Shown: one piece after another, positions 1 through 56,482 of the stretch
How positions within the stretch are numbered: the first letter of the stretch is position 1
How the letters are laid out: every line of letters begins with the position of its first letter
NCBI GenBank assembly: GCA_016207115.1
Contig: JACQQI010000007.1
Coordinates: 1 to 56,482, forward strand
Length of the DNA stretch: 56,482 nt
From: Candidatus Nealsonbacteria bacterium
Lineage (GTDB): Bacteria > Patescibacteriota > Minisyncoccia > Minisyncoccales > GWA2-46-15
Direction of reading: 5' to 3'
Position numbers and translations under genes: made by a program
The notes under the pieces: generated by a model
Told to the model about the DNA's origin: nothing
What the model saw: only the letters and a program-made list of their open reading frames with translations
Database searches by the model: none

Positions 1-49
1 CACTTGGGAAATACTTACATATATATAGGAAAAACAACCAGAGGAATCT

Positions 50-3000
50 ATGTCTTTAATGGAGGTTCCGAAGAATTTATCCGTGAGGTCATTCTTAATG
101 GCAAATGGTAAGATAATAGCTTTGACGGTTACCTTGATAGTAACCGTTGGTTTTTTATCTGCCAACATCGGTCTGGGCGGAGTTTTGAATATTGATAATA
201 AGACGGTGGCCGGCTTTAAGTTTTTCTTAGGCACGTTGAAAACTTTTGCCAATGTGAGCATTACCGATGATCAGATCAGGAGTCTTTTTAACCTGACCGT
301 CGGCGGCGCGAGTACCGGCGCTGACATCAGTTACGGCCTTTTGGTTTTGAGCGCCATGAACGAATTCGATCTGATCGACATGGTTTCTTCCCAATCCTAT
401 AAGGAAAAAGCCCGGGATTATTTTGATTCGGTCGTTAATTCTCGATTGAATATAGTTGACCGGGGTGAGGACATTAGCTTTGATATGATTACGGTTTTTT
501 TCAAGCTTATTAGACAAGGCGGAGCCAGCGCCACGCCCATAACTAGTTTAAGCTTGAGTTCTTTTGCTATTACCGGCAAGACCATCGCTATTTTTAATAC
601 CCTTCATGTTTTAAGTCAGGAAAAGCTTTATGATGGAATTTGGCGCTACTTTGACTCAAGGAGAGGCGGCGAGAGCCATCAAGTTGCCTGGGAAGACGCC
701 AAGGCGGAAATGGGATGGGCAGCAAAACTTTCTCTCGTAGAAGGAAAAAGGTTTAGATCAGGGGCAGACAAGGATAATTATGATCAGCTTGCCCTTCGAT
801 TCGCTAGCCTTTGGGATGCTTGGGGGCAAAAGACTGATGCTTTTGGCGTCAAGCCGGAATTTAAAGAAAAGTTCGCCGGAGAAATTGGCTCGATTATTTC
901 CGCCGGACTCAATAACTCTCAATTTGCCCAACCCCAGCCGAAGCCTTTTCTCGATAAGGCGGCCGCCGAGCTCGCTCGAATCAAGAATTTATTGGCTAGT
1001 CTAATCGATCAGATCAATCTCAAAGCTGCCACCGGGGGACTGGTCGGATTATTGTCGTCGGAGGAAACCATTATTAACAATCCCTCGGCCGTGACGGCGG
1101 CGGTTGGCCTAGAACTGGACCAGACGGGAATCAATGATTTGAAGGAGCAGATTGATACATTGAGCCAGAAGGTGACAGAGGTCCTGCCATTGGCTTTGCC
1201 CGATTCGTCCCTTTCCAGCCTGGTCCAGGCGGCGGTCACTCGGCCCCTGCTCAGTCCCGTTCCTAGTCCAAAATCAACACTCAGCGCGTCTCCCAGCCCT
1301 TCGCCGAGCCCAAAGCCGAGCCCTTCACCCTCGCCTTCACCGGCGCGCTCGCCGTCTCCCTTGCCCAGTCCTCTGGTTAGTCCTTCGCCCAGTCCTTCGA
1401 GTCCGCTCAGGACTCCTAGCCCATCGGCTAGTCCATCGCCCAGTCCTTCACCGATTCCTAGTCCTTCGCCTCAGGCCGGCGGCGGCACGATTGATACTTT
1501 GCCGCCGACCGTTTCTGGTTTGCTCGTCCAGACTTCGTCTAATTTTGTCGTCATTTCCTGGCAGACCGACGAAGACTCAACCGCGCAGTTGGAATACGGC
1601 CCGACGACGAGTTACGGCAGCAGCCTTTCTGACAACGCCGCCTCTCAGAGGCACGTCTTTTACCTCGAGAACTTGAGCCTAAAGACGGCTTACTCTTTCC
1701 GCTACAAGAACCGCGACGCCAGGGGAAACGAGAGTTGGTCGGCCAGCCAGACTTTTCAGACCCAGCCCAAGGTTTTGATCAACGAGGTGCAAACCGGCCC
1801 CGACGAATTCGTCGAGCTCTATAACCCCAATTCAGAAGCGGTCAATCTCAGCGGTTTTTATCTCAACCATTACGCCGCTTCGTACAACTGGGGCGATCCG
1901 AGTAAAAGATGGTCTTTGCCGGCCGCCAGCCTGCCGAGCCACGGCTATTATCTGATCGGCGTTTACAACTTCCCTGACAGCGGCGGCAATCCCAGCGCCG
2001 ACACCCAGGCCCGAAACAACAACCCTTATACTTCGGGACAAATGAGTAATGACGGCGGCGGTCTGGCTCTTTTCGGCTTTGACGTCGCCACCTTGACTCA
2101 CGAGAGAGCGGAAAAGGCCAAGATCGATGCTTTTGGCTGGGGCAGCCCCTTGGTTAAAGAGGGAACCGCCTCGGCCGCCTTAACCAGCGGCCAAAGCCTG
2201 GAAAGAATTGGCAGCGGTACGGATACGGGTAATAATCTAAGCGATTTTCAGGTCAAAGCCCAGCCCAGCCCGACTAATTTTCTAGGCCAAACCAAAATCT
2301 ATCCTAGTCCGAGTCCTAGCCCATCACCCAGCCCCAGCCCCTCTCCTTCACCCAGTCCTTCGCCGTCGCCTACACCCTCTCCTAGCCCCAGTCCTTCGCC
2401 GTCACCGAGTCCCAGTCCGTCTCCTTCTCCTTCACCGTCTCCAACCCCCTCGCCGAGCCCCAGTCCTTCGCCGTCACCCAGCCCGAGTCCCTCGCCGAGC
2501 CCTAGTCCGACCCCGTCTCCTTCGCCCAGCCCTAGTCCATCACCCAGCCCGTCACCGTCACCGAGCCCTTCTCCTTCACCCTCACCCTCGCCTTCACCCA
2601 GCCCGTCACCGGGGGTCATTAGTGATACTTTCGAATCCTATGTGGATGGTTCACTTTTGGACGGTCAGGGTCAGTGGGTTTCATCTAACAGCTACAACGC
2701 TTCAGTTTCGATTGACTATGCTCACGGTGGTAGCACAAAATCGGCCAGGGTTTGCGGCAGTTGCGACGTGATTACTCACGATAGGCTTTGGGGTGATTTT
2801 ACAACTTCGACCGAGGGAAAGCTGGATTTTTGGGCTTATGTCAATCGACTGGATGCCAACGATAATCAGTCTTTCTATTTTAAAAAAGACGGGACGGGGG
2901 TTTTCGAAGTTTATCTTGCGACCGATGTCGACAATGCGCCACGGCTTTGCGCCGGCGGTAATTATTCCGGTTCCACCTGTCTGAGTTTTACGATAAACAC

Positions 3001-3187
3001 CTGGGCACATTTAGTAATTCAATGGAATGCTTCACAGTACAAATACAGCGTCGACGGAGGAACGACTTGGAGTAGTTGGCAAGATCCAGGAATCAATCCT
3101 CTGACCAATGGGGTCAATCAGCTTCGCGCCTACGGTAACGGCCAGTACCGGAAGATTTACTTTGATGATTTTGGCGCTGGGCCCTAG
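50..3187 (+). CDS. Secreted multidomain surface protein: TM/signal anchor, ~330-aa unknown domain, coiled coil, PS linker, FN3-like domain, lamin-tail domain (LTD), >100-residue (SP)n linker, C-terminal ConA/LamG-like jelly-roll
   Basis: ATG at 50 is preceded by GAGG. Hydrophobic '[17 protein letters not shown]'. '[34 protein letters not shown]' is FN3/PAP-N-like. '[31 protein letters not shown]' is an LTD signature. Beta-rich C-terminus '[20 protein letters not shown]'. Motifs recognised by eye. Confidence 0.8.
1253..1470 (+). repeat. Pro/Ser-rich low-complexity linker (coding)
   Basis: Translates to '[40 protein letters not shown]...[12 protein letters not shown]'. Boundaries approximate. 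Confidence 0.8.
2303..2611 (+). repeat. About 100 codons of near-perfect (Ser-Pro)n with periodic Thr-Pro punctuation (coding microsatellite-like tract)
   Basis: 6-nt period agYccN/tcNccN. 'TPSP' recurs about every 20-22 residues. Codons are varied (agc/agt/tcg/tca/tct). Confidence 0.9.
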
Positions 3188-3235
3188 GCTGTGCTTAATT
3201 TAGTTAAGCACGGAGCCAGCCTTGCGACTTTGTCA

Positions 3236-3258
3236 ACAGAGGAGACCCTCTGTTTTTT
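3236..3258 (+). terminator. Rho-independent terminator after the first surface-protein gene
   Basis: acagagg-agac-cctctgt followed by ttttt. An 8-bp hairpin gtgcttaa/ttaagcac lies at 3191-3211 just upstream. Confidence 0.7.
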
Positions 3259-3298
3259 GTTGCCTGTTTTGAGGTTTTTGTGCTATCTTCTTTAAAGA

Positions 3299-3907
3299 AT
3301 GGAAAAACAAGAATTGGTCCAATTGACCAGCGATCTTTATCGCCTGACCCTGCTTTTCCCCAAGAAGGAGCCTTTGCGCTACAAAATGAGGGAGTTGGCC
3401 GATGACGTTCTGGCCGATATCTTAAAGCTCGGTTCCGGCCTTGGCCCTCAACCGGGTCTGAATTTAGACATCGTTCAGGACTTGGAAATTCTCTGCCACT
3501 TCTTTATCGTCGCCCGAGAGCAAAACTGGGTCAGTTTGTCTGATCTCTTGAACGTGAGCGAAAGGTATGCTACCCTGAAAGAAGAATTGAGCCGTTACCC
3601 TAGCGGTTCAGAAAGGGAAGATACCGCCGGCCAGGGGCCGGGAACAATGACGAACCAAACCGCCATTGATTTTAATGGTTCGCCCAAGAATATTCAGCGC
3701 CAAGACAGGATTCTGGAAATCCTAAAGGAAAAGGGCCGAGCCCAAGTTTGGGAATTTAAAAAGATATTTCCCGGAGTGAGCAAGAGAACTCTGCGCCGAG
3801 ATTTTGAGTACTTAGTCAGTCAGAATCTGGTTGAGAGGTTGGGAGAGAAGAATCAAACCTTCTACACCTCCAAAATACAGGTAGGACATGAGGTAGGTCA
3901 AAGTTAA
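3299..3907 (+). CDS. Transcriptional regulator, helical N-terminal domain plus C-terminal DeoR-type winged HTH
   Basis: 'RQDRILEILKEKGRAQVWEFKKIFPGVSKRTLRRDFEYLVSQNLVERLG' resembles HTH_DeoR. Confidence 0.6.
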   Translation: MEKQELVQLTSDLYRLTLLFPKKEPLRYKMRELADDVLADILKLGSGLGPQPGLNLDIVQDLEILCHFFIVAREQNWVSLSDLLNVSERYATLKEELSRYPSGSEREDTAGQGPGTMTNQTAIDFNGSPKNIQRQDRILEILKEKGRAQVWEFKKIFPGVSKRTLRRDFEYLVSQNLVERLGEKNQTFYTSKIQVGHEVGQS

Positions 3908-3981
3908 CCGCCTTAATGGGCAGCGTGTCCTATCTATTTGTTCCTATCCAAGCCTTAATTTGAAATCTGTCCTAACTATCA

Positions 3982-4485
3982 ATGGATCATCTCCAAAAGG
4001 AGTTCGGCAAACTTTATGATCAGCACATCGGTAAGATCTATCGGTTTGTTTTCCTCAGGGTGAATTCTACCGAGACGGCTCAAGACCTGACCTCAGAAAC
4101 CTTTGTGCGCGCCTGGGATAGATTTAAAGCCGGCGGTTCCGAACCAGGCGTTAAAAACTGGGCCGCCTTTCTTTATCAGATTGCCCGCAACCTGGTGACT
4201 GATTTCTATCGGGAAAAAGGCAAGATTCAGATCGTTTCCGCCAGCTATGTGGCCGATCCCAACCCGGCCCTGGATTTGGAGAATCAGGCATTTTTGAACT
4301 CAGACGTGGAACGAATAAAGGCAGCTCTATCTAAGCTGGGAGAAGAACACCAGGAAGTGATCATCTGGCGCTATTTGGACGGGCTCTCAAACAAGGAAAT
4401 TGCCGAGATCTTGGGTAAGCCCGAAGGCACGGTGCGGGTGATCGTTCATCGGGCTTTGGAAGCTCTGCGCAAAACTCTGGCCTAG
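3982..4485 (+). CDS. ECF-family RNA polymerase sigma factor (sigma-70 regions 2 and 4)
   Basis: Region 2 'IYRFVFLRVNSTETAQDLTSETFVRAW'. Region 4 'LSNKEIAEILGKPEGTVRVIVHRALEALRK'. Confidence 0.85.
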   Translation: MDHLQKEFGKLYDQHIGKIYRFVFLRVNSTETAQDLTSETFVRAWDRFKAGGSEPGVKNWAAFLYQIARNLVTDFYREKGKIQIVSASYVADPNPALDLENQAFLNSDVERIKAALSKLGEEHQEVIIWRYLDGLSNKEIAEILGKPEGTVRVIVHRALEALRKTLA

Positions 4486-4530
4486 CTCAAGAATGTAACG
4501 TTTTTCGTCTTTTTGCGTCATTATCTTAGT

Positions 4531-5271
4531 ATGACCGAAAAAGACCTCATCAAGAAAATTAGCGCTCTTCAAGAGATTAAACCGGAAAAAGACTGGGTTG
4601 TTTTGACGAAGAGGCAGATTTTGAGAGATTGGCAGAAGCCCAGCTTGACCGAAGGCGTTTTAGAGGTTTTTCAAGTTTTGCCCGGGCTTTTCCGAGGATA
4701 CCGGCCAGCCTTAGCCACCCTGGCTTTTCTGGGTTTGATGGTTGGTTCTTTTGGATTTAGCCAGCTGGCCTTGCCCGGAGACTCCTTTTATCCGATCAAA
4801 AAGATGACGGAGAGGGTCGGTTATCTGTTGGTGGCCAAAGACCAGCAACCCCAAGCTTCTCTAGAGATGGCCAATAAGCGCCTGGATGAGCTGACGGCCA
4901 TTGCCCAGAACAACCAGGCCAGGAATTTGGCTCCGGCTATCAATGAGTTCAAGGCCAGCCTCGGCCAAGCCGTCAACACCCTGAAAGTGGTCAATGGCTC
5001 GCCGAAACTGACTCGGGAGATCGTCAAAGAAAGCGAGAAATTAATCGAGAATAAGAGCAAAATTGAAGCCCTGGGCGTGTCGGTTGACGAGGGCCAGGAA
5101 TTAAGCGCCGCTTTATCCCGGCTGGTGGAGAGAGAAATTAAGGATCTGGAGAGTCGGAGCTTGAACTCCGAGCAGCAAAAACTTTTGGAGCAGGCCAAAG
5201 AGAATTACCAAAAGGGCAATTTCAGCCAAGCCTTGGAAACCATCCTGTTATTGAGTTATCCACAGCCATAA
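4531..5271 (+). CDS. Anti-sigma-like single-pass membrane protein (DUF5667-type extracytoplasmic helical domain)
   Basis: Immediately follows the ECF sigma gene. TM segment 'ALATLAFLGLMVGSFGF' followed by 'LPGDSFYPIKKMTERV'. ATG at 4531 preferred over the TTG at 4513 used by the ORF track. Confidence 0.55.
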   Translation: MTEKDLIKKISALQEIKPEKDWVVLTKRQILRDWQKPSLTEGVLEVFQVLPGLFRGYRPALATLAFLGLMVGSFGFSQLALPGDSFYPIKKMTERVGYLLVAKDQQPQASLEMANKRLDELTAIAQNNQARNLAPAINEFKASLGQAVNTLKVVNGSPKLTREIVKESEKLIENKSKIEALGVSVDEGQELSAALSRLVEREIKDLESRSLNSEQQKLLEQAKENYQKGNFSQALETILLLSYPQP

Positions 5272-5284
5272 ATTAACACTTAAT

Positions 5285-5524
5285 ATGGAGAAACCGATTA
5301 CTAAAAAGTATTTGGACAATTCGCTGGATAAACTGGCCCGGATAGTTAAAAAAGGGTTCGATGGAGTAGATAAAGGGTTTGAGGGCAACAGAAAAGAACA
5401 CCAGCGCATTTTTGATCGCTTGGATAAGATTGACGCGAGGTTAAGCGGAATTGTCTATCGGCAAGAATTTGAAGAATTAAAAGCGAGGATGAAAACAATT
5501 GAGGAAGCCTTAGCCATAAGATGA
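5285..5524 (+). CDS. Small coiled-coil hypothetical protein
   Basis: 79-aa charged, heptad-like ORF with no recognisable family. Confidence 0.4.
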   Translation: MEKPITKKYLDNSLDKLARIVKKGFDGVDKGFEGNRKEHQRIFDRLDKIDARLSGIVYRQEFEELKARMKTIEEALAIR

Positions 5525-5682
5525 TCAACTCGTCTAAAGACGATTTCAATTTTAACATTTGAAGACTATTAAAAGCCTCGGTTTTTTGAGTGTGAAAAGA
5601 GATATCTCTACCCAAAAGACCAAGCCCCGGTCGGCAATAGTCAAAAAGACAAAATAAAAAGAATTAAAAAAGTAAACAACAA

Positions 5683-8600
5683 ATGAAAGATTTACAGAAA
5701 AAGATTCTAGCTCTGGTGACGATGGTGACTCTGGTAATGATGATGGCCCCTTCAGTCTCGGCCTTGACGGCCGATGAGCTGGCGGCTCAGATCGCGGCTT
5801 TACAGGCGCAATTGGCGGCTTTGAACAGCCAGTTGAACCAAACAACGCCGGCGGCCTCGGGCTCCTTTGACACCAACCTCTATTTCGGGTTGAAGAATGC
5901 CAAAGTGACGGCTTTGCAGGAGTTTCTCATCAGTAAGGGGCATTTGGCGGCTGGCTTGAACACCAGCTACTTTGGTTCTTTAACCAAGGCGGCGGTCATG
6001 GCTTACCAGACAGCCAAGGGCATTACCCCAGTGGCCGGTTACTTTGGTCCTTTGACCAGAGCCGCCGCCAATGCGGATAGTGGAGTTGTCACGCCCAGCC
6101 CTTCACCGGGCGCATCACCTAGTCCATCAACTGCACCATCAGCTGATGCAGTTAGTTTGGGTTCGGTTTCCGCGGCTTCAGCCGTGGCCAAGAACGCCCA
6201 GAACGTGACGTTCTTTAACCTCAACTTTGCCGCCGGATCAACCGCCTATACCGTCTCCAAGATCGTGGTTTCTCGGGGCGGGGTTTCCGCCGACGCGGAT
6301 ATTGCCGCCGTTAAACTTTATGACGGCATGACCCAAGTCGGTTCAAGCCAAGCTCTCAACACCACCACTCACAAAGCCACTTTCAGCATCAATTGGCAGG
6401 TTCCGGCCAACACCACCAAGGTTTTGACCGTAAAAGCCAACATTGCGCCCACAGGTACGTCCACGACCGGCAACAGCATTACTTTGGGAGTGGCGGCGGC
6501 CTCGGACATCACTTCGACGTCCGCGGGTTTAGCCGGTTCCTTCCCGATGGTGTCTAATGCCATGAACGTGTCCGGCACCGCAGTCGGCGTTCTTGATGTT
6601 GACGTCCAGACCGGTTTAGTTCCGGCTTCGACCATCCTTTCCGGAGCGGTCGAGCAGGAAATTGCCGCCTGGAAATTCGCCGCGAGTTCCGTTGAGGGAT
6701 TCAGCGTCAAATCAATCAAGGTCACGCACACCGGCTCGGCAACGAGAACCGATGTCAAGAACCTGAAATTGAAAGTCGTTGGCGCCCAAATCGGTTCAAC
6801 TGTGACGGAATTAGCTTCCGACAACACGGGTACTTTTGACCTCTCCGCTTCGCCCTTAGTGCTCAATGCCGGTCAATCGAAGTATGTTTATGCCTACGCC
6901 GATACGGCCGCCGGCATCAACACCTCGAGATCGGTCATCTTCGAGATCACTCAGGCGACGGACGTTGACGCCTATGGTTCCAATTCGGGCGGCGGTGTAA
7001 CCATTACCAAGGCCAGCGGCGGCTCGGGTACGGCTTTCACCAGCCAGACCGGCGCCACCATGACCATTGGTCAGGGAACGCTCGTGACCGCTCTGGATTC
7101 GGCACAAAATCCGGCCACACAGAGTTATGTCGTGGGAACGACCAACCGGTTAATGACCGCGTTGAAGTTCTCGACCGGCTCTCGCGAGGGCGCGAGATTG
7201 ACCGAATTAAAGTTAACCTTGGCCGGCACCAATGCCGCGGCCACCGACATCGCCAATATCACCCTTTGGGATGGAACAGCCCAGGTGGGCGGATCCGGTT
7301 CGGTCATCGGCTCAACCGTGACCTTTGGCACCAATACCATTGGTTGGGATTCCAGCGGTTTATTTGACATTGCCGCTTCTACCAACAAGACCATTTTGGT
7401 CAAAGCGGACATTCCCAATGGCGCCAACACGACTCACACCGTATCTTTGAGCGTGGGCAACGCGGCTCACGTCAAAGCCGATGGTTTAGCCTCGCAGTAC
7501 GATTTACCGGCAGCTTCGGTTACCGGAACCGCAACGGGCAATGCCCATACCATTGCCGCTTACGGAACTTTGGCGGTTTCTTTAGCCTCGACCACGCCTT
7601 CGGCTCAAACCTATGTTAAAGGCGCGACCGGCAAGGAATTCACCAAGATTAACTTTACGGCCGGCACCGGCGAAGACATTTTAGTTTCCGCCGTGACCAT
7701 CAAATCTTACGCCGCTACGGGCACGGGCACGGCCACGGCTTCGGGCGACGTGACGAACGTGAAGTTAATGAAGGCGGATGGCACCCAGTTCGGTTCCACC
7801 GTTTCTGCTCCCAGCACGACCGAGTCGTTCTCGGGCAGCTTGACCGTTACTTCTGGTAATACCGCCACCTTGACGGTCGTAGCGGATATTCCGACGACCA
7901 CAGCTTTGGGTTCAGCCGGCGTTCACTTTGACGTGTTAGCCTCAACTGTCGCCACCGACGTCACTTCGACCGGTGTCTATTCCACCGCCGACGTGACCGA
8001 AACGGGTGGGGCCACCGGCAATCTGATGGTTGTCGGCACGGGCAGTTTGACCGTTTCCGTGGCGAGCAGCCCGGCCGATCAGACGGCCATTCTCAACGCG
8101 AGCGGCGTGACTTACGCTGGCTTCGTTTTGACGGCCGGTTCGGCCGAGGATGTTCGCGTCAGCTCGATTAAGTTGACCAGAACTTCTTCTGGCACGGGAG
8201 CGGACGCGGATCTGTCCAACCTCGCTCTTTATAGCGATGCCGGCGCCAGATTGACCGCTTACAAGTCCTTAGCTACAGCCACCGTGACTTTCTCGGCCTC
8301 GGACTTCTTGAACTCCTTGGGCATCGACGTGACCAAGGGTCAACAGAAGCTCATTTACGCCAAGGCCGACGTGCCCTCAACCGCAACCAATAACGACAAG
8401 AGTTCTTTGGGCATTGATATCGCCGGCAGCGTCATCGTCACCGGATTGACTTCCAATACTAATCCGAACGCGACCCTGACGGCTGGTCCGGGCACTTCCA
8501 CCGGCGTCAACTGGAAAACGGGTACACCCGCGGCCACCGACCTCTACGAGGTCACCTTGTCTTCGGGCGGTTCTCTGACTTTGGCTCTTAATCCGGATAC

Positions 8601-9789
8601 TCCGATTACGGCCAGTCAGGCCGTGGGCGTTCAAGACGTCAACGGCAAAGCCGGAGTTTCCTTCACTAAATTGCTCTTCACCGCGGCTAATGAGGCGGTT
8701 AACCTGAAATCGTTCTTGGTTATCCGCAGCGCGGGAGCCAGCGCGGCTGATGGTGACTTCACAGCCATCAAGCTTTATGACGGCACCACCTTGGTCGCTT
8801 CGGGTTATCTGTCGGGCGGCACGGTTGAATTCAACTTAACCGCGGACAAATACGTCTCGGTGCCCAAGAATGGGACTAAGGTTTTGACCTTGGTCGGCGA
8901 TCTCGCCGGCGTGGGTACTTCGGGCGGAGCTTCGACTGGCGATGATCCGAAACTGGGCGTTCAATACAACGTCCAATCGGGCAATTGGTCGGCTAGCTAT
9001 GCCAACAAGTACAACGTTTCGGCCGAAGGCGCTGATTCTAAGTCCGCCATTTACGCGGCCGCTTCGGCTGCCCTCTACGGCAATACTCAGATTGTCCGGC
9101 AGTCAGTACCAACTTTGGCGACAGGAACATTACCTTCGACTCTGTTGAGTTCGGGCACCAAGACCCTCTACAAGTGGACCGTTTCGTCTGATTCTGTCGC
9201 GGCCACTGGTTGGGACGGCCTGGTCTTTAAGTTCACCGGCTCAATCCATGTCGATTCAACCACGGTGCGGACGATCGGCACCGACGACACGACCACAATC
9301 AAAGTGGACGGCGTCTATATGATTGTTTCTGGCGACGGTAACGCCGACACCAAGTTGATCGACGAAGGGACGATGAAGGTCTACAATTCGGCCACCAACA
9401 CTCAAGTGGCCGGAGCTTGGTACTTCAGAACCGACACCGATGCCAACGCCGGAACCTATGCCGTCTTTGTCCCGACCGCGGAAGAAGTTGTGGCGGCCGG
9501 AACCACCAACACCTATGAATTAAGAGGTGATCTGGGGTACGGCGGCTTTACCGGCGACGCAGTTTTGGTTAACGTGCCGGATCTGGCCAGCGCAGTGGCC
9601 ACCGGTTCGCTCGCAGCTGTTTTCGGCACCGCCAACGCGGCCGACAGCAACACCAACTCCACGACCATCACCAAATCCTTTGCTTGGTCGGACAGGTCCA
9701 ATGCCAGCCACACAACGAGTACGGCGGATTGGTCTGACGACTACAAGGTGCCGGGTGTCCCAATGTCAACTCTGACGTTGTCGAAGTAG
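5683..9789 (+). CDS. Giant wall-anchored surface protein: signal peptide, helix, N-terminal PG_binding_1, PS linker, about 7 degenerate tandem ~120-aa beta-sandwich repeats
   Basis: 'MMMAPSVSALTADELAAQIAALQAQLAALNSQL'. 'LYFGLKNAKVTALQEFLISKGHL...AVMAYQTAKGITPVAGYFGPLTRAA' (PG_binding_1). Recurring repeat signatures are '..KLYDG(T)..VG' and '..KT(L)TVKA(D)IP'. Confidence 0.85.
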   Translation: MKDLQKKILALVTMVTLVMMMAPSVSALTADELAAQIAALQAQLAALNSQLNQTTPAASGSFDTNLYFGLKNAKVTALQEFLISKGHLAAGLNTSYFGSLTKAAVMAYQTAKGITPVAGYFGPLTRAAANADSGVVTPSPSPGASPSPSTAPSADAVSLGSVSAASAVAKNAQNVTFFNLNFAAGSTAYTVSKIVVSRGGVSADADIAAVKLYDGMTQVGSSQALNTTTHKATFSINWQVPANTTKVLTVKANIAPTGTSTTGNSITLGVAAASDITSTSAGLAGSFPMVSNAMNVSGTAVGVLDVDVQTGLVPASTILSGAVEQEIAAWKFAASSVEGFSVKSIKVTHTGSATRTDVKNLKLKVVGAQIGSTVTELASDNTGTFDLSASPLVLNAGQSKYVYAYADTAAGINTSRSVIFEITQATDVDAYGSNSGGGVTITKASGGSGTAFTSQTGATMTIGQGTLVTALDSAQNPATQSYVVGTTNRLMTALKFSTGSREGARLTELKLTLAGTNAAATDIANITLWDGTAQVGGSGSVIGSTVTFGTNTIGWDSSGLFDIAASTNKTILVKADIPNGANTTHTVSLSVGNAAHVKADGLASQYDLPAASVTGTATGNAHTIAAYGTLAVSLASTTPSAQTYVKGATGKEFTKINFTAGTGEDILVSAVTIKSYAATGTGTATASGDVTNVKLMKADGTQFGSTVSAPSTTESFSGSLTVTSGNTATLTVVADIPTTTALGSAGVHFDVLASTVATDVTSTGVYSTADVTETGGATGNLMVVGTGSLTVSVASSPADQTAILNASGVTYAGFVLTAGSAEDVRVSSIKLTRTSSGTGADADLSNLALYSDAGARLTAYKSLATATVTFSASDFLNSLGIDVTKGQQKLIYAKADVPSTATNNDKSSLGIDIAGSVIVTGLTSNTNPNATLTAGPGTSTGVNWKTGTPAATDLYEVTLSSGGSLTLALNPDTPITASQAVGVQDVNGKAGVSFTKLLFTAANEAVNLKSFLVIRSAGASAADGDFTAIKLYDGTTLVASGYLSGGTVEFNLTADKYVSVPKNGTKVLTLVGDLAGVGTSGGASTGDDPKLGVQYNVQSGNWSASYANKYNVSAEGADSKSAIYAAASAALYGNTQIVRQSVPTLATGTLPSTLLSSGTKTLYKWTVSSDSVAATGWDGLVFKFTGSIHVDSTTVRTIGTDDTTTIKVDGVYMIVSGDGNADTKLIDEGTMKVYNSATNTQVAGAWYFRTDTDANAGTYAVFVPTAEEVVAAGTTNTYELRGDLGYGGFTGDAVLVNVPDLASAVATGSLAAVFGTANAADSNTNSTTITKSFAWSDRSNASHTTSTADWSDDYKVPGVPMSTLTLSK

Positions 9790-9855
9790 TTCTCTAGTTT
9801 CTGGTATCTTCCGAGTTAGTTCTCAAATTTGTCATCCTTGTGGGACAAACCAATC

Positions 9856-9882
9856 GGCGCCCTTTGCGGGGCGCCTTTTGGT
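9856..9882 (+). terminator. Rho-independent terminator
   Basis: ggcgccc-tttgcg-gggcgcc followed by ttttggtt. Confidence 0.7.
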
Positions 9883-9901
9883 TATCCACAGCTTGACACC
9901 T

Positions 9902-9931
9902 TTGCATTGTTTTTTGTTTTGGTAGTATAAT
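9902..9931 (+). promoter_or_regulatory. Sigma-70-type promoter for the first fibre-like gene
   Basis: TTGCAT, 18 nt spacer, TATAAT. It would give a ~130-nt leader before the ATG at 10065. Confidence 0.5.
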
Positions 9932-10064
9932 GAAAACAGAATACAACAAAGGTCGAAGCCTGGGATTTCTTTAAATCTAGGCAAGTGCAAAAGTCGACAA
10001 CTCATTTTGTTTATTGGTGCACGATAAATAAAGTGAGTCATTATCTAAAAATCATTAACAAAAA

Positions 10065-12548
10065 ATGCGCAATAAAACAAAACAAATACTTTCCGTTAGT
10101 TTGAGTATTCTCGTTTCCACGATGCTGGTGGCGGGTGCGGCCATGGCCGCCACGACCATCGGATCAAACATCGCCACGGCCGGCGACATCACCGTCAACA
10201 CCAATAAATTCGTCGTCACCGGCTCCAACGGCAACCTCAACATCGGCCCCAACGCCTTTACTGTGGCCGGTGCGACCGGTAATACCGCGACTACCGGCAC
10301 TGTTACCGTCACCTCGGCCGGCGCTTCTTCTTTGGCGGTTGGTCTGGCTGGCGCTACCAATCCAGCCTTTGTTATCGACTCTTCTACTGCTTCACAAGCG
10401 GCCGGCTTGAAGGTTACCGGCGCGGCCACGGGTGGAACAGTTGCGGTAGCAGCCATCGATTCTGGTTCCAATACCAACCTAACTATTAATGCCAAAGGCA
10501 CTGGAACAATTGGTATCGGCAGCGTTTCAACCGGAGCGGTGACAATCACTCCAGCTCTTACTCTAGGCTCTACCGTTAACAAAGTTACCATCACCGCTCC
10601 GGCGACTGCGGCGACGCTGACGATTGTTGATGGCGGTTCTTTAATTACGGCGGGTGCGTTTGCGACCACGCTGACATCGACAGCCACAACAAACGTAACA
10701 TTGCCAACCACTGGTACTTTAGCGACGCTGGCCGGTACGGAAACCCTGAGCGGTAAAACTCTGACCGCGCCGAAATTTGCCAACGCCGGCTTTATCGCTG
10801 ACGCCAACGGCAACGAACTGGTCATCTTTACGACCACGGCTTCGGCGGTTAACGAACTGACCTATGCCAATGCCGCGGCCAACGGCAACCCGACCTTCAT
10901 GGTTTCGGGCGGCGACACGGATGCAGGACTTCAGTTTACCTTAAAGGGCGCTGATCCCTTTATCGTGGCCACGAGCACGGCCAACGCCGATACTCTCCAG
11001 TTGCTACCTGCAGCCGGAGGAGCTGGAACTTTCTTTGGCCGTCTCACTTCAGCTGACCTGACCGCAAATCGAACCTGGTCACTTCCAGACACCGATCTGA
11101 CCATCACCGGTTCGACAGGAAGCGGTCTCCTTGTTCAAGCCACATCACCGACTTTAGTTACTCCGGCTTTAGGAACACCATCTGCTCTTGTTCTAACCAA
11201 TGCGACAGGACTTCCAGCCGCTTCAGTATTGGCAGGAAGCTTTGGGGCTGGCGCGTTTGTGATAAGCACTTCTCTACAATCTGCTACCTACGAACTCGGA
11301 CACGCTACCGACACCACTCTCTCAAGAGTAAGCGCCGGTTTAATAGCGGTTGAGGGTGTAAATGTTGTTGATGTGAGTACGGCTCAAACAATGAGCAATA
11401 AGACATTTGTCGCTCCAGTTCTGGGCGTAGCCTCTGCGACCTCTCTGGCCACATCCGCCGCCACCCCATTACTTCTGACAAACGGACAACTGGTTAATAT
11501 CGCTCTGACTTCTCAAACCACGGGCGCAACAACCTTAACCATTCCGGATTTCGCCGGTGTAGTTGATGAGTTCACGTTCAAGACGAAAGCCCAAACGATG
11601 AGCAACAAAACGTTTGTGGCACCGGTTTTGGGCGCAGCAAGCGCCACTTCTTTGACAACAGCGACAATCGATACTGCCGCCGCTATGACAATCGGAGGCA
11701 CGACCGCTACGGACATCGGCGTTGGTCGCACAGGGCAGACGGTTACCTTCCCGGGCAATGTTACCGTTACCGGTACCTTTAGTCCAGCAAGCATCACCTC
11801 ACTAGCCACCTTGAGTCTTACTGACGCTACCACTCCTTCCGTGACTACGGCTTCCGGCAAAACCAACACCGGTTTCTTGCAGGTTAACGGCAAAACTTCC
11901 GGCGCTCTCAAAATAACCGCAGCTGACGCAACGGCGCAGACGGTGACTGTAAGTGCTGCGGCTCAAACAGTTGGTGCGACAACACTAACTATTCCTGATT
12001 TTGCGAGTGTAAGCGATACGTTTGTGTTTACAACTCTTGCACAAACATTAAGTAATAAAACATTCGTTGCTCCAGCTTTAGGAACTCCGGCTTCAGGTGT
12101 GTTGACTAATGTAACAGGACTTCCAACAGCAGGTCTAGTTGATGGTGCTGTAACCTCTGCTAAGCTGTCCGCTGGAGCGAAAACACACACGGTTATAATT
12201 CCGGTGCCCGATCCAGGCGGAGCGGGTACTGATATCACTGCTGGCTATGTTCTTTGGACTCCTTCGGTGGCCGTAACCATCACCAAAGTTTACACAGCGG
12301 CGGAAACGGTTTGGACTGCTGCGGCGCCAGGGAATGATGCTACCGTAGTTGTAACTAACGCGGCCGTCGGTACTGTAGCTACGTTAGCTGTTCAATCAGC
12401 CCTTGGAGCAGGAACCAATACTGACATGGGTGCGATTACCAATGCCTCGGTGGTAGCGGGTACTAACGTCACGATTGCGGTGACTACAAATGGAACGGCT
12501 GATGCTCCAAGACAGAATATTCAGATAGAGTACACCACCGTTAACTAA
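10065..12548 (+). CDS. Secreted phage-tail-fibre-like repeat protein, paralogue 1
   Basis: Signal peptide 'LVSTMLVAGAAMA|ATTIG'. Four copies of '(T/A)QT(M/L)SNKTFVAP(V/A)LG' / 'ETLSGKTLTAPKF' preceded by 'TIPDFA..'. N-terminal ~340 aa align with ORF 14397-16577. Confidence 0.8.
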   Translation: MRNKTKQILSVSLSILVSTMLVAGAAMAATTIGSNIATAGDITVNTNKFVVTGSNGNLNIGPNAFTVAGATGNTATTGTVTVTSAGASSLAVGLAGATNPAFVIDSSTASQAAGLKVTGAATGGTVAVAAIDSGSNTNLTINAKGTGTIGIGSVSTGAVTITPALTLGSTVNKVTITAPATAATLTIVDGGSLITAGAFATTLTSTATTNVTLPTTGTLATLAGTETLSGKTLTAPKFANAGFIADANGNELVIFTTTASAVNELTYANAAANGNPTFMVSGGDTDAGLQFTLKGADPFIVATSTANADTLQLLPAAGGAGTFFGRLTSADLTANRTWSLPDTDLTITGSTGSGLLVQATSPTLVTPALGTPSALVLTNATGLPAASVLAGSFGAGAFVISTSLQSATYELGHATDTTLSRVSAGLIAVEGVNVVDVSTAQTMSNKTFVAPVLGVASATSLATSAATPLLLTNGQLVNIALTSQTTGATTLTIPDFAGVVDEFTFKTKAQTMSNKTFVAPVLGAASATSLTTATIDTAAAMTIGGTTATDIGVGRTGQTVTFPGNVTVTGTFSPASITSLATLSLTDATTPSVTTASGKTNTGFLQVNGKTSGALKITAADATAQTVTVSAAAQTVGATTLTIPDFASVSDTFVFTTLAQTLSNKTFVAPALGTPASGVLTNVTGLPTAGLVDGAVTSAKLSAGAKTHTVIIPVPDPGGAGTDITAGYVLWTPSVAVTITKVYTAAETVWTAAAPGNDATVVVTNAAVGTVATLAVQSALGAGTNTDMGAITNASVVAGTNVTIAVTTNGTADAPRQNIQIEYTTVN

Positions 12549-12577
12549 GCTTAACCAATCCTTAACAATTAACCATC

Positions 12578-13510
12578 ATGCCCATGAAAATTACGTTTAG
12601 GGCGAGATTGCTGACGGCATTGGTCTTGGGATTGGGCATAAGCTTAGCGGCCTCCAGTGCTTGGGCGGCCAATGACCTGACCTTTCCGGAAACCTCATAT
12701 TTTTATTTATCCGGCGTTCCGGAAACTCTAACAGTGCAGGCCGGCGGTGTGGTTGATTCTGTTACTGTCGGTACGACCACGGTGGACGTGACCTTGGGTG
12801 CGGGCGGCAGTTTGACCTTGAAATCGCCCTCCCGCTATGTCATGACCGCCTCGCCAACAGCCGTGGGCACGGGCAGTTGCGAGCCTTCAACCTATAACAT
12901 GGTTTTGGCTTCGGCCACGACCCAAACCGTAACGGTGACGGTCAGTTCCACGACCTGTTCGGCGGGCGGCGGTGGAGGCGGAGGAGGGGCGTTACCCGCT
13001 CCTTCGCCCAGCCCCAGTCCGTCTCCCAGCCCAGCGGCCAGCCCGAGTCCTTCACCGAGCCCGGGCGCTTCACCCAGCCCCTCAGTTAGTCCTTCGCCCA
13101 GTCCTTCAGCCAGCCCGAGTCCTTCGGCTAGTCCTAGTCCGACGCCTTTAGCTTTAGTGCCGATTCCCGCGGTTCCGGCCAATCCGACTACGGCTCAGAT
13201 TCAGGCGGCCATTACCGCCATCCAGAACAACATTGCCGTTCTCTTGGCCGAATTAGCCAAAATTCAGACGCCGACCGTTGGCGCTTTCAACCAAGACCTC
13301 TTCTATGGTCTCTGGAATAACGCCGACGTCAAGCGACTACAGGAGTTTCTGATCGGCAAAGGCTATCTGACCGGGAGCGCCACCGGCAACTACTACACCA
13401 AGACGGTGGAAGCAGTTAAGGCCTACCAGACGGCTAAAAACATTACTCCGATCAATGGTCGATTTGGACCGAAGACCAGAGCGGCCGTCAACCAAGACCT
13501 AGGACTCTAG
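12578..13510 (+). CDS. Secreted wall-anchored protein: signal peptide, ~110-aa beta domain, poly-Gly, PS linker, helix, C-terminal PG_binding_1
   Basis: 'LAASSAWA|AND'. 'GGGGGGGG'. 'IQAAITAIQNNIAVLLAELAKIQ'. 'LFYGLWNNADVKRLQEFLIGKGYL...AVKAYQTAKNITPINGRFGPKTRAA'. Confidence 0.8.
   Translation: MPMKITFRARLLTALVLGLGISLAASSAWAANDLTFPETSYFYLSGVPETLTVQAGGVVDSVTVGTTTVDVTLGAGGSLTLKSPSRYVMTASPTAVGTGSCEPSTYNMVLASATTQTVTVTVSSTTCSAGGGGGGGGALPAPSPSPSPSPSPAASPSPSPSPGASPSPSVSPSPSPSASPSPSASPSPTPLALVPIPAVPANPTTAQIQAAITAIQNNIAVLLAELAKIQTPTVGAFNQDLFYGLWNNADVKRLQEFLIGKGYLTGSATGNYYTKTVEAVKAYQTAKNITPINGRFGPKTRAAVNQDLGL
12995..13146 (+). repeat. Pro/Ser-rich linker (coding)
   Basis: '[51 protein letters not shown]'. 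Confidence 0.85.
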
Positions 13511-13546
13511 ACTTGCTTTCCTTGTTCATCCTTGTGGGACAGCCAA

Positions 13547-13574
13547 GGCCCGCCTCTCCGGCGGGTTTTTGGTT
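13547..13574 (+). terminator. Rho-independent terminator, left copy of a 28-nt duplicated element
   Basis: ggcccgcctctccggcgggtttttggtt. Stem cccgcc/ggcggg plus T-tract. Confidence 0.75.
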
Positions 13575-13579
13575 ATATA

Positions 13580-13607
13580 TTGACTATAACCAGCAATTTG
13601 TTAATAT
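13580..13607 (+). promoter_or_regulatory. Putative promoter of the hicBBA cassette
   Basis: TTGACT, 16 nt spacer, TAATAT. ATG at 13624 lies 16 nt downstream. Confidence 0.45.
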
Positions 13608-13623
13608 TAGAAATAGGCATAAA

Positions 13624-13812
13624 ATGAAATATCTTACCACTCTTCACAAAAGCAAATACGGTTACGATATTCACGTTCCGGCCTTGCCCGGTTGTCACAG
13701 CCAAGGAATAACCAAAAAAGAGGCGCTGGAAAATATTCGCGACGCCATTTTGACCTATTCCGGAGTTATTAAGATGTTAAAACATGAAAAGATTATCCTC
13801 AGCCAAAATTAA
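13624..13812 (+). CDS. HicB-like antitoxin (short, N-terminal domain only), copy 1
   Basis: 'YGYDIHVPALPGCHSQGITKKEALENIRDAILTY'. The ORF-track start at 13513 reads through the terminator, so ATG 13624 is used. Confidence 0.65.
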   Translation: MKYLTTLHKSKYGYDIHVPALPGCHSQGITKKEALENIRDAILTYSGVIKMLKHEKIILSQN

Positions 13813-14032
13813 AAACCGCCAGTTCCCGGTCATTGTCGAGAAAGACGAAGACGGTTTTTATGTTGTCGAATGCCCTTTGTTCAGCGGTTGTTTTACTCAA
13901 GGTAAAACCTTAGACGAAGCCCTCAAGAATATCAGAGAGGCTATAGAGCTTTGTCTGGAAGAAAAAGACAACCTGGAAATTTACCGAACCTATACTCCGA
14001 AGGAATTAAGTCTTCACACCATAACTCTTTAA
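13784..14032 (+). CDS. hicB: HicB-family antitoxin (no DNA-binding tail), copy 2
   Basis: 'FPVIVEKDEDGFYVVECPLFSGCFTQGKTLDEALKNIREAIELCLEE'. Overlaps copy 1 by 29 nt. Confidence 0.75.
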   Translation: MKRLSSAKIKNRQFPVIVEKDEDGFYVVECPLFSGCFTQGKTLDEALKNIREAIELCLEEKDNLEIYRTYTPKELSLHTITL

Positions 14033-14037
14033 TATTT

Positions 14038-14262
14038 GTGCCTAAATTACCCGTTATTACCGGAAGAAAAGCCATAGATATTTTTATAAAACTTGGCTAT
14101 CAGGTCGCCCGACAGCGGGGTAGCCATATCCGTTTGCTGCATTCTGACAAGAGGCCGCTGACAGTGCCGGATCACAAAGTTTTAGGTAAAGGACTTTTGA
14201 GGAAATTAATCAGAGAGGCTGAAATCCCGGTCGAAGAGTTCATAAGGCTTCTGAAGAAGTAA
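14038..14262 (+). CDS. hicA: HicA-family mRNA interferase toxin
   Basis: GTG start at 14038 gives '(M)PKLPVITGRKAIDIFIKLGYQVARQRGSHIRLLHSDKRPLTVPDH'. It lies 5 nt after the hicB stop. Confidence 0.8.
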   Translation: MPKLPVITGRKAIDIFIKLGYQVARQRGSHIRLLHSDKRPLTVPDHKVLGKGLLRKLIREAEIPVEEFIRLLKK

Positions 14263-14286
14263 CTTATACTTCTGTTGGTAACTAAA

Positions 14287-14314
14287 GGCCCGCCCCGCCG
14301 GCGGGTTTTTGGTT
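14287..14314 (+). terminator. Rho-independent terminator, right copy of the 28-nt duplicated element
   Basis: ggcccgccccgccggcgggtttttggtt. 26/28 identical to 13547-13574, with both differences in the loop. Confidence 0.75.
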
Positions 14315-14396
14315 TTCCACAAAGTCACGGTTGCCTTCAGAATAGATTAGAGAGATAATGATTTAACGAGCGCAAAAAAGCGTTAATTTTACAAAA

Positions 14397-16577
14397 ATGC
14401 AAAACAAAAAAACTCTCTCTCTTTTCTTGGCCATTTCCTTGACTTTAATCGCTTCCGGCGTTCTGGCTTCCACGACCATCGGCAACAACATCACCACGGG
14501 TGGAGACTTAACCATTAACTCCACCAAATTCGTGGTCACGGCCGCCTCGGGCAATACTTCTGTGGCCGGCACCCTGGGCGTGACCGGCGCCACGACTTTG
14601 ACTGGCGCCTTAACCGCCAACGGCAGCGTGACCTTAGGTGACGCCGTGGCCGACGTCATCACCGTGACCGGCACGATTGCCGGTACTACCCCTCTGACTT
14701 TTGCCGGGGGAGCGGCCGCCGGCAATATCATTTTCTCCCTGCCCAATCCGGCCTCAGACGTGACTATCACTTTTCCGAGCGCCAGCAGCACCTTAGTGAC
14801 CCTGGCGGGGAGCGAAACCTTGACCAATAAGACTTTGACTTCGCCGGTCATCGGCACCAGCGTGGTTGACACCAATGGCGCGGCCCTGCTCGGCCTGACG
14901 GCGACGGGATCGGCCGTCAATTACTTTGCCTTAGCCAATGCCGCCACCGGCAGCAGCCCGACTATTTCGGCGACGGGCACAGATACTAATATTGGACTTA
15001 ACCTGACGCTCAAGGGCACGGGCGTTTTGACCGTAGCCACCGATACGACCAACGCCGACAGAATCTCGCTTTTGCCTAAGGCGGGCGGCGGCGCGACCTT
15101 TACCGGCACCCTGACCAGCGCCGACCTAACCGGGAATCACACCTGGACGCTTCCTAACGTTGACGGCAATATTATCACTACCGGCGACAGCGGCACCGTG
15201 ACCAGCACGATGCTGGCCGGCAGCATTGATTTAACCAGCAAAGTGACCGGTGTCCTACCCGTGGCCAATGGCGGCACGGGTTTGGCCTATTTTACCGTGG
15301 CCGGTCCCAGCGCCACGCGAACCTATACTTTTCCCGATGCCGACAGCACCGTTGTGACCCTGGCGGCCAGCCAAACTCTGGCGGCGAAGACCCTGACGAC
15401 TCCAACTATTGCTGACTTTACCAACGCCGGCCACAACCACGCCAATGCCGCGGGCGGGGGACAATTAACTGACGCCGTCCTGAGCTCAGCCGTAACCGTG
15501 GCCAAGGGCGGCACGGGATTGACGGCGGGCACTTCCGGCGGCCTCCTTTACTTTTCCTCAACCAGCGCTTTAGCTTCTTCAGCTCTTCTCGCCGCTAATC
15601 AAATTATTTTGGGTGGGGGAGCTGGTACAACTCCGGCCACTCTCGGATCATTGGGCACGAGCGTCCAAGTTCTGCACGGCAATGCGGCCGGGGCGCCCAC
15701 CTGGTCGGCCGTATCTTTAACGGCGGACGTGACCGGTGTCCTACCTGTGGCCAATGGCGGAACCGGAGCGAGCTCTTTAACTGACTTAATTGCTTTGGGA
15801 ACTCAGACCACGGGCAATTACGTCGCCAGTTTAACCGCGGGTAATGGCCTAAGCGTGGGTGCGGCCGCCGAAGGCGGCACTCCCAGCGTGGCTTTGGGTT
15901 TATTGACGGCTGACTGGGCCCAGACCGCCGCTTACGACCTGAAATTAGGCAACGGCACCTTTAATAACACTTCAGCCGGCGCCGACCTTTACGTCACCGG
16001 CAACATCGAGGCCGACGGCACCTTTTACGGCAATCTAACCGGTAATGTTACGGGTAGCGTCACGGGCAATGCCGATACGGCCACGGCCTTGGCCGCCAAC
16101 CCAACGGACTGCGGTGCCAATCAGTTTGCCACGACCATCGCCGCTTCGGGCAACCTGACGTGCGCGGCTTTGACCGATGCGGACGTGCCGAATGACCTGA
16201 CCGTCTCCGGAGCGACGATTAACAACTCGATCATCGGCGGCACCACGGCCGTAGCCGGCACCTTTACCACTTTGACGGCCAAGGGCGCGACCAACTACGC
16301 TCTGGCGGCCACGGCAGATAACCTAGCCTACACCCTGGCGGTTCCGATCACCGCCCTGACCGACGGCGCTTTTGTCATCTTTAAAATGCCCAACGCCAAT
16401 TCCGGCGGTGCGGCCACTCTGAACGTCAACAGCCTGGGCGCCAAGAAAATGCTCAAGGGATCGGATAACGCCACCCAGATCAACAGCAACGACCTGATCG
16501 CCAACGGTTCTTACTTGGCGACTTACAATACCAGCCTGGACGGAGCGGCCGGCGCCTGGGTTATCCTGAACAAATAG
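14397..16577 (+). CDS. Secreted phage-tail-fibre-like repeat protein, paralogue 2
   Basis: 'LIASGVLA|STTIGNNITTGGDLTINSTKFVVT'. 'GSETLTNKTLTSPVIG'. 'VTGVLPVANGGTG' occurs twice. C-terminal 'ATLNVNSLGAKKMLKG...LIANGSYLATYNTSLDGAAGAWVILN'. Confidence 0.8.
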   Translation: MQNKKTLSLFLAISLTLIASGVLASTTIGNNITTGGDLTINSTKFVVTAASGNTSVAGTLGVTGATTLTGALTANGSVTLGDAVADVITVTGTIAGTTPLTFAGGAAAGNIIFSLPNPASDVTITFPSASSTLVTLAGSETLTNKTLTSPVIGTSVVDTNGAALLGLTATGSAVNYFALANAATGSSPTISATGTDTNIGLNLTLKGTGVLTVATDTTNADRISLLPKAGGGATFTGTLTSADLTGNHTWTLPNVDGNIITTGDSGTVTSTMLAGSIDLTSKVTGVLPVANGGTGLAYFTVAGPSATRTYTFPDADSTVVTLAASQTLAAKTLTTPTIADFTNAGHNHANAAGGGQLTDAVLSSAVTVAKGGTGLTAGTSGGLLYFSSTSALASSALLAANQIILGGGAGTTPATLGSLGTSVQVLHGNAAGAPTWSAVSLTADVTGVLPVANGGTGASSLTDLIALGTQTTGNYVASLTAGNGLSVGAAAEGGTPSVALGLLTADWAQTAAYDLKLGNGTFNNTSAGADLYVTGNIEADGTFYGNLTGNVTGSVTGNADTATALAANPTDCGANQFATTIAASGNLTCAALTDADVPNDLTVSGATINNSIIGGTTAVAGTFTTLTAKGATNYALAATADNLAYTLAVPITALTDGAFVIFKMPNANSGGAATLNVNSLGAKKMLKGSDNATQINSNDLIANGSYLATYNTSLDGAAGAWVILNK

Positions 16578-16585
16578 TTTTACCC

Positions 16586-16613
16586 TTGACCCGGTTTCTG
16601 GGCGGTTTAGAAT
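16586..16613 (+). promoter_or_regulatory. Putative sigma-70-type promoter for the giant gene
   Basis: TTGACC, 16 nt spacer, TAGAAT, starting 9 nt after the stop of the preceding gene. Confidence 0.45.
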
Positions 16614-16713
16614 GAAGTAATATGGCCAGTTCAAAAACAATGATCCGTGTTTTCGTTGATTATAGCGGGCGGAACGCCCGATATATCGTAATCGCTATAA
16701 ATAATTAATTTTG

Positions 16714-16741
16714 ACCGTGCTTGATTTGAGCGCGGTTTTTT
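16714..16741 (+). promoter_or_regulatory. Terminator-like hairpin plus T-tract, 7 nt upstream of the giant gene's ATG (possible attenuator)
   Basis: accgtgc-(9 nt)-gcgcggt followed by ttttt. One G-U pair in the stem. Confidence 0.4.
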
Positions 16742-16747
16742 AGACTC

Positions 16748-19700
16748 ATGTCCAAACAAAAAGGAGGCAGATTTTTTAAGAGAACCGTCACCGTTTTGAC
16801 GAGCCTGACGACCATTCTTTGGTCGGTTGGTTTACCCGTCTTGCCCGTGGCTTTGGCCGCGACGCCCCACATCATGATGGTTGAATACGTCAACCCGACG
16901 ACTCTTCAGGTCAGGTTTGACCAATTGATGAATGAGTCGACGATTGTGACCGGTTCTTTCACCCTAACGACGGGTGCCACCGGCGATAATTCGTCCATCA
17001 CCAGCGTCACCAACGCGACGGTGGACAGCAAGACCGTGGCGACGGTCGTGGCTTCGGGCGCCAAGATTTCTCCGGGCGCCGGGGATTTTGTCAAAGTGGC
17101 CAGCGGCGCGGAAACCAACTCGCCTAAAAACGGGACGGCCGAAGCCAACGCCGACAACGGCAATATCGGCATCGTCGCCCAGCCCGGCCAGGTGGTCATT
17201 TCCGAAGTCAAGCTGTCGGGCGCCACCGAAACCGACGAATTCATTGAAATTTACAACAAAACCAATTCGACGGTTACTATCTCCGGCTGGAAAGTGACTC
17301 GGCTGGCTCAAGACGGCACGCCGACGGATTTGGTTACTTTTGCCGACCCCACGACCCTGGCCGCCGGTAAGTTCCGGCTGATCGCGCCGACGGGCACGGC
17401 CAATGTGGACAATGCCTACACGCCTTCGGGCAACGGTCTTGACACTAACAATACCGTTATTCTTTACCGAACCGCCGGTCCTTCTTTCCGTTCCGAAGAC
17501 CTGGTTGGCTGCGGTACAGCCGTAATAAAAGAGGGGACGGCCGCCGTTTGTCCGGTTGCCAATACCAGCGGTGAGAGAAAAGCTTCGCCCACTTCGACCG
17601 CCGTGACTTTAGCGGCGGCGGGATCAGAAGTCGCTTGGGGCAATTCTTACGATACCAACAATAATAATTTTGATTTTGTCGGTCAAAGCGGCGCCGGAGT
17701 TAATCCGCAAAGTTCCGCCAGTCCGGCCGAAGTTCCGGGCGGCGGGGGCGGCGGCTACCAAAACCAGCCGCCCAACATCAATCATATGCCGGTGGGCCAG
17801 GTTATTTCCGGTCAGGATTTCATGATCATGGCCCAGATGGCCGATCCCGAAACGCCGGCCCAGGGTCTGACGGCCAATTTAATTTACAGCACCGATGGCG
17901 GCACCACGTGGCTGACCTTAGTCGGCCAGTATATGACGCAAGATTTTAAATTCATTATTCCTTCGGCCGCCACCGGATCGGGCACGGGTGTGGCTTTCAA
18001 ATACTATCTCAAGGCGACCGACGCCGACAGCAATTCAAGGTGTATGTGGAATATGGGTTTTGGCGTTTGCGGCACGGCCGACGCCACGGCTAAGGCCGGC
18101 GCCTGGACCGTCAACAGCACCAGCTCGGCCGGCATGACTAATACCGTCAAAGGAAAAGTAATGTCGGGCGCCAGCGGCATTGATAACGCCAACGTTACTC
18201 TGCGCGGCGCCGGCCTGAATTTCAACACCACTTCAGCCACCGACGGTGTGGCCGGAACTTTTACCTTCAGCAATATTCCTGCGGGTATGTTCCGGCTCGA
18301 GGCCAATGCTCCCGGATACAGCATGGGTTGGATTGATGGTGCGCTTTCTAAGCTCTCGGGAGCCGCCTACGGCGACAACACCATTAACCTGACGGCGGGC
18401 GGGGGTGGCGGCCAGGGTGGCGACACAACTTCGCCGCGGGTCATTTGGTCCGCGCCCATGGACGGCATGAATGGCGCCCCGACAAAAATTAATATCCCGG
18501 CCAGCGGTCAGTTCGAAGCGCCGATCATGATCGGTTTTTCCAAAGACATGGACGCGACGACCATCACCACCGACAACATCAAGATCTATCCGGTGACGGC
18601 TTCGGGCTTGGGCACGGCTCTGTTGGGATTGAGCGTGGCTTACCAAACCCAGAACTCCAGCGTGACCTTAACCGATCGCGGCAGCCGCGTCATTGGTTCG
18701 AGCGACTTTGGCCCCGACCGCAAGGCTCTGGTTTATTCCGCCACGCCCTTGACGGCCAATTCTCAGTACGTCATCGACTTGTCGGCTTCGGTCAAGGATG
18801 CCGCGGGCAACGTTTTGCAGGGCAATAAATCCGGCGGGGGACACTCCATTTCTTTTACCACCAGCGGGGACTTCTCCAGTTTTAACACCGGCCAGATGAC
18901 GACCGGCTTCAATACCTTTATGACTTCCGGCGGCGGCGGCGGGCAATTTACCCCGCCCTACGTCACGGGGTCGGGTCCGAACAACGGGGCCAAGAACGTG
19001 CCGACCAACGCCAAGATCGTCGTCAACTTTTCCCAGCCGATGGATTCGACCGGCATCAATGCTACCAGTTCAACCGGCACCTACGTCAAGCTCTACGACA
19101 CCAACTTCAACAATACCGGCAGCGGCCAGTACGTGACGGTCGAGTCAATTGCCCTGGACACGACCACCAAACAAATGGCGACCCTGACCGTGGGCGGCGC
19201 AGGGTTGGCCGCTAGCCACTCGAATTACGCTATCAGAGTGCTCGGCGGCGCTAAATCCGCTACCGGAGTATCCATGGCCATGCCCGACCAGGCGAATACG
19301 GTTATGTATCAGGCCGATTTCTCCACCGGTTCGACGACGGACGTCGGCGCCCCGACCGTCCTGGGAACCACTCTGCAGACTTACACGGCGGTGACGCCCT
19401 GTACTGGCGCCAATGTTTGCGTCAGCGGCGTGCCGACCAATGTCGGCACCATGGAAATTTCTTTTTCCAAAGACCTGGATGCCTCGACGATCAACTCTTC
19501 CAATATCACCCTGACGAACGGCACGACCTCGGTTTCCACCACCGTTAGCTATGACGGACTTTCCCGTTCCTTGAAGATCGCGCCGACCACGGTCTTGTAC
19601 ACGGTGACGACTTACACCTTGACCGTCGGCACCGGCGTCAAAGCCATGAACGGCACGGCTTTGGCGGCCAACTATGTCGTTTCTTTCACCACCAATTCTA

Positions 19701-22700
19701 CGGTGGACTCAACCGGCCCGACGGTCATGATGGCCAATGGCGACGATTACAAGCTGGCCATTACTTTCTCCGAACCAATGCAGGCCGCCAAAGCCACCGA
19801 TACCGTCAACTGGTCCGCCTCGGTTTTGAATCCGGGCAATTACGTTCTCTACAGCAATAGTTCGCCGCCGCCTTTTGTCGAGAATACTAATATGGCCAAG
19901 TACTTTGCCAACAACACTTTGGCCACGGCCACCGACACGGCCCACGGCGGACCACTGACCTTTAAGTACGACGCGGCCTACAACACGGTCATCATCGAAG
20001 GGCTTAAATTGCTCGATTCGTTACTGACGATAAAGGGCGGGTTTAATATCTGGGTCAAGAACGTCAAAGACATTTCCGGCAACGTCATCCAGGACACGAC
20101 CAAGCCGGCCAACGTCAATGATTTTGGCTTAAACACGGCCGGCGGTCCGGTCATGGATGCCAAATCAACTTTTGGCAATATCGGTCCCGGCGGCGGGGGG
20201 ATGTCGGGTCCGCCGCCAACCTCGGCTTTATCCGGCGGCGCCATGAACGTGACGGCTTTTGGCGGCAAAGACCCGGCCATGATGGGCTTTAAACCCGTCA
20301 ACGTCTTTCCTATGAACATGCTCGGCGGCCAGGAATCGATGTACATGATCGACCTGCCCTTGACTACGGCTATTCCGGCTTCGGGCCAGATCATTCTGAC
20401 TTTCCCGGTGGGTTTTGACGTGACCAACGCTGCCGACGGCGACCCCGGGCAAAAATGGGCTCACAAAGATATCAACGGGCCGGGTACGGGCACGGTGGTA
20501 CTCTCGGCGGTTTCGGCCAACGCCACGGCCCGAACCGTGACCATCACTCTGGGTAGCGTGGCGACTCAGGCCAACGATTTCCTGCACTTGGAAATTGACC
20601 GCATCAAAAACACGACCAAGTCTTCGGACGGAGACCTGGCCAGCGGCATCACCATGGGAGCGGGCTATCAGGTGGATATTTACACCAAGACGCCGAGCTC
20701 GGGCGGTTCCCGAACGCTGGAAACTTTGAAGTCCATGCCCTTCTTTATCAAGTCGGCGGGCGCCTCATCTCTGACCGGCAGCATTACCTTTAAAGACTCT
20801 GCCGGTGCCAACGCGGCCGTGACGTTGACCAATCTGCCGGTTTATCTGATGTCGCCGGCCACCGGCCCGCTGAAAACACTGGTCAGTTTTTCCAATTCGG
20901 CCACCGGAAATTATACCTTCTCCAATTTGCCCACCGGAACCTACATGCTGGGTTCAGAAACCATGCAGTCGGTTTCCGGGACGGATTATTACATCGATTT
21001 ACAGCCCATGCCCCAATCGATCAATGTGGCTTCGGGCAGCAATACCAAGAACTTGGTTTTCCAGGCGCAGTCGGCCGCTAACAAACCCAACCTGACCGTC
21101 TACGTCACCGGCACCTTTACCAATGAGAGCGTGGACATTTTTGCCGGCGGCCCGGGCAACTTCGCCGTTAAAACCATCGCCCTCAATGGAACCTTTACCA
21201 ACGCCTCGCCTTCAATCCAAACTCTTTACTTGCCTTCCACCGGTACTTGGATGGTCGGAATGGGCCCGGCCATGCCTAGGGGGCCGCAGCAATCCGGGCC
21301 TCCGCCCATGCCCAGTTGGATGCCCCCGCGGCCCGTTGAAGTTAACGTTTCGGGCACGGGGCCCGGCTGGACCTGGAAAGACCATGACGGCGCCGCCACT
21401 CTCGACACTTCCTCAACCGACGGCAAAATCACTCTCGGCGTGGCGACGGCCAATAAAACCATCAACGGCCACGTCTATAACCCAGCCGGAAGCACGGGCA
21501 TCCAGAATGCCGAAGTCTTTGCCTTTTCTCCCCTGGGCGGAATGGGATCTCACGCCCAATCGGGCGCCGATGGCTCTTTCACTCTGAAGGTAATGGACGG
21601 CAGTTATCAGGTCGGCGCTTTTGTTCCGGGCATGATGCCCTCCCAAGAAATTCCCGTGGAGGTGAAAACCGTCAGCTCGGTCACGACGATCTACGCCAAC
21701 GGCACGGCCACTACCGATCTCATCATCAAAATCCAGAATCCCGAATCGATGTACACGATTTCGGGCAAAGTGACCGACGGCACCAACGTCATCAAGGATG
21801 CTTCGGTCTATGCCCGCCGAACCGATGCGCCCGGCAACGTCGGCGGCAAAACCGATTCGATGGGTAAATACATTCTCTACGTTCAGGCCGGAACTTGGGC
21901 CGTCGGGGCTTTCCTGCCTCAGTACGGCAACTTAACCGAACAGAGCGTGATGATTAGTACGGCTTCCCAGGCCAACATTGATTTTGCTCCGGCCACGGGC
22001 ACGACCTTTAGGACCGTCAAAGACCGGGTCTATAAAGACGTGGACAGCAGCGGAACTTATACCGGTGGCGACACTCTCTTAGCCAATGTTCACGTGGACT
22101 TTGACCGGACGGGTTATCACAACGGTTCCCTGAGCGATCAGACCGGCCAATACACCATCCTCGTGCCCGACGGTACTTACACGGTGACGGCCTGGTCGCC
22201 CGACATCGGCAAGATTCCGCCGCAGACCGTCGTGGTTTCGGGCAACATCAATTTGACGGGCGAAGCGGATTTACCCGTCTCCGACACCCGGACCGTAACC
22301 GTCAACTTTATTGATTCTTTGGGAGCGCCGGTAACCTTGAGCGAAGTCTATGTCCAGATGGATAAACTCGGCGCCAAAGACGTCAGCAACGAAACGAGCC
22401 GAGAGAACGTTTCTTCGCTGACTCTGCCGGTTCCGGCCGGCACGGGCTACGAATACGCCCTGGAGCTGGCCATTCCCGGCGTAGCCGATCAAACTTTGAC
22501 CCTGGCTGGCGGCGGCAGCACGACGGTGACCGGTTCGGATGTCAACTCCGATAGCGCCATTGACATGTATAAGGTGGTGGTGGACGGTAACGAGACGATT
22601 AATGTCACCGTACCGACGCTTTACCAGGTTTCGGGCCAGGCTCTGGATAATTCCGGCAATCCCTTGACCGATACGGTCGTCAATATCAAAAAGGCCGGGT

Positions 22701-24484
22701 CGAACGACGTGGCCCTGGCGGTCAAAACTGATTCGTCGGGAAACTATTCGGTCAATCTGCCGGCTTCGGGAGCGGGCACGCCTTACCTTTTCCAGATCGA
22801 CAAGGGCGGCTACGTCGACACGGGCTTGTCCGTGGTCGTGGATGGCACGGAAACCCAGAATTTGGACGCCAACAAGGCCAGTTTGACAATTTCCGGCCAG
22901 ATAAAAGTCGGCTCCGCGGGCGTGGAGGGCGCTAAGGTTTTCGGCAAAGAGCTGGGCGGAGGATTCACTTCGACCGAGACCGATGCCCAGGGAAATTACA
23001 GCCTACCCGTGACCGCCGGCAACTGGAAAGTCTCGGCCGCTTCGGATGGCTATCAGGAAAAAGAGTATCAAAATGCTTCCAGCCAGGATATCGTCGTTTC
23101 GGTGACCGCGAGCGTACCCGGGATCGACGTGACCCTGGCGACCCAGAAAACCGGATTGGCCACGGTCAATAATTCTGATTTAAATCCTTCGGCCGGCGCC
23201 ACCTTCGAACATTCGTCGGCGGGACTGGAATTAATCGCGCCGCAGAATGCCATTGCTTCCTCTCAAGCAACCTATCAGATGGAGGATTATGAAGTTGCCA
23301 ACGTCACTTCTTCACCCACGGCTAAAACTATCGGCGGGGAAGCCGTCCAGCTCTCGGCCTATGAACCCTCCGGTTCTTCGATGGTGCCCAAGTCGAGCTT
23401 TTCTTCCGATGTGACCATCGAAAAGAAATACACCAAAGCGGAACTGGTCGCCGAGGGCATCGATACTTTTGCCGAAGCGGAAAACGTCACCATGTCGTAT
23501 TTTGACAACTCGGCTTCCAACTGGGAACCGGTCCTGACCAATATCACCTATTTGGACAGCGGCGACCAGCCGGTCATTCCGACCAACACTCTGGCCAATG
23601 TGGCGGCGGTGGTCTATGCCGGCGTCTCCGACCACCTGACCGTCTATTCGCCGACCAATCAGAATCCGGATGGTTTAGCTCCCTCGGCACCCACCAGCGC
23701 CAGCGGGACCGCCACTTCGGGCACGAATACAATTTCTTGGACGGCGCCGACAACCAATACCGACGCGAGCAGTCTGACCGACCTCTTGGGCTATGAAGTC
23801 TATCGTTCGACTGCGGCCTCGGGCACCTACGTTCAGATCAACGCGACGGACGTGACCTCAACGAGTTATGCCGACAACTCGGTCAGCTCGGGCACGACCT
23901 ACTACTACAAGGTAACGGCGGCCGACACCGGCGGCATTGAATCCAATCTGTCCACGGCTAGCTCGGGAGTCTTGGCCTACGTCGGTGGCGGGGGTGGCGG
24001 CGGCATTTCCTTCTGGCCGACTCCGTCCCCGAGCCCTTCACCGAGTCCGTCGCCTTCGCCCAGTCCCTCCGCCTCACCCAGTCCTTCGGCCAGTCCTTCT
24101 CCGACAACGCCCACGGGCTTAGTGTCGATTCCGACGCTTTCGGCCAATCCGACCCGGTCCGAGATTCAGGCCGCCATCACCGCCATCGTCCAGAACATCG
24201 CCTATTTGCAAGCCGAATTGACCAAACTCCGGGGTGGAGCCGGTTCGATCGCGGCTTTTGTCCAAGATCTTCATTACGGTCTGTTAGAAGATCCTCAGGT
24301 CAAAAAGCTGCAGGGACTTTTGGTCAGCCGGGGCTACCTGGGCACGGGTTTGGACACGGGAAATTACCTGTCCAAGACCGTTCAAGCCGTCAAAGCCTAT
24401 CAGCAAGCCAAAGGCATTACTCCGGTCAACGGCCGCTTTGGGCCCCAGACCCGGCAGGCCATGAACACGGACCTCGGCTTGTAG
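16748..24484 (+). CDS. Giant (2578 aa) S-layer/adhesin-like wall-anchored protein: signal peptide, LTD, Big_5/SbsA-like Ig domains, CarboxypepD_reg-like domains, FN3, PS linker, helix, C-terminal PG_binding_1
   Basis: 'VVISEVKLSGATETDEFIEIYNKTNSTVTISGWKV' (LTD). 'ISFSKDLDASTINSSNITL' (Big_5-like). 'VKGKVMSGASGIDNANVTLRGAG...FTFSNIPAGMFRLEANAPGY' (CarboxypepD_reg-like). 'LLGYEVYRSTAASGTYVQIN...YYYKVTAADTGG' (FN3). C-terminal 'LHYGLLEDPQVKKLQGLLVSRGYL...AVKAYQQAKGITPVNGRFGPQTRQA'. Poly-Gly hinges separate the modules. Confidence 0.85.
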   Translation: MSKQKGGRFFKRTVTVLTSLTTILWSVGLPVLPVALAATPHIMMVEYVNPTTLQVRFDQLMNESTIVTGSFTLTTGATGDNSSITSVTNATVDSKTVATVVASGAKISPGAGDFVKVASGAETNSPKNGTAEANADNGNIGIVAQPGQVVISEVKLSGATETDEFIEIYNKTNSTVTISGWKVTRLAQDGTPTDLVTFADPTTLAAGKFRLIAPTGTANVDNAYTPSGNGLDTNNTVILYRTAGPSFRSEDLVGCGTAVIKEGTAAVCPVANTSGERKASPTSTAVTLAAAGSEVAWGNSYDTNNNNFDFVGQSGAGVNPQSSASPAEVPGGGGGGYQNQPPNINHMPVGQVISGQDFMIMAQMADPETPAQGLTANLIYSTDGGTTWLTLVGQYMTQDFKFIIPSAATGSGTGVAFKYYLKATDADSNSRCMWNMGFGVCGTADATAKAGAWTVNSTSSAGMTNTVKGKVMSGASGIDNANVTLRGAGLNFNTTSATDGVAGTFTFSNIPAGMFRLEANAPGYSMGWIDGALSKLSGAAYGDNTINLTAGGGGGQGGDTTSPRVIWSAPMDGMNGAPTKINIPASGQFEAPIMIGFSKDMDATTITTDNIKIYPVTASGLGTALLGLSVAYQTQNSSVTLTDRGSRVIGSSDFGPDRKALVYSATPLTANSQYVIDLSASVKDAAGNVLQGNKSGGGHSISFTTSGDFSSFNTGQMTTGFNTFMTSGGGGGQFTPPYVTGSGPNNGAKNVPTNAKIVVNFSQPMDSTGINATSSTGTYVKLYDTNFNNTGSGQYVTVESIALDTTTKQMATLTVGGAGLAASHSNYAIRVLGGAKSATGVSMAMPDQANTVMYQADFSTGSTTDVGAPTVLGTTLQTYTAVTPCTGANVCVSGVPTNVGTMEISFSKDLDASTINSSNITLTNGTTSVSTTVSYDGLSRSLKIAPTTVLYTVTTYTLTVGTGVKAMNGTALAANYVVSFTTNSTVDSTGPTVMMANGDDYKLAITFSEPMQAAKATDTVNWSASVLNPGNYVLYSNSSPPPFVENTNMAKYFANNTLATATDTAHGGPLTFKYDAAYNTVIIEGLKLLDSLLTIKGGFNIWVKNVKDISGNVIQDTTKPANVNDFGLNTAGGPVMDAKSTFGNIGPGGGGMSGPPPTSALSGGAMNVTAFGGKDPAMMGFKPVNVFPMNMLGGQESMYMIDLPLTTAIPASGQIILTFPVGFDVTNAADGDPGQKWAHKDINGPGTGTVVLSAVSANATARTVTITLGSVATQANDFLHLEIDRIKNTTKSSDGDLASGITMGAGYQVDIYTKTPSSGGSRTLETLKSMPFFIKSAGASSLTGSITFKDSAGANAAVTLTNLPVYLMSPATGPLKTLVSFSNSATGNYTFSNLPTGTYMLGSETMQSVSGTDYYIDLQPMPQSINVASGSNTKNLVFQAQSAANKPNLTVYVTGTFTNESVDIFAGGPGNFAVKTIALNGTFTNASPSIQTLYLPSTGTWMVGMGPAMPRGPQQSGPPPMPSWMPPRPVEVNVSGTGPGWTWKDHDGAATLDTSSTDGKITLGVATANKTINGHVYNPAGSTGIQNAEVFAFSPLGGMGSHAQSGADGSFTLKVMDGSYQVGAFVPGMMPSQEIPVEVKTVSSVTTIYANGTATTDLIIKIQNPESMYTISGKVTDGTNVIKDASVYARRTDAPGNVGGKTDSMGKYILYVQAGTWAVGAFLPQYGNLTEQSVMISTASQANIDFAPATGTTFRTVKDRVYKDVDSSGTYTGGDTLLANVHVDFDRTGYHNGSLSDQTGQYTILVPDGTYTVTAWSPDIGKIPPQTVVVSGNINLTGEADLPVSDTRTVTVNFIDSLGAPVTLSEVYVQMDKLGAKDVSNETSRENVSSLTLPVPAGTGYEYALELAIPGVADQTLTLAGGGSTTVTGSDVNSDSAIDMYKVVVDGNETINVTVPTLYQVSGQALDNSGNPLTDTVVNIKKAGSNDVALAVKTDSSGNYSVNLPASGAGTPYLFQIDKGGYVDTGLSVVVDGTETQNLDANKASLTISGQIKVGSAGVEGAKVFGKELGGGFTSTETDAQGNYSLPVTAGNWKVSAASDGYQEKEYQNASSQDIVVSVTASVPGIDVTLATQKTGLATVNNSDLNPSAGATFEHSSAGLELIAPQNAIASSQATYQMEDYEVANVTSSPTAKTIGGEAVQLSAYEPSGSSMVPKSSFSSDVTIEKKYTKAELVAEGIDTFAEAENVTMSYFDNSASNWEPVLTNITYLDSGDQPVIPTNTLANVAAVVYAGVSDHLTVYSPTNQNPDGLAPSAPTSASGTATSGTNTISWTAPTTNTDASSLTDLLGYEVYRSTAASGTYVQINATDVTSTSYADNSVSSGTTYYYKVTAADTGGIESNLSTASSGVLAYVGGGGGGGISFWPTPSPSPSPSPSPSPSPSASPSPSASPSPTTPTGLVSIPTLSANPTRSEIQAAITAIVQNIAYLQAELTKLRGGAGSIAAFVQDLHYGLLEDPQVKKLQGLLVSRGYLGTGLDTGNYLSKTVQAVKAYQQAKGITPVNGRFGPQTRQAMNTDLGL
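24017..24106 (+). repeat. Pro/Ser-rich linker (coding)
   Basis: '[30 protein letters not shown]'. Confidence 0.85.
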
Positions 24485-24526
24485 ACAAAGCTTAGTTTTC
24501 TCACGGGCTCGAAAGCATTCAACGAA

Positions 24527-24555
24527 ACGCCTCGTTTTCGGGGCGTTTTCGTTTT
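24527..24555 (+). terminator. Rho-independent terminator after the giant gene
   Basis: acgcctcg-tttt-cggggcgt followed by tttcgtttt. Confidence 0.7.
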
Positions 24556-24571
24556 AATACAGAGTGAGCCA

Positions 24572-24628
24572 AAAATAGACTTCGTCGTTTGATTCTGATC
24601 AAAATAGACTTCGCCGCGGGAGTCTGAT
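24572..24628 (+). repeat. Tandem direct repeat (period 29 nt) in the promoter region of the protease gene
   Basis: aaaatagacttcgTCGTTTGATtctgat / aaaatagacttcgCCGCGGGAGtctgat. The 13-nt and 6-nt arms are identical and the 9-nt cores differ. Confidence 0.7.
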
Positions 24629-24655
24629 AGAATTAAATTGATATTCTTTTCCGCG

Positions 24656-26338
24656 ATGAAACGATTTTTTGTTTCAATTTTCTTCTTATCGATCACCTTA
24701 ATTCCTTCTTCGGCCGCGGCCTTTTCCATTGGCGACAGCCAGATCTTCAACGTGGAATCGACTTTCGACCTGACCCAGAGGGACCAATTGACCGCCAGCT
24801 TGAAAAAGACGACCAATCAAGCCTATTTCTATTTCGACAATGCTTGGTGGTCGCAGCTGAGAAGCGAGCAGCAGATTCAGGTGACCAACTCTTTGAATAA
24901 TCTGGGCGAGGAGTTCGACGGCAAGATCTATCCGGTTTTGACCCAGGCCTTCGGCGACGTCTGGAACCCGGGCATCGACAAGGACACGCGCATCACCATT
25001 CTCTTCCATCCGATGAAAGAAGCGTCGGGCGGCTATTTCAATTCGGCCGACGAATATACCAAGGCGCAGATCCCCAAGTCCAACGAGAGGGAAATGCTCT
25101 ACCTCAACGCCAACCAGGCCACCAGCCCTTTATTGAGAGCCTTTCTGGCACACGAGTTCCAGCACCTCATCAGTTTCAACCAGAAAGAGAGATTGAAGGG
25201 AGTGACCGAGGACGTCTGGCTCAACGAGGCCCGCTCCGAATACGCCGCGACTCTCCTGGGTTACGATTCGCCCTACGAGGGCTCGAACCTGGAGAGGCGG
25301 GTGAGGAATTTCCTCGATAAACCCTACGATTCTCTGACCGAGTGGAAAAACCAGTCGGCCGACTACGGCGTAACCAATCTTTTCATCCAGTACCTGGTTG
25401 ACCATTACGGCGTTGATGTTCTGAAAGAATCGATGTTCTCTTCGAAAACCGGCATCGACAGCCTCAACGAAGTCCTGAAAAAGCTCGGTTTTACCGAATC
25501 TTTTTCCGAGATTTTCACCAACTGGACCGTGGCCAGCTTCGTCAACGACTGCAATCTCGACGTCCGTTATTGTTATCTGAACGAAAGTCTGCGCAGCTTC
25601 CGCATCGTGCCCCAGGCCAACTTTCTGCCGCCGGTGACTCAGACGAGCCTGTCGGTGGTCAACACGACCAAAGAGTGGTCGGGCAACTGGTACAAGTTCT
25701 TCGGCGCCAAGGGGAACCTGACGCTGGAATTCAACGGCAACAGCGCGACCGCGTCTTTCAAAATACCCTATCTCTTGGAAGGCAAAGACGGCAAAACCAA
25801 CGTTGACTTCATGAGCCTCGACGGCCTTTCCCGCGGCCGCCTGACAGTCAAAGATTTCGATAAAAACTATTTTACCTTGATCATCATCCCTTCTCTGCGG
25901 GGGAAGAGCAGCAATTTTTCTTCGCTGGAGCCGACAGTTCAGTTTTCCTGGACGGCTTCGGCCGGTGAAAATGTCGGGACGCCCTCGGAGAACCCGGCCG
26001 AGATCGAGGCCCTCTTAAACAAGATCGCCGAGCTGAAGCAGGAAATCGCCCGACTGCAGCAATTGCTGTCGGGTCTAAAACCGACCCCTTCCTTTTCCTG
26101 CTCGTCGTTTCCTCTCAACCTTTATTACGGCCTGACCGGCTCTCCGGAAGTCCGCTGCCTGCAGGAATTCCTGAAATCCAGGGGCGAGGGGATTTATCCG
26201 GAGAAACTGGTCACCGGCAGCTATCTATCCCTGACGGTCCAGGCGGTCAAGCGCTATCAGGCCCAAAAAGGCATCGTTCCAACCGGCTATTTCGGCCCCA
26301 AGACGAGAGCCGCCGCCAACCTTGACATTTCCAAATAG
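24656..26338 (+). CDS. Secreted HExxH zinc metalloprotease with C-terminal helix plus PG_binding_1 anchor
   Basis: Signal 'FFVSIFFLSITLIPSSAAA'. 'LRAFLAHEFQHLISF' (HExxH; the HEFQH context recalls peptidase M30, unverified). C-terminal 'IEALLNKIAELKQEIARLQQLL' followed by 'LYYGLTGSPEVRCLQEFLKS...AVKRYQAQKGIVPTGYFGPKTRAA'. ATG at 24656 preferred to TTG at 24638. Confidence 0.75.
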   Translation: MKRFFVSIFFLSITLIPSSAAAFSIGDSQIFNVESTFDLTQRDQLTASLKKTTNQAYFYFDNAWWSQLRSEQQIQVTNSLNNLGEEFDGKIYPVLTQAFGDVWNPGIDKDTRITILFHPMKEASGGYFNSADEYTKAQIPKSNEREMLYLNANQATSPLLRAFLAHEFQHLISFNQKERLKGVTEDVWLNEARSEYAATLLGYDSPYEGSNLERRVRNFLDKPYDSLTEWKNQSADYGVTNLFIQYLVDHYGVDVLKESMFSSKTGIDSLNEVLKKLGFTESFSEIFTNWTVASFVNDCNLDVRYCYLNESLRSFRIVPQANFLPPVTQTSLSVVNTTKEWSGNWYKFFGAKGNLTLEFNGNSATASFKIPYLLEGKDGKTNVDFMSLDGLSRGRLTVKDFDKNYFTLIIIPSLRGKSSNFSSLEPTVQFSWTASAGENVGTPSENPAEIEALLNKIAELKQEIARLQQLLSGLKPTPSFSCSSFPLNLYYGLTGSPEVRCLQEFLKSRGEGIYPEKLVTGSYLSLTVQAVKRYQAQKGIVPTGYFGPKTRAAANLDISK

Positions 26339-26386
26339 GTTTGCTATACTCAAGCCAGTGAGTGTAGAAAGACTTCAATTCGGCAC

Positions 26387-26419
26387 AACGCGTCCCTCGA
26401 GCGACGCGTTTTGCTTTTT
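26387..26419 (+). terminator. Rho-independent terminator
   Basis: aacgcgtc-(8 nt)-gacgcgtt followed by ttgcttttt. Confidence 0.7.
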
Positions 26420-26514
26420 AACCCAATCGTAATCTGCTAGAATATAATTGGGTTGGGAGGCAGCACTCACTAATTCCAAAGAATTGGAGTTAAACGCTCC
26501 CAACCCATCAACTA

Positions 26515-27561
26515 ATGTCGCTGAACGAGAAGCTGAAAAAATTCCTGCCCGGGTTGAGAGAAAAAGTTTTGCTCAAGGATTACGCCACTTTCCGGATCGG
26601 GGGACCGGCCGATTTTTTTTATCCGGCCGACAAAGAGGAGGATTTCTTGAAAGCGGTGAAAGTTTCCCGGGAACTGGAAGTTCCCTTTTTTATTTTAGGC
26701 AAGGGGTCGAATGTCCTCTTTGCCGACGAAGGTTTTCGCGGCTTGATTATCCGCAACAATGTCACGGGCATGAAGCTCGTGCGCCGACTCAAGTCCGGAA
26801 GCAAAAAAGAAAGAGAGGGGAGCGCTCATTATGCGCCCGCCCATCCGCAAAAATATTTGCAGTTCGCCGATCTGGACTATGCCCAAGAGCCTTTCGACAC
26901 CGAAATCGAAGTTCACTCGGGCACGTCCCTGCAGCATTTAATTCAATGGCTGCTGGAGAATGGCCTCTGCGGCCTGCAGTGGTTCGCCGGCATCCCGGGA
27001 TCAATCGGCGGCGGAGTCATCTACAACATTCACGGCGGGACCAAGCTTTTATCCGACTACATCAAAGACGTCACGGTCTTGGACGTTCGCAACCATCTCC
27101 GGAAAATTAAAAAAGAAGAAACTAATTTTGCCTACGACTTCAGCCAGATCCAGAAAGAAAAAGCTATCGTTTTGAAAACCAGCCTGCTGTTTTCCCGCGG
27201 CGATTTGGGAAAAGCCAAGTTCGTCTACCGAGAGTGGTTCAGAAGAAAACTGAAAGTCCAGCCGCAAACCAATTGCCCCGGATCCGTTTTTAAAAACTTT
27301 TCTCCGGCCCAAGCTAAAAAAGTCGGCGCGCCCACTCCATCGGCCGGCTGGTTCATCGATCAGTGCCGTCTCAAGGGTAAAACTGTCGGTGGCGTGCAAG
27401 TTTCGGAGAAACACGCCAATTTTATCGTCAATCTGGGCTCGGGGAAGTCCGGCGACGTCCGAAAACTGATCAAAATCATCAAAGGAAAAGTGAAAAAAAA
27501 GTTTGGCTTGGCGCTGCGCGAGGAAATTTTAATTTTGCCGCCGAGAAAAAAACTTTTTTAG
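26515..27561 (+). CDS. murB: UDP-N-acetylenolpyruvoylglucosamine reductase
   Basis: 'LLKDYATFRIGGPADFFY', 'FFILGKGSNVLFADEGFRGLIIRN', 'GIPGSIGGGVIYN', 'PGSVFKN'. Confidence 0.85.
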   Translation: MSLNEKLKKFLPGLREKVLLKDYATFRIGGPADFFYPADKEEDFLKAVKVSRELEVPFFILGKGSNVLFADEGFRGLIIRNNVTGMKLVRRLKSGSKKEREGSAHYAPAHPQKYLQFADLDYAQEPFDTEIEVHSGTSLQHLIQWLLENGLCGLQWFAGIPGSIGGGVIYNIHGGTKLLSDYIKDVTVLDVRNHLRKIKKEETNFAYDFSQIQKEKAIVLKTSLLFSRGDLGKAKFVYREWFRRKLKVQPQTNCPGSVFKNFSPAQAKKVGAPTPSAGWFIDQCRLKGKTVGGVQVSEKHANFIVNLGSGKSGDVRKLIKIIKGKVKKKFGLALREEILILPPRKKLF

Positions 27562-27572
27562 TTTTCCACACC

Positions 27573-27600
27573 TTGACAGCATCTCTCGAAGTGAAATAAT
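27573..27600 (+). promoter_or_regulatory. Putative promoter of the polyamine operon leader
   Basis: TTGACA, 16 nt spacer, AATAAT. Confidence 0.45.
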
Positions 27601-27733
27601 GAATTAATCAAAAAAATTCCCTGAAAATTTTTCAAGGATCTTTAAAAAAACAAATAGTTGTCGACTATTTGCGCAGAAAAATTCTGATTCTCTGTCCCAG
27701 GAATCATCGGTAGAGAATCGGGACCAAAAAGAA

Positions 27734-27769
27734 ATGGCCAAGAAGAAAGCCAAGAAGAAAAAGAAATAG
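27734..27769 (+). CDS. Candidate leader mini-ORF encoding MAKKKAKKKKK
   Basis: atg gcc aag aag aaa gcc aag aag aaa aag aaa tag. The stop lies 7 nt (27770-27776) before the terminator stem. No clear Shine-Dalgarno. Confidence 0.25.
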   Translation: MAKKKAKKKKK

Positions 27770-27776
27770 CACTTAA

Positions 27777-27808
27777 CAATCCCGCAACATTTCTTGCGGG
27801 ATTGTTTT
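27777..27808 (+). terminator. Intrinsic terminator/attenuator in the speH leader
   Basis: Perfect 11-bp stem caatcccgcaa / ttgcgggattg, 6-nt loop, then tttt. It ends 7 nt before the ATG at 27815. Confidence 0.65.
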
Positions 27809-27814
27809 CGCAAG

Positions 27815-28255
27815 ATGATCACCCAAAGATTTCATTACATTTTTGACGCTTGGGGCCTGGCGCCCAAAAATCTGAACAGCAAGAAATTGGTGGGTTCTTT
27901 GCTCCGGGACGTTTCCAAGATTTGCAAAATGAGAATCATCGGCGGTCCCTTGGTGGTTCAGGGCATGGATTACAATCCGGGCATTTCCGGTTTTTGCATC
28001 ATTGATTTTTCCCACATCTCCATTCACACTTTTTCCGGCCCGGGCGAAGTTTGCGTGGACATCTTCTCTTGCAAACCTTTCAATCCGGAAGAGGTGAAAA
28101 AATATCTTTTGAAAAAACTAAAAGCGGACGAAAAGAAACTGACTTTTTTCCAGGTTTCCTATCCCGCGGCGCGCAAGATTTCCTCGGCCAACATCGCTTT
28201 CGCCGGCGTCGCCAATCGGAAAGCCCCGGCGACCAGCGTCGTCAGAGAGGCCTAG
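27815..28255 (+). CDS. speH: S-adenosylmethionine decarboxylase proenzyme (small pyruvoyl type)
   Basis: 'GFCIIDFSHISIHTFSGPGEVCVDIFSCKPF' matches the '..(E)SH(L/I)SIHTWPE...D(V/I)F(T/S)C' self-processing region. ATG at 27815 used rather than TTG at 27794. Confidence 0.8.
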   Translation: MITQRFHYIFDAWGLAPKNLNSKKLVGSLLRDVSKICKMRIIGGPLVVQGMDYNPGISGFCIIDFSHISIHTFSGPGEVCVDIFSCKPFNPEEVKKYLLKKLKADEKKLTFFQVSYPAARKISSANIAFAGVANRKAPATSVVREA

Positions 28256-28341
28256 CGCCTTGCGAATTTTCATCATTGGGCTATGATAACTGCGGTTGGG
28301 ATTTCTCACCGCAGTTTTAAATAAAAACATTTAATTTTCAT

Positions 28342-30561
28342 ATGGAAAAAGAACCGGGAAAAGAAAAGTTTCTTTTGGGGAAGAGAATTGTTCCCCGGAA
28401 GCTCAAGAAAAAAAACAGCGTCACCGAACTGGTCAATAATCATTTTCAGGCCTACAACGCCGCCCGGCTTCAGGAGTCTTGTCGGCTTTTGGCGGAAAAA
28501 ATGCTCGACCCCAAAAGGGAAGTGACCATCGGCATCACCCTGGCCGGCGCTCTGACTCCGGCCGGCATTTCCGGAATGATCGTTTCCATGATGGAACACG
28601 GTTTTATCGATTTTATCGTTTCCACCGGAGCCAATCTCTACCACGACACCCATTTTGCTCTGAATTACCCTTTACACAAAGGCACTTGGCAGACCGACGA
28701 CACCGTTCTCTGGAACCACGGCGTCATCAGAATTTATGACATTTTTTTAACCACCGACACCCTTTTAAACACCGATAAGTGGACGCAAAAAGTGCTTTTG
28801 GAAAAAGGAGCGCCGCGCGGCGTCATCACCACGAGTGAATTCCATCATTATCTAGGCCAGAAGCTGCTTCGGGACGCTCCCCATCCGGAAATCTCCATTC
28901 TCGCCCAGGCGGCGAAATTTAATGTTCCGGTTTACACCTCTTCTCCGGGGGATTCCACCTACGGCATGGATTTGGCGAATTTTAACAAGGCCCGCAACAA
29001 AGAATTTTCTAGGAAAGGGTCTATCAATCTTCACATCAATCCTAATTGGGACGTCGTCGAAACGGCGGCCATTGTTTTGGGCGCCAAAGAAAACGGGGTG
29101 ATTCTTTTGGGCGGAGGTTCGCCCAAGAATTTTTATTTGCAGACCCAGCCTTATTTATGGGAATGCCTGGGTATTGAAAAAGGCGGCCACGACTACTTCA
29201 TCCAAATCACGATGGATTCTCCCCAGTGGGGCGGGCTTTGTTTCAGCGGGTTTTCGAATATCATTTTAGCTGGTGATAAGATAAAAAAGGCTAAAGATGT
29301 GAAAGTTGGCGATAAAATTCTGACGATCGATGACAAAAATAATGTAGTAACTACGGAGGTAAAGAAGATTTTCAAGAGAAAGATTAATGAGGGAGAAAGA
29401 CTTTATATTATTAAGGCGGAGGATTCGCGCGTGCAATGCGGTGACTGTGGAGTGACCACGGGAAAAAAATCAGGGCACAAGGTAAAATTAACAGTTACAG
29501 AGGACCATTTAATATTTACGGATAGGGGATGGGTGAAAGCAAAGGATTTGGCCAAGAATGATAAAATTCTAAAGATCACGCAATACGACAAAATCGCATT
29601 CGACAGAGCGAATAAAATTCCGCTCCATCTTCGCAATTATTGTTTTGAACCAGGAGAGAAAAATCCTTTTTTTGGTAAAATCGGGGCACAAAATCCATTT
29701 TTCGGCAGGACACACTCTGAGTCAGTAAAACAATATCTTTCTGCCCTTAGGACCGGTAAAACCTGGGAAGAGTTAATAGGTAAAAAAAGAGCTGAGGCGT
29801 TGAAGAGTAAATACCGTGAAATAATGAAGGGTGATAAAAATCCAGCTTGGGCTGGAGGCATTTCTTGGGAACCATACGCTGAAGAGTTTTTTATGATAAG
29901 GAGTGTGGTTTTGGAGCGCGATAATTCCAGTTGTAAATTGTGTGGCATAACCGAAAAGGAAAGTTACGAAAAACACAACCAGCACCTCCACGTTCATCAT
30001 ATGGATTTTGACAAAAAAAATAATTCGCTGAAAAATCTTGTAAGCCTTTGCGTATCATGTCACGGTAAAGCAAATTTCCCGAAATATAGAGAAGAATGGA
30101 ATCAAAAATTAGTAGCCATATCGGCAAAAACCACTGGAAACGAGCTTGCTGACTGCCCAGAATTTCTGCCCATAAAAGAAATTATCGTTTATAAAAGCAG
30201 AAAACAGATCACGGGTTGTCTTCATGGGGAAGAAGTTTATGATTTTATGTGTTATCCATACCACAACTTCTTCTCTGATTGGATCTTGATTCATAATAGT
30301 GGGGCGACACCGCAGGAAGCGGTTTCCTGGGGCAAAATCAACCCCGATGAATTGAAAAACACGGTCGTCGTCTACAGCGACACCACCATCGCTTCGCCGA
30401 TTCTTTTCAGCTACGCTTTTGAAAACGCCCGGCCCAGAAAAAGAAAAGAGCTCTACAAAAAACTCGCTAAGCTGGTCTATAACTTAGAAAAAGAGGTCAA
30501 AAACAAGGCGGTCACCTGGACGGCCGACGCTCTCTATGAAAAACACAAGCACCAAAAATAA
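28342..30561 (+). CDS. Deoxyhypusine synthase-like (DHS/homospermidine-synthase family) protein interrupted by an intein
   Basis: Exteins: 'GITLAGALTPAGISGMIV', 'STGANLYHD', 'LLGGGSPKNFYLQTQP', 'SGATPQEAVSWGKI'. 739 aa in total, of which 353 are intein. Confidence 0.8.
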   Translation: MEKEPGKEKFLLGKRIVPRKLKKKNSVTELVNNHFQAYNAARLQESCRLLAEKMLDPKREVTIGITLAGALTPAGISGMIVSMMEHGFIDFIVSTGANLYHDTHFALNYPLHKGTWQTDDTVLWNHGVIRIYDIFLTTDTLLNTDKWTQKVLLEKGAPRGVITTSEFHHYLGQKLLRDAPHPEISILAQAAKFNVPVYTSSPGDSTYGMDLANFNKARNKEFSRKGSINLHINPNWDVVETAAIVLGAKENGVILLGGGSPKNFYLQTQPYLWECLGIEKGGHDYFIQITMDSPQWGGLCFSGFSNIILAGDKIKKAKDVKVGDKILTIDDKNNVVTTEVKKIFKRKINEGERLYIIKAEDSRVQCGDCGVTTGKKSGHKVKLTVTEDHLIFTDRGWVKAKDLAKNDKILKITQYDKIAFDRANKIPLHLRNYCFEPGEKNPFFGKIGAQNPFFGRTHSESVKQYLSALRTGKTWEELIGKKRAEALKSKYREIMKGDKNPAWAGGISWEPYAEEFFMIRSVVLERDNSSCKLCGITEKESYEKHNQHLHVHHMDFDKKNNSLKNLVSLCVSCHGKANFPKYREEWNQKLVAISAKTTGNELADCPEFLPIKEIIVYKSRKQITGCLHGEEVYDFMCYPYHNFFSDWILIHNSGATPQEAVSWGKINPDELKNTVVVYSDTTIASPILFSYAFENARPRKRKELYKKLAKLVYNLEKEVKNKAVTWTADALYEKHKHQK
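29239..30297 (+). mobile_element. Intein (353 codons) with NUMOD3-like motifs and an HNH homing-endonuclease domain
   Basis: Starts with Cys ('CFSGFSNIILAG'). Block B is 'VTEDHLIFT'. 'NPFFGK'/'NPFFGR' motifs. 'CKLCG...HVHHMDFDKKNNSLKNLVSLCVSCHGKAN'. Ends 'ILIHN' followed by +1 Ser. Confidence 0.8.
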
Positions 30562-31420
30562 GCCGCCCGATTATCCGCAGCTCGAGCCCTTGAATTTCGG
30601 TGGCATGGCTGAACAGGATTACCGCAAGGCCAAGGTGGTGATTTTTCCCGTACCCTACGACGCCACGACTTATTACAAGCCCGGCACCAAGGAGGGTCCA
30701 CGGGCCATCATCGAAGCTTCGCGCCACATGGAAGTCTACGACGCGGACTCTAAGCGGTCCCTGAAAGACACGGATGTTTTCACCCTGCCCGAGTTGGAGC
30801 CCTCTAAAAATTCTCCCGGCGAAACGGTTCAGAGAATCGAGAAGGTTGTCTCTCAGCTGATCGCCGCCAAAAAGAAGCCTTTGATGTTAGGCGGAGAGCA
30901 TTCCATCACTCTGGGAGCGGTTCGGGCCTTCCAAAAGGCCCGGGCAGACTTTTCGGTCCTGCAATTAGACGCTCACACCGATCTGAGAGACGTTTTCGAG
31001 GGCACCAAATATCACCACGCTTGCGTCATGCGCCGCGTTCGGGAAGTTAATCCGGCCTTGGTGCAGGCGGGCATCCGCAGCCTCTGCCAGGAGGAAGCCG
31101 ACTACATCAGCAAAAAGAAAATCCAGAACATCTTTTTTGCGCCGGGCTTGCCGACAGAAGAAATCATTTCTTCCCTCAAAAAGAATGTCTATCTGACCCT
31201 GGACATCGACGCCCTCGATCCTTCAATTATGCCCTCGACCGGCACGCCCGAGCCGGGGGGCCTGGGCTGGTACGAAACGATTGAGTTTTTGCACCGTCTT
31301 TCCCAAAAGAGACAGATCATCGGCGCTGATTTGGTGGAGCTGTCTCCCATTCCGGGCTTGATCGCGCCCGACTTTCTGGCCGCTAAACTCGCTTATAAAA
31401 TAATAAATTGTCTCATTTAA
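30536..31420 (+). CDS. speB: Agmatinase / ureohydrolase family
   Basis: 'MLGGEHSITLG', 'LQLDAHTDLRD', 'LTLDIDALDPSIMPSTGTPEPGGL'. Overlaps the DHS gene by 26 nt. Confidence 0.8.
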   Translation: MKNTSTKNKPPDYPQLEPLNFGGMAEQDYRKAKVVIFPVPYDATTYYKPGTKEGPRAIIEASRHMEVYDADSKRSLKDTDVFTLPELEPSKNSPGETVQRIEKVVSQLIAAKKKPLMLGGEHSITLGAVRAFQKARADFSVLQLDAHTDLRDVFEGTKYHHACVMRRVREVNPALVQAGIRSLCQEEADYISKKKIQNIFFAPGLPTEEIISSLKKNVYLTLDIDALDPSIMPSTGTPEPGGLGWYETIEFLHRLSQKRQIIGADLVELSPIPGLIAPDFLAAKLAYKIINCLI

Positions 31421-31424
31421 AACC

Positions 31425-31958
31425 ATGCTTATCCAAACAAAACCTCTGCCTCGAGTTTTAACCTTCGGCGAAGCGAAATACTACATTTTCTCCTTCGTCT
31501 TTACGGGGTTGGCCGTTTTCACCCCCTGGCTGACGCACCAGTTTCATCTGGCGGGGCAGATCTTTTTGCCGATGCACATCTTCGTTTTGACCGCCGGATT
31601 TCTCTTCGGCTGGAGAGCGGGATTGATGGTGGGAGTCCTGAGTCCTCTGTCGAGCTATCTTCTGACGCAGATGCCGGTCGCGGCCTTATTACCCCAGGTC
31701 ATTTTGGAGCTGGCGGTCTACGGAGTCGTCATCGGTTTGTCGAGGGAGAAAAATCTGAACGTCTGGGTCTCGTTGTTTTCGGCCATGGTCTTAGGGAGGC
31801 TGGCGAGAGTTTTATTCATCTCTCTTTTCGTTCCGGGCCTGAATGCCCTGCAATTCATCAGCCTCAGCCTACCCGGCATCGTTTTACAGATCGCCCTGAT
31901 TCCCTTGATCATTCGCTTGACCCGAGAATTTATTCCGGAAGAGGATAATGCAGAGTAA
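31425..31958 (+). CDS. Polytopic membrane protein, ECF-transporter S-component-like
   Basis: About 5-6 hydrophobic helices. Starts 4 nt after the speB stop. Family assignment is tentative. Confidence 0.45.
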   Translation: MLIQTKPLPRVLTFGEAKYYIFSFVFTGLAVFTPWLTHQFHLAGQIFLPMHIFVLTAGFLFGWRAGLMVGVLSPLSSYLLTQMPVAALLPQVILELAVYGVVIGLSREKNLNVWVSLFSAMVLGRLARVLFISLFVPGLNALQFISLSLPGIVLQIALIPLIIRLTREFIPEEDNAE

Positions 31959-32340
31959 ATTTGAGAAATTCGCCCGCAGCGATTTTGCTTTAGAGATCAG
32001 GGAGCGGGGGAAAATCGTTTTCCGGTCTAAAAAAGACGGCGTCGGCGGTCTGTTGGCTTTCGTCAAAAAGCGCGGCCGACGCCACCGAGATCTGGTCGTT
32101 TTTGACGAAGTTGTCGGCCGAGCCGCCGCTTTGCTTTTCGTCTATTTGGGAGCCAAAGAAGTTTATGGGCTCAGAGGGAGCGAATCGGCAAGCCGGACCT
32201 TGCGCCAATTCAAAATCAAATTCTCTTTCAGTCAAACGATCAAGAACGTTTTGAATAAAGATAAAACCGGCCCCTGCCCGCTGGAAATTCTTTCCCGGGC
32301 AAAAACCCCGGCCGAGCTGTATAATTCCTTGAAAGGATGA
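31948..32340 (+). CDS. DUF1893 (TM1506-like) family protein
   Basis: 'VFDEVVGRAAALLFVYLGAKEVYG', 'IKNVLNKDKTGPCPLE'. Overlaps the upstream gene by 11 nt. Confidence 0.5.
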   Translation: MQSKFEKFARSDFALEIRERGKIVFRSKKDGVGGLLAFVKKRGRRHRDLVVFDEVVGRAAALLFVYLGAKEVYGLRGSESASRTLRQFKIKFSFSQTIKNVLNKDKTGPCPLEILSRAKTPAELYNSLKG

Positions 32341-32376
32341 TCTCTGTCGGCTGTCCGCAGAGACAAAAAAGTTTTT
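32341..32376 (+). terminator. Terminator closing the polyamine operon
   Basis: tctctg(t)cgg-ctgt-ccgcagaga followed by caaaaaagttttt. Confidence 0.6.
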
Positions 32377-32384
32377 ACCAAATA

Positions 32385-32412
32385 TTGACTTTTCGGCTAT
32401 TTTTGTTATAAT
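32385..32412 (+). promoter_or_regulatory. Sigma-70-type promoter of GNAT gene 1
   Basis: TTGACT, 16 nt spacer, TATAAT. GAGGAGG lies 6 nt before the ATG at 32462. Confidence 0.55.
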
Positions 32413-32461
32413 ATAGGATCGTACGTTCGACAACCGAATCGACAGAACAGAGGAGGTCGCG

Positions 32462-32962
32462 ATGAAAGCCACAGTGAGAGAAATGAGGGATGACGAAGAA
32501 AGGTTTTGTCGGGAAGCGGAGAGGCAACTGCTCTATCCGTTCCTGACCAGGCGACAGATGAAGTTGTGGTCCGAGGGCGAATGGCCTTTTATGACCCAGT
32601 GGGTCCTGGCGGACGAAGACCAGATCATTGGTCGAGCCACTTTCTGGGTTCATGATTGCCTCAAGCCCCGTCGGCGCGGCGGCTTGCCCATCACAATTCT
32701 CAGTCTCGACGGGATCTTCATCGCCCCGGAGAATCAACACCGTGGACTGGGCGCCAAGCTCTTCAAAAAGGCGCTGCGCCTGGCCAGAGAGGAATTGCTC
32801 AAAGAGGGACTGGGGGTCGGTGGTCTCTGGATCGAGACCGCTGAAGCCCGCGGCTTCTACGAGAGGGTCATTCCTCAGATTCTCGCGGGTCGTGGATTGT
32901 GCCAGCAATCGACGATCGACATCGGTGCCACCACGCTGGATCTATTTCATCTCTCATTTTAA
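32462..32962 (+). CDS. GNAT-family N-acetyltransferase
   Basis: Motif A 'IFIAPENQHRGLGAKLFKKALRLA'. Confidence 0.7.
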   Translation: MKATVREMRDDEERFCREAERQLLYPFLTRRQMKLWSEGEWPFMTQWVLADEDQIIGRATFWVHDCLKPRRRGGLPITILSLDGIFIAPENQHRGLGAKLFKKALRLAREELLKEGLGVGGLWIETAEARGFYERVIPQILAGRGLCQQSTIDIGATTLDLFHLSF

Positions 32963-32971
32963 CCCAAAGGG

Positions 32972-33001
32972 GCCAGGTTTACCTGGCTCTTTTGCTTTTT
33001 T
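32972..33001 (+). terminator. Rho-independent terminator
   Basis: gccagg-ttta-cctggc followed by tcttttgctttttt. Confidence 0.65.
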
Positions 33002-33166
33002 CAAACCGAAAGAATCTTTTTGATCTGATTTTTTACGAAACCATTAGACACGAGACAGGCGAGCTTCGGCTGATTTACCGTGCGCTCCGCGGGGGAACGT
33101 TTTTGGTTACCCCTTTACAAATATGGACAAAAATGATTTAAGGATAACGAAAAGAGGAGGTGCGCC

Positions 33167-33754
33167 GTGAAAGCTATCAAGATTGTGCGAGTGGATCCGC
33201 ACAACGGGACACAAATCAAACAAGTGCTCCGCATAGAAAAAGATGGATTCACCGGGGATGATCCCCCCGAAAAGGATCCTCGCGTTATCCGCTTCCTGGC
33301 GAGAAACGGATGGGTTTTCTTGCTTTACGTTGGCGGAGAACCGGCCGGCATGATTGAGCTGCTGTCTCTGGAAGAGCTCGGTGCGGGCTTGATCGCCAGT
33401 CCAGATTCGCCGCTGGACATTGTCAGCGCGAACCGTAATCGGCTTTTCGGGAACGCCTTGCAGCCGTTCCCGCGGAGGGTGGTCTATCATCACGGGATCG
33501 CCTTCCTGCCGGAGTTTCGGACCGGCGGCTACGCGAAACGATTGCTTCGCCACGCCCTGGAGGCGGTGGCGGATAAAACCGTAATCTGTTTCATCGAAGC
33601 CGGTCGGCGAAGTCGGGGCAAAAAGCATTGGACGATCAATGAAGAATCGTTACAAATGCATTTGCGCGCCGGCTTCCGCGTCACGGCTCTGGTGGAGCCG
33701 CCAGTCTATGACGCAGAAACAATGTACTTTGCTTGCGTGAGAGAGTCAGCTTAA
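33167..33754 (+). CDS. GNAT-family N-acetyltransferase (divergent)
   Basis: GTG start preceded by AGGAGG. 'HHGIAFLPEFRTGGYAKRLLRHALEAV'. Confidence 0.65.
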   Translation: MKAIKIVRVDPHNGTQIKQVLRIEKDGFTGDDPPEKDPRVIRFLARNGWVFLLYVGGEPAGMIELLSLEELGAGLIASPDSPLDIVSANRNRLFGNALQPFPRRVVYHHGIAFLPEFRTGGYAKRLLRHALEAVADKTVICFIEAGRRSRGKKHWTINEESLQMHLRAGFRVTALVEPPVYDAETMYFACVRESA

Positions 33755-33774
33755 CGGCTGACTCTTTTACTTTT
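33742..33774 (+). terminator. Rho-independent terminator with the stop codon in its loop
   Basis: 9-bp stem agagtcagc / gctgactct, loop ttaacg, then tttactttt. Confidence 0.65.
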
Positions 33775-33857
33775 CGTAGCGGGCGGTCTGCGCCGCCCGA
33801 TGTATCCTACTCGTTATGGACAGAACCCCGTTTTTGAGATAATTTAGAGAGAGACCT

Positions 33858-36278
33858 ATGAATATTCTCGATAAGGTTTTCGGCGATCCCAACGAAAAAT
33901 ATCTCAAAGAATTGAGGCAAATCGTCGAGCAGATCAACTCGCGGGAAAAAGACTACGAGGGCTTTTCGGGCGAGAAACTAAAAGAAAAAACTCAGGAATT
34001 CAGGCAGAGACTGGCTGGCGGTGAAACTCTGGATCAAATCTTGCCCGAGGCTTTTGCCTTGGTCAGAGAGGCCTCAAAAAGAACTTTGGGGCAGCGGCAC
34101 TTCGACGTTCAGCTGATGGGCGGCCTGGTCCTGCACCAGGGCAAGATTGCTCAGATGCTCACCGGCGAGGGCAAAACCCTGGTGGCCACCCTGCCTCTCT
34201 ATTTGAACGCATTGGAAGGTCGAGGTTGCCATTTGGTGACGGTCAATGACTATCTGGCCAGGAGAGACACGGTTTGGATGGGGCAGATCTATGATGCTCT
34301 GGGGTTGAGCTGCGGCTGCGTTACGCCGGAGCAAGCCTATCTCTATGATCCGACCTACCGGAGAGACGAAGCGGACCAGGAACGCGACCGCGTGGGCGGA
34401 TTCAAAGTGGTCGAATCTTACCTGCGGCCCGGTGCGAAAAAAGAAGCCTACGGCGCAGACATTACCTACGGCACCAACAACGAGTTTGGTTTCGACTATC
34501 TGCGGGACAACATGGTCTATGACCTAAAGGACAAGTCTCAGCGAGACTTTAATTTTGCCATCGTCGATGAAGTCGACTCGATCTTGATCGACGAAGCCCG
34601 GACCCCCCTGATCATTTCCGCTCCCGAAGCCGAACCTTCCAAAATGTATCAGGAGTTTGCCCGGATCATTCCGCACTTAAAAGAAAAGGAAGATTACGAA
34701 ATCGATGAAAAACTGAGGGCCGTCACCCTGACCGAAGACGGCATCAATAAAGTGGAAAAACTCCTGGGCCTGCAGGATATTTACCAGGAATGGGGGATAA
34801 AATACATTCACCATCTGGAACAGGCTTTGAGGGGGGAAACTCTTTTTAAAAAAGATCGGGATTACGTTGTTAAAAACGGAGAGGTGGTCATCGTCGACGA
34901 GTTTACCGGTCGCTTTCTGCCCGGGCGGCGTTGGTCGGGAGGATTGCACCAGGCGATTGAAGCCAAAGAAGGAGTTCGGGTGCAGCCCGAATCCTTGACC
35001 TTGGCCACGGTGACTTTTCAGAATTATTTCAGGTTGTATCGGAAGCTGGCGGGCATGACCGGCACGGCCGCGACTTCGGCCGAAGAATTTGCCAAAGTCT
35101 ACAACCTCGAGGTGGCCCGGGTGCCGCCCAATCAGCCTCTGGTCCGCCAGGATTTGTCCGATCGCGTCTACAAGTCGGAAAAGGGGAAGTTCCAGGCGTT
35201 GGTTCAAGAGATCAAAGAGAAATACGAGAAAGGGCAGCCCGTTCTCGTCGGCACGAGATCGGTGGAGAAGAATGAGTTTTTAGGGAAGCTCTTAGAAAGA
35301 GAAGGCGTGCCGCATCAAATTTTGAACGCCAAACATCACGAACAAGAAGGACAGATTATCGCTCAGGCCGGCCGGTTCCAAGCCGTGACCATCGCCACCA
35401 ATATGGCCGGGAGGGGTGTGGACATCGTCCTGGGAGGAAATCCCTCCGCTTCCGAAGAAGCGCAGAAGGTCCGGGAATTAGGCGGCCTGCACATCATTGG
35501 CACCGAAAGACATGAAGCGAGGCGCATCGATGACCAGCTGCGCGGGAGAGCGGGCCGGCAAGGAGACCCGGGTTCTTCGCAGTTCTTCCTCTGTCTGGAA
35601 GACGATCTCTTGCGCGTCTTTGGCGGCGAAACCGTTCAAAAATTGATGGAGATGCTGAAAATTCCCGATGACCAACCCATTGAGGCGGCCATGGTCTCCC
35701 GGACCATCGCCGATGCCCAGCAAAAGATCGAAGGCTTTAACCTCGACGCCCGGTCGCATCTCTTGGAATATGACAACGTCATCAACAAACACCGCGAGAC
35801 GATTTATCGGAAGAGAAGAGAGATATTGGAAAGAGCTCAAGATCCGGACTCCAAAACTCAGGTTTTAGAACTTCTCGGGAAATATGGGTATTCAGTCGAG
35901 GAATACGAGAAGAAAGAAAAAGAGATCGGCGCCGAGAACCTGCGCCAGGTGGAAAAGGTTGTCTTCCTGCGGGTTCTGGATAGTTTTTGGGTTGAGCATT
36001 TGGAAAATCTCGAATCTTTGCAGGACGCCGTTCGCCTGCGGGCTTACGGCCAGCAGGACCCTTTGATTGAGTTCAAAAACGAGGGCCATAAAATGTTCCA
36101 GGGGCTTTTGACGACGATCGAAACCGAGGTGGCGCGGGTCCTCGACGGGATCAAGCCCAATAATCAAACGGCCAAGAGAGAAAATGTCGTGGCCCAGAGA
36201 ACCGGGCCCAAGGTGGGCCGGAACGACCCCTGTCCCTGCGGCAGCGGGAAAAAATATAAGCGTTGTCATGGTATATGA
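33858..36278 (+). CDS. secA: Preprotein translocase ATPase SecA
   Basis: '[20 protein letters not shown]', '[18 protein letters not shown]', '[10 protein letters not shown]', C-terminal zinc motif '[14 protein letters not shown]'. Confidence 0.95.
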
Positions 36279-36339
36279 CAACGCGCAATCCTGAGCGAAG
36301 TCGAAGGACAAACACTGTCACGGGAAATAAGAAAACGAG

Positions 36340-36915
36340 ATGACAAAAACTGAGCAATTGCTGCAAATCCTAGAAAAGAACCCGAGCGTGCAAGCGATTT
36401 TAAATCAAGCCGGTCGCTTGAAAATGCCGAATTGGTATCTGGGCGCCGGCGGCATCGTCCAGACGGCCTGGAACGTTTGGCACGGTTTTGATCCGGAAAA
36501 CGGCATCAAGGATTACGACCTGGTTTACTACGACGCCGGCGACACTTCGTATGAAGGGGAAGATCTTTTTATCCAGAAAGGCAAAGAATTATTTAAAGAC
36601 ATTTCTGTGCCGGTGGAGATCCGGAATCAGGCCCGGGTTTACCTTTGGTACGAAAAGCACTTTGGCCGGCCCATCGAGCAGTCCAAATCGGTCGAAGAAG
36701 CCATCGGCGCCTGGCCGACCACAGCCACCTCGGTCGGGGTGAGGAAGGAGAAGAACGGAGAGCTGCGGGTTTACGCCCCCTTTGGCTTGGACGATTTGCT
36801 GGGAATGGTCGTTCGCGCCAACAAGGCGCAGATTACCGAAAAGATCTATCGGGACAAGGTGGAGAGGTGGATAAGAATCTGGCCGAACCTAAAAGTGATT
36901 CCCTGGGAAGAATGA
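36340..36915 (+). CDS. Nucleotidyltransferase family protein (DUF925/NTP_transf_6-like)
   Basis: 'NWYLGAGGIVQTAWNVWHGFDPENGIKDYDLVYYD'. Confidence 0.55.
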   Translation: MTKTEQLLQILEKNPSVQAILNQAGRLKMPNWYLGAGGIVQTAWNVWHGFDPENGIKDYDLVYYDAGDTSYEGEDLFIQKGKELFKDISVPVEIRNQARVYLWYEKHFGRPIEQSKSVEEAIGAWPTTATSVGVRKEKNGELRVYAPFGLDDLLGMVVRANKAQITEKIYRDKVERWIRIWPNLKVIPWEE

Positions 36916-36953
36916 TGATTGACGGAAAGGTAAAATCCATCTAGAATAATTAA

Positions 36954-38381
36954 ATGACCAAGAGAAAGTCTTTTTTAATTTTAACCGCCATTATTTTGCT
37001 GGCTTTCCTGGCCGGCAATTTAGCCTTTCCTTTTCCGTTAAACCGCGGGATTGATTTTTTGAATGCCCAAATTAAGCTCTGGGAACAGAATCCCAAACTG
37101 AAGATTGTCGCCGAGAAGGTCAAAATCCGGCATTTCATTGATATTCCCTTTAAGCTCGGCCTGGACCTACAGGGCGGCACGCATCTTTTGTATCAGGCCG
37201 ATTTGAACAATATCGCGGTGGCCGACCAGAAAAATGCCCTAGCCGGTTTACGGGACGTCATCGAAAGAAGAGTCAATCTCTTTGGCGTTCGGGAACCGCA
37301 GGTTCTGGTCGAGGAAAAGAGCCAGCGACTGATCGTCGAATTGGCCGGCGTCAACGACGTCCAGGAAGCCATCAAGATGATCGGCCAGACGCCCTTTCTT
37401 GAATTCCGAGAACCCCGGCCCGAAGAACAAACGAACTTGATTCTCGCCAAGCAAAAAGAACTGGAAGGCAAGACTTATGAAGAAGCCCAGCAGGTGGCGG
37501 ATTGGCAGTTGGCTTTGGAAGATCCTTATTTTATGCCCACTCAGCTGACCGGACGCTACCTGAAGAAGGCAGACCTGGCCTTTGCCCCGACCACCAACAA
37601 GCCCGTGGTTTCGATCCAGTTCAACGACGAAGGCGCCAAATTATTTGAAGAACTGACGACCAAGAACGTGGGTAAGCCCTTGGCCATCTACATCGACAAC
37701 GCTCTTCTGTCGCGGCCCGTGGTCCAGGAAGCCATCAAGGGCGGCCAGGCTCAGATCACCGGCGACTTTACCGTGGAGGCCGGCCGGGAACTGGCGCGCA
37801 ACCTCAACGCCGGCGCCCTGCCCGTGCCCATCAAATTAGTCTCTCAGGAGACCATCGGCCCCAGCCTGGGACAAGCCTCTCTCGAGAAATCCCTGAAAGC
37901 CGGCCTCATTGGCTTTGGCCTGGTTTTTGTTTTCATGCTGCTTTTTTACCGTTTGCCCGGCTTGCTGGCTTCTCTGGCCTTGGCCATCTACATTGCCCTG
38001 GTTCTTTCCCTTTTTAAAATCATCCCCGTGACCCTGACCCTGGCCGGCATCGCCGGGTTCATTCTTTCCATCGGCATGGCCGTCGACGCCAACATCTTGA
38101 TCTTCGCCCGGATGCGTGAGGAGTTGAAGCAGGGCAAATCTCTGTCTCTGGCCGTGGAAGACGGCTTCAAAAGAGCCTGGCCGTCGATCCGGGACAGCAA
38201 CGCCAACTCCATCATCGTGACCCTGATCCTTTTCGGTTTCGGCGTGGGTTTTGTCAAAGGCTTTGCTCTGACCCTGATGGTCGGCATTGTCTTGAGTCTG
38301 TTTTCCGCCATTTTCCTGACCCGCAATTTCTTGCGGCTGGTCGAGAACACTTTTTTAGCCCGAGCTAAATGGTTGTGGTGA
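36954..38381 (+). CDS. secD: Protein translocase subunit SecD
   Basis: 'LGLDLQGGTHLLYQAD', 'GPSLGQASLEKSLKAG', 'SIGMAVDANILIFARMREE'. Confidence 0.9.
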   Translation: MTKRKSFLILTAIILLAFLAGNLAFPFPLNRGIDFLNAQIKLWEQNPKLKIVAEKVKIRHFIDIPFKLGLDLQGGTHLLYQADLNNIAVADQKNALAGLRDVIERRVNLFGVREPQVLVEEKSQRLIVELAGVNDVQEAIKMIGQTPFLEFREPRPEEQTNLILAKQKELEGKTYEEAQQVADWQLALEDPYFMPTQLTGRYLKKADLAFAPTTNKPVVSIQFNDEGAKLFEELTTKNVGKPLAIYIDNALLSRPVVQEAIKGGQAQITGDFTVEAGRELARNLNAGALPVPIKLVSQETIGPSLGQASLEKSLKAGLIGFGLVFVFMLLFYRLPGLLASLALAIYIALVLSLFKIIPVTLTLAGIAGFILSIGMAVDANILIFARMREELKQGKSLSLAVEDGFKRAWPSIRDSNANSIIVTLILFGFGVGFVKGFALTLMVGIVLSLFSAIFLTRNFLRLVENTFLARAKWLW

Positions 38382-38383
38382 AA

Positions 38384-39283
38384 ATGTTTAACTTTGTTAA
38401 ATATCGCCGATTCTATTATCTTTTCTCCGGTCTTTTGATTTTGGCCAGCCTCTTTTCCGTTTTCCGTTTTGGTCTAAAGATGGGCATCGAGTTCACCGGG
38501 GGAAGCTTGATGGAATTGCAGTTTGAAAACCGGCCCGCCAATCAGGAGATCCAGGAGAAATTGGCCAAATTGAATCTGGGCGAGATCGTCGTCCAGCCGA
38601 CCGGAGAGCGGGGCGTTTTTCTGAGATTTAAGGAGATCGATGAAGCCGCTCACCAAGAGGTCTTGAGGGAATTGAATAATCCTCAAGAGATGAGCTTTGA
38701 AACGATCGGTCCGACCATCGGCCAGGAACTGGAGAGAAAGACCCTCTGGGCCGTTTTTCTGGCCCTGATCGCCATCACCGTCTATATTGCCCTGGCCTTT
38801 CGTCGGGTTTCTGGACAGGTTAATTCTTTCCAATACGGCCTGGCTTCCCTGATTGCTCTCTTCCACGACGTCCTGATCCCCATCGGTGCCTTTGCCCTGC
38901 TGGGTCATTTTTACAACCTGGAGATCACCATCGCTTTCGTCGCCGCCCTGTTGACGGTCTTGGGTTTTTCGGTGCACGACACGATCGTCGTTTTCGATCG
39001 GGTCCGGGAGAACCTTCTCAAAAAGAGCTCCTTGAGCTTCGAAGAAGTCGTCAACTTGAGTCTAAACCAGACTTTGGGACGATCAATCAATACGGTCCTG
39101 ACCGTGCTCTTCACCCTCCTAGCCATCTATTTCTTCGGCGGCGAAACCCTGCGGCCCTTTGCCCTTTCCTTGATCATCGGCGTGACTTCCGGAGCCTATT
39201 CTTCGATTTTCATCGCCAGCCCCCTCCTGGTTACCTGGCAGGGGATCAGGGGACCCAAGGGCATTGACAAGAGGTCGAGATAG
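38384..39283 (+). CDS. secF: Protein translocase subunit SecF
   Basis: 'GIEFTGGSLMELQF', 'GFSVHDTIVVFDRVREN'. ATG at 38384 lies just after the secD TGA. Confidence 0.9.
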   Translation: MFNFVKYRRFYYLFSGLLILASLFSVFRFGLKMGIEFTGGSLMELQFENRPANQEIQEKLAKLNLGEIVVQPTGERGVFLRFKEIDEAAHQEVLRELNNPQEMSFETIGPTIGQELERKTLWAVFLALIAITVYIALAFRRVSGQVNSFQYGLASLIALFHDVLIPIGAFALLGHFYNLEITIAFVAALLTVLGFSVHDTIVVFDRVRENLLKKSSLSFEEVVNLSLNQTLGRSINTVLTVLFTLLAIYFFGGETLRPFALSLIIGVTSGAYSSIFIASPLLVTWQGIRGPKGIDKRSR

Positions 39284-39343
39284 TGTCATAACAGGTAAAT
39301 ACCTGATATATCGGGCTTCGCCCGCTATAATGCAAAAATACAT

Positions 39344-40399
39344 ATGGCTTTGAATTACCAAAAGGATTTAGCCGCTCTTTTTGAGGGCCTAAATTCTAGA
39401 CAAAAAGAGATCATTTTTCGAAGATTTGGCTTAAACGCAAAAGAAGGGGAAACTTTGGAAGCGATCGGACAGGACTTGGGGCTGACCAGAGAAAGAGTCC
39501 GCCAAATCGTCGAGACGACCTTGGTTAAGATCCGGAGGGAATCAATCACTCCGGAAATGACCAAGGCTTTTTCGAGTTTAAGAAACTATTTACAGAAGAG
39601 CGGGGGATTGAAGAAAGAAGATCTTCTTTTTTCCGATCCTCTTTTCAATCATCAGGCCAATTCTCGCGCCGGGATCAATTTTCTTTTGACTCTCGGCGGG
39701 AATTTTTTCCGTTCCGGAGAAACTAAGGAACTCCAGGCTTTTTGGGCTCTCGAGGCCCAAAAATTATCCTCGGCTCAGAAATTGATCCAAGCCATCGAGA
39801 AAAAGCTGACCAAAGAGAAAAAACTTCTGAGTGTCAAGGATTTAGCTTCGCTGGCGCCGGGCAACCCCGCCTTTTTGAAATCGGTCCTCGAAGTTTCGAA
39901 AACGGTTTTGCGAACCGGCCAGGATCGATACGGGTTGAAAGCTTGGCCCGAGGTCAACCCCCGGGGCGTGCGGGACCTGGCTCTCTTGGTTTTTAAAAAG
40001 ATCAAAAAACCTTTGCATTTTACCGAGGTGGCTAATTCAATCGACGAGTTTTTGTCTCCGCAAAAGCCCGCGGAATTTTCCGTCGTGGCCGCCGGCGCGG
40101 CGCCGGCGACGAGAACGAATTTCCAGACGGTTCATAACGAGTTGATCAAAGATACCCGCTTCGTGCTCGTCGGCCGAGGAGTCTACGCTTTGAGAGAGTG
40201 GGGCTACGAACCGGGCACGGTCAAGGAGGTTATCTCTAAGGTTTTACAAGAAGCCAAACAACCCCTGTCCCAGGACGAGGTCTTAAAGAGGGTGTTGTCT
40301 CAGCGCTTGGTCAAGGAGAGCACGATTCTTTTGAATCTGGGCAACAAGAAGTGTTTTCTGAAGTCAGAAGACGGCCGCTATTCTATCCACGAGGCCTGA
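39344..40399 (+). CDS. DNA-binding protein with N-terminal sigma-70 region-4 HTH and C-terminal HARE-HTH-like domain
   Basis: 'RQKEIIFRRFGLNAKEGETLEAIGQDLGLTRERVRQIVE'. 'LHFTEVANSIDEF ... DTRFVLVGRGVYALREWGY'. Confidence 0.6.
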   Translation: MALNYQKDLAALFEGLNSRQKEIIFRRFGLNAKEGETLEAIGQDLGLTRERVRQIVETTLVKIRRESITPEMTKAFSSLRNYLQKSGGLKKEDLLFSDPLFNHQANSRAGINFLLTLGGNFFRSGETKELQAFWALEAQKLSSAQKLIQAIEKKLTKEKKLLSVKDLASLAPGNPAFLKSVLEVSKTVLRTGQDRYGLKAWPEVNPRGVRDLALLVFKKIKKPLHFTEVANSIDEFLSPQKPAEFSVVAAGAAPATRTNFQTVHNELIKDTRFVLVGRGVYALREWGYEPGTVKEVISKVLQEAKQPLSQDEVLKRVLSQRLVKESTILLNLGNKKCFLKSEDGRYSIHEA

Positions 40400-40436
40400 A
40401 AACGATCTTTAAATAACGTAAAATCCCTTTCGGAGA

Positions 40437-41780
40437 ATGCCGAGCGAACCTTCGTTATCTTTGCTCTTCTCTTTGCCCAAAACCTATTTTGGAGCCATTC
40501 TCGAACAATGGTGGTGGCTTTTTTTAATTGTGGAGTGTTTCTGGATGGGCAAGATCATGCTTTTTCTCTGGTACCATTGGCGCAAAGAGATTTTTGACGC
40601 CAAGGAAAACGATCCCCGCGTGCTCCTGGAAATCAAGGTTCCCGAGGAAGTTTTGGAGCCGATCAAGGCCATGGAGACGGTCATCACCGGTTTCTGGCAG
40701 ATCTACGGCCTGCCCAACTGGTTCGAGAAATGGTGGGAGGGCAACGACCCGACCGGCTTCACCCTGGAAATTGCCAGCCTGGACGGCGTGCCCCACTTTT
40801 ACGTGCGCACGCCCAAAAGGTTCCAGCCGATCTTTGAAACTCACATTTATTCTCAGTATCCCCAGGCCGAGATTACCGAAGTTGAAGACTACACCAAAAA
40901 TGTACCCCAAGACATTCCCAATGCCGACTGGGATCTCTGGGGGCTAGAATACAAAAATCTCAAGCACTGGGGCTATCCCATCAGAACCTACAGCGAATTC
41001 GAGACCGGCAAGGAGGAAGAAGAAAAGAGGATCGACCCCATCGCTTCGCTCTTGGAAGGTATGGCCAGACTAAAACCGGGCGAACAGCTCTGGGTTCAGA
41101 TCCGTTGCTTGCCGGTGCTCGACGAATATTTGCCCTGGAAAGATGCCGCCAAGAAACTACGCGATAAGCTGGCCCGGCGCAACGTCTCCGAAACTAAATC
41201 CAAGCCCATGCTGCAGGAGGCGGCCGAGATTCTCATTTTGGGTCAGGTCTCTGGACCGCCTCCGGCCGAGGAAAAAGACTTTATCCCCGTGGAAATGAAG
41301 CTGACGCCGGGAGAAAAAGAAGTGGTCGGCGCCGTGGAGAGAAAGATCAGCAAGCTCGGCTTCCTCTGCAACATCAAATATATTTACGTGGCCAAGCGTG
41401 ACGTTCTCTTCAAGCCGAACCAGAGGCTGGTCATGAGCTATTTCACCAACTTCGTCACCGACAACATGCAGGGTTTGGTGCCTTCGCCCGACTCCATCAC
41501 CAAGATCAAACAAAATTGGTACGATTGGTTCTGGTTTAAGAAACAGCGCCTCTTTCTGCGCAAGCGGCGGCTTTTCCGCAGTTACGTCAATCGCATCTGG
41601 GTCGGTTATCCCAATCCCTGCGTGACTGATCCCGATAAATCCGGGCGCCGTTTTGTCCTGACGGCCGAAGAGATCGCCTCGCTCTACCACTTCCCGGGCC
41701 GGCTGCAGGCTCAGGCGCCGACGATGCAGAGAGTGGAGGCCAAAAAGGGCGAGCCGCCCTCGGGATTGCCCGTGGGCTAA
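40437..41780 (+). CDS. Membrane-anchored hypothetical protein (partner of the downstream ATPase)
   Basis: N-terminal TM 'WWWLFLIVECFWMGKIMLFLWYHW'. No family recognised. The stop lies 12 nt before the ATPase gene. Confidence 0.6.
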   Translation: MPSEPSLSLLFSLPKTYFGAILEQWWWLFLIVECFWMGKIMLFLWYHWRKEIFDAKENDPRVLLEIKVPEEVLEPIKAMETVITGFWQIYGLPNWFEKWWEGNDPTGFTLEIASLDGVPHFYVRTPKRFQPIFETHIYSQYPQAEITEVEDYTKNVPQDIPNADWDLWGLEYKNLKHWGYPIRTYSEFETGKEEEEKRIDPIASLLEGMARLKPGEQLWVQIRCLPVLDEYLPWKDAAKKLRDKLARRNVSETKSKPMLQEAAEILILGQVSGPPPAEEKDFIPVEMKLTPGEKEVVGAVERKISKLGFLCNIKYIYVAKRDVLFKPNQRLVMSYFTNFVTDNMQGLVPSPDSITKIKQNWYDWFWFKKQRLFLRKRRLFRSYVNRIWVGYPNPCVTDPDKSGRRFVLTAEEIASLYHFPGRLQAQAPTMQRVEAKKGEPPSGLPVG

Positions 41781-41792
41781 GATCGTAAAGAT

Positions 41793-43427
41793 ATGAACGA
41801 ATCAGAGATCAACTTTTTTGCCGAAACGACTTTTCGCCACGAGCGGAGGAAATTTGGCATCAAATTAGACGACCGGCGCAAGCACATGTATTTCATCGGC
41901 AAGACCGGCATGGGCAAAACCAACGCCATGGCCAACATGGCCATCCAGGACATTCAGGCGGGGCGAGGGATTGGCTTCATCGATCCCCATGGCGAGACGG
42001 CTCAGGCCTTGCTGGATTTCGTGCCGTCCGAGAGAGTCAACGACGTCGTCTTTTTCAATCCCGCCGACCTGGATTTTCCCATCTCTTTCAACGTCATGGA
42101 AAAGGTGGACGTGGAACACCGCCACCTGGTCGCCTCGGGTCTTATGGGCGTTTTCAAAAAGCTCTGGCCCGACGTCTGGTCGGCCCGCATGGAATACATT
42201 TTGAATAATGCCATTTTGGCTCTTCTAGAGTATCCGGGCTCGACGCTCCTCGGCATCAACCGCATGCTCGGGGATCCCGAGTACCGAGCGAAAGTGCTGG
42301 AGAAAGTGACCGATCCGGTCATCCGAGCTTTTTGGTTGCAGGAATACGCTCGCTACACCCAGCGCTACGAGGTGGAAGCCACGGCCGCCATCCAAAACAA
42401 AGTCGGCCAGTTCATCTCGGCCCCCCTGATCCGCAACATCATCGGCCAGGTTTCTTCCAAGATCGACATGCGGGAAATCATGGATAGTCATAAAATTCTG
42501 ATCATGGACGTTTCCAAGGGCCGGATCGGCGAAGACAACTCCATGCTACTGGGGTCGTTGCTCGTCACTAAGCTGCAGCTGGCGGCCATGTCCCGCGTCG
42601 ACATTCCCGAGGAACAAAGACAAGACTTTTTCCTCTACGTCGACGAGTTCCAGAATTTTGCCACCGAGTCCTTTGCCAATATCCTCTCCGAAGCCCGGAA
42701 ATATCGGCTGGATCTGATTTTGGGCCACCAGTACATCACCCAACTGATCGAAGAAGTCCGCGACGCAGTTTTTGGCAATATGGGTACACTGGTTTGTTTT
42801 CGGATCGGCGCCGAAGACGCCGAGTTCCTGGAAAGGGAATTCTCGCCTGATTTTACCGCCGCCGACCTGGTCAATCTGGGTAAGTACAACGTTTACTTAA
42901 AATTGATGATCGATGGATTGACCGGACGGCCATTTTCCGCCCAGACCTTGCCACCGATTTTAAAGCCGGAGAAGTCCAGCCGGGAGAAAATCATCTATGT
43001 TTCCCGGGAAAGATACAGCGTGGCGAGGAGCGTCGTGGAAGACAAAATCAGCCGCTGGACGGGTTTGTCCGAAGGCAAAGCACTCCCGCCGGTTACCGCC
43101 GCCGAGGGGGCGCTCTACGATGCTCAGTGCGAGACGTGCAAGAAGTGGACCAAGGTGGTTTTTAAGCCGGACGGCAAGCGCCCGGTCTACTGCAAAACCT
43201 GTTTGAAAAAGGTGCAGCGGGAAAGAGAAAAACCGGCCGAGACTCCGATTGAAAGACCGCCGGCGAGCTCGCCACCTCTTTCTCTGGCCGAAGCCTTGAC
43301 CAAAGAGCCGGTTTCTTTTTCGGCCAAAAAGGAAAGGCCTCGCGCCGCTCCCGAGATGGATAAAGTCAAGGAGGCGATCAAAGAAGCGCTGGCCGAGGAA
43401 AAACATGAAAACGATTCGAGGCCTTAA
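41793..43427 (+). CDS. VirD4/TraG/TraD-like (FtsK-HerA superfamily) P-loop ATPase with C-terminal CxxC-x17-CxxC zinc ribbon and charged tail
   Basis: Walker A 'FIGKTGMGKTN'. Walker B 'FFLYVDEFQNFA'. 'ARKYRLDLILGHQYITQL'. 'CETCKKWTKVVFKPDGKRPVYCKTC'. Confidence 0.75.
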   Translation: MNESEINFFAETTFRHERRKFGIKLDDRRKHMYFIGKTGMGKTNAMANMAIQDIQAGRGIGFIDPHGETAQALLDFVPSERVNDVVFFNPADLDFPISFNVMEKVDVEHRHLVASGLMGVFKKLWPDVWSARMEYILNNAILALLEYPGSTLLGINRMLGDPEYRAKVLEKVTDPVIRAFWLQEYARYTQRYEVEATAAIQNKVGQFISAPLIRNIIGQVSSKIDMREIMDSHKILIMDVSKGRIGEDNSMLLGSLLVTKLQLAAMSRVDIPEEQRQDFFLYVDEFQNFATESFANILSEARKYRLDLILGHQYITQLIEEVRDAVFGNMGTLVCFRIGAEDAEFLEREFSPDFTAADLVNLGKYNVYLKLMIDGLTGRPFSAQTLPPILKPEKSSREKIIYVSRERYSVARSVVEDKISRWTGLSEGKALPPVTAAEGALYDAQCETCKKWTKVVFKPDGKRPVYCKTCLKKVQREREKPAETPIERPPASSPPLSLAEALTKEPVSFSAKKERPRAAPEMDKVKEAIKEALAEEKHENDSRP

Positions 43428-44445
43428 CGTCAGAGGCAAAAGAGTTTTAGTCAGAAGTGATTTCAATGTCCCCCTGAGCCCAGAAGGGGATATTTTAGAT
43501 GATTTTAAAATTCGTCAAACCCTACCGACCATTAATTATCTTGTTCGTCGGCGGGCTCGGATCATTCTCATGTCTCATCTGGATGATCCGGGCGGCCGGG
43601 TGATCGAGCGTCTGCGCCTTGACCGGATTCAGAAGAGACTGGAAAAACACTTGGGCCAGACGGTTTTAAAAGCGGCCGATTGCGTCGGCCCGGAGGTTCG
43701 GAATCTGGTCAAAAAAATGAAGCCGGGCCAGGTTCTCCTGCTGGAAAATCTGCGCTTTCACGCCGCCGAAGAAAAGGGGTCGCTTCGTTTTACTAAGAAA
43801 CTAGCCGAGCTGGGCGATGTTTTCCTCAACGACGCTTTTGCTGTTTCTCACCGAGATCACGCTTCTCTGAAGGTGGCTCGGGTCTTGCCGAGCGGGGCCG
43901 GGCTCTTATTGACTCAAGAAATCCAGGTTTTGACTCGTTTGCGGGACAATCCCAGGAAGCCTTTGGTCGTCATTCTCGGCGGCCAAGCCAAGGGTTTGGA
44001 AACGAAATTACGATTGATCAATCGCTACGCGGGCCAAGGCGCCTGGGTGCTTTTGGCCAATCTGGTGGCCGATGAATTAGAGAGAAGAAAGAAGAAACTC
44101 TCGTCGCCGGCTCAGGTCATTTGCCCGGTTGATTCCGTCCGTGGCTACGACATCGGTCAGCGGACCTTGAAAAGTTTCCGGAAGAAGATCGCAAAGGCCA
44201 AGACGATTTTCTGGTCTGGCCCTTTGGGCTGGATCGAGAAAAAAAAGTATTCCCGTGGTTCCCAAGAAGTCGCTCGAGCCATCATTCAAAGCCGGGCCTT
44301 TTCGGTGGCCGGCGGGGGAGAGACGAGTTGGTTTTTGCGGCAGCGCGGCCTCGCCGGAAAATTTAATCATCTTTCGACCGGCGGCGACGCTTTACTCTTG
44401 TTTTTAGCCGGTGAGAAGTTGCCGGGCATTGAGGCCCTGGGATGA
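43405..44445 (+). CDS. pgk: Phosphoglycerate kinase (short form, 346 aa)
   Basis: 'KRVLVRSDFNVPL', 'LLENLRFHAAEE', 'FLNDAFAVSHRDHAS', 'FWSGPLGWIE', 'VAGGGETS', 'STGGDALLLFLAGEKLPGIEAL'. Confidence 0.8.
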   Translation: MKTIRGLNVRGKRVLVRSDFNVPLSPEGDILDDFKIRQTLPTINYLVRRRARIILMSHLDDPGGRVIERLRLDRIQKRLEKHLGQTVLKAADCVGPEVRNLVKKMKPGQVLLLENLRFHAAEEKGSLRFTKKLAELGDVFLNDAFAVSHRDHASLKVARVLPSGAGLLLTQEIQVLTRLRDNPRKPLVVILGGQAKGLETKLRLINRYAGQGAWVLLANLVADELERRKKKLSSPAQVICPVDSVRGYDIGQRTLKSFRKKIAKAKTIFWSGPLGWIEKKKYSRGSQEVARAIIQSRAFSVAGGGETSWFLRQRGLAGKFNHLSTGGDALLLFLAGEKLPGIEALG

Positions 44446-45605
44446 ATATGAGTAAAATTAAGAATCTGGAAAAGCTCGCCCGGCGCCTCGTCAAAGCGAT
44501 CGGGGCCAAAGAGCGCATCGTTCTGTACGCCGATTCTGATCTGGACGGCACCGTGGCTTTGCTCATTCTGAGGGAGGCAATTTTGAATCTGGGTGGTCGG
44601 ATCGAAAAGCTCTATTTCTCTGATCGCCGCCGGGAAGAACCGGGCTTAAACAAAGAAGCTCTAGAGCGGCTGAAAGTCGCGGCCCCCGCTCTCTTGGTCG
44701 TTCTCGACTGCGGCATCAGTAATTTTGAAGAAGCGCGCTTGGCCAAGAAGATGGGTTTTGAGGTGGTCATGATCGAGCACCACGAGATTCTTGACCGGTT
44801 GCCCGAAGCCGCCATTATCGTCAATCCTAAACAGAACAAGAAAGAGGAAACTTTTTATCATCTGGCTACGTGTGGCATCGTTCTTCGACTGGCCGAGGAG
44901 CTGTTGCGCGGCCGGCTGACGCGGGAGCTACGGGAAGACTTTTTGGAGATGGCGTCTTTAGCGACTGTGGCCGATATGGTGCCGGAAACCGGCGATAACA
45001 AAAACATTATCGAAGAGGGCTTGCCGCTTCTGGAAAGCAGTTGGCGCCCCGGCCTGCAGGTCTTGCTCAATTCGAGCGTCGTCGAGGGCTGTCTTTCTAC
45101 CCGACAGGCGGTCCGGAAAGTCATTAACATCGTCAATATCACCGATAAAGACGGCGATCTGAGCGAACTCTACTGGCTGTTGACGGCCTCTTCGCTCCCG
45201 GAGGCCGAAGAGCGCTTCCACCGCTTCCTGCAAAAGGGCGCGGCCCGGCAGGTGGAAATCGAGAAGTGGTCCGACGAATTCAAAAAAGACCTCTTTCTTA
45301 AAATCAAGAACGAAACAATCATTTTTGAGGGCCGGGCCGATCTGCCCCAGCCATTGCTGGGCACGATCACTTCCCGGCTCTGTGATTTTTTCGGCAAACC
45401 ATCTTTTATCTACAAGAAAACCGCAAAGGAAAACGTTGGCCACTTCCGCATGCCCGAAGGCCTCAGCGGGATCGAGGCCCTGAGCCGCTGCGCCCAGCTT
45501 TTGCGCCGTTACGGCGGCCACGCGCCGGCCGGCGGTTTCTACTTTCAAGAAAAAGATACCTTAAAATTAAAACAATGTCTGATAAAATATTTCCAAAAAA
45601 AGTGA
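44442..45605 (+). CDS. RecJ-like DHH/DHHA1 phosphoesterase (short, no C-terminal OB region)
   Basis: 'IVLYADSDLDGTVA', 'VVLDCGIS', 'VMIEHHE', 'GGHAPAGGF'. ATGA overlap with pgk. Confidence 0.7.
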   Translation: MNMSKIKNLEKLARRLVKAIGAKERIVLYADSDLDGTVALLILREAILNLGGRIEKLYFSDRRREEPGLNKEALERLKVAAPALLVVLDCGISNFEEARLAKKMGFEVVMIEHHEILDRLPEAAIIVNPKQNKKEETFYHLATCGIVLRLAEELLRGRLTRELREDFLEMASLATVADMVPETGDNKNIIEEGLPLLESSWRPGLQVLLNSSVVEGCLSTRQAVRKVINIVNITDKDGDLSELYWLLTASSLPEAEERFHRFLQKGAARQVEIEKWSDEFKKDLFLKIKNETIIFEGRADLPQPLLGTITSRLCDFFGKPSFIYKKTAKENVGHFRMPEGLSGIEALSRCAQLLRRYGGHAPAGGFYFQEKDTLKLKQCLIKYFQKK

Positions 45606-46033
45606 TCGTTTTCACCGACGGCGGTTCGCGAGGCAATCCCGGACCCTCGGCCTTGGGCGTGGTTTTGCAGGACGAAAAGAGCCAGATTCTGAAGAAATAC
45701 GGCCAAACCATCGGCAGTGGCACCAATAACCAGGCTGAGTATCAGGCGGTCGTTTTCGCCCTGAAGAAACTCAAGAGCCTGATCGGCGGTAAAGTCGCCG
45801 CTCAGACCGAAGTGGAGATCCGGTCCGACTCTGAATTATTGATCAGCCAACTGAGCGGCCAATACAAGATTTTAGATTCGAAAATCCAATCTCTTTTTCT
45901 GGCCGTTTGGAATTTGAAGATCGATTACAAAAAAATTAATTTTACGCTGATTCCCCGCGAGAAAAACGAAATGGCCGACGCCTTGGCCAACGAAGCTTTG
46001 GATCAAGTAAGCCGGGTACAGAGATTGATCTAG
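45575..46033 (+). CDS. rnhA: Ribonuclease HI
   Basis: 'VIVFTDGGSRGNPGPSALG', 'TNNQAEYQAVVFALK', 'IRSDSELLISQL', 'NEMADALANEA'. Confidence 0.8.
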   Translation: MSDKIFPKKVIVFTDGGSRGNPGPSALGVVLQDEKSQILKKYGQTIGSGTNNQAEYQAVVFALKKLKSLIGGKVAAQTEVEIRSDSELLISQLSGQYKILDSKIQSLFLAVWNLKIDYKKINFTLIPREKNEMADALANEALDQVSRVQRLI

Positions 46034-46043
46034 TTTTCTCAAC

Positions 46044-46074
46044 AAAAAATCCCGTAGAAATACGGGGTTTTTTG
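46044..46074. terminator. Bidirectional terminator shared by rnhA (+) and rnpB (-)
   Basis: aaaaaat-cccgta-gaaa-tacggg-gtttttt. Confidence 0.7.
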
Positions 46075-46076
46075 AT

Positions 46077-46466
46077 ATTCCGGTCAGTCTGTAAGCCGAA
46101 TTCTGTCTGCTTCCGGTTAAGGAAGGAGGCAATCATTTCTCTGGTCCCTCGGTTGCCCTCGGGATCTAGCGAACTACTTTTAACTCCTCAGGATTTTCCG
46201 CGGGGAAATTCCGACGAGCTTTGTTCTTGCGCCCGATAAGGATTTGGCCGTTTCATTCCCAGGGTTGCCCCCGGGACTTACCTCGCGTTGGGCGGGGTAG
46301 CCCTTAGCTTTCGCCTCGGGCCGTTTCTGTTCGCACCTCTAGCCTTGCGGCCGAAGGGTATTACCCTCTATCTTTTTTGGTCCGCCGTCGAGCGGAGAAG
46401 GGTGTTCGGACTTTCCTCCCGGTCGGGGATTAACCCAACCGAGCGATTACCCGATTGACCGGAATA
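46077..46466 (-). ncRNA. rnpB: RNase P RNA (bacterial type)
   Basis: The reverse complement contains GGGAGGAAAGTCCGAACAC (+ strand 46402-46420) and ACAGAATTCGGCTTACAG (+ strand 46089-46106), the two P4 halves. P1 pairing is TTCCGGTCA / TGACCGGAA. There is no ORF in 46034-46520. Confidence 0.85.
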
Positions 46467-46520
46467 AACCCATTTTAACACCTTTAAATTTGCTGTCAAA
46501 CAGGGTAAAATAGAGAAGAT

Positions 46521-47942
46521 ATGCGGATTTTCTCTTTTTTCAACCAGCCGACTCAGAATATCAGCCTTTCGGCCGCCATCTTAGCGCTCTCCACTCTTTT
46601 GAGTGCGCTTTTGGGCATTTGGCGCGACCGACTTTTGGCCTCCAGTTTTGGCGCGGGGAGGACCTTGGACATCTACGTCGCCTCTTTCCGGATACCCGAC
46701 CTGGTTTACAATCTTTTGGTGGCGGGCGTTCTGGCCGTCGCCGTCTTGCCGGTTTTTGCCGAAGCTTTTCAAAAAGACAAAGAGAAAGCCTGGCGAGTCA
46801 TCAATAACTTTTTCAATCTTTTTTTACTTACCCTGCTGGTCACCTGTTTCATTTTTTTCCTGCTCACGCCCTGGCTCATCAAATTTGTCGTGCCGGGTTT
46901 TGATATCGCGGAGATTCAACAAACGATCTGGCTGACGCGCCTGCTTTTTCTGAGCTCAATCTTTTTTGGGGGCGTGGGTCTTTTTTCTGGCCTGCTGCAG
47001 TATTTCAATAAATTCATCGTGCTCGCTCTCAGCCCCCTAATCTATAATCTATTTATCATCTTGGGCATTTTGTTTTTGTCGCCTCGCTTCGGCATTTTCG
47101 GCGTCGGGTTGGGCGTCGTTCTGGGGGCTTTCGTCTATTTCTGCTTACAGCTCTACTCGTGCGTCTCTTGTGGCTGGCACTGGCAGAGAATATTAGACTG
47201 GAAAGACCCGGGGATTAAGCGGGTTTTCAGACTGATGCTGCCGCGTTTTTTCTCCGCGGCCAGTCAACAGATCAATCTTTTGATCACCACCGGGATTGCT
47301 TCGACGCTGGGCTTGGGAGCTCTGGCCATTTTCTATTTCTCTAATAATCTGCAGAGTTTTGTCACCAGTTTCGTCGGCGTTTCTCTGGCCACGGCCGCCT
47401 TTCAGGCCCTGAGTAAGGCCGCCGCCCGGGAAGACCGGTCCGGTCTTCTGAGCAATCTGTCTTTGACTTTCCGTAAGATTCTATTTTGGAGCCTGTTTTT
47501 GAGTTTCTTCCTGATCGTCTTCAAAGAACCCATCGTCAGGATTTTGCTCGGGAGCGGCAAATTCAGCCCAGAGGCGATTCAGCTGACGGCGGCGGCTCTG
47601 GGGCTGTTCTCCGTTTCGATCTTTGCTCAGGCCGAAATACCCTTGCTTTTACGCGCCTTTTTCGCCTTACAAGAAGCGGTCCGACCCACCGTCATCGCCG
47701 TGGTGAGCATGCTGGCGAACATTCTTTTGTCTTTTGGCTTGGTACAATGGTTGACGGTTGACCCTCGTCCGAGAGAGATTTTGAGTTCCTTTCTCGGCAA
47801 CCTCAATCCGGAGGCCTTGGGCTTTGCCCTGCTGGGCCTGCCCCTGGCTTTTTCCCTGGCGACGATTTTCCAGTTCGGTCTTCTCTGCTACTTCCTGAGG
47901 GATAAGTTTAAACTTCTGGACAGCCATGAATCAAGAATATAA
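46521..47942 (+). CDS. murJ: Lipid II flippase MurJ
   Basis: 'LSTLLSALLGIWRDRLLASSFGAGRTLDIYVASFRIPDLVYNLL'. Polytopic membrane protein. Confidence 0.85.
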   Translation: MRIFSFFNQPTQNISLSAAILALSTLLSALLGIWRDRLLASSFGAGRTLDIYVASFRIPDLVYNLLVAGVLAVAVLPVFAEAFQKDKEKAWRVINNFFNLFLLTLLVTCFIFFLLTPWLIKFVVPGFDIAEIQQTIWLTRLLFLSSIFFGGVGLFSGLLQYFNKFIVLALSPLIYNLFIILGILFLSPRFGIFGVGLGVVLGAFVYFCLQLYSCVSCGWHWQRILDWKDPGIKRVFRLMLPRFFSAASQQINLLITTGIASTLGLGALAIFYFSNNLQSFVTSFVGVSLATAAFQALSKAAAREDRSGLLSNLSLTFRKILFWSLFLSFFLIVFKEPIVRILLGSGKFSPEAIQLTAAALGLFSVSIFAQAEIPLLLRAFFALQEAVRPTVIAVVSMLANILLSFGLVQWLTVDPRPREILSSFLGNLNPEALGFALLGLPLAFSLATIFQFGLLCYFLRDKFKLLDSHESRI

Positions 47943-49758
47943 GAAACAGAATTACAGCCTCAACCGGATACGTAACTTCTCGGTAATCGCGCACATTGAC
48001 CACGGGAAGTCCACCCTCGGCGACCGGTTTTTGGAACTGACCCAGAGCGTGACCAAAGAAAAGATGCGGCCGCAATACTTGGACATGATGGATTTAGAGA
48101 GAGAAAAGGGGATCACCATCAAAATGCAGCCGGTCAAGATGAAATATGATCTGAATGGTCAGCCCTACATCCTGAAACTGATCGACACGCACGGCCACGT
48201 GGATTTCTCCTACGAGGTTTCCCGCAGCCTGGCCGCCGTCGAGGGCACCATCCTTTTGGTCGATGCAGCCAAGGGTGTTCAGGCTCAAACCTTGGCCAAT
48301 CTCGAACTGGCCCAAAAGCAAGGCTTGGTCATTATTCCGGTTATCAATAAGATTGATCTGCCGCAGGCGAGAGTGGCCGAAACCAAGGAAGAGATCTTGA
48401 AGATCATGGACATTGATCCCGCGGAGATTATTTTGATTTCCGCCAAAACCGGCGAGAACGTTGAATCTCTTTTGCGGATGGTGGTGGAAAAGGTGCCCGG
48501 GCCTCAGGGCGCCGCCGATAAACCCTTGCGGGCCCTGATTTTTGACTCCAAATACGATTCTCACCGAGGAGTACTCGCTTTTGTTCGAATCGTTGACGGC
48601 CAGGTCCGAAAAGGAGATAAAATCACTCTTCTTTCCAATCAATCTTCCGGCGAAACGCTGGAAATCGGTTTTTTTAAGCCAGAGATGACCGCCATCGAAA
48701 GCCTGGACGCCGGAGAGATCGGCTACTTAGCCACCGGCATCAAGGAGCCAGGCTTAGTCAGGGTGGGCGACACGATTGTGAAAAACACAAATTCCAAAAC
48801 AGAAATCACAAATATAGAACCGCTGCCGGGATACCAGGAACCAAAGCCGGTGGTTTTCGCCTCGTTTTATCCGGAGAACGCCGAGGAGTTCGATTTATTA
48901 AAAGACGCTTTGAATAAACTGAAGCTCAACGACGCCTCGCTCTTTTTCGAACCCGAGACCAAAGAAGTTCTGGGTCGAGGCTTTCGCTGCGGCTTTTTGG
49001 GTTTGCTGCACACCGAAATCACCACTGAGAGACTTTCCCGTGAATTCGGATTGAGTCTGGTCATTTCTTCGCCCTCGGTCGTCTACCAGATTCTCGACCG
49101 AAAGGGCCAGTCTCAAAAAATCTATACGGCTTCAGATTGGCCCGAATCTTTCGACATCCAAGAGGCGCAAGAGCCCTGGGCCATCCTGAAAATCACCCTC
49201 CCCTTGGGATTTATCGGCCAGGTCTTCGAGGTTCTGACTAAGTTGTCGGGCCGACATCTGGAGACCAAGCACCTCAGCCAGGAAAAGGTTTTAATCATCT
49301 ACGAATTGCCTCTGAGAGAGATAATCACCAGCCTTTACGAAAACATTAAAAATTCCACCTCGGGCTTCGCCTCCATGGATTACCAGATTCTGGGCTACCG
49401 GCCGGCCAGTTTGGTCAAGCTGGAGATTCTTATTTCGGGTAAAAAGTTTGAGGCTTTCTCGCGGATTGTGCCCGAAGCCAAAGCTTTTGAAGAAGGCAAA
49501 AAACAGGTGCAAAAACTGAAAAAAACCCTGCCGCGCCAGCTCTTCTCCGTGGCTTTGCAGGCGGCCATCGGTTCCCGCGTCATCGCCCGGGAGACTCTGT
49601 CGGCCAAGGGTCGGGACGTCATCGCTCCTTTGTACGGTGGCGATTACACGCGCAAGCTCAAGCTTTTACAAAAGCAGAAAAAAGGCAAGCAGGAACTCAA
49701 GGAAAAGGGTCAGCTGCACCTGCCGCAGAAAGTCTTTTTAGAAATGTTGCGCGATTAA
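47926..49758 (+). CDS. lepA: Elongation factor 4
   Basis: 'IRNFSVIAHIDHGKSTL', 'NKIDLP', 'GFRCGFLGLLH', 'YGGDYTRKLKLLQKQKKGK'. Confidence 0.95.
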   Translation: MNQEYKKQNYSLNRIRNFSVIAHIDHGKSTLGDRFLELTQSVTKEKMRPQYLDMMDLEREKGITIKMQPVKMKYDLNGQPYILKLIDTHGHVDFSYEVSRSLAAVEGTILLVDAAKGVQAQTLANLELAQKQGLVIIPVINKIDLPQARVAETKEEILKIMDIDPAEIILISAKTGENVESLLRMVVEKVPGPQGAADKPLRALIFDSKYDSHRGVLAFVRIVDGQVRKGDKITLLSNQSSGETLEIGFFKPEMTAIESLDAGEIGYLATGIKEPGLVRVGDTIVKNTNSKTEITNIEPLPGYQEPKPVVFASFYPENAEEFDLLKDALNKLKLNDASLFFEPETKEVLGRGFRCGFLGLLHTEITTERLSREFGLSLVISSPSVVYQILDRKGQSQKIYTASDWPESFDIQEAQEPWAILKITLPLGFIGQVFEVLTKLSGRHLETKHLSQEKVLIIYELPLREIITSLYENIKNSTSGFASMDYQILGYRPASLVKLEILISGKKFEAFSRIVPEAKAFEEGKKQVQKLKKTLPRQLFSVALQAAIGSRVIARETLSAKGRDVIAPLYGGDYTRKLKLLQKQKKGKQELKEKGQLHLPQKVFLEMLRD

Positions 49759-49766
49759 AGTGCAAA

Positions 49767-50483
49767 ATGGAATTAACCGAATTTCTTTCTAAGAACCAGA
49801 TTGTTTTAGATGAACCCGTCTCCCGGTTTTGCCAGCGGGGGATTGATCTCATGAAAGTGGGCGTTGATCCCTTGCACGACGACGACCACGTTTTGGCCAT
49901 CATCGATAATCTAGACCGTTTCATCAACGAAAATAAAGAAGTTGACCGGGCCCGGATTAATTTCCCCGTGATGCTTTTGGCCATCTGCTGGCACGACATC
50001 TGGAAATCGCAGCGGCTGTCAAAAAACCTCGTTTTATTCTTCTACCACTTTTTCTGGGATGGACGTGGATCAGCCCGGTTTTTTCAGAAAGAGGCGGCGC
50101 TGGCTTCTCTTGATCCGGAGACGGTGCAGAAGGCCGCCTACGCCATCAAAAAACACACCCGCATCCACTTGCTGAGCCGGCGGACCCTCGAGTCCAAGAT
50201 TCTAAAGGATTTGGATACCCTGGAGATCTGGTCGGTCAAGAGAATTCGCAAGGCCGAAGAGGAAGCCGAAGCCATGGTGGATTTGGGCCAGACGCTGTTG
50301 AAAACGGCCAAAGTCTACCTGCGCTTCATGCACTGGCTCAACGATTCTTCCTTTTACTTTGCCTGGTCTCGCCGAGAGTTTGAAGCCAAGAGAGAAGAGT
50401 ATTTCCGGGAGGCCAACCGCCTGATTAATCTCTATTCCCAGTTCCTTTTCCATAACAAAAAACCTCCTTTCCCAGGGAAGTAA
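49767..50483 (+). CDS. HD-domain-like hypothetical protein
   Basis: 'LHDDDHVLAI ... AICWHDIWK'. Weak assignment. Confidence 0.45.
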   Translation: MELTEFLSKNQIVLDEPVSRFCQRGIDLMKVGVDPLHDDDHVLAIIDNLDRFINENKEVDRARINFPVMLLAICWHDIWKSQRLSKNLVLFFYHFFWDGRGSARFFQKEAALASLDPETVQKAAYAIKKHTRIHLLSRRTLESKILKDLDTLEIWSVKRIRKAEEEAEAMVDLGQTLLKTAKVYLRFMHWLNDSSFYFAWSRREFEAKREEYFREANRLINLYSQFLFHNKKPPFPGK

Positions 50484-50513
50484 GGCTTCGGTTGTCAGTC
50501 CGTCCGAATTGAG

Positions 50514-50618
50514 CTAAATTAAAGGCGCCACCAGCAGAATGACGGTGCTGAGAGCTACGAGGATAATGATGATCTTCCAGAAGGTTTTTAGAAGAGTTCG
50601 GGAGTTGACCTTGATCAT
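50514..50618 (-). CDS. Possible 34-aa single-TM peptide (MIKVNSRTLLKTFWKIIIILVALSTVILLVAPLI)
   Basis: The only plausible minus-strand ORF. It is the ATG-initiated 3' part of the 88-aa track ORF. No Shine-Dalgarno is seen. Divergent from the ftsB-like start 30 nt away. Confidence 0.2.
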   Translation of the reverse strand: MIKVNSRTLLKTFWKIIIILVALSTVILLVAPLI

Positions 50619-50648
50619 TTTACTCAAGAGAAAGGCTAAACCATATTC

Positions 50649-51044
50649 ATGATAGCAAAATCCCGGCCGAGAAAGAAGAAGGATGAGGCGACGGAGAGCC
50701 GATTCGTCTCCGCTCTCTTTGCGGCGATTCTTTTTTTGATCGTTGGGTTCCTGACCTTCTCCAATTGGCAGATGAACCAAAGGCGACAGCGATTGTCGGC
50801 CTACCTTCAGGATTTAAAAGGAGAAATCAGTACGCTGGAGAAACAAAACGAGGAGCTGAAATCCGGCTTAAATCCCGCTTCCCAGGAGAGTTATCTAGAA
50901 AAAGAAGCCCGCGAAAGGTTCCAGCTGAAGAAACCCGGGGAAAAGGTGGTGACGGTCTTGCCGGCTGAAGAAAGTCCGCCGCCTTCTCCGGTCGAAGCGC
51001 CGAAAAGTCTCCTGGAGAAAATCCGAGAGAAGCTGAACTTTTGA
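50649..51044 (+). CDS. Septum formation initiator (FtsB/DivIC-like)
   Basis: TM 'LFAAILFLIVGFLTF', coiled coil 'LKGEISTLEKQNEELK', 'YLEKEARERFQLKKPGEKVV'. Confidence 0.65.
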   Translation: MIAKSRPRKKKDEATESRFVSALFAAILFLIVGFLTFSNWQMNQRRQRLSAYLQDLKGEISTLEKQNEELKSGLNPASQESYLEKEARERFQLKKPGEKVVTVLPAEESPPPSPVEAPKSLLEKIREKLNF

Positions 51045-51050
51045 AGCTTG

Positions 51051-51124
51051 GCGGGATTAGCACAGTGGTAGTGCGCTTGCTTCCCAAGCAAGATAGGCGG
51101 GTTCGATTCCCGTATCCCGCTCCA
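51051..51124 (+). tRNA. tRNA-Gly (anticodon CCC), CCA encoded
   Basis: GCGGGAT/ATCCCGC acceptor stem, GCAC/GTGC D stem, CTTGC-TTCCCAA-GCAAG anticodon arm, GCGGG-TTCGATT-CCCGT T arm, then TCCA. Confidence 0.9.
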
Positions 51125-51125
51125 C

Positions 51126-51920
51126 ATGAAAAAATATTTAGCGTTTTTTAAAAACGAATTTGCCAATACCGCGATTTATCGCGGTCCGCTTTTCATCTGG
51201 ATCATTTCCGGGGCTTTTTACGCCATCGTCATGACCGCGGTCTGGAAAACCAGCCAGGCCGGCGGAATGATCGGCGGCTACACCCGATCGGAATTGATCA
51301 CCTACTACCTAGCCGCGCTTTTACTCGATCGTTTTATCAATTGGCTGCCGCATTACAGTACGAACGAAGAAATTCGGACGGGCCAAATCGCGGTTTCGAG
51401 CCTGATCAAGCCCATCTCTTTTTATTGGCGCAAGATTTTCCAGGAAATCGGTTGGCACACCTTTTCGGTCGCTTTCGGCCTGCCCTTCGTCTTAATCTTA
51501 GCCCTCTTCTTCCGCGCCGATTTAGCCCTGAATTTTTCTCCGGCGTTATTTTTCTGGATTGCCGCCGCGGCCATCCTCGGTTCCCTGGTCGTTTTCGGAC
51601 TGAGTCTATGCTTGGGGCTTTTGTCATTTTGGTTCACCGACATTTGGGCGATCGACAGCCTGTTTTGGGCTCTGAGGATGTTTTTGGCCGGCCAGGCCCT
51701 GCCCATCAGCTTCATTCCCGGTTTTTTTCAGGGAGTGATTAAGCTTTTACCCTTTCGCTACATTTTTTCTTTTCCTTTAGAAATCTATTTCCACAAGCTG
51801 TCTTCTCTGGAAATGATTTTAGGTTTTTTGACCGCCGTTTTCTGGCTGGTCTTTTTTGCCCTGCTCTATAAGTTTTTGTGGAACCGGGGCAGAAAAGCTT
51901 ACGCCTCTTTTGGAAATTGA
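51126..51920 (+). CDS. ABC-2-type permease (DUF990/ABC2_membrane_6-like), type A copy 1
   Basis: 'MKKYLAFFKNEFANTAIYRG'. 6 TM. Pairs with 52709-53500 ('MKKYWTVFKTEFQKSSEYR'). Confidence 0.7.
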   Translation: MKKYLAFFKNEFANTAIYRGPLFIWIISGAFYAIVMTAVWKTSQAGGMIGGYTRSELITYYLAALLLDRFINWLPHYSTNEEIRTGQIAVSSLIKPISFYWRKIFQEIGWHTFSVAFGLPFVLILALFFRADLALNFSPALFFWIAAAAILGSLVVFGLSLCLGLLSFWFTDIWAIDSLFWALRMFLAGQALPISFIPGFFQGVIKLLPFRYIFSFPLEIYFHKLSSLEMILGFLTAVFWLVFFALLYKFLWNRGRKAYASFGN

Positions 51921-51921
51921 C

Positions 51922-52707
51922 ATGCGCTACCTTTCTTTATATTTTCATTTCTTCAGAGTTTCCCTGATGGCTGCGCTGGAGTACCGTTTCAATCTTTTGG
52001 TTTGGACGTTTCTGAATTTGTTCTGGACGCTCCTGTCTTTCGTCGGCATCGAGTTGCTCTTTGGTCAGGTGAGTTCGATCGCCGGCTGGCCAAAGCAGGA
52101 AATATTCCTTCTGTTGATCATCTGGACGATCTTCCACGACTTCTTGAGCATCTTCATTCGGCCGAGCCTGCGCCAAATTTCTCACCTCATCCGCCACGGC
52201 AAATTCGACTTCCTTCTTTTGAAGCCGGTTTCGTTGCGCTTTTTGTCTTCGGTTCAGGACTTTGGCATCGACAGCGTCAGCCGTTTCTGTCTGACCTCCG
52301 TCATCCTGGTTTTCTTTCTCAGGCAGATGGGGATTGAGCCGTCGCTTCTTCTGTGGCTGGATTTTACCCTGCTCTTTTTGTCCGGTGCTATTATTTTCTA
52401 CAGCTTTTTTTTCGCCCTCGCCGGCTTAAATTTCTGGTTCATCAACCTCTTCAATCTCGACGATCTGCACAGCCGCTTGATCGACGCCGGTCGTTTCCCG
52501 ATCGACATTTTCCGCGGCCGGGCTAAGACATTCTTCACCTATTTGCTGCCGATTGCCTTCATCGCCTTTTTCCCCGCCCAGATTTTACTCGGCCGAATCG
52601 GTTCCGAATGGGTCGTCTACGGCGCCGTGATGGCCAGCGTCTTTTTTATCGCTTCCCAGCTCTTTTGGTCCCTGGCGCTTAGATCCTATTCCAGCGCCAG
52701 TTCCTAG
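51922..52707 (+). CDS. ABC-2-type permease, type B copy 1
   Basis: 'ALEYRFNLLVW', 'IRHGKFDFLLLKPVSLRFLSS'. ATG at 51922 used. Confidence 0.7.
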   Translation: MRYLSLYFHFFRVSLMAALEYRFNLLVWTFLNLFWTLLSFVGIELLFGQVSSIAGWPKQEIFLLLIIWTIFHDFLSIFIRPSLRQISHLIRHGKFDFLLLKPVSLRFLSSVQDFGIDSVSRFCLTSVILVFFLRQMGIEPSLLLWLDFTLLFLSGAIIFYSFFFALAGLNFWFINLFNLDDLHSRLIDAGRFPIDIFRGRAKTFFTYLLPIAFIAFFPAQILLGRIGSEWVVYGAVMASVFFIASQLFWSLALRSYSSASS

Positions 52708-52708
52708 G

Positions 52709-53500
52709 ATGAAAAAATACTGGACCGTCTTTAAAACTGAGTTCCAGAAAAGCAGTGAATACCGCCTGGAGTTTTTTGGTCACATGATCATGGGTCTTTT
52801 TACTTTTGCGGTGATGGTTTTTGTCTTCCGGGCGATCTTTCAGGGGAACCCGGAGATCGCCGGCTACACCTTCTCTTCAGTCTTTACCTACCTGGTAATG
52901 ACCAAATTTTTACACCCAGCGATTCGCTGGAACGTCGCCCGCCTTCTGGCCGACGAGATCAAAGAGGGTCGGCTCTCAGCCTATCTTTTAAAGCCCTTTG
53001 GCGTCTTGCGCTATTGGTTTTCCTTGTTCTGGGCCGATCGCTTGGTCGATATTTTGATCAGGCTTTCTCTGATCGTCGCCTTTTTAGTTTTGCTGCCGCG
53101 CTATTTTTCTTTTCCCGGATTCGGAACGACCTTATCCTTCGGCCTTTCCCTGGTCCTCGCCCTTTTCCTCAATTTCACTTTCAATATCCTTTTGTCTCTT
53201 TTCGCCTTCTGGGTCACCGATATTCGTCTGTTTTCTACGGCCATCGATCTGGCCGTCGGATTCTTCGCCGGCGCCTTGGTCCCGCTTGATTTTCTGCCGG
53301 GGATTTTAAAGCCGGCGTCTTTTTTCCTGCCCTTCCAGTATCTTTTGTACTTTCCTATTCGGGTTTTCCAGGGCGCCGTTGGACCAGAGCAGACGTGGGT
53401 CGGGATGCTGATTTCTCTCGGCTGGTTGGTGGCGCTCTTGATCTTGCTGGATTATTTTTGGCGCAAAGGCATCAAACACTATGAAGCCATTGGTCAGTGA
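52709..53500 (+). CDS. ABC-2-type permease, type A copy 2
   Basis: 'EIKEGRLSAYLLKPFGVLRYWFS'. Starts 1 nt after the previous stop. Confidence 0.7.
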   Translation: MKKYWTVFKTEFQKSSEYRLEFFGHMIMGLFTFAVMVFVFRAIFQGNPEIAGYTFSSVFTYLVMTKFLHPAIRWNVARLLADEIKEGRLSAYLLKPFGVLRYWFSLFWADRLVDILIRLSLIVAFLVLLPRYFSFPGFGTTLSFGLSLVLALFLNFTFNILLSLFAFWVTDIRLFSTAIDLAVGFFAGALVPLDFLPGILKPASFFLPFQYLLYFPIRVFQGAVGPEQTWVGMLISLGWLVALLILLDYFWRKGIKHYEAIGQ

Positions 53501-54290
53501 AATCCGTCGTTATCTCAGGCTCTGGCGCCTTCTTCTAAGGCTTAGCTTGAGCGAGATGCTGATGTTCCGGATCAACGGTCTGTTGTTTGGCTTGGCGCCG
53601 ATCGTCTGGGCGGCGACCGTTCTGATCTTCCTGGGCGTCATTTTTTCTAAGGTCAAGACGCTGGGCGGCTGGAGTCTATGGGAAACAGTTTTTCTACTGG
53701 GTGTGAGCGAAACTGTTTTCGTCGTCTACTGGGCGAGTTTTCTCATCAATTTGAGAAACTTCATCAACGAGGTCAGAACCGGCCGGTTCGACCAGTCGCT
53801 GTTAAAACCGATCAATTCGCGCTTCCTCGTCTCTTTCCGAACGCTGGACTTCACCCTTCTGGGTAGCTTCATTAATTCCCTAGCGATTTTTGTGGTTTCC
53901 CTGGCGAAAGTTAGTGATCAGATCCATTTTTCGCGGTTACCGGGGTTTCTCTTTCTTTTGGCGGCCGCCTATGCCATTTGCTATCTTTTTCACTTCATTT
54001 TCGCCAGCCTGGCTTTTTGGGTCGTCAATGCCCGACCATTCTTGGACTGGATTTTCGAGATCGCAGATTTCGGCCATTATCCAGCCGGAATCTACCCCCC
54101 ATCTTTAAGAATGTTCTTTACTTTTTTTATACCCATTCTCTTTTTCGGCTATTTCCCGACCGCCTTTTTACTCGGCCGTTTGGATAATCTTTATCTGGGG
54201 ATAGCTATTTTGCTCATCCTGGCTCTCTCTATCATCTCTCGCTTGGTGTGGCGGGCGGGTTTGCAGCGTTACCAATCCGCCAGTTCTTGA
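53481..54290 (+). CDS. ABC-2-type permease, type B copy 2
   Basis: 'VRTGRFDQSLLKPINSRFLVS'. 20-nt overlap with the previous gene. Confidence 0.7.
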   Translation: MKPLVSEIRRYLRLWRLLLRLSLSEMLMFRINGLLFGLAPIVWAATVLIFLGVIFSKVKTLGGWSLWETVFLLGVSETVFVVYWASFLINLRNFINEVRTGRFDQSLLKPINSRFLVSFRTLDFTLLGSFINSLAIFVVSLAKVSDQIHFSRLPGFLFLLAAAYAICYLFHFIFASLAFWVVNARPFLDWIFEIADFGHYPAGIYPPSLRMFFTFFIPILFFGYFPTAFLLGRLDNLYLGIAILLILALSIISRLVWRAGLQRYQSASS

Positions 54291-54321
54291 TATAATCATA
54301 CTATTGAGCTAGAACAAACCT

Positions 54322-55305
54322 ATGGCCGCCATTTCCGTCAAGCATTTGAAGAAGTATTACCGGGTTCACCAGAAAGAACCTGGCCTTTTGGGTTCGTTGA
54401 AGTCCTTGGTACAGAGAAAGTATTTTAACGTGGAAGCGGCCAACGACGTTTCTTTTGAGATCAAAGAAGGGGAACTGGTGGGATTCATCGGTCCCAACGG
54501 CGCGGGAAAAACCACGACCTTAAAATGCCTTTCCGGGCTTCTCTATCCGGACGCGGGCGAGGTCCAGGTGCTGGGTTTTAATCCCTGGGACCGAAAACAG
54601 ACTTTTTTGAAACAGATCTCCTTGGTCATGGGGCAGAAAAACCAGCTCTGGTGGGATCTGCCGCCGATCGAGACTTTCAACCTGAACAAAGAGATTTATG
54701 AGGTGCCCGACGCCCAGTACAAAAAGACTTTAGACGAACTGGTTCAATTGCTGGAAGTAGAAGACGTTTTAAAGATTCAGGTCCGGAAACTTTCCCTGGG
54801 CCAAAGGATGAAATGCGAGCTGATCGCCGCCTTGTTGCATTCACCCAAAGTTTTATTCCTGGACGAACCGACCATCGGTTTAGATGTGGTCATGCAGAAG
54901 AAAATCCGGGATTTCATCAAAGAATACAATCAAAAACACCAGGCGACGATCATCTTGACCTCGCACTACATGGGCGATGTCGAAGAACTTTGCCAGAGAA
55001 TCATGATCATCGACAAAGGCCAACTCGTTTTTGACGGCCAGCTTTCCGAGATTATCCAAAAGTACGCCGATCACAAGCTCGTTTCCTTGATTTTGAATCA
55101 GGCGGTGGATCCCAAAGTCGTGGCCAAGATTTTTCCCGTCAAAGAGTTTGTCTATCCCAAGCTGGTTCTGATGGTCAAGAGAGATCAGATTGCCTCAACG
55201 ACGGCCCGCGCCCTGGAACAGTTGCCCGTGGCGGATTTATCGATCGAGGAGGCGGCCATCGAAGACATCATCCGTGAGCTTTTCACCGGCAAAGACTACG
55301 CCTAG
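54322..55305 (+). CDS. ABC transporter ATP-binding protein
   Basis: Walker A 'GPNGAGKTT'. Signature 'LSLGQRMK'. Walker B 'VLFLDEPTIGLD'. Confidence 0.9.
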   Translation: MAAISVKHLKKYYRVHQKEPGLLGSLKSLVQRKYFNVEAANDVSFEIKEGELVGFIGPNGAGKTTTLKCLSGLLYPDAGEVQVLGFNPWDRKQTFLKQISLVMGQKNQLWWDLPPIETFNLNKEIYEVPDAQYKKTLDELVQLLEVEDVLKIQVRKLSLGQRMKCELIAALLHSPKVLFLDEPTIGLDVVMQKKIRDFIKEYNQKHQATIILTSHYMGDVEELCQRIMIIDKGQLVFDGQLSEIIQKYADHKLVSLILNQAVDPKVVAKIFPVKEFVYPKLVLMVKRDQIASTTARALEQLPVADLSIEEAAIEDIIRELFTGKDYA

Positions 55306-55336
55306 AAGTTTTAAGATTTTTCGTATTTTCAACGAG

Positions 55337-55365
55337 AGGCGGCCAAGCGGTCGCCTTTAAAATTT
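55337..55365 (+). terminator. Rho-independent terminator
   Basis: aggcggcc-aagc-ggtcgcct (8 bp including one G-U) followed by ttaaaattt. Confidence 0.55.
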
Positions 55366-55392
55366 GTTAAAATGAGATGGGATTAAAGAACA

Positions 55393-56367
55393 ATGGCGAA
55401 ATTAAGCTTTAAGACAATATTAGATATCGTGCCGACGAAGCCGTTTCATTTCGACTCGACTTTTTTCAAGCCGGGTCATTTTCCATCCAAAGATATGAGA
55501 TGGCAGTCGGGCAAGCGATGGCAGACCATGCTTTGGAAGGGCCAGAAGTTGGGCACGGTCTTTGAAAACGCGGGCAAGACCGGCAGCCCCAAGGTTAAAG
55601 TTTCGGTTTTTTCGGAGAAAAAACTGTCTCCGGAATTCATTGATTCGGTCAAAAACGAGGTGATTTGGCGCTACAACCTAGACCTGAATTTATCTGGCTT
55701 TTACCGTAGCGTCACGAAAGACCCTTTATTGAAGCCGATCATCGAGAAATTTCATGGTCTGCGGCCGATGCACCACGGTTCTTTGTATGAATACCTGATC
55801 ATCGCCATCGTTCTCCAGAATGCCACGGTTCGCCGGAGCGTTTATATGATGCAGACGCTTTTTGAAAACTACAGCCGCCGATTGGAGTTTGCCGGCGAGA
55901 AACTCTGGTGTTTCTGGGAACCGAAAGTCTTGGCTCAGGCCTCGGAGCAGAAACTGCGCCAGTTAAAGATGGGCTACCGGGCTAAATTTCTGATCAAGGT
56001 CTCGGAGCCCTTTGCGGCCGGGACTCTCGACGAAATGAAGCTGAGAAAAGAGGGCGCAGCCGAGCAGGCCGAAGCTTTAATCTCTCTTTACGGCATCGGC
56101 CCAGCTTCGGTGGACTACATCATGTCCGACGCCTTTCATCGCTGGGATTTCCTCAATCACATTTCACCCTGGGAACAGAAAATCTACAACCACATTTTCT
56201 TTAACCAGAACTGGGAGAAAAAATTAGTGCCGGTGGACAGAATGCTCAAGCGTTTTGATAAGTGGGGAGAGTGGAAGAACTTGGCGGTCCATTATGTTTG
56301 GGAAGACATCTGGTGGAAAAGAAGAAATCAGCACATTCCCTGGTTGGAAAAGTTGGTGCGTCTCTAA
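55393..56367 (+). CDS. HhH-GPD superfamily DNA glycosylase (AlkA/Ogg-like)
   Basis: 'AEALISLYGIGPASVDYIMSDAF' helix-hairpin-helix. Size and layout fit the 3-methyladenine/8-oxoG glycosylase family. Confidence 0.55.
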   Translation: MAKLSFKTILDIVPTKPFHFDSTFFKPGHFPSKDMRWQSGKRWQTMLWKGQKLGTVFENAGKTGSPKVKVSVFSEKKLSPEFIDSVKNEVIWRYNLDLNLSGFYRSVTKDPLLKPIIEKFHGLRPMHHGSLYEYLIIAIVLQNATVRRSVYMMQTLFENYSRRLEFAGEKLWCFWEPKVLAQASEQKLRQLKMGYRAKFLIKVSEPFAAGTLDEMKLRKEGAAEQAEALISLYGIGPASVDYIMSDAFHRWDFLNHISPWEQKIYNHIFFNQNWEKKLVPVDRMLKRFDKWGEWKNLAVHYVWEDIWWKRRNQHIPWLEKLVRL

Positions 56368-56482
56368 TGATAATAAAATTCTTTTCAGAAAAAAGTAATT
56401 TAATCGCTATCGCCGCTATTAACCTTTTCTTGATTTTTGGTTTGGCCACTCTTTCTTCTCACGGCATGGTTTGGGACGAAGC
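56367..56482 (+). CDS. Partial CDS (5' end only), possibly a GT39/ArnT-like membrane glycosyltransferase
   Basis: 'MIIKFFSEKSNLIAIAAINLFLIFGLATLSSHGMVWDE' runs off the window. ATG overlaps the preceding TAA. Confidence 0.3.
   Translation, partial: MIIKFFSEKSNLIAIAAINLFLIFGLATLSSHGMVWDE

Follow-up and report, generated by a model that had tools for sequence, protein, structure and literature searches.

The ECF sigma factor BldN of Streptomyces and its membrane anti-sigma partner RsbN, which has an atypical short sigma-binding region, control the chaplin and rodlin surface-layer proteins. The slpA/cwp locus of Clostridioides difficile clusters the major S-layer gene with genes for wall-anchored proteins that share one anchoring domain; Cwp84, a wall-anchored protease, matures the S-layer precursor, and Sec genes lie nearby. 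S-layer genes are known for abundant, stabilised or translationally controlled mRNA, and the Lactobacillus slpA, Thermus slpA and E. coli ompA mRNAs have long structured 5′ UTRs.

Closer relatives have been described in the Patescibacteria. Ca. Yanofskyibacterium carries consecutive genes for an HTH protein (00353), an ECF sigma factor (00352), a DUF5667 protein (00351) and a surface protein (00350), the last a 692-aa signal-peptide protein with a PG-binding domain (PMC10936435). Expression of these genes at the first time point was 10.4, 7.6, 12.5 and 16.7, respectively, with the sigma gene at 0 at the second time point, and by expression 00350 ranked in the top five secreted genes of this organism (PMC10936435). 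Kuroda et al. 2024 proposed a host-attachment role for PG-binding proteins (PMC10936435), and S-layer lattice formation was predicted for a 692-aa Yanofskybacteria protein and other Patescibacteria proteins of 640-1270 aa (bioRxiv 10.1101/2024.05.28.596244).

We analysed a 56,482-nt stretch of Candidatus Nealsonbacteria DNA (the window), in which positions 50 to 26338 had been suggested to form one attachment island under signal-dependent sigma control. This region is a conserved cassette enlarged with extra surface proteins, not one regulated 26-kb attachment island. The cassette, common to many ultra-small Parcubacteria, comprises an HTH regulator, an ECF sigma factor, its DUF5667 partner, a giant wall-anchored protein and a secreted zinc protease. 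On balance, we favour the explanation that the region is a Parcubacteria (Paceibacteria) locus for a major wall-anchored (S-layer-like) surface protein with a dedicated envelope-sensing sigma module. Its features are as follows:

50-3187, +: 1045-aa LTD protein, membrane-anchored or secreted, accessory (LTD E 2.7e-10)
3235-3254, +: terminator-like hairpin 3′ of the LTD gene
3299-3907, +: 202-aa regulator with a C-terminal DeoR-type winged HTH (HTH_DeoR PF08220, E 1.8e-7)
3882-3888 (minus), 3926-3932 and 3968-3974 (plus): operator-like TAGGACA/TGTCCTA repeats upstream of the sigma gene
3982-4485, +: ECF (group 4) sigma factor, 167 aa, Sigma70_r2 and r4 only
4531-5271, +: DUF5667 single-pass membrane protein, candidate anti-sigma (PF18915, E 1.1e-9)
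5285-5524, +: 79-aa coiled-coil ORF, facultative member (ORF call and homologues)
5556-5653, +: structured 5′ leader RNA of the giant gene (covariation)
5683-9789, +: 1368-aa giant surface protein with signal peptide, coiled coil, PG_binding_1 (73-128), Pro/Ser linker and repeats
9828-9849, +: 3′ UTR hairpin with conserved loop UCCUUGUG, then a terminator at 9856-9875
10065-12548, +: 827-aa fibre-like secreted protein, lineage-specific insertion, paralogue of the 14397-16577 product
12578-13510, +: 310-aa secreted protein (PG310) with C-terminal PG_binding_1
13513-14262, +: hicB-hicB-hicA toxin-antitoxin (HicA 55.7, HicB 43.9 and 27.5 bits; cutoff 27)
14397-16577, +: 726-aa fibre-like paralogue (sigma-70-like promoter 14331-14359)
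16748-24484, +: 2578-aa adhesin-like protein with LTD, three Big_5, six to seven CarboxypepD_reg and C-terminal PG_binding_1
24656-26338, +: 560-aa secreted M30-like zinc metalloprotease with C-terminal PG_binding_1, conserved cassette member

As predicted, every long ORF within 50-26338 is on the + strand. However, so are all called protein-coding genes from 50 to 56367, with the RNase P RNA as the sole minus-strand feature noticed in the window, and strand therefore cannot set the limits of the proposed island. We note that secA and secDF lie at 33.9-39.3 kb of the window.

HMM searches supported the predicted regulatory trio (PF08220, TIGR02937 and PF18915). The sigma factor scored 103 bits against TIGR02937 (cutoff 42.9). 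Its top-scoring named NCBIfam model was the BldN family at 111.6 bits, far under the cutoff of 206, and we therefore rejected BldN-family membership. The DUF5667 ORF opens at TTG 4513, but its likely start is ATG 4531; the database form (P0001) is 246 aa. In its AF2 model, a pair of short helices at the N-terminus is followed by a TM helix (65-83) and an external bundle of helices (93-247). An HMM search found no recognisable anti-sigma domain in this protein, the PDB held no fold match (best E 0.28), and we found no mention of DUF5667 in the papers searched. The small coiled-coil ORF exists as forecast, and a minority of related loci have homologues at the same position (L010, L015, L021, L047, L049, L063, L081 and L083).

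The seven large products are envelope or surface proteins. At its N-terminus each has a charged n-region, then a hydrophobic stretch and an AxA-like site; together they amount to 7,420 codons, close to the predicted ~7,400. HMM matches also bore out the two lamin-tail domains (in the 50-3187 and 16748-24484 products), the Big_5 and CarboxypepD_reg modules of the 2578-aa protein, PG_binding_1 (in four proteins) and the hicBBA cassette. Two other proposed folds fell below threshold as weak matches in the 1045-aa LTD protein: in place of two FN3 domains there was a single FN3-like match (Pur_ac_phosph_N, E 0.001), and the ConA/LamG-like lectin fold reached E 0.003. The proposed tail-fibre-like repeats had no Pfam or PHROG match of their own, as in the 827-aa protein, but some homologues carry Peptidase_S74, Mtd_N or T4_gp9_10; the 827-aa protein is one of ~2000 in a modular family, of which some have Peptidase_S74 or Mtd_N. 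The HExxH protease was upheld by homology over residues 46-299 to the solved M30 protease lugdulysin (7bb8, E 6.5e-9), although no Pfam Peptidase_M30 match was seen at E<0.01. Its homologues in related loci score E 1e-134 to 1e-183, and HEFQH and WLNEA are invariant across 21 homologues, with HExxH and WLNE among 74 invariant residues.

In its structural model (pLDDT 87.5), the giant protein is a chain of beta-sandwiches. The original prediction of about seven tandem ~120-aa beta repeats was right as to tandem repeats, and the count is six clear repeats, each a beta-sandwich of ~115 aa, followed by a C-terminal part that has diverged. Neither structure nor sequence matched the protein to a solved S-layer protein, Foldseek returning generic tandem Ig arrays only, and its anchor, PG_binding_1, differs from the classical S-layer anchors. 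We regard the protein as a candidate major wall-anchored or S-layer protein.

The leader RNA and 3′ hairpin that bracket the giant gene are previously undescribed. The leader is the sole conserved element upstream of 5683 and is present nowhere else in the window. Helix P1 pairs 5564-5570 with 5636-5642, a long inner helix pairs ~5577-5592 with 5609-5624, and a conserved GGUCGR (5629-5634) lies 57 nt 5′ of the ATG. RNAalifold recovered the helices; 90.8% of cells were paired, versus 42-50% with partner columns slid, and 10/20 pairs were compensatory (17/20 on 31 matches). The leader model (R1) matched 22 loci at E<1e-3, all in the same spacer and none elsewhere in 790 kb, and no Rfam match appeared even at E<=1. 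We saw no clear leader promoter (best sigma-70 match 7.67 versus 7.16±0.27 in shuffles). In several loci the leader begins directly after the DUF5667 stop, so co-transcription with processing is possible. The sequences of its loops and junctions (GGUCGR, UUUUUGR/CCAAAAG and AAAUAAAU) are conserved between deep lineages, which suggests a specific ligand or protein partner, not a generic stabiliser. The 3′ hairpin lies ~30 nt (range 7-88) past the giant-gene stop codon in 18/21 aligned loci; the other three copies follow PG310 homologues (W_13529, L002b) or are W_9835 itself. Its stem averages 5.8 bp (3.5±0.3 when shuffled), and the 21 copies have 20 different stem sequences. A second copy (13522-13542) follows the 310-aa protein gene.

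A synteny search over 80 non-redundant Patescibacteria loci, with denominators that vary by feature, confirmed the expectation that ECF-sigma/DUF5667 pairs lie beside PG_binding_1 giant proteins in relatives. The sigma gene is upstream of the DUF5667 gene, within 1.3 kb, in 61/61 loci, the HTH gene is upstream of sigma in all 52 loci with room, and a PG-anchored tandem-Ig giant protein lies 3′ of the trio in 41/52. Where no giant protein was detectable by sequence, the positional gene keeps the N-terminal PG_binding_1, the same leader and the same 3′ hairpin; the trio is linked to a PG_binding_1 giant-protein gene in essentially every relative examined. The M30-like HExxH protease is downstream in 18/29 loci, and an LTD homologue precedes the trio in 15 of the 28 with sufficient upstream sequence. 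Of the proposed single 26-kb unit, the trio, first giant protein and protease are kept together, but the other ~15 kb is lineage-specific, namely the 14.8 kb that separates the protease gene from the giant gene (two fibre-like paralogues, PG310, hicBBA and the 2578-aa protein). An HtrA-ClpB-Trypsin_2 cluster upstream in 15/25 loci and a YkuD L,D-transpeptidase gene between sigma and DUF5667 in five loci fit the envelope theme. Three MAGs appear to hold two cassettes with a sigma in each (L014/L041, L028/L035 and L024/L038).

The surface genes are separate transcription units: each, like hicBBA among the lineage-specific insertions, comes with a sigma-70-like promoter and/or a terminator of its own, for example at 16586-16613 and 24524-24549 for the 2578-aa protein gene and at 24605-24633 and 26387-26410 for the protease gene. 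A common ECF-type promoter had been expected upstream of 5683, 10065, 12578, 14397, 16748 and 24656; motif comparison found neither an ECF-type nor any other shared motif there. No ECF-type promoter was identified anywhere, an autoregulatory one at the sigma module included. TGTCCTA repeats cluster in the window only before the sigma gene. Almost every related locus has the motif, which varies by lineage and often takes the form of a palindrome (GGTAGGACA-N3-5-TGTCCTACC) plus one to three direct copies. GGTCGR, TGTCCTA and the leader model are each restricted to one spacer.

These results bear on the reading in which all seven secreted proteins form one host-attachment apparatus, encoded by an ECF sigma regulon whose signal is sensed through DUF5667. 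The strict linkage of sigma/DUF5667 to the giant gene, the apparent double cassettes with their own sigmas, the fibre-like and adhesin-like modules and the attachment role proposed by Kuroda et al. all speak for it. We nevertheless consider it distinctly unlikely: the giant protein and protease alone accompany the trio, joined by the LTD protein in about half of loci, and the individual promoters and terminators and lack of a shared upstream motif count against sigma control of the whole set. The published metatranscriptome of Ca. Yanofskyibacterium, which has the same cassette, points the same way, since a surface gene at 16.7 with sigma at 7.6 or 0 argues, in this one relative, against strict sigma dependence. 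Alternatively, sigma/DUF5667 could be a general envelope-stress or alternative sigma module, its place beside the surface gene reflecting inherited order and no direct coupling. Gene order is conserved over long range in these streamlined one-strand genomes, HtrA-ClpB-Trypsin_2 is a frequent neighbour, some loci tolerate selfish or unrelated genes (HNH-like, 23S_rRNA_IVP and YkuD) between sigma and DUF5667, and the giant gene appears to be expressed independently and constitutively. We find this unlikely, as the linkage holds down to 26-30% DUF5667 identity and across lineages with differing flanking genes, and the pairing is kept in the possible duplicated cassettes.

An origin of the region as a mobile or prophage-derived island is highly improbable. 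Phage tail-fibre modules in some homologues of the fibre-like proteins, the toxin-antitoxin genes and a G+C of 0.53-0.58 in 6-26 kb versus ~0.45-0.54 elsewhere in the window would agree with it, but genes for Ala/Gly/Thr-rich repeat proteins are expected to have such a higher G+C. We found no phage structural, integrase or replication genes (PHROG matches are absent or marginal) and no tRNA or repeat boundary, the sole tRNA being at 51051; many genomes conserve the core, which is chromosomal.

In the favoured S-layer-like locus, the conserved core comprises the DeoR-type HTH protein, ECF sigma, DUF5667, sometimes the coiled-coil ORF, the giant PG-anchored tandem-Ig protein and the PG-anchored M30-type metalloprotease; in this genome, lineage-specific surface genes and hicBBA (14.8 kb) were inserted between the last two. 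The HTH protein may set sigma expression via the TGTCCTA/TAGGACA operators. The short N-terminal helices of DUF5667 may hold the sigma at the membrane, and its external bundle may report the state of the wall or surface layer. The giant gene would be a separate transcription unit between the conserved leader and the hairpin plus terminator, elements that fit a very abundant, stabilised or translationally controlled mRNA. The protease could mature or turn over the surface protein or other wall-bound proteins.

Envelope-stress ECF modules (sigmaE-RseA, sigmaW-RsiW and sigmaV-RsiV) likewise place an ECF sigma before a single-pass membrane protein with an extracytoplasmic domain in an envelope gene context, with HtrA-type proteases near the cassette in relatives. 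However, the window DUF5667 protein lacks any recognisable zinc motif or class I anti-sigma domain, and the sigma gene is preceded by an additional HTH regulator that has an operator array of its own. Sigma-BldN/RsbN also joins an ECF sigma, a membrane partner and secreted cell-coating proteins, but those surface proteins are unrelated, and sigma control of the window's is putative. The C. difficile slpA/cwp locus is similar in setting a surface-protein gene beside wall-anchored proteins and a wall-anchored protease, with Sec genes nearby; it differs in its anchor (CWB2 versus PG_binding_1) and protease (cysteine versus M30-like metalloprotease), and is not known to include a sigma/anti-sigma pair. 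Lugdulysin and hyicolysin (MEROPS M30) are secreted and share ~250 residues of homology, HExxH and a downstream Glu-containing motif with the window protease, which adds a ~200-residue middle region and the PG_binding_1 anchor. Like the window leader, the slpA and ompA leaders are unusually long, have a stem that closes close to the probable 5′ end and belong to very abundant mRNAs for structural proteins; the window leader differs in the deep sequence conservation of its loops and junctions and belongs to no Rfam family.

The closest match is PMX_810_sub_00350-00353 of Ca. Yanofskyibacterium, also in Parcubacteria, with the surface gene in the same position by DUF5667, ECF sigma and DeoR-HTH genes. 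The original prediction that no such system had been described therefore stands in part: a PG-binding protein was reported as top-expressed and predicted to form an S-layer, but PMC10936435 (Ca. Yanofskyibacterium, Microsyncoccus and Minisyncoccus) and bioRxiv 10.1101/2024.05.28.596244 treat that protein alone, and the regulatory trio, M30 protease partner, leader RNA and 3′ hairpin are described in neither. The window protein shares a signal peptide, PG-binding domain and Ig-like folds with the published proteins, and, at twice the length of the 692-aa protein, is its candidate equivalent by position, N-terminal PG_binding_1 and weak similarity.

We gathered DUF5667 homologues (107 clusters) and took the surrounding loci from assemblies, GTDB genomes (37 loci; 13-sequence alignment) and JGI metagenomes (40 loci). 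All window proteins were compared against all locus ORFs; counts are given over 80 non-redundant loci, with the loci that had room as denominators, and loci collected in this way carry handles of the form L002. The features of the window that are referred to most often are as follows.

50-3187 (+), 1045-aa lamin-tail-domain (LTD) protein
3299-3907 (+), DeoR-type HTH regulator
3882-3974, TAGGACA/TGTCCTA repeats
3982-4485 (+), ECF sigma factor, 167 aa
4513-5271 (+), DUF5667 membrane protein
5556-5653 (+), leader RNA
5683-9789 (+), 1368-aa PG_binding_1 surface protein (the giant protein)
9828-9849, hairpin after the giant gene
10065-12548 (+), 827-aa fibre-like protein
12578-13510 (+), 310-aa secreted protein with C-terminal PG_binding_1
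13522-13542, second copy of the hairpin
14397-16577 (+), 726-aa fibre-like protein
16748-24484 (+), 2578-aa adhesin-like protein
24656-26338 (+), 560-aa HExxH protease

The cassette recurs in relatives. In 61/61 loci with room, an ECF sigma gene precedes DUF5667 at a distance of no more than 1.3 kb, and an HTH gene is found upstream in 52/52. A homologue of the giant protein starts within 0.8 kb downstream of DUF5667 in 41 of 52 loci; loci without a sequence-detectable homologue have a 620-690-aa protein in the same slot, with PG_binding_1 at about 73-122, and these genes are flanked by the same RNA elements as the giant gene. The HExxH protease follows within 10 kb in 18/29 loci (E 1e-134 to 1e-183), often immediately after the giant gene. 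The LTD protein is present upstream in 15 of 28 loci and the small coiled-coil ORF in 5 of 52. None of the remaining genes (827 aa, 310 aa, hicBBA, 726 aa and 2578 aa) is regularly present across the 80 loci, and in the window they separate the giant gene from the protease as an insertion of 14.8 kb. Further upstream, a cluster encoding HtrA (Trypsin-PDZ), ClpB and Trypsin_2 occurs in 15 of the 25 loci with enough sequence (loci listed with this cluster: L002-L006, L008, L010, L018, L019, L024, L030, L039, L042, L060, L066, L079 and L082); the window begins too late to reveal one.

Some loci carry an additional gene between sigma and DUF5667: a membrane-anchored YkuD L,D-transpeptidase (L012, L028, L035, L036, L059), a 23S_rRNA_IVP/bAvd four-helix-bundle protein (L004, L010, L049), or an HNH-like ORF of about 280 aa (L013, L042, L052, L070) that has the look of a homing endonuclease and no Pfam match. 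Three metagenome-assembled genomes each seem to have two sigma/DUF5667/giant cassettes: L014 and L041 in Woykebacteria RBG_13_40_15, L028 and L035 in KR13_S3.mb.134, and L024 and L038 in MFD04408.bin.1.52. These could be true paralogues, or they could be binning or strain artefacts.

Most of the domain calls in the original prediction were borne out by HMM searches. The DeoR-type HTH regulator, the ECF sigma factor and DUF5667 were all matched, as was the hicB/hicB/hicA cassette among the non-secreted genes (HicA 55.7 bits, HicB 43.9 and 27.5 bits, cutoff 27), whose adjacent genes identify it as a HicAB system. All seven large secreted proteins have signal-peptide-like or anchor-like N-termini (7/7; 7,420 codons in sum). 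LTD was found in the 1045-aa and 2578-aa proteins, three Big_5 and six to seven CarboxypepD_reg domains in the latter, and PG_binding_1 in four window proteins; matches to the proposed FN3 and LamG domains were sub-threshold. The tail-fibre-like paralogues (827 and 726 aa) are 51% identical over 146 aa. Searches of Pfam and PHROG gave neither of them a match of its own, save one marginal virion-protein match (E 5.5e-4). Both are members of a large, modular family, and the phage-fibre modules Peptidase_S74, Mtd_N or T4_gp9_10 are found in some of its proteins. A PHROGs search of the fibre-like, LTD and small proteins returned nothing useful.

The same prediction had suggested that the first 26 kb is a co-directional island whose seven proteins make up one attachment apparatus controlled by the sigma factor. 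Genes from 50 to 26338 are indeed all on the + strand, but strand does not delimit an island, because every protein-coding gene called between 50 and 56367 is on the + strand. The sole minus-strand feature seen in the window is a class A bacterial RNase P RNA (46076-46462, 115.7 bits). The window comes from a Patescibacteria chromosome (Parcubacteria/Paceibacteria-like), and past 26.4 kb it carries housekeeping genes: murB, speD, an intein-containing deoxyhypusine synthase, secA, secDF, pgk, murJ and lepA. The synthase gene (28342-30561) is split by the intein (Hint / Intein_splicing, with an HNH endonuclease domain). A TrwB/VirD4-like coupling-protein ATPase with a treble-clef zinc finger (41793-43427) sits amid the housekeeping genes. 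Immediately after secF lies a gene for a 351-aa Sigma70_r4 and HARE-HTH protein (39344-40399); similarly, Yanofskyibacterium 00278, annotated 'RpoS', adjoins SecF 00279 (PMC10936435).

Promoter and conservation evidence likewise gave no support to one apparatus of seven proteins under the sigma factor. Each of the other surface genes comes with a sigma-70-like promoter (14331, 16586 and 24605) and/or a terminator of its own (terminators in the window: 3235, 5530, 9856, 24524 and 26387), and no ECF-type or other motif common to the upstream regions of the surface genes was found. One candidate for such a motif, AAGGTCGA, occurred at chance overall (46 observed, 55 expected). The 827-aa gene has two copies of AAGGTCGA / AAAGTCGA in its 5' region, at 9949-9956 and 9990-9997, both past a sigma-70-like promoter. 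They are similar to the GGUCGR core of the leader RNA described below; the leader model did not match at either copy. The giant protein and the protease might still be under sigma control. The inserted fibre-like and adhesin-like genes, together with the toxin-antitoxin cassette, are best seen as strain-level surface diversification. A Shine-Dalgarno-like sequence is missing from most window genes in the 21 nt upstream of each start codon, and the most A-rich of these initiation regions belong to the giant gene (71% A) and the 827-aa gene (62% A).

The spacer between DUF5667 and the giant gene contains an element that we first read as a promoter, with GGTCGA and TGAAAG...CGTAA as ECF -35 and -10 boxes. 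Inserts of 0-100 nt vary the spacing of these boxes, which rules them out as a promoter, and covariation in an outer helix, P1, makes sense only if both P1 strands are transcribed; the element is an RNA structure. P1 begins just past a conserved UUGARA. An invariant GGUCGR, 53-60 nt upstream of the ATG, immediately precedes the 3' strand of P1. Across the window copy and the spacers of L002-L082, the leader comes in two structural forms with P1, GGUCGR and AAAUAAAU in common: (i) class B, including the window, in which P1 encloses a long helix with conserved UUUUUGR/CCAAAAG; and (ii) class A, in which a CGUGAC-UAAUACGUAAG-GUCGCG hairpin takes the place of the inner helix. RNAalifold recovers both class B helices. 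In 12 sequences, 90.8% of cells were paired versus 42-50% with slid partners, with compensatory change at 10/20 pairs; in 31 model matches, 91.8% were paired and 17/20 pairs showed compensatory change. In class A, RNAalifold favours the local hairpin over P1, which is compatible (91% paired) yet nearly invariant, so that support for P1 comes mainly from class B. A covariance model of the leader found 22 loci at E<1e-3, all in this spacer and on the + strand, and none elsewhere in 790 kb. Even the best sigma-70 matches for the leader barely exceeded those in shuffles, and no clear promoter emerged.

A second conserved RNA element follows the giant gene. A hairpin with the conserved loop UCCUUGUG and a covarying stem lies about 30 nt (7-88) past the stop codon in 18/21 aligned related loci, and a terminator follows it. 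Mean stem length is 5.8 bp (shuffles: 3.5±0.3), and 20 different stem sequences occur in a 21-sequence alignment that also takes in both window copies and the copy after the L002 homologue of the 310-aa protein. The second window copy follows the 310-aa PG-binding gene, and L002 likewise has a copy in that position. For leader and hairpin alike, Rfam 15 gave no gathering-score match in the window or in eight loci, and none at E<=1 in 5272-10066.

The ECF sigma factor has Sigma70_r2 and r4/r4_2 only; its TIGR02937 score (103.1 bits, cutoff 42.9) places it in the ECF (group 4) superfamily, and its BldN-family score (TIGR02952, 111.6 bits) lies below the equivalog cutoff of 206.45. Its neighbour, DUF5667, is without a recognisable anti-sigma domain (no zf-HC2 or RskA match in Pfam). 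The predicted structure has two short N-terminal helices, a transmembrane helix at 65-83 and a 150-residue external helical bundle. The cytoplasmic part, with about 60 residues and two short helices, compares with a four-helix domain of about 80 aa in class I anti-sigma factors, and the DUF5667 alignment has no Cys/His motif of the HxxxCxxC type. DUF5667 lacks the defining features of class I and zinc-binding anti-sigma factors. Foldseek against PDB folds returned no significant match for the model. Our literature searches found no paper mentioning DUF5667, and nothing relevant on ECF sigma factors in Patescibacteria or on S-layer metaproteomics of Parcubacteria. We infer that DUF5667 is a candidate anti-sigma factor that would sense the state of the wall or surface layer.

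TAGGACA/TGTCCTA repeats occur between the HTH stop and the sigma start in nearly all loci, often as a perfect GGTAGGACA-N3-5-TGTCCTACC palindrome with extra direct copies, and with lineage-specific variants (TGTGACA, ATGCGACA). In the window, the TGTCCTA motif clusters solely in this spacer. We rejected TGTCCTA as an ECF promoter, since the copies are in both orientations and their spacings vary from 11 to 43 nt, an arrangement that looks operator-like. Upstream of sigma there were only these variable-spacing arrays, with no fixed pair of autoregulatory ECF-type -35 (AAC) and -10 (CGT) boxes and no other candidate. The repeats look like the operator array of a co-evolving DNA-binding protein, and the neighbouring HTH protein would be the obvious candidate binder.

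The giant protein's family counts about 500 proteins in Parcubacteria lineages, most of them 1350-1500 aa long. The window protein comprises a signal peptide, a short coiled coil, PG_binding_1, a Pro/Ser linker, six clear repeats of about 115 aa and a divergent C-terminal part. An AlphaFold model of residues 170-1368 is all beta-sandwich (pLDDT 87.5), and its Foldseek matches were all generic arrays of Ig-like domains in tandem (mastigoneme, PrgB, alpha-2-macroglobulin, integrin legs and pilins). PDB sequences gave no match and Pfam gave no SLH or CWB2 anchor; no homology to a known S-layer protein or anchor appeared in these searches. The protein does have a signal peptide and a PG_binding_1 anchor, and high expression is documented only for a positional orthologue, in cultured Ca. 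Yanofskyibacterium, where the genes stand in the same order. There, 00353 (HTH DeoR-type), 00352 (ECF sigma), 00351 (DUF5667) and 00350 (a 692-aa signal-peptide protein) had expression values of 10.4, 7.6, 12.5 and 16.7 at the first time point, with the sigma gene at 0 at the second (Kuroda et al. 2024, PMC10936435). In the same study, 00350 and its counterparts in two other Paceibacteria, all PG-binding-domain proteins, were within the five most highly expressed secreted genes, and a role in host attachment was suggested for them (PMC10936435). An S-layer survey predicted that a 692-aa Yanofskybacteria protein and other Patescibacteria proteins of 640-1270 aa form S-layer lattices (bioRxiv 10.1101/2024.05.28.596244).

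The HExxH protein (likely start, the ATG at 24656) is homologous to the solved M30 protease lugdulysin (7bb8; E 6.5e-9). Its homologues are 44-51% identical to the window protein, with 74 invariant residues including HExxH and WLNE; H172, E173, H176 and W194-E197 are invariant in 21 of them, and motif and homology together mark it as M30-like. The curated M30 family model did not match, and the only other matches were weak: Peptidase_M78 (E 0.0016) and MXAN_6640_HExxH (25.8 bits against 140).

The analysis establishes the synteny, the RNA structures, the domains, the catalytic motif and the individual promoters and terminators. The best-supported reading of the locus is a gene for the major wall-anchored (S-layer-like) surface protein, accompanied by an HTH/ECF-sigma/DUF5667 module and a wall-anchored M30-like protease; in this reading the giant gene has an mRNA of its own with special structure. 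The leader and 3' hairpin would stabilise or regulate this mRNA, and the protease may process the surface protein. A bolder version, which we consider rather unlikely as a whole, would have the leader and UCCUUGUG hairpin as new CPR-specific regulatory RNAs, bound by a protein or ligand and tuning the main surface protein, and DUF5667 as a new class of anti-sigma factor monitoring layer assembly; jointly these would form a surface-layer homeostasis circuit without a described counterpart.

Parcubacteria are abundant and almost uncultured, and very little is known of how their envelope is built and regulated or how they make contact with hosts. The cassette joins what is probably their most abundant secreted protein to one of their very few alternative sigma factors and to a protease that is conserved. 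The view of the first 26 kb as an island is also corrected: strain-specific surface diversity resides in the variable fibre-like/2578-aa insert within the cassette. DUF5667 gains a concrete functional hypothesis, and the leader is a well-supported candidate for the short list of CPR-specific structured RNAs. The two RNA elements and the operator motif are directly testable in the few existing cultures (Yanofskyibacterium, Minisyncoccus). ECF sigma/anti-sigma pairs beside envelope genes are already a known kind of system, as are S-layer genes whose leaders are long; this particular cassette is undescribed, as are its DUF5667 partner, its operator array and both of its RNA elements.

What the first reader, a model, noticed from the sequence alone, without database searches (positions are those of the whole stretch)
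10065..24484. Two 'fibre gene + wall-anchored gene' pairs: tail-fibre-like paralogues with conserved N-termini and unrelated C-terminal tips
ORFs 10065-12548 and 14397-16577 share three things. They have A-rich leaders (..acaaaaaATGcgcaataaaac / ..acaaaaATGcaaaacaaaaaaac). They have similar signal peptides. They align over roughly the first 260-340 residues, for example 'TTIG(S/N)NI(A/T)T(A/G)GD(I/L)T(V/I)N(T/S).KFVVT' and 'NAD(T/R)(L/I).LLP.AGG..TF.G.LTSADLT.N(R/H)TW(S/T)LP'. Both contain repeated 'T(L/I/F)P...(T)L(V/A)TLAG.ETL(T/S)(N/G)KTLT.P' units, and paralogue 2 has 'GVLPVANGGTG' twice. I recall these motifs from phage tail-fibre and host-recognition proteins. After the shared shaft the C-termini are unrelated. 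Paralogue 2 ends in 'ATLNVNSLGAKKMLKG..LIANGSYLATYN....GAWVILN', which resembles fibre tip domains. Paralogue 1 ends in a different beta-rich domain. Each fibre gene is followed directly by a protein carrying the PG anchor cassette (12578-13510 and 16748-24484). There are no capsid, terminase, baseplate or integrase genes. These therefore appear to be cellular, signal-peptide-exported fibres with exchangeable tips, possibly docked on the adjacent anchored proteins.
Basis: partly seen in the sequence, partly recalled or inferred. Interest (0 to 1): 0.7.

Follow-up and report, generated by a model that had tools for sequence, protein, structure and literature searches.

The report
Secreted phage-fibre-like proteins in Patescibacteria
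Two neighbouring genes of an ultra-small (Patescibacteria-type) bacterium encode exported fibre proteins built from the same modules as phage tail fibres; they sit in a conserved cell-envelope gene cluster, each type next to a dedicated partner gene, and their ends are swapped between relatives and even with phages, which makes them good candidates for surface attachment fibres.

Summary
ORFs 10065-12548 (PAR1, 827 aa) and 14397-16577 (PAR2, 726 aa) are paralogues. They share a signal peptide plus N-terminal head (45% identity) and a ~145-aa module (51%, E 2e-31). Their C-termini are unrelated.

Both proteins are mosaics of modules found in thousands of metagenomic proteins, many on phage contigs. 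PAR2's C-terminal domain matches a bead of the solved, trimeric Pseudomonas phage Pa193 gp47 tail fibre (profile E 1.7e-10).

The genes are not prophage remnants. The window is chromosomal and has no phage hallmark genes. The order (ECF sigma, DUF5667, large PG-binding protein, fibre, small secreted partner, giant Big_5 protein) recurs, wholly or in part, in at least seven other loci, most labelled Patescibacteria.

Among 12 such fibres the shafts are related in 66/66 pairs and the tips in only 5/66. Two genes with 96%-identical 5' ends carry different tips. PAR1's tip recurs at 69-85% identity in small signal-peptide proteins, one on a phage contig and one on an integrase-bearing element.

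Best reading: Sec-exported, probably trimeric, surface fibres held by a conserved N-terminus and displaying exchangeable ends. Trimer formation, docking on the partner and adhesion are inferred, not shown. This is a new variant of a known kind, of moderate-to-high interest.

The parts
3982..4485 (+). ECF-type sigma factor at the head of the envelope cluster (context)
   Evidence: Pfam Sigma70_r2/r4/ECF. An orthologue (E 4e-41) occupies the same position upstream of the fibre gene in the Uhrbacteria locus L009.
4513..5271 (+). DUF5667 protein, an anti-sigma-like neighbour (context)
   Evidence: Pfam DUF5667. A homologue follows the sigma factor in L009.
5683..9789 (+). 1368-aa secreted protein with an N-terminal PG_binding_1 domain and repetitive beta-rich body; possible S-layer-like wall protein
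   Evidence: Pfam PG_binding_1, E 2.5e-9. Orthologues lie upstream of the fibre gene in L006 (E 7e-20), L009 and L014.
9856..9875 (+). Intrinsic terminator hairpin separating the 1368-aa gene from the PAR1 unit
   Evidence: Terminator scan: 8-bp stem with 7 GC pairs, followed by a T-run. Sequence read.
10065..12548 (+). PAR1, an 827-aa secreted modular fibre protein
   Evidence: ORF. 2243 homologues, all mosaic. No Pfam or PDB sequence hit for the whole protein.
10065..10148 (+). PAR1 signal peptide (aa 1-28, cleavage AMA|A inferred)
   Evidence: Read from the translation. Aligns with the PAR2 N-terminus.
10149..10244 (+). PAR1 conserved mature N-terminal 'head' (aa 29-60, ATTIGSNIATAGDITVNTNKFVVT..)
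   Evidence: 45% identical to PAR2. The same head motif follows the signal peptide in P0010, P0122, P0128, P0132 and P0182 and, read from the sequences, in the L009, L014 and L016 fibres.
10299..10565 (+). PAR1 extra module (aa 79-167), absent from PAR2
   Evidence: Copies 75-89% identical occur in at least 12 otherwise different proteins.
10683..11135 (+). PAR1 module A (aa 207-357), the block shared with PAR2
   Evidence: BLASTP 51% identity, E 2e-31. Profile A2 hit, E 1.9e-56.
11136..11402 (+). PAR1 stalk module 'TPALGTPSALVLTNATGLP...SRVSAGLIAVEGVNVV' (aa 358-446)
   Evidence: 78-86% identical copies in P0128, P0160 and P0180. The same region matches tail-region DNA of uncultured phages.
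12132..12548 (+). PAR1 C-terminal tip domain (aa 690-827)
   Evidence: Seven homologues at 69-85% identity, all small proteins. Six of them begin with a signal-peptide-like N-terminus or are fragments. One lies on a phage contig and one on an integrase-bearing element. The same tip, at 72-74% identity, ends the fibre P0122. No PDB or cultured-phage match.
12578..13510 (+). Partner protein (310 aa): signal peptide, ~100-aa two-cysteine beta domain, poly-Gly and PS-rich linker, C-terminal PG_binding_1
   Evidence: Pfam PG_binding_1, E 4e-12. An HMM built from the N-domains of five partners in other genomes hits only this ORF among 402 window ORFs, E 1e-12. It starts 29 nt after PAR1.
13625..14262 (+). 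HicB-like / HicB-like / HicA toxin-antitoxin cassette between the two fibre units
   Evidence: Pfam HicA_toxin, E 5.5e-15, for 13951-14262. The upstream small ORFs were read and called HicB-like by eye only; this was not tested. Flanked by terminator hairpins.
14397..16577 (+). PAR2, a 726-aa secreted modular fibre protein
   Evidence: ORF. 1760 homologues. An identical copy is on a second, 2.4-kb public contig.
14397..14468 (+). PAR2 signal peptide (aa 1-24, cleavage VLA|S inferred)
   Evidence: Read from the translation. Aligns with PAR1.
14754..15200 (+). PAR2 module A (aa 120-268)
   Evidence: Alignment A2 of 34 sequences. The AF2 model has pLDDT 79.8. Foldseek found no PDB match and only uncharacterised phage proteins in BFVD.
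15234..15791 (+). PAR2 module B (aa 280-465) with the 'G(V/T)LPVANGGTG ... VLHGNAAGAPTF' repeats
   Evidence: This is the region hit by most of the 1760 homologues. Alignment A4. No PDB match.
16242..16577 (+). PAR2 C-terminal bead domain (aa 616-726)
   Evidence: 1026 representative clusters at E<=1e-3. Profile A6 hits PDB 9b45 chain 2, Pa193 gp47 tail fibre, residues 241-325, E 1.7e-10. phrog_28171, E 4.8e-7. Matches annotated tail-fibre genes of phage phiOH2 and Microcystis phage Mae-JY35.
16748..24484 (+). Giant 2578-aa secreted protein (LTD, Big_5 x3, CarboxypepD_reg x6, C-terminal PG_binding_1), a conserved cluster member downstream of the fibre/partner genes
   Evidence: Pfam. Orthologue in L006 downstream of fibre and partner, E 8e-60 over ~1000 aa. 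Fragments occupy the same position in L249.
24638..26338 (+). 566-aa secreted protein with C-terminal PG_binding_1 (end of the surface-protein island)
   Evidence: Pfam PG_binding_1, E 3.8e-10.

Best explanation
PAR1 and PAR2 are two paralogous, Sec-exported fibrous surface proteins of a Patescibacteria-type bacterium. They are assembled from the same interchangeable beta-rich modules that make up phage tail fibres. They are stable chromosomal members of a conserved cell-envelope gene cluster and are not phage genes.

The cluster reads: ECF sigma, DUF5667, large PG-binding wall protein, fibre, small secreted partner, giant Big_5/CarboxypepD_reg wall protein.

Proposed mechanism:
1. After signal-peptide cleavage the chains trimerise into a beads-and-shaft fibre.
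2. The conserved mature N-terminal head holds the fibre on the envelope. The most likely holder is the two-cysteine N-domain of the co-transcribed partner. The partner is itself tethered to the wall by a long Gly/Pro-Ser linker and, in about half of the cases, a PG_binding_1 domain.
3. The variable C-terminal domain points outward and supplies binding specificity, for a host cell, a surface or a polymer.
4. New specificities arise by recombination of modules with other fibre genes and with phages and mobile elements.

Shown here:
- paralogy of the two genes;
- signal peptides, read from the sequence;
- the chromosomal context;
- conserved synteny and the conserved fibre-partner pairing;
- module sharing with phage proteins, including one solved trimeric tail fibre;
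- mosaicism and tip replacement among close relatives.

Inferred, not shown:
- trimer formation;
- the orientation of the fibre (N-terminus in, C-terminus out);
- docking on the partner;
- an adhesive function.
For: Paralogy: E 2e-31 and E 1e-10.

Chromosomal context without phage hallmarks.

Synteny:
- L006 has the PG-binding protein, the fibre P0182, a partner with PG_binding_1 and the giant protein, next to RecA, FtsK and EF-P.
- L009 (Uhrbacteria) has ECF sigma (E 4e-41), DUF5667, the wall protein, the fibre and the partner.
- L014, L016, L024, L247, L248 and L249 also carry a fibre followed by a partner.
- The partner-family HMM hits only window ORF 12578-13510, E 1e-12.
- PAR1 and its partner are 29 nt apart and bracketed by terminator hairpins.

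Relation to phage fibres:
- The best-covering homologues lie on 42-52 kb phage-like contigs.
- Module A has at least 246 relatives in IMG/VR and 221 in genomes.
- Homologues carry Peptidase_S74, K1-lyase_C, beta-helix, collagen and Gly_rich_2 ends.
- The PAR2 C-domain matches residues 241-325 of Pa193 gp47, E 1.7e-10. This lies in the N-terminal 340 residues, which the authors describe as trimeric 'beads on a string' (PMC11456595). By residue range it corresponds to the third bead.
- The same domain matches annotated tail-fibre genes.

Modularity:
- Shaft, head and tip are related in 66/66, 18/66 and 5/66 pairs respectively, with at least 6 tip classes among 12 fibres.
- P0122 and P0132 share 95.8% nucleotide identity over the first 311 nt, then are mosaic and have different tips.
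- PAR1 modules have 75-92% identical copies in unrelated architectures.
- The PAR1 tip is 84% identical in protein and 75% in DNA to a gene on a phage contig of 41% GC.
Against: - No experiment or multimer model shows a trimer, surface location or binding.
- The monomer AF2 model of PAR2 was unusable, with pLDDT 50.7.
- Neither fibre carries a recognisable wall anchor of its own. Retention on the cell is therefore an assumption; the fibres could be released.
- PAR2's C-terminal domain is, in phage proteins, typically N-proximal or tandemly repeated. It may be structural rather than a receptor-binding tip.
- PAR2 is followed by the giant protein, not by a partner-family gene. The pairing argument therefore holds strictly only for PAR1.
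- Three of the partners examined (L009, L014, L016) have no PG_binding_1 hit.
- Most module-A genes in Patescibacteria-labelled loci lack signal peptides by a crude hydrophobicity test (7 of 34 positive). The secreted type is a minority of the superfamily.
'Patescibacteria' rests on the names attached to homologues and syntenic loci. One syntenic locus (L014) is labelled Gammaproteobacteria.
Confidence: 0.6

Rival explanations
1. The fibres are structural envelope elements, such as spacers or spikes of an S-layer-like coat formed with the neighbouring PG-binding giants. They would have no specific ligand, and the module shuffling would reflect antigenic or phage-evasion variation rather than adhesion specificity.
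For: - They are embedded among very large PG_binding_1 wall proteins, with an ECF sigma gene at the head of the cluster.
- PAR2's last domain is a shaft-bead type that also occurs in long tandem arrays.
- No lectin, CBM or other known binding domain was detected.
Against: - The pattern of a conserved N-terminus with a replaced C-terminus is what is seen in receptor-binding fibres.
- The tips are under strong protein-level conservation across very different genomes: 84% amino-acid against 75% nucleotide identity. That argues for a specific function of the tip rather than mere variability.
Confidence: 0.17
2. The fibres act in phage defence or phage interplay. They would be host-encoded mimics of phage receptor-binding fibres that mask or occupy the cell's own phage receptors, or decoys that bind incoming phage. 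The phage-encoded small secreted proteins with the same tip would be the counterpart, for example in superinfection exclusion.
For: - PAR1's tip is shared at 69-85% identity with small proteins that mostly begin with a signal-peptide-like N-terminus. One lies on a phage contig between terminase and portal, and one on an integrase/Prim-Pol element.
- Toxin-antitoxin cassettes sit next to the fibre genes here (HicA) and in L249 (ParE).
Against: - No PADLOC or defence-gene context was examined, and none was found among the Pfam hits.
- The conserved position inside a housekeeping-like envelope cluster in divergent genomes is unlike typical, patchy defence islands.
- Nothing shows that these phages infect this lineage. 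The phage contig has 41% GC against 52% for the window.
Confidence: 0.12
3. The genes are leftovers or cargo of a degraded prophage or tailocin: true tail-fibre genes stranded in the chromosome with no cellular role.
For: The modules are abundant in phage contigs, and the closest full-length architectures (P0003, P0134) are on phage-like contigs.
Against: - No other phage gene is present in 56 kb.
- Both genes are intact and carry signal peptides.
- The fibre+partner pair and its flanking wall-protein genes are syntenic in at least seven other loci with housekeeping neighbours such as RecA, FtsK and EF-P.
- The N-terminal head is specific to this secreted subgroup.
Confidence: 0.05

Closest known systems
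Pseudomonas phage Pa193 (Pbunavirus) tail fibre gp47, PDB 9B45
   Same: The last ~110 residues of PAR2 are homologous to gp47 residues 241-325 (profile E 1.7e-10). [quoted passage not shown] Both proteins are long, Thr/Ala/Gly-rich and modular.
   Different: - gp47 is a virion protein without a signal peptide. It is attached by its N-terminus to baseplate protein gp46 and is encoded in a baseplate operon.
- PAR2 has a signal peptide and lies in a cell-envelope cluster.
- PAR2 carries the bead at its very C-terminus.
- Only this one domain is detectably shared.
Mosaic tail fibres / tailspikes of uncultured Caudoviricetes (proteins ending in Peptidase_S74, K1-lyase_C, pectate-lyase beta-helix, Gly_rich_2)
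   Same: They share module A, module B (the GGTG repeats) and the 'TPALGTPASGVLTN' stalk with PAR1 and PAR2, often at 50-90% identity over 70-180 residues. They evolve in the same mosaic way, by module exchange.
   Different: - They are encoded with capsid, portal and tail genes.
- Most have no signal peptide.
- They end in chaperone or enzymatic domains that PAR1 and PAR2 lack.
Wall-associated fibrous adhesins of monoderm bacteria, and trimeric autotransporter adhesins
   Same: Functional analogy only. All are exported, elongated, repetitive surface proteins with a conserved anchoring end and a variable binding end. One homologue was even labelled 'trimeric autotransporter adhesin' by its source (P0167).
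   Different: No YadA anchor, LPXTG, SLH or PG-binding domain is present in the fibres themselves. Anchoring would have to be indirect. The building blocks are phage-fibre modules, not adhesin repeats.
Large surface proteins and type IV pili proposed as host-attachment factors of Patescibacteria (e.g. PMC13059738, PMC12206443)
   Same: The same biological setting and the same suggested role: recognising and binding a host cell. The neighbouring giant protein here has the typical Ig-like/CarboxypepD_reg architecture.
   Different: In the searches made here, those papers describe fibronectin-, integrin- and concanavalin-type giants and pili. None found mentions phage-tail-fibre-like secreted proteins or a fibre+partner gene pair.

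Membership tests
Phage tail fibre proteins (structural/evolutionary class) | Contains domains homologous to experimentally established tail-fibre domains | tested here: met
   The PAR2 C-domain matches Pa193 gp47 (PDB 9b45_2), E 1.7e-10. tblastn hits annotated tail-fibre genes of phage phiOH2 and Mae-JY35. For PAR1 there are only short matches in tail regions of phages.
Phage tail fibre proteins (structural/evolutionary class) | Mosaic architecture of modules shared with proteins encoded in phage genomes | tested here: met
   P0003 and P0134 lie on phage-like contigs. There are at least 246 IMG/VR loci with module A. The BFVD Foldseek hits are all viral proteins, mostly from uncultured phages.
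Phage tail fibre proteins (functional membership: virion component) | Encoded within a phage/prophage tail or baseplate module | tested here: not met
   No phage hallmark gene is present in the 56-kb window. Orthologues lie in cellular envelope clusters.
Phage tail fibre proteins (functional membership: virion component) | Cytoplasmic assembly, i.e. no secretion signal | tested here: not met
   Both proteins begin with a typical Sec-type signal peptide. This was judged from the sequence; no dedicated predictor was available.
Phage tail fibre proteins (structural/evolutionary class) | Homotrimeric elongated fibre | not testable with these tools
   Only monomer AF2 was available. The whole-PAR2 model had pLDDT 50.7. 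Trimer formation is inferred from homology to a bead of the trimeric gp47 fibre.
Conserved Patescibacteria 'fibre + partner' envelope cluster (defined here) | Signal peptide followed by the head motif A-x-(L/T)-T-(I/F/L/V)...G-x-(L/F/I) | tested here: met
   The regex finds it in PAR1, PAR2, P0010, P0122, P0128, P0132 and P0182. It is also read in the L009, L014 and L016 fibres.
Conserved Patescibacteria 'fibre + partner' envelope cluster (defined here) | Fibre gene immediately followed by a secreted protein with the two-Cys N-domain and poly-Gly linker | tested here: met
   Met for PAR1 (HMM E 1e-12) and for L006, L009, L014, L016, L024 and L247. Not met for PAR2, whose downstream gene is the giant protein.
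Conserved Patescibacteria 'fibre + partner' envelope cluster (defined here) | Flanked by orthologues of the N-terminal-PG_binding wall protein and the giant Big_5 protein | tested here: met
   L006: E 7e-20 and E 8e-60. L009 and L014 have the upstream wall protein. L249 shows the same order.
PG_binding_1 wall-anchored proteins | PF01471 domain in the protein itself | tested here: not met
   There is no Pfam hit in PAR1 or PAR2. The domain is present in the neighbours 12578-13510, 16748-24484, 5683-9789 and 24638-26338.
Trimeric autotransporter adhesins | C-terminal YadA-type membrane anchor and head/stalk repeats | tested here: not met
   No Pfam or NCBIfam match of any kind.
DGR variable proteins (Mtd-like) | Nearby reverse transcriptase and template/variable repeat pair; C-type-lectin-fold tip | tested here: not met
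   No RT gene is in the window; there is only an RNase H/RVT_3 protein at 45575-46033. Some distant homologues carry Mtd_N. A repeat search for TR/VR was not run.
Tailocins / phage-tail-like particles | Sheath, tube and baseplate genes next to the fibre genes | tested here: not met
   None found among the window's ORFs.

The most novel reading that the evidence does not exclude
Patescibacteria (ultra-small episymbiotic bacteria) have domesticated phage-tail-fibre modules into Sec-exported trimeric surface fibres. A dedicated wall-tethered partner protein holds the fibres on the envelope, and their swappable distal domains are the cells' host-recognition devices. Tips are traded with phages and mobile elements, so that the host range of the symbiont evolves by the same cassette exchange that governs phage host range. 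The small signal-peptide 'mini-fibres' with the same tip, found on a phage contig and on an integrase-bearing element, would be mobile spare tips or competitors for the same ligand.
Probability: 0.25. Interest if true: 0.8.

Novelty: new variant of a known kind. Interest (0 to 1): 0.58.

Why it matters
How Patescibacteria recognise and hold on to their host cells is largely unknown. The candidates so far are type IV pili and giant Ig-like proteins.

A conserved, chromosomally encoded family of exported fibres with these properties would give a concrete and testable candidate for a specificity determinant:
- they are built from phage receptor-binding-fibre modules;
- they have a dedicated partner gene;
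- their ends are demonstrably exchanged between relatives and with phages.

It would also be an example of gene flow in both directions between phage fibres and the cell envelope. In addition, the work defines several abundant fibre modules (module A, module B and the PAR1 tip) that have no solved structure and no Pfam model in the copy searched. These could improve annotation of phage receptor-binding proteins in metagenomes.

If the fibres turn out to be merely structural, the finding is still a useful description of a conserved envelope locus in an uncultured lineage.

Tried and rejected
1. Whole-protein searches of PAR1 and PAR2 against Pfam, NCBIfam and PDB sequences gave nothing useful. 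PHROGs gave only one weak hit, phrog_692 at E 5.5e-4.
2. The AF2 monomer model of full-length PAR2 with a 70-sequence MAFFT alignment reached only pLDDT 50.7. It was not used for fold search.
3. The module A profile against PDB gave only chance matches to designed Symfoil trefoils. Its good AF2 model (pLDDT 79.8) has no PDB neighbour.
4. Module B, the PAR1 tip and the partner N-domain profiles against PDB gave no significant hits.
5. tblastn of the full proteins against 50,697 GenBank phages found nothing for PAR2 and four short hits for PAR1. The low-complexity filter probably hides much.
6. The metagenome scan with the N-terminal alignment A3 was driven by module A patterns. It returned marine and lake phage-like contigs rather than close relatives, so strain-level tip comparison of the window's own genes was not possible.
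7. jackhmmer on the hit set drifted between modules A and B. I fell back to single-pass phmmer.
8. BLASTP without composition correction aligned the two proteins end to end. I disregarded this as a composition artefact.
9. Protein comparison of P0122 against P0132 returned only trivial HSPs, so I redid the comparison locally.
10. A search for a shared k-mer (a possible ECF promoter) upstream of the cluster genes found none.
11. The cluster look-up to name the organism showed no relatives at 90% identity and no names.
12. Literature searches found no description of such proteins in Patescibacteria.
13. The DGR idea, prompted by Mtd_N in some homologues, was dropped because there is no RT in the window.

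Full report
**What is there**

The window carries an all-plus-strand island of secreted proteins (50-26338) next to ordinary housekeeping genes. These include MurB, SecA, SecDF, PGK, MurJ, LepA, RNase P RNA and tRNA-Gly.

- Both start with an A-rich leader.
- Both have a Sec-type signal peptide with inferred cleavage sites AMA|ATTIG and VLA|STTIG.
- Composition-corrected BLASTP gives two significant shared blocks. Residues 1-60 align at 45% identity (E 1e-10). PAR1 211-353 aligns with PAR2 124-267 at 51% identity (E 2e-31).
- PAR1 has about 87 additional residues between these blocks.
- The 'TLxNKT(L/F)TxP' unit occurs four and two times. 'GVLPVANGGTG' occurs twice in PAR2.
- The C-terminal 110-140 residues are unrelated.
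- PAR1 is followed after 29 nt by a 310-aa protein with PG_binding_1. PAR2 is followed after 170 nt by a 2578-aa protein ending in PG_binding_1.
- Profile searches show that the fibre modules occur in these two ORFs only.

Terminator hairpins follow the upstream 1368-aa gene (9856-9875), the 310-aa gene and the HicA gene (read). PAR1 and the 310-aa gene therefore look like a two-gene transcription unit. A HicB/HicA cassette (13625-14262) separates it from the PAR2 unit.

**The proteins are mosaics of modules shared with phage tail fibres**

Neither whole protein matches Pfam, NCBIfam or PDB sequences. Even so, each has about 2000 homologues in the 5.8-billion-protein collection. Mapping the hits shows that they cover only parts of the query, and different parts in different proteins.

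Several stretches of PAR1 recur at 75-92% identity in proteins with otherwise different architectures. These stretches are aa 79-167, 303-462, 447-523 and 625-691.

I defined these units:
- module A (PAR2 120-268, alignment A2);
- module B (the GGTG repeat region, PAR2 280-465, alignment A4);
- a 'TPALGTPASGVLTN' stalk;
- the two C-terminal domains.

Evidence that these modules are shared with phages:
- Some homologues end in Peptidase_S74, K1-lyase_C, a pectate-lyase beta-helix, collagen or Gly_rich_2.
- The homologues that cover most of the queries lie on 42-52 kb contigs. P0003 covers 68% of PAR2 and P0134 covers 60% of PAR1. Their contigs carry Phage_stabilise, Endonuclease_7, Muramidase and a giant polyvalent protein, so they are probably phages.
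- Module A has at least 246 relatives in IMG/VR viral contigs and 221 in species-representative genomes.
- Its AF2 model (pLDDT 79.8) has no neighbour in the PDB. In BFVD it matches only viral proteins, most of them uncharacterised proteins of uncultured phages (best E 1.7e-6).
- In cultured phages the matches are few and short, but they fall in tail regions. One is Pelagibacter phage HTVC202P gp47, directly after the annotated 'putative tail protein' gp46.

**A link to a solved structure**

A full HMMER scan with PAR2's last 127 residues found 1026 representative clusters.
- The ~95-aa domain usually sits at about residues 50-145 of 250-550-aa proteins, or in tandem arrays of up to 15 copies.
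- Some of these proteins are clear tail fibres: Peptidase_S74, Gly_rich_2, BppL_N and many PHROG tail-fibre families.
- A profile of the domain (A6) hits PDB 9b45 chain 2, the tail fibre gp47 of Pseudomonas phage Pa193, at residues 241-325 with E 1.7e-10.
[quoted passage not shown] By residue range, the matched stretch corresponds to the third bead.
- tblastn also finds the domain in annotated tail-fibre genes of phage phiOH2 and Microcystis phage Mae-JY35.

This is the best evidence that PAR2 is a trimeric fibre.

**The genes are cellular, and their neighbourhood is conserved**

No phage hallmark or DGR reverse transcriptase is present in 56 kb. More importantly, the arrangement recurs elsewhere.
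- L006 (NCBI assembly GCA_000380845.1) lies next to EF-P, RecA and FtsK. It shows this order: an N-terminal-PG_binding wall protein (orthologue of 5683-9789, E 7e-20); a 623-aa fibre with signal peptide (P0182); a 375-aa secreted protein ending in PG_binding_1; and a giant Big_5 protein (orthologue of 16748-24484, E 8e-60).
- L009 (labelled Candidatus Uhrbacteria) shows ECF sigma (E 4e-41 to 3982-4485), DUF5667, the wall protein, the fibre and a small secreted protein.
- L014, L016, L024, L247, L248 and the fragmented L249 show the fibre followed by the same kind of small protein.

The small 'partner' proteins share three features: a signal peptide; a ~100-aa beta-rich domain with two conserved cysteines; and a poly-Gly linker. 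An HMM of five such domains hits only ORF 12578-13510 among all 402 window ORFs, with E 1e-12. Their C-terminal halves differ. PG_binding_1 is found here and in L006 and L024; L247's partner has a similar C-terminal sequence (read by eye); L009, L014 and L016 have other domains.

The conserved pair is therefore fibre + partner. The giant protein after PAR2 is a separate conserved cluster member. In the window the fibre gene seems to have been duplicated, with a toxin-antitoxin cassette in between.

**Conserved N-termini, mosaic shafts, replaced tips**

The secreted subgroup shares a mature N-terminal head of the form A-x-(L/T)-T-...-G-x-L. Among 12 such fibres the three regions behave differently:

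| Region | Pairs with significant similarity |
|---|---|
| Middle (shaft) | 66 of 66 |
| First 110 residues (head) | 18 of 66 |
| Last 110 residues (tip) | 5 of 66 |

- This gives at least six tip classes.
- Tip sharing cuts across head groups. PAR1's tip is 74% identical to that of P0122. But P0122's head is 96% identical to that of P0132, which ends in a different domain.
- At the DNA level, P0122 and P0132 come from two wells of the same groundwater site. They are 95.8% identical over the first 311 nt and then become mosaic.
- PAR2's closest N-terminal relative, P0010, is a 447-aa fibre with yet another end.

**PAR1's tip is shared with mobile genetic elements**

A search with PAR1 residues 690-827 found seven proteins at 69-85% identity, all of only 161-233 aa. 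Four begin with a signal-peptide-like N-terminus, followed by a short stalk and the tip. The other two examined are fragments or start differently.
- P0239 lies on a 43.7-kb phage contig between the large terminase and the portal gene.
- P0245 lies beside an integrase and a Prim-Pol gene.
- P0244 is a fragment of a fibre in another syntenic envelope cluster.
- The phage copy is 84% identical in protein but only 75% in DNA. Its contig has 41% GC against 52% for the window. The exchange is therefore not recent, and the protein sequence is under strong constraint.

**Interpretation**

What is shown: the paralogy, export signals, chromosomal location, conserved synteny, fibre-partner pairing, module sharing with phage fibres (one of them solved and trimeric), and mosaicism with tip replacement.

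What I infer: the proteins form trimeric fibres on the cell surface. The conserved N-terminal head keeps them on the envelope, most plausibly through the partner's N-domain, which is tethered to the wall by its linker and PG-binding domain. The variable C-terminal domain faces outward and binds something. Given the episymbiotic lifestyle of cultivated Patescibacteria (PMC12206443, PMC13059738), a host-cell ligand is the attractive candidate.

Rival readings:
- a purely structural coat element;
- a role in phage defence or receptor masking, suggested by the phage-borne mini-fibres and the adjacent toxin-antitoxin cassettes;
- prophage debris, which the synteny, the signal peptides and the absence of phage genes largely exclude.

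**Limits**

- No multimer prediction, surface-localisation data or binding data were available.
The cluster look-up found no relatives at 90% identity. 'Patescibacteria' rests on the names attached to homologues and to the syntenic loci, and one syntenic locus (L014) is labelled Gammaproteobacteria.
- By a crude hydrophobicity test, only 7 of 34 module-A genes in Patescibacteria-labelled loci have signal peptides. The secreted, cluster-embedded type is therefore a distinct minority of a very large, mostly phage-borne superfamily.
- I found no paper describing it.

**Verdict**

PAR2's end is a shaft-bead domain, and only PAR1 has the conserved partner directly downstream. This is a new variant of a known kind: phage-tail-fibre architecture recruited as an exported component of a conserved cell-envelope cluster. 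Interest is moderate to high, because it offers a concrete, testable candidate for surface specificity in an uncultured lineage.

Noticed in passing
L163:10001-10615 (phage contig, ENA ERZ27247793) and L165:7073-7774: Small proteins of 204-233 aa consist of a signal-peptide-like N-terminus, a short 'TPALGTPxSGVLTN' stalk and the PAR1 tip at 70-84% identity. One lies between the terminase and portal genes of a ~44-kb phage contig. The other lies next to an integrase and a Prim-Pol gene. An apparently secreted 'mini-fibre' encoded by a phage is unusual, and its role is unknown.
   Followed up: partly
window 13625-14262; L249:10159-10443: A HicB-like/HicB-like/HicA cassette sits between the two fibre units. 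In another syntenic cluster a ParE toxin gene sits right after the partner gene. Toxin-antitoxin genes seem to recur at this spot.
   Followed up: no
window ~9826-9885, ~13521-13575, ~14283-14320: The GC-rich terminator hairpins after three genes are followed by the same 'TTTTTGGTT(A/T)T' tail. Two of them are preceded by the same 'tcatccttgtgggaca' motif. This may be a small repeated terminator-associated element.
   Followed up: no
window 28342-30561: A deoxyhypusine-synthase homologue is interrupted by an intein (Hint, Intein_splicing and HNH domains). It lies beside S-adenosylmethionine decarboxylase and an arginase/agmatinase-family gene (a polyamine/hypusine-type cluster).
   Followed up: no
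L010:1110-15608, L068:1677-16265, L035:90-16535, L012:3801-15758: Module A also occurs inside giant proteins of 4000-5500 aa, in Patescibacteria-labelled and other genomes. At least one of them (L068) has a signal peptide. The fibre modules are therefore also used in very large proteins.
   Followed up: no
proteins P0034, P0049, P0059, P0061, P0064, P0068, P0073 and others: There is a uniform family of ~578-aa proteins with a signal peptide, the motif 'QGSLSEQVLRLLTRDNxWTG', module B repeats and the precomputed Pfam tag PF26209. That tag is absent from the Pfam copy searched, so its name is unknown. This may be another secreted use of the same repeats in other bacteria.
   Followed up: no
P0048: A 930-aa homologue with a hydrophobic N-terminus and module B is recorded from a Candidatus Aenigmarchaeota (DPANN archaeon) contig of 786 kb. 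The modules may therefore also occur in ultra-small archaea.
   Followed up: no
L014 and L012 (records titled 'uncultured Gammaproteobacteria bacterium'): L014 carries the wall protein, secreted fibre and partner arrangement otherwise seen in Patescibacteria-labelled loci, at 65% GC. Either the cluster is wider than Patescibacteria, or these bins are mislabelled or contaminated.
   Followed up: no
window 40437-43427: A TrwB/VirD4-type coupling-protein homologue (41793-43427, with a treble-clef zinc finger) follows a 447-aa ORF without any Pfam match. This may be a remnant of a DNA-transfer system.
   Followed up: no
many Saccharibacteria-labelled loci, e.g. L028, L031, L037, L041, L046, L047, L058: Module-A proteins without a signal peptide share a conserved N-terminus, 'MA(E/D)QRLP.V..DDG.WG.ILNQ(Y/F)L.KEHY'. 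This may be the virion-attachment end of tail fibres of Saccharibacteria (pro)phages.
   Followed up: no

Follow-up and report, generated by a model that had tools for sequence, protein, structure and literature searches.

A probable full-length HNH class-1 intein in the active-site loop of a SpeY-like deoxyhypusine synthase homologue from a Candidatus Nealsonbacteria bacterium

Nucleotides 29239-30297 of the window very probably represent a full-length, bifunctional class-1 intein, in which a Hint domain carries a NUMOD3-like/Cys4 HNH endonuclease, and which would be spliced out of, and home into, the active-site loop of a speY gene. The window is the whole stretch of DNA that was analysed, being 56,482 nucleotides in length and taken from a Candidatus Nealsonbacteria bacterium (assembly GCA_016207115.1, contig JACQQI010000007.1); all features discussed lie on its forward strand. 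The element has the anatomy of an intein and leaves a seamless junction between its exteins, empty alleles of the gene exist, and signs of horizontal movement and purifying selection are present. The type of element is itself not new, and its host is an enzyme for which no published intein report was found. No other intein was found among the long open reading frames of the window.

The interrupted speY/DHS-like gene occupies nucleotides 28342-30561, with 739 codons and a TAA stop in one uninterrupted frame, and encodes a precursor predicted at 84.0 kDa. An earlier, sequence-only reading had proposed that this DHS-like frame is split by 353 codons running from Cys to His-Asn and followed by Ser. 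Frame and boundary codons bear this out: the 353-residue insert begins with Cys (TGT), ends with His-Asn (30292-30297), and is followed by Ser. The N-extein (28342-29238, 299 aa) ends in ITMDSPQWGGL, matches positions 10-262 of the Pfam DS profile, and has a GC of 0.495 and a GC3 of 0.599. The intein (353 aa, 40.6 kDa) comprises precursor residues 300-652, between Leu299 and Ser653 in the loop WGGL/SGATP, where the slash marks the insertion point, and consists of a Hint domain split by the NUMOD3-like and Cys4 HNH module. The C-extein (30298-30561, 87 aa and the stop) starts with the Ser+1 codon AGT (30298-30300) and contains the Lys of the SWGK motif (AAA, 30334-30336).

In the uncut 739-aa precursor, the DS profile is matched in two separate stretches (221.9 bits), and the NCBIfam model NF001980, 'homospermidine biosynthesis protein', scores 416.8 bits. 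With residues 300-652 taken out, the joined exteins (386 aa) follow the DHS profile from one end to the other, Pfam DS (PF01916) now covering positions 10-287 of 288 as a single stretch (244 bits) and NF001980 covering positions 1-347 of 350 (441.0 bits). The check that had been proposed, an alignment of the joined exteins with their homologues, gave a contiguous match over the junction with both DHS profiles and solved DHS structures. No junction gap appears in the alignments to PDB 7cmc, 8put and human DHS, and WGGL/SGATPQEAVSWGKI lies gap-free opposite archaeal DGSLSGAPPREGVSWGKI and human DGSDSGARPDEAVSWGKI. By alignment, the insertion point is Asp316/Ser317 of human DHS, Ser+1 is Ser317, and the SWGK Lys is Lys329, the catalytic Lys of the human enzyme (PMC10042821); the equivalent of human His288 is also aligned. 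The earlier placing of the +1 Ser in the active-site region, 12 residues before the SWGK Lys, is therefore correct, the Lys being C-extein residue +13.

The insert motifs quoted in the sequence-only reading were all found within 29239-30297. Block A (29239-29325) opens with the Cys1 nucleophile (TGT, 29239-29241), and Pfam Hint aligns to intein residues 1-63. Block B, VTEDHLIFT (29494-29520), contains T87-E-D-H90 (29497-29508) and aligns to block B of the Spl DnaX and NrdJ-1 inteins. Blocks F/G, EEVYDFMCYPYHNFFSDWILIHN (30229-30297), terminate in His352-Asn353 (30292-30297) and align to the C-terminal blocks of the Spl DnaX mini-intein and of a second group of inteins, referred to below as family B. 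Cys1, T87xxH90, D335, H352-N353 and Ser+1 are invariant in all 7 members of the window intein's own family, family A. A profile search with the insert family also matches the Spl DnaX mini-intein (E = 2e-6). The suggested HMM scan for the Hint fold placed Intein_splicing (PF14890, 39.7 bits vs 35.8), Hint (PF01079, 36.0 bits vs 29.7) and HNH (PF01844, 22.2 bits vs 21.4) over their Pfam gathering cut-offs, by only 1-6 bits. AF2 models of the intein reached an overall pLDDT of 43 with a 7-sequence alignment and of 68.7 with a 65-sequence alignment, the Hint regions of the latter being mostly below 60 and only the endonuclease module high. Because the Hint halves are modelled at low confidence, membership of the Hint fold is assigned from sequence profiles and motifs. 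On these, the insert is a genuine class-1 intein with the full set of hallmarks, and its splicing is predicted.

Hint-superfamily domains that leave their flanks unligated are known. Together with the low-confidence Hint halves, they are what speaks for reading the insert as a permanent, non-splicing Hint-like or nuclease domain kept in the mature enzyme, e.g., for regulation or DNA association. We consider this very unlikely. A 40-kDa domain retained at this point, in the loop that binds the substrate and performs catalysis and 12 residues ahead of the catalytic Lys, should abolish activity. Additionally, the insert possesses the full class-1 set, including the +1 nucleophile and the terminal Asn, it is lacking from orthologues at 75-96% identity in which the junction is perfect, and its movement between hosts is not tied to that of the exteins. 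Bacterial intein-like (BIL) domains lie in variable regions of non-conserved proteins, often without a +1 nucleophile or terminal Asn. Assignment to this or another non-splicing Hint class was considered and rejected, as the insert sits in the most conserved loop of the enzyme and has both Asn353 and Ser+1.

The splicing chemistry of the intein, like the activity and target specificity of its endonuclease, would follow the established intein mechanism. The 84-kDa precursor would be translated whole, an N-S acyl shift would take place at Cys1, and the acyl group would pass to the hydroxyl of Ser+1. Cyclisation of Asn353, assisted by His352, would free the 40.6-kDa intein, and an O-N shift would leave a native GGL-SGA peptide bond and an active 43.4-kDa enzyme. 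The target of the HNH module would be the conserved ...TGGGGnGGnCTn/TCnGGnGC... site of intein-less alleles, which it would cut or nick, and repair from an intein-bearing copy would copy in the element, plus at least the adjacent AGY Ser codon. It is doubtful that the intein also serves as a post-translational switch on homospermidine synthesis through conditional splicing, for example redox-gated via the conserved Cys306, Cys327 and Cys338 near Cys1.

Empty alleles of the gene are common. In the best 120 homologue clusters, 84 are intein-less and at least 36 bear an intein at exactly this site. The sequence-only reading had recognized that native sequence at this position in intein-less homologues would point to an ordinary insertion domain; nothing stands there, and GGLSGA(T/P) is read in 84 of 84 such clusters. 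Of the 80 best metagenome loci matched without interruption, 79 likewise have the junction motif intact, the remaining one (L064) being unscorable. Two empty alleles are especially close to occupied ones. P0006/L001 has the same operon without the insert, at 75-81% identity to the exteins of the window, P0002 and P0003, and P0281/L092, also without the insert, shares 96% protein and 89% nucleotide identity with the spliced P0005 exteins.

The contig is of a metagenomic type, and the composition of the insert is sharply unlike the rest of it, as could result from a chimeric contig or a gene-calling error that brought together a DHS-like gene and an unrelated HNH gene. Such an artefact is extremely improbable. 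The frame is kept to the codon at both junctions, which coincide exactly with canonical intein boundaries, and the same insert, identically arranged and at the same codon, is present in eight further independent loci from separate assemblies at JGI, ENA and NCBI (L002-L006, L093, L094 and the partial protein P0121). An assembly chimera is rejected because these independent assemblies share the architecture.

Between blocks B and F lies the putative homing endonuclease. It contains two NPFFG(K/R) repeats (29662-29709), NPFFGK at 29662-29679 and NPFFGR at 29692-29709, and a third, degenerate repeat, KNPAWAGG, follows at 29836-29859. The two NUMOD3-like motifs noticed earlier are thus present, but the Pfam NUMOD3 model (PF07460) stays below its cut-off of 20.4, with 18.5 bits in the insert and 17.4 in P0004; because of this the label is motif-based, hence 'NUMOD3-like'. 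Residues about 140-200 are modelled as helical by AF2 (pLDDT 76-89), and the partial homologue P0121 goes under the name 'NUMOD3 domain-containing DNA-binding protein' at NCBI. The HNH core (29932-30063) reads C232-x2-C235...H253-H254...N261/N266...C271-x2-C274-H275. In it, C232, H253, H254, N266, C271 and C274 are invariant over 65 homologues, conservation reaches at least 90% for C235 and N261, and H275 is invariant within family A. The core matches PHROG phrog_8446, 'HNH endonuclease' (E = 6e-18), and the module is modelled at pLDDT 85-96 with the 65-sequence alignment. The Foldseek matches listed for the module are all HNH-nuclease-containing proteins, though weak (E >= 2e-3); the nearest are zinc-finger HNH structures of the McrA, Cap5, IscB and Cas9 type, again all weak (E > 1e-3). 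No LAGLIDADG/DOD family is found among the Pfam matches of the insert at E <= 0.1, and Hom_end_hint reaches 13.6 bits only, in the N-terminal Hint part. The Cys4 HNH type, rather than LAGLIDADG, had been proposed from the letters, and the HNH score over its cut-off agrees with it.

The module is widespread outside inteins. At E <= 1e-10, 5196 representative proteins match the intein, and in the best 150 of these the alignment covers almost only residues about 140-290, the proteins being mostly free-standing and 170-340 aa in length. Phage HNH PHROGs and phage genomes are matched by the endonuclease module as well. The free-standing NUMOD3-HNH homing endonucleases of phages and small-genome bacteria, a group that takes in phrog_8446 and its relatives and the I-HmuI/I-TevIII-type NUMOD-HNH enzymes, resemble the module over residues about 140-290, typically at 35-48% identity to the listed best matches, with NP..G repeats (also NNPM.G) and the C-x2-C...HH...N...C-x2-C-H core. 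Unlike them, the module here is inside a Hint domain, without its own start or stop codon. The same NUMOD3-HNH module is also present in inteins of radical-SAM and phage-like proteins (P0141, P0149, P0122, P0137, P0171), and it has matches inside phage terminase genes, in which HNH-bearing inteins do occur. The first intein to be recognised as HNH-bearing was that of cyanobacterial GyrB. The window intein resembles the known HNH class-1 inteins in its Cys1/TxxH/His-Asn/+1 architecture, with the endonuclease between blocks B and F, in its site within a conserved active-site loop, and in its presence/absence polymorphism. It differs from them in its host, an NAD-dependent polyamine-biosynthesis enzyme, which is outside the bias of reported intein hosts to replication, repair and nucleotide metabolism (PMC4760082).

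The insert shows signs of horizontal movement, being sporadic in distribution and discordant in phylogeny and composition with its host. Inteins that are 64-75% identical occur in hosts whose exteins share only 35-37% identity, these hosts being of two NCBIfam types, NF001980 and NF002006. Homologues of the window intein at the same site are 64-68% identical to it, and the lineage may cross bacterial SpeY-type and archaeal-type DHS genes in small CPR genomes. Between the window and its closest intein-bearing relatives, identity is 67% for the intein and 74% for the exteins, the intein being slightly more diverged, and within this sub-clade the intein may have been vertically co-inherited. With a GC of 0.383 and a GC3 of 0.382, the intein is the lowest-GC 1059-nt segment of the window. 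Its GC3 of 0.38, against about 0.60-0.63 in the exteins, lies about 3.6 sd under the window mean, and in each family A locus analysed, overall GC is lower in the intein than in the exteins. So wide a GC3 gap favours a relatively late arrival over long residence. dS between the known family A inteins is high, at about 1-2 or saturated; the transfers are therefore not very young on an absolute scale, and the values of dN/dS are estimates. These are about 0.03-0.18 in all sub-regions with unsaturated dS, HNH and linker/NUMOD included, and the intein is under purifying selection.

Homing cycles do end in endonuclease decay, mini-inteins of 173-296 aa exist at the same site in family B, and the NUMOD3 score is sub-threshold. 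The element could accordingly be a decaying intein or pseudogene, with splicing lost or very poor, the speY copy dead, or the endonuclease inactive and the element persisting. This is unlikely given the intact 739-codon frame, the invariance of all splicing and HNH catalytic residues over family A, and the dN/dS of about 0.05-0.18 in the HNH and NUMOD regions. The operon partners are also intact and syntenic, and the large GC3 gap speaks against decay as well. The functional, homing intein is the reading we retain.

The Ser+1 codon represents a possible trace of homing. It is AGY in 8 of 8 family A alleles and TCN in 78 of 80 empty alleles, counts that ignore phylogeny. The idea that AGY is simply native to the second host subfamily is borne out in part, as L092, the closest empty allele in the second host clade, has AGT at +1; the 77%-identical L095 and L096 have TCT. 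AGY as a mark of any past intein was rejected, since family B alleles have TCN and their intein-less relative L091 has AGC.

Family B inteins (P0052-P0119) reside in other bacteria at the same SpeY site, with boundaries TGGL/C...VHN/SGATP. They are like the window intein in their class-1 boundaries and in the HNH-type endonuclease of their full-length forms. They differ in sharing only 20-28% identity with it, in their nuclease sub-type (HNH_3, sub-threshold, plus HTH_8), in their many endonuclease-deleted minis, of 173-296 aa and with a GC matching the host, and in a Ser+1 codon that is TCN rather than AGY. Recent shared ancestry of the two families was rejected, hhalign pairing only a 22-column F/G block at 11% probability. 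By sequence comparison, family B is a second, unrelated HNH intein lineage, and inteins have landed repeatedly in the GGL/SGA loop of SpeY/DHS-family enzymes, on at least two independent occasions.

SpeY is a bacterial DHS homologue that couples two agmatines and is encoded in speDA-speY-speB operons (PMC13625781, PMC10407285). The sequence-only reading had called the host DHS-like. Much of this stands, Pfam DS being colinear over the full length and the SWGK Lys kept, but NF001980 and the operon fit SpeY better. NF001980 is the top NCBIfam model for the spliced exteins by a wide margin; their 441.0 bits, and the 446 bits of the intein-less P0006, are both under its equivalog cut-off of 450. 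Because the score is marginally under the cut-off, the protein is called SpeY-like, and its profile matches and gene neighbours suggest that it is best called SpeY, the DHS homologue of the homospermidine operon, rather than DHS proper, with the corresponding activity predicted. Upstream (27794-28255) lies a gene for an AdoMetDC-fold protein, probably a SpeDA-type arginine decarboxylase; Pfam AdoMet_dc scores 69.8 bits, and the model for bona fide SAM decarboxylase gives 56.2 bits against a cut-off of 75.65. In syntenic loci, a PvlArgDC or a PLP Orn/Arg decarboxylase takes its place. Downstream (30536-31420) lies a SpeB-like, agmatinase-family ureohydrolase (Pfam Arginase 225 bits; TIGR01230 agmatinase 259.6 vs a cut-off of 174.3), which probably acts on G44G, by analogy with PMC13625781. 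An arginase-family gene is also immediately 3' of the DHS-like gene in L002-L006. This neighbourhood, a decarboxylase and an agmatinase around a DHS-like gene, is as in the published SpeY clusters, and the host resembles SpeY of the homospermidine pathway in this, in its top match and in its conserved SWGK Lys. It is unlike the characterised SpeY genes in carrying an intein, as none is reported for them and the words 'intein' and 'insertion' are absent from PMC13625781.

Full-length relatives of the window intein are rare: 1.84 billion representatives contain, besides the window, a single 50%-identity cluster that matches over the whole length, and 1 of 185,579 GTDB species genomes carries the lineage. 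A literature search gave no paper tying inteins to deoxyhypusine synthase or homospermidine synthase, and a search on inteins in the Candidate Phyla Radiation/Patescibacteria gave nothing relevant. The earlier remark that DHS is not known to be among the catalogued intein hosts therefore agrees with the papers searched; in the data such hosts are not rare, as the at least 36 of the best 120 clusters indicate. A polyamine-biosynthesis enzyme of the SpeY/DHS family is added to a list of intein hosts dominated by replication, repair and nucleotide metabolism. For work on homing and co-conversion by HNH inteins in uncultured CPR bacteria, the natural occupied/empty allele pairs, whose exteins are from about 75% up to 96% identical, and the AGY/TCN marker would offer a compact system. 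The spliced sequence is what heterologous expression of this SpeY, or a pathway reconstruction on the lines of PMC13625781, would have to use. The finding also bears on annotation. The source labels of the intein-bearing proteins are only 'deoxyhypusine synthase', 'hypothetical protein' and 'NUMOD3 domain-containing DNA-binding protein'; dozens of public entries of 545-768 aa under the first two names are intein-bearing precursors, and one partial entry under the third is an intein fragment.

Judged by its sequence, the 353-residue insert in the SpeY/DHS-family gene of the window is a true class-1 intein carrying a homing endonuclease of NUMOD3-like/HNH type, SpeY being the bacterial homologue of deoxyhypusine synthase (DHS). 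The ORF at 28342-30561 (plus strand) runs through 739 codons in an unbroken frame. The insert, at 29239-30297, begins with Cys (TGT) and ends with His-Asn, and is followed by Ser (AGT), the first residue of the C-extein (+1). On translating the window, every motif quoted in the sequence-only reading was recovered, all on the plus strand. These are block A (29239-29325), VTEDHLIFT with T87xxH90 (29494-29520), NPFFGK (29662-29679), NPFFGR (29692-29709), the Cys4/HNH core from C232 to H275 (29932-30063), blocks F/G (30229-30297), and the Lys of SWGK, C-extein residue +13 (30334-30336).

The Hint fold proposed for the insert has the support of profile searches. The insert alone scores above the Pfam cut-offs for Intein_splicing (39.7 bits, cut-off 35.8) and Hint (36.0 bits, cut-off 29.7). 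A profile of the insert family matches the Spl DnaX mini-intein (7cfv) with E = 2e-6 through blocks B and F/G, as well as the NrdJ-1 intein and an HNH endonuclease. The residues Cys1, T87, H90, D335, H352 and N353 are invariant in all seven members of the window's intein family, hereafter family A. The AF2 models of the intein reached a pLDDT of 43 with a 7-sequence alignment and 68.7 with a 65-sequence alignment, the latter being confident in the endonuclease module only (85-96 at residues ~210-300, 76-89 at ~140-200). With this model, Foldseek retrieved the HNH-domain proteins EcoKMcrA, Cap5, IscB, Cas9 HNH and ScoMcrA, all weakly (E of at least 2e-3).

The exteins join seamlessly once the 353 residues are taken out. 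The spliced 386-aa product matches Pfam DS (PF01916), the DHS family, in one stretch over positions 10-287 of 288 (244 bits), whereas the match of the uncut precursor is split into two. The spliced exteins also cover positions 1-347 of 350 of the NCBIfam model NF001980, "homospermidine biosynthesis protein", with 441 bits, narrowly missing the equivalog cut-off of 450. In phmmer alignments with the archaeal DHS structures 7cmc and 8put and with human DHS, no gap is found across the junction, and His288 and Lys329 of the human enzyme are both aligned. Lys329 is the residue which forms the enzyme-imine intermediate (PMC10042821). Because the insertion point falls between human Asp316 and Ser317, counted along the full-length human chain, and Lys329 is aligned, the intein interrupts the active-site loop, with the catalytic Lys 12 residues further on, as had been claimed.

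The insertion site is precise and is found both occupied and empty in relatives. Of the precursor's 120 best homologue clusters, 36 have inserts exactly at GGL/C...HN/SG(A/C)T, and the remaining 84 are without insert. An intein-less homologue with native sequence at this position would point to an ordinary insertion domain; none was found among these clusters, since all 84 read GGLSGA(T/P). The 80 best metagenome loci are likewise uninterrupted matches, with the junction motif intact in 79 (the locus L064 is not scorable). The empty site of the loci L001, L007 and L008 reads ...CAGTGGGGnGGnCTT joined directly to TCAGGnGCnACTCC...

The inserts at the SpeY site fall into two families. Family A includes, besides the window, the homologous proteins P0002, P0003, P0005 and P0007, the locus L003, P0004 (OGZ33308.1, Ca. 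Portnoybacteria, labelled "hypothetical protein") and P0121 (MDO8659492.1, Ca. Parcubacteria, labelled "NUMOD3 domain-containing DNA-binding protein, partial"). It is rare, with one other 50%-identity cluster matching over the full length among 1.84 billion representatives, and its intein occurs in only 1 of 185,579 GTDB species genomes. Family B makes up the other 30 clusters, in other bacteria, with inserts of 173-390 aa (P0052-P0119). The full-length members, of ~387-390 aa, carry an HNH_3-like and HTH_8 module, while the endonuclease has been lost in a graded series of minis of 173-296 aa. Family B loci are interrupted at the same GGL/SGA codon boundary (L087 5001-7283, L088 5001-7277, L090 5001-6743). 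The two families share 20-28% identity and can be aligned over the F/G block only; therefore, two separate intein lineages have settled at the SpeY site.

The endonuclease module has a much wider distribution. An exhaustive search gave 5196 representatives matching the intein at E <= 1e-10, and the best 150 of these align almost solely to residues ~140-290. Most of these 150 occur as stand-alone proteins of 170-340 aa, with identities of typically 35-48%. A few are longer, with the module inside other inteins, in the radical-SAM enzymes P0141 and P0149, and in the large proteins P0122, P0137 and P0171. C232, H253, H254, N266, C271 and C274 are invariant among 65 homologues, with C235 and N261 at least 90% conserved. 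The module also matches phage HNH PHROGs (phrog_8446, E = 6e-18) and, by tblastn, phage genomes, partly within terminase genes. The earlier description of a phage-like HNH/NUMOD enzyme rather than a LAGLIDADG one is upheld in its HNH part (22.2 bits, Pfam cut-off 21.4), by these phage matches and by a Pfam scan of the insert in which LAGLIDADG models found no match; its NUMOD3 part is left below threshold (18.5 bits, cut-off 20.4). The hosts of inteins with this NUMOD3-HNH module (P0141, P0149, P0122, P0137, P0171, P0183) are unrelated, comprising B12/radical-SAM-like enzymes and large phage-derived-looking proteins, some with two inteins; thus, the module appears to be common to several intein lineages.

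The intein shows several signs of mobility. Identity between family A inteins is 64-79%, discordant with the only 35-37% at which the P0004 and P0005 exteins match their counterparts in the window, P0002 and P0003. The hosts represent two subfamilies, an NF001980 type and an NF002006 "deoxyhypusine synthase" type, the latter with nearest named relatives that are mostly archaeal, plus one Patescibacteria protein. Both subfamilies share a synteny of MurB ... decarboxylase, DHS::intein, arginase-family gene ... SecA. Each has close empty alleles, that is, intein-less homologues with an intact junction: P0006/L001, in the same operon, has 75-81% identity with the window, P0002 and P0003 exteins, and P0281/L092 is 96% identical in protein and 89% in nucleotides to the spliced P0005. 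In the window, the intein has a GC of 0.383 and GC3 of 0.382, against 0.49 and 0.60-0.63 for the exteins, and it is the lowest-GC 1059-nt segment (window mean 0.524, sd 0.039). Overall GC is lower in the intein than in the exteins at every family A locus examined, and full-length family B inteins are AT-richer as well; GC close to that of the host was seen in the one family B mini-intein examined (L090, 216 aa).

All eight family A alleles (window, L002-L006, L093, L094) use AGY for the +1 Ser, and TCN is used by 78 of 80 empty alleles and by each of the 3 family B alleles scored. Fisher's test for AGY, comparing the 80 empty alleles with the first 6 of family A, gave p = 6e-8, with phylogeny not corrected for. 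In the second clade, AGT is found in the closest empty allele, L092, and TCT in the more distant L095 and L096. The AGY pattern may reflect intein co-conversion taking along at least the first extein codon. The intein dN/dS is about 0.03-0.18 in each sub-region with unsaturated dS, HNH included; as dS is about 1-2, these figures are approximate and the family A divergences are old. Most probably, the intein is splicing-competent, and mobile now or until recently; by analogy, we infer that it would splice and cleave DNA. Splicing would turn the precursor, of 84.0 kDa by prediction, into a 43.4-kDa protein joined at QWGGL-SGATPQ and a 40.6-kDa intein.

Two neighbourhoods deserve mention. The second host subfamily of the intein is of archaeal DHS type (NF002006), and at L095 (3100-5023, P0285) a copy with 77% identity has an arginase-family gene as its neighbour and plainly archaeal surroundings (ribosomal L21e, Pus10, Rpb6, SRP54), which suggests that the DHS-arginase pair was exchanged between DPANN-like archaea and CPR bacteria. 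In L004 (847-2238, Ca. Portnoybacteria), bAvd and reverse transcriptase (RVT_1) genes, resembling a diversity-generating retroelement, lie ~2.7 kb upstream of DHS::intein.

The host gene is placed within a putative polyamine operon. Upstream, the ORF at 27794-28255 has an AdoMetDC fold, with a score under the cut-off for bona fide SAM decarboxylases, and downstream, the ORF at 30536-31420 passes the agmatinase model (259.6, cut-off 174.3). Clusters of speDA-speY-speB are known, in which SpeY joins two agmatines into N1,N9-bis(guanidino)homospermidine (G44G) and a SpeB-like ureohydrolase converts G44G into homospermidine (PMC10407285, PMC13625781). The spliced product is predicted to act as a SpeY-like enzyme of this pathway. 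Just upstream of speY, otherwise syntenic loci hold three unrelated decarboxylase folds: AdoMetDC in the window, a pyruvoyl PvlArgDC (L001 331-873, L002 5216-5758) and a PLP-dependent Orn/Arg decarboxylase (L005 4571-5944). This looks like non-orthologous displacement, and agrees with the "three ADC folds" theme of PMC13625781. With its mechanically called ATG, the agmatinase-like ORF shares 26 nt with the end of speY (30536-30561; 4 nt in L002); its true start is perhaps further downstream, or translation of the two genes may be coupled.

Inteins are unmentioned in PMC10407285 and PMC13625781, and our literature search found no paper tying them to DHS or homospermidine synthase. A 2016 survey assigns 61.5% of bacterial inteins to replication/repair and 21.7% to nucleotide-metabolism proteins (PMC4760082). 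The mechanism here is textbook; a host of this category is unusual, two lineages share the site, and natural pairs of occupied and empty alleles exist.

Elsewhere in the window, a predicted surface protein of 2578 aa (16748-24484) has five CarboxypepD_reg domains together with Big_5 and a lamin-tail domain, and PG_binding_1 at its C-terminus. PG_binding_1 or lamin-tail domains are also present in several other large proteins (50-3187, 5683-9789, 12578-13510, 24638-26338), and the large ORFs at 10065-12548 and 14397-16577 have zero Pfam matches. The product of the ORF at 41793-43427 is a type IV coupling-protein ATPase of TrwB/TraG-like type that has a treble-clef zinc finger; the genes around this ORF are otherwise housekeeping ones. 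The plus strand holds essentially all long ORFs; an RNase P RNA of bacterial class A is encoded on the minus strand (46076-46462, 115.7 bits), and a single tRNA-Gly(CCC) is found at 51051-51124 (plus strand).
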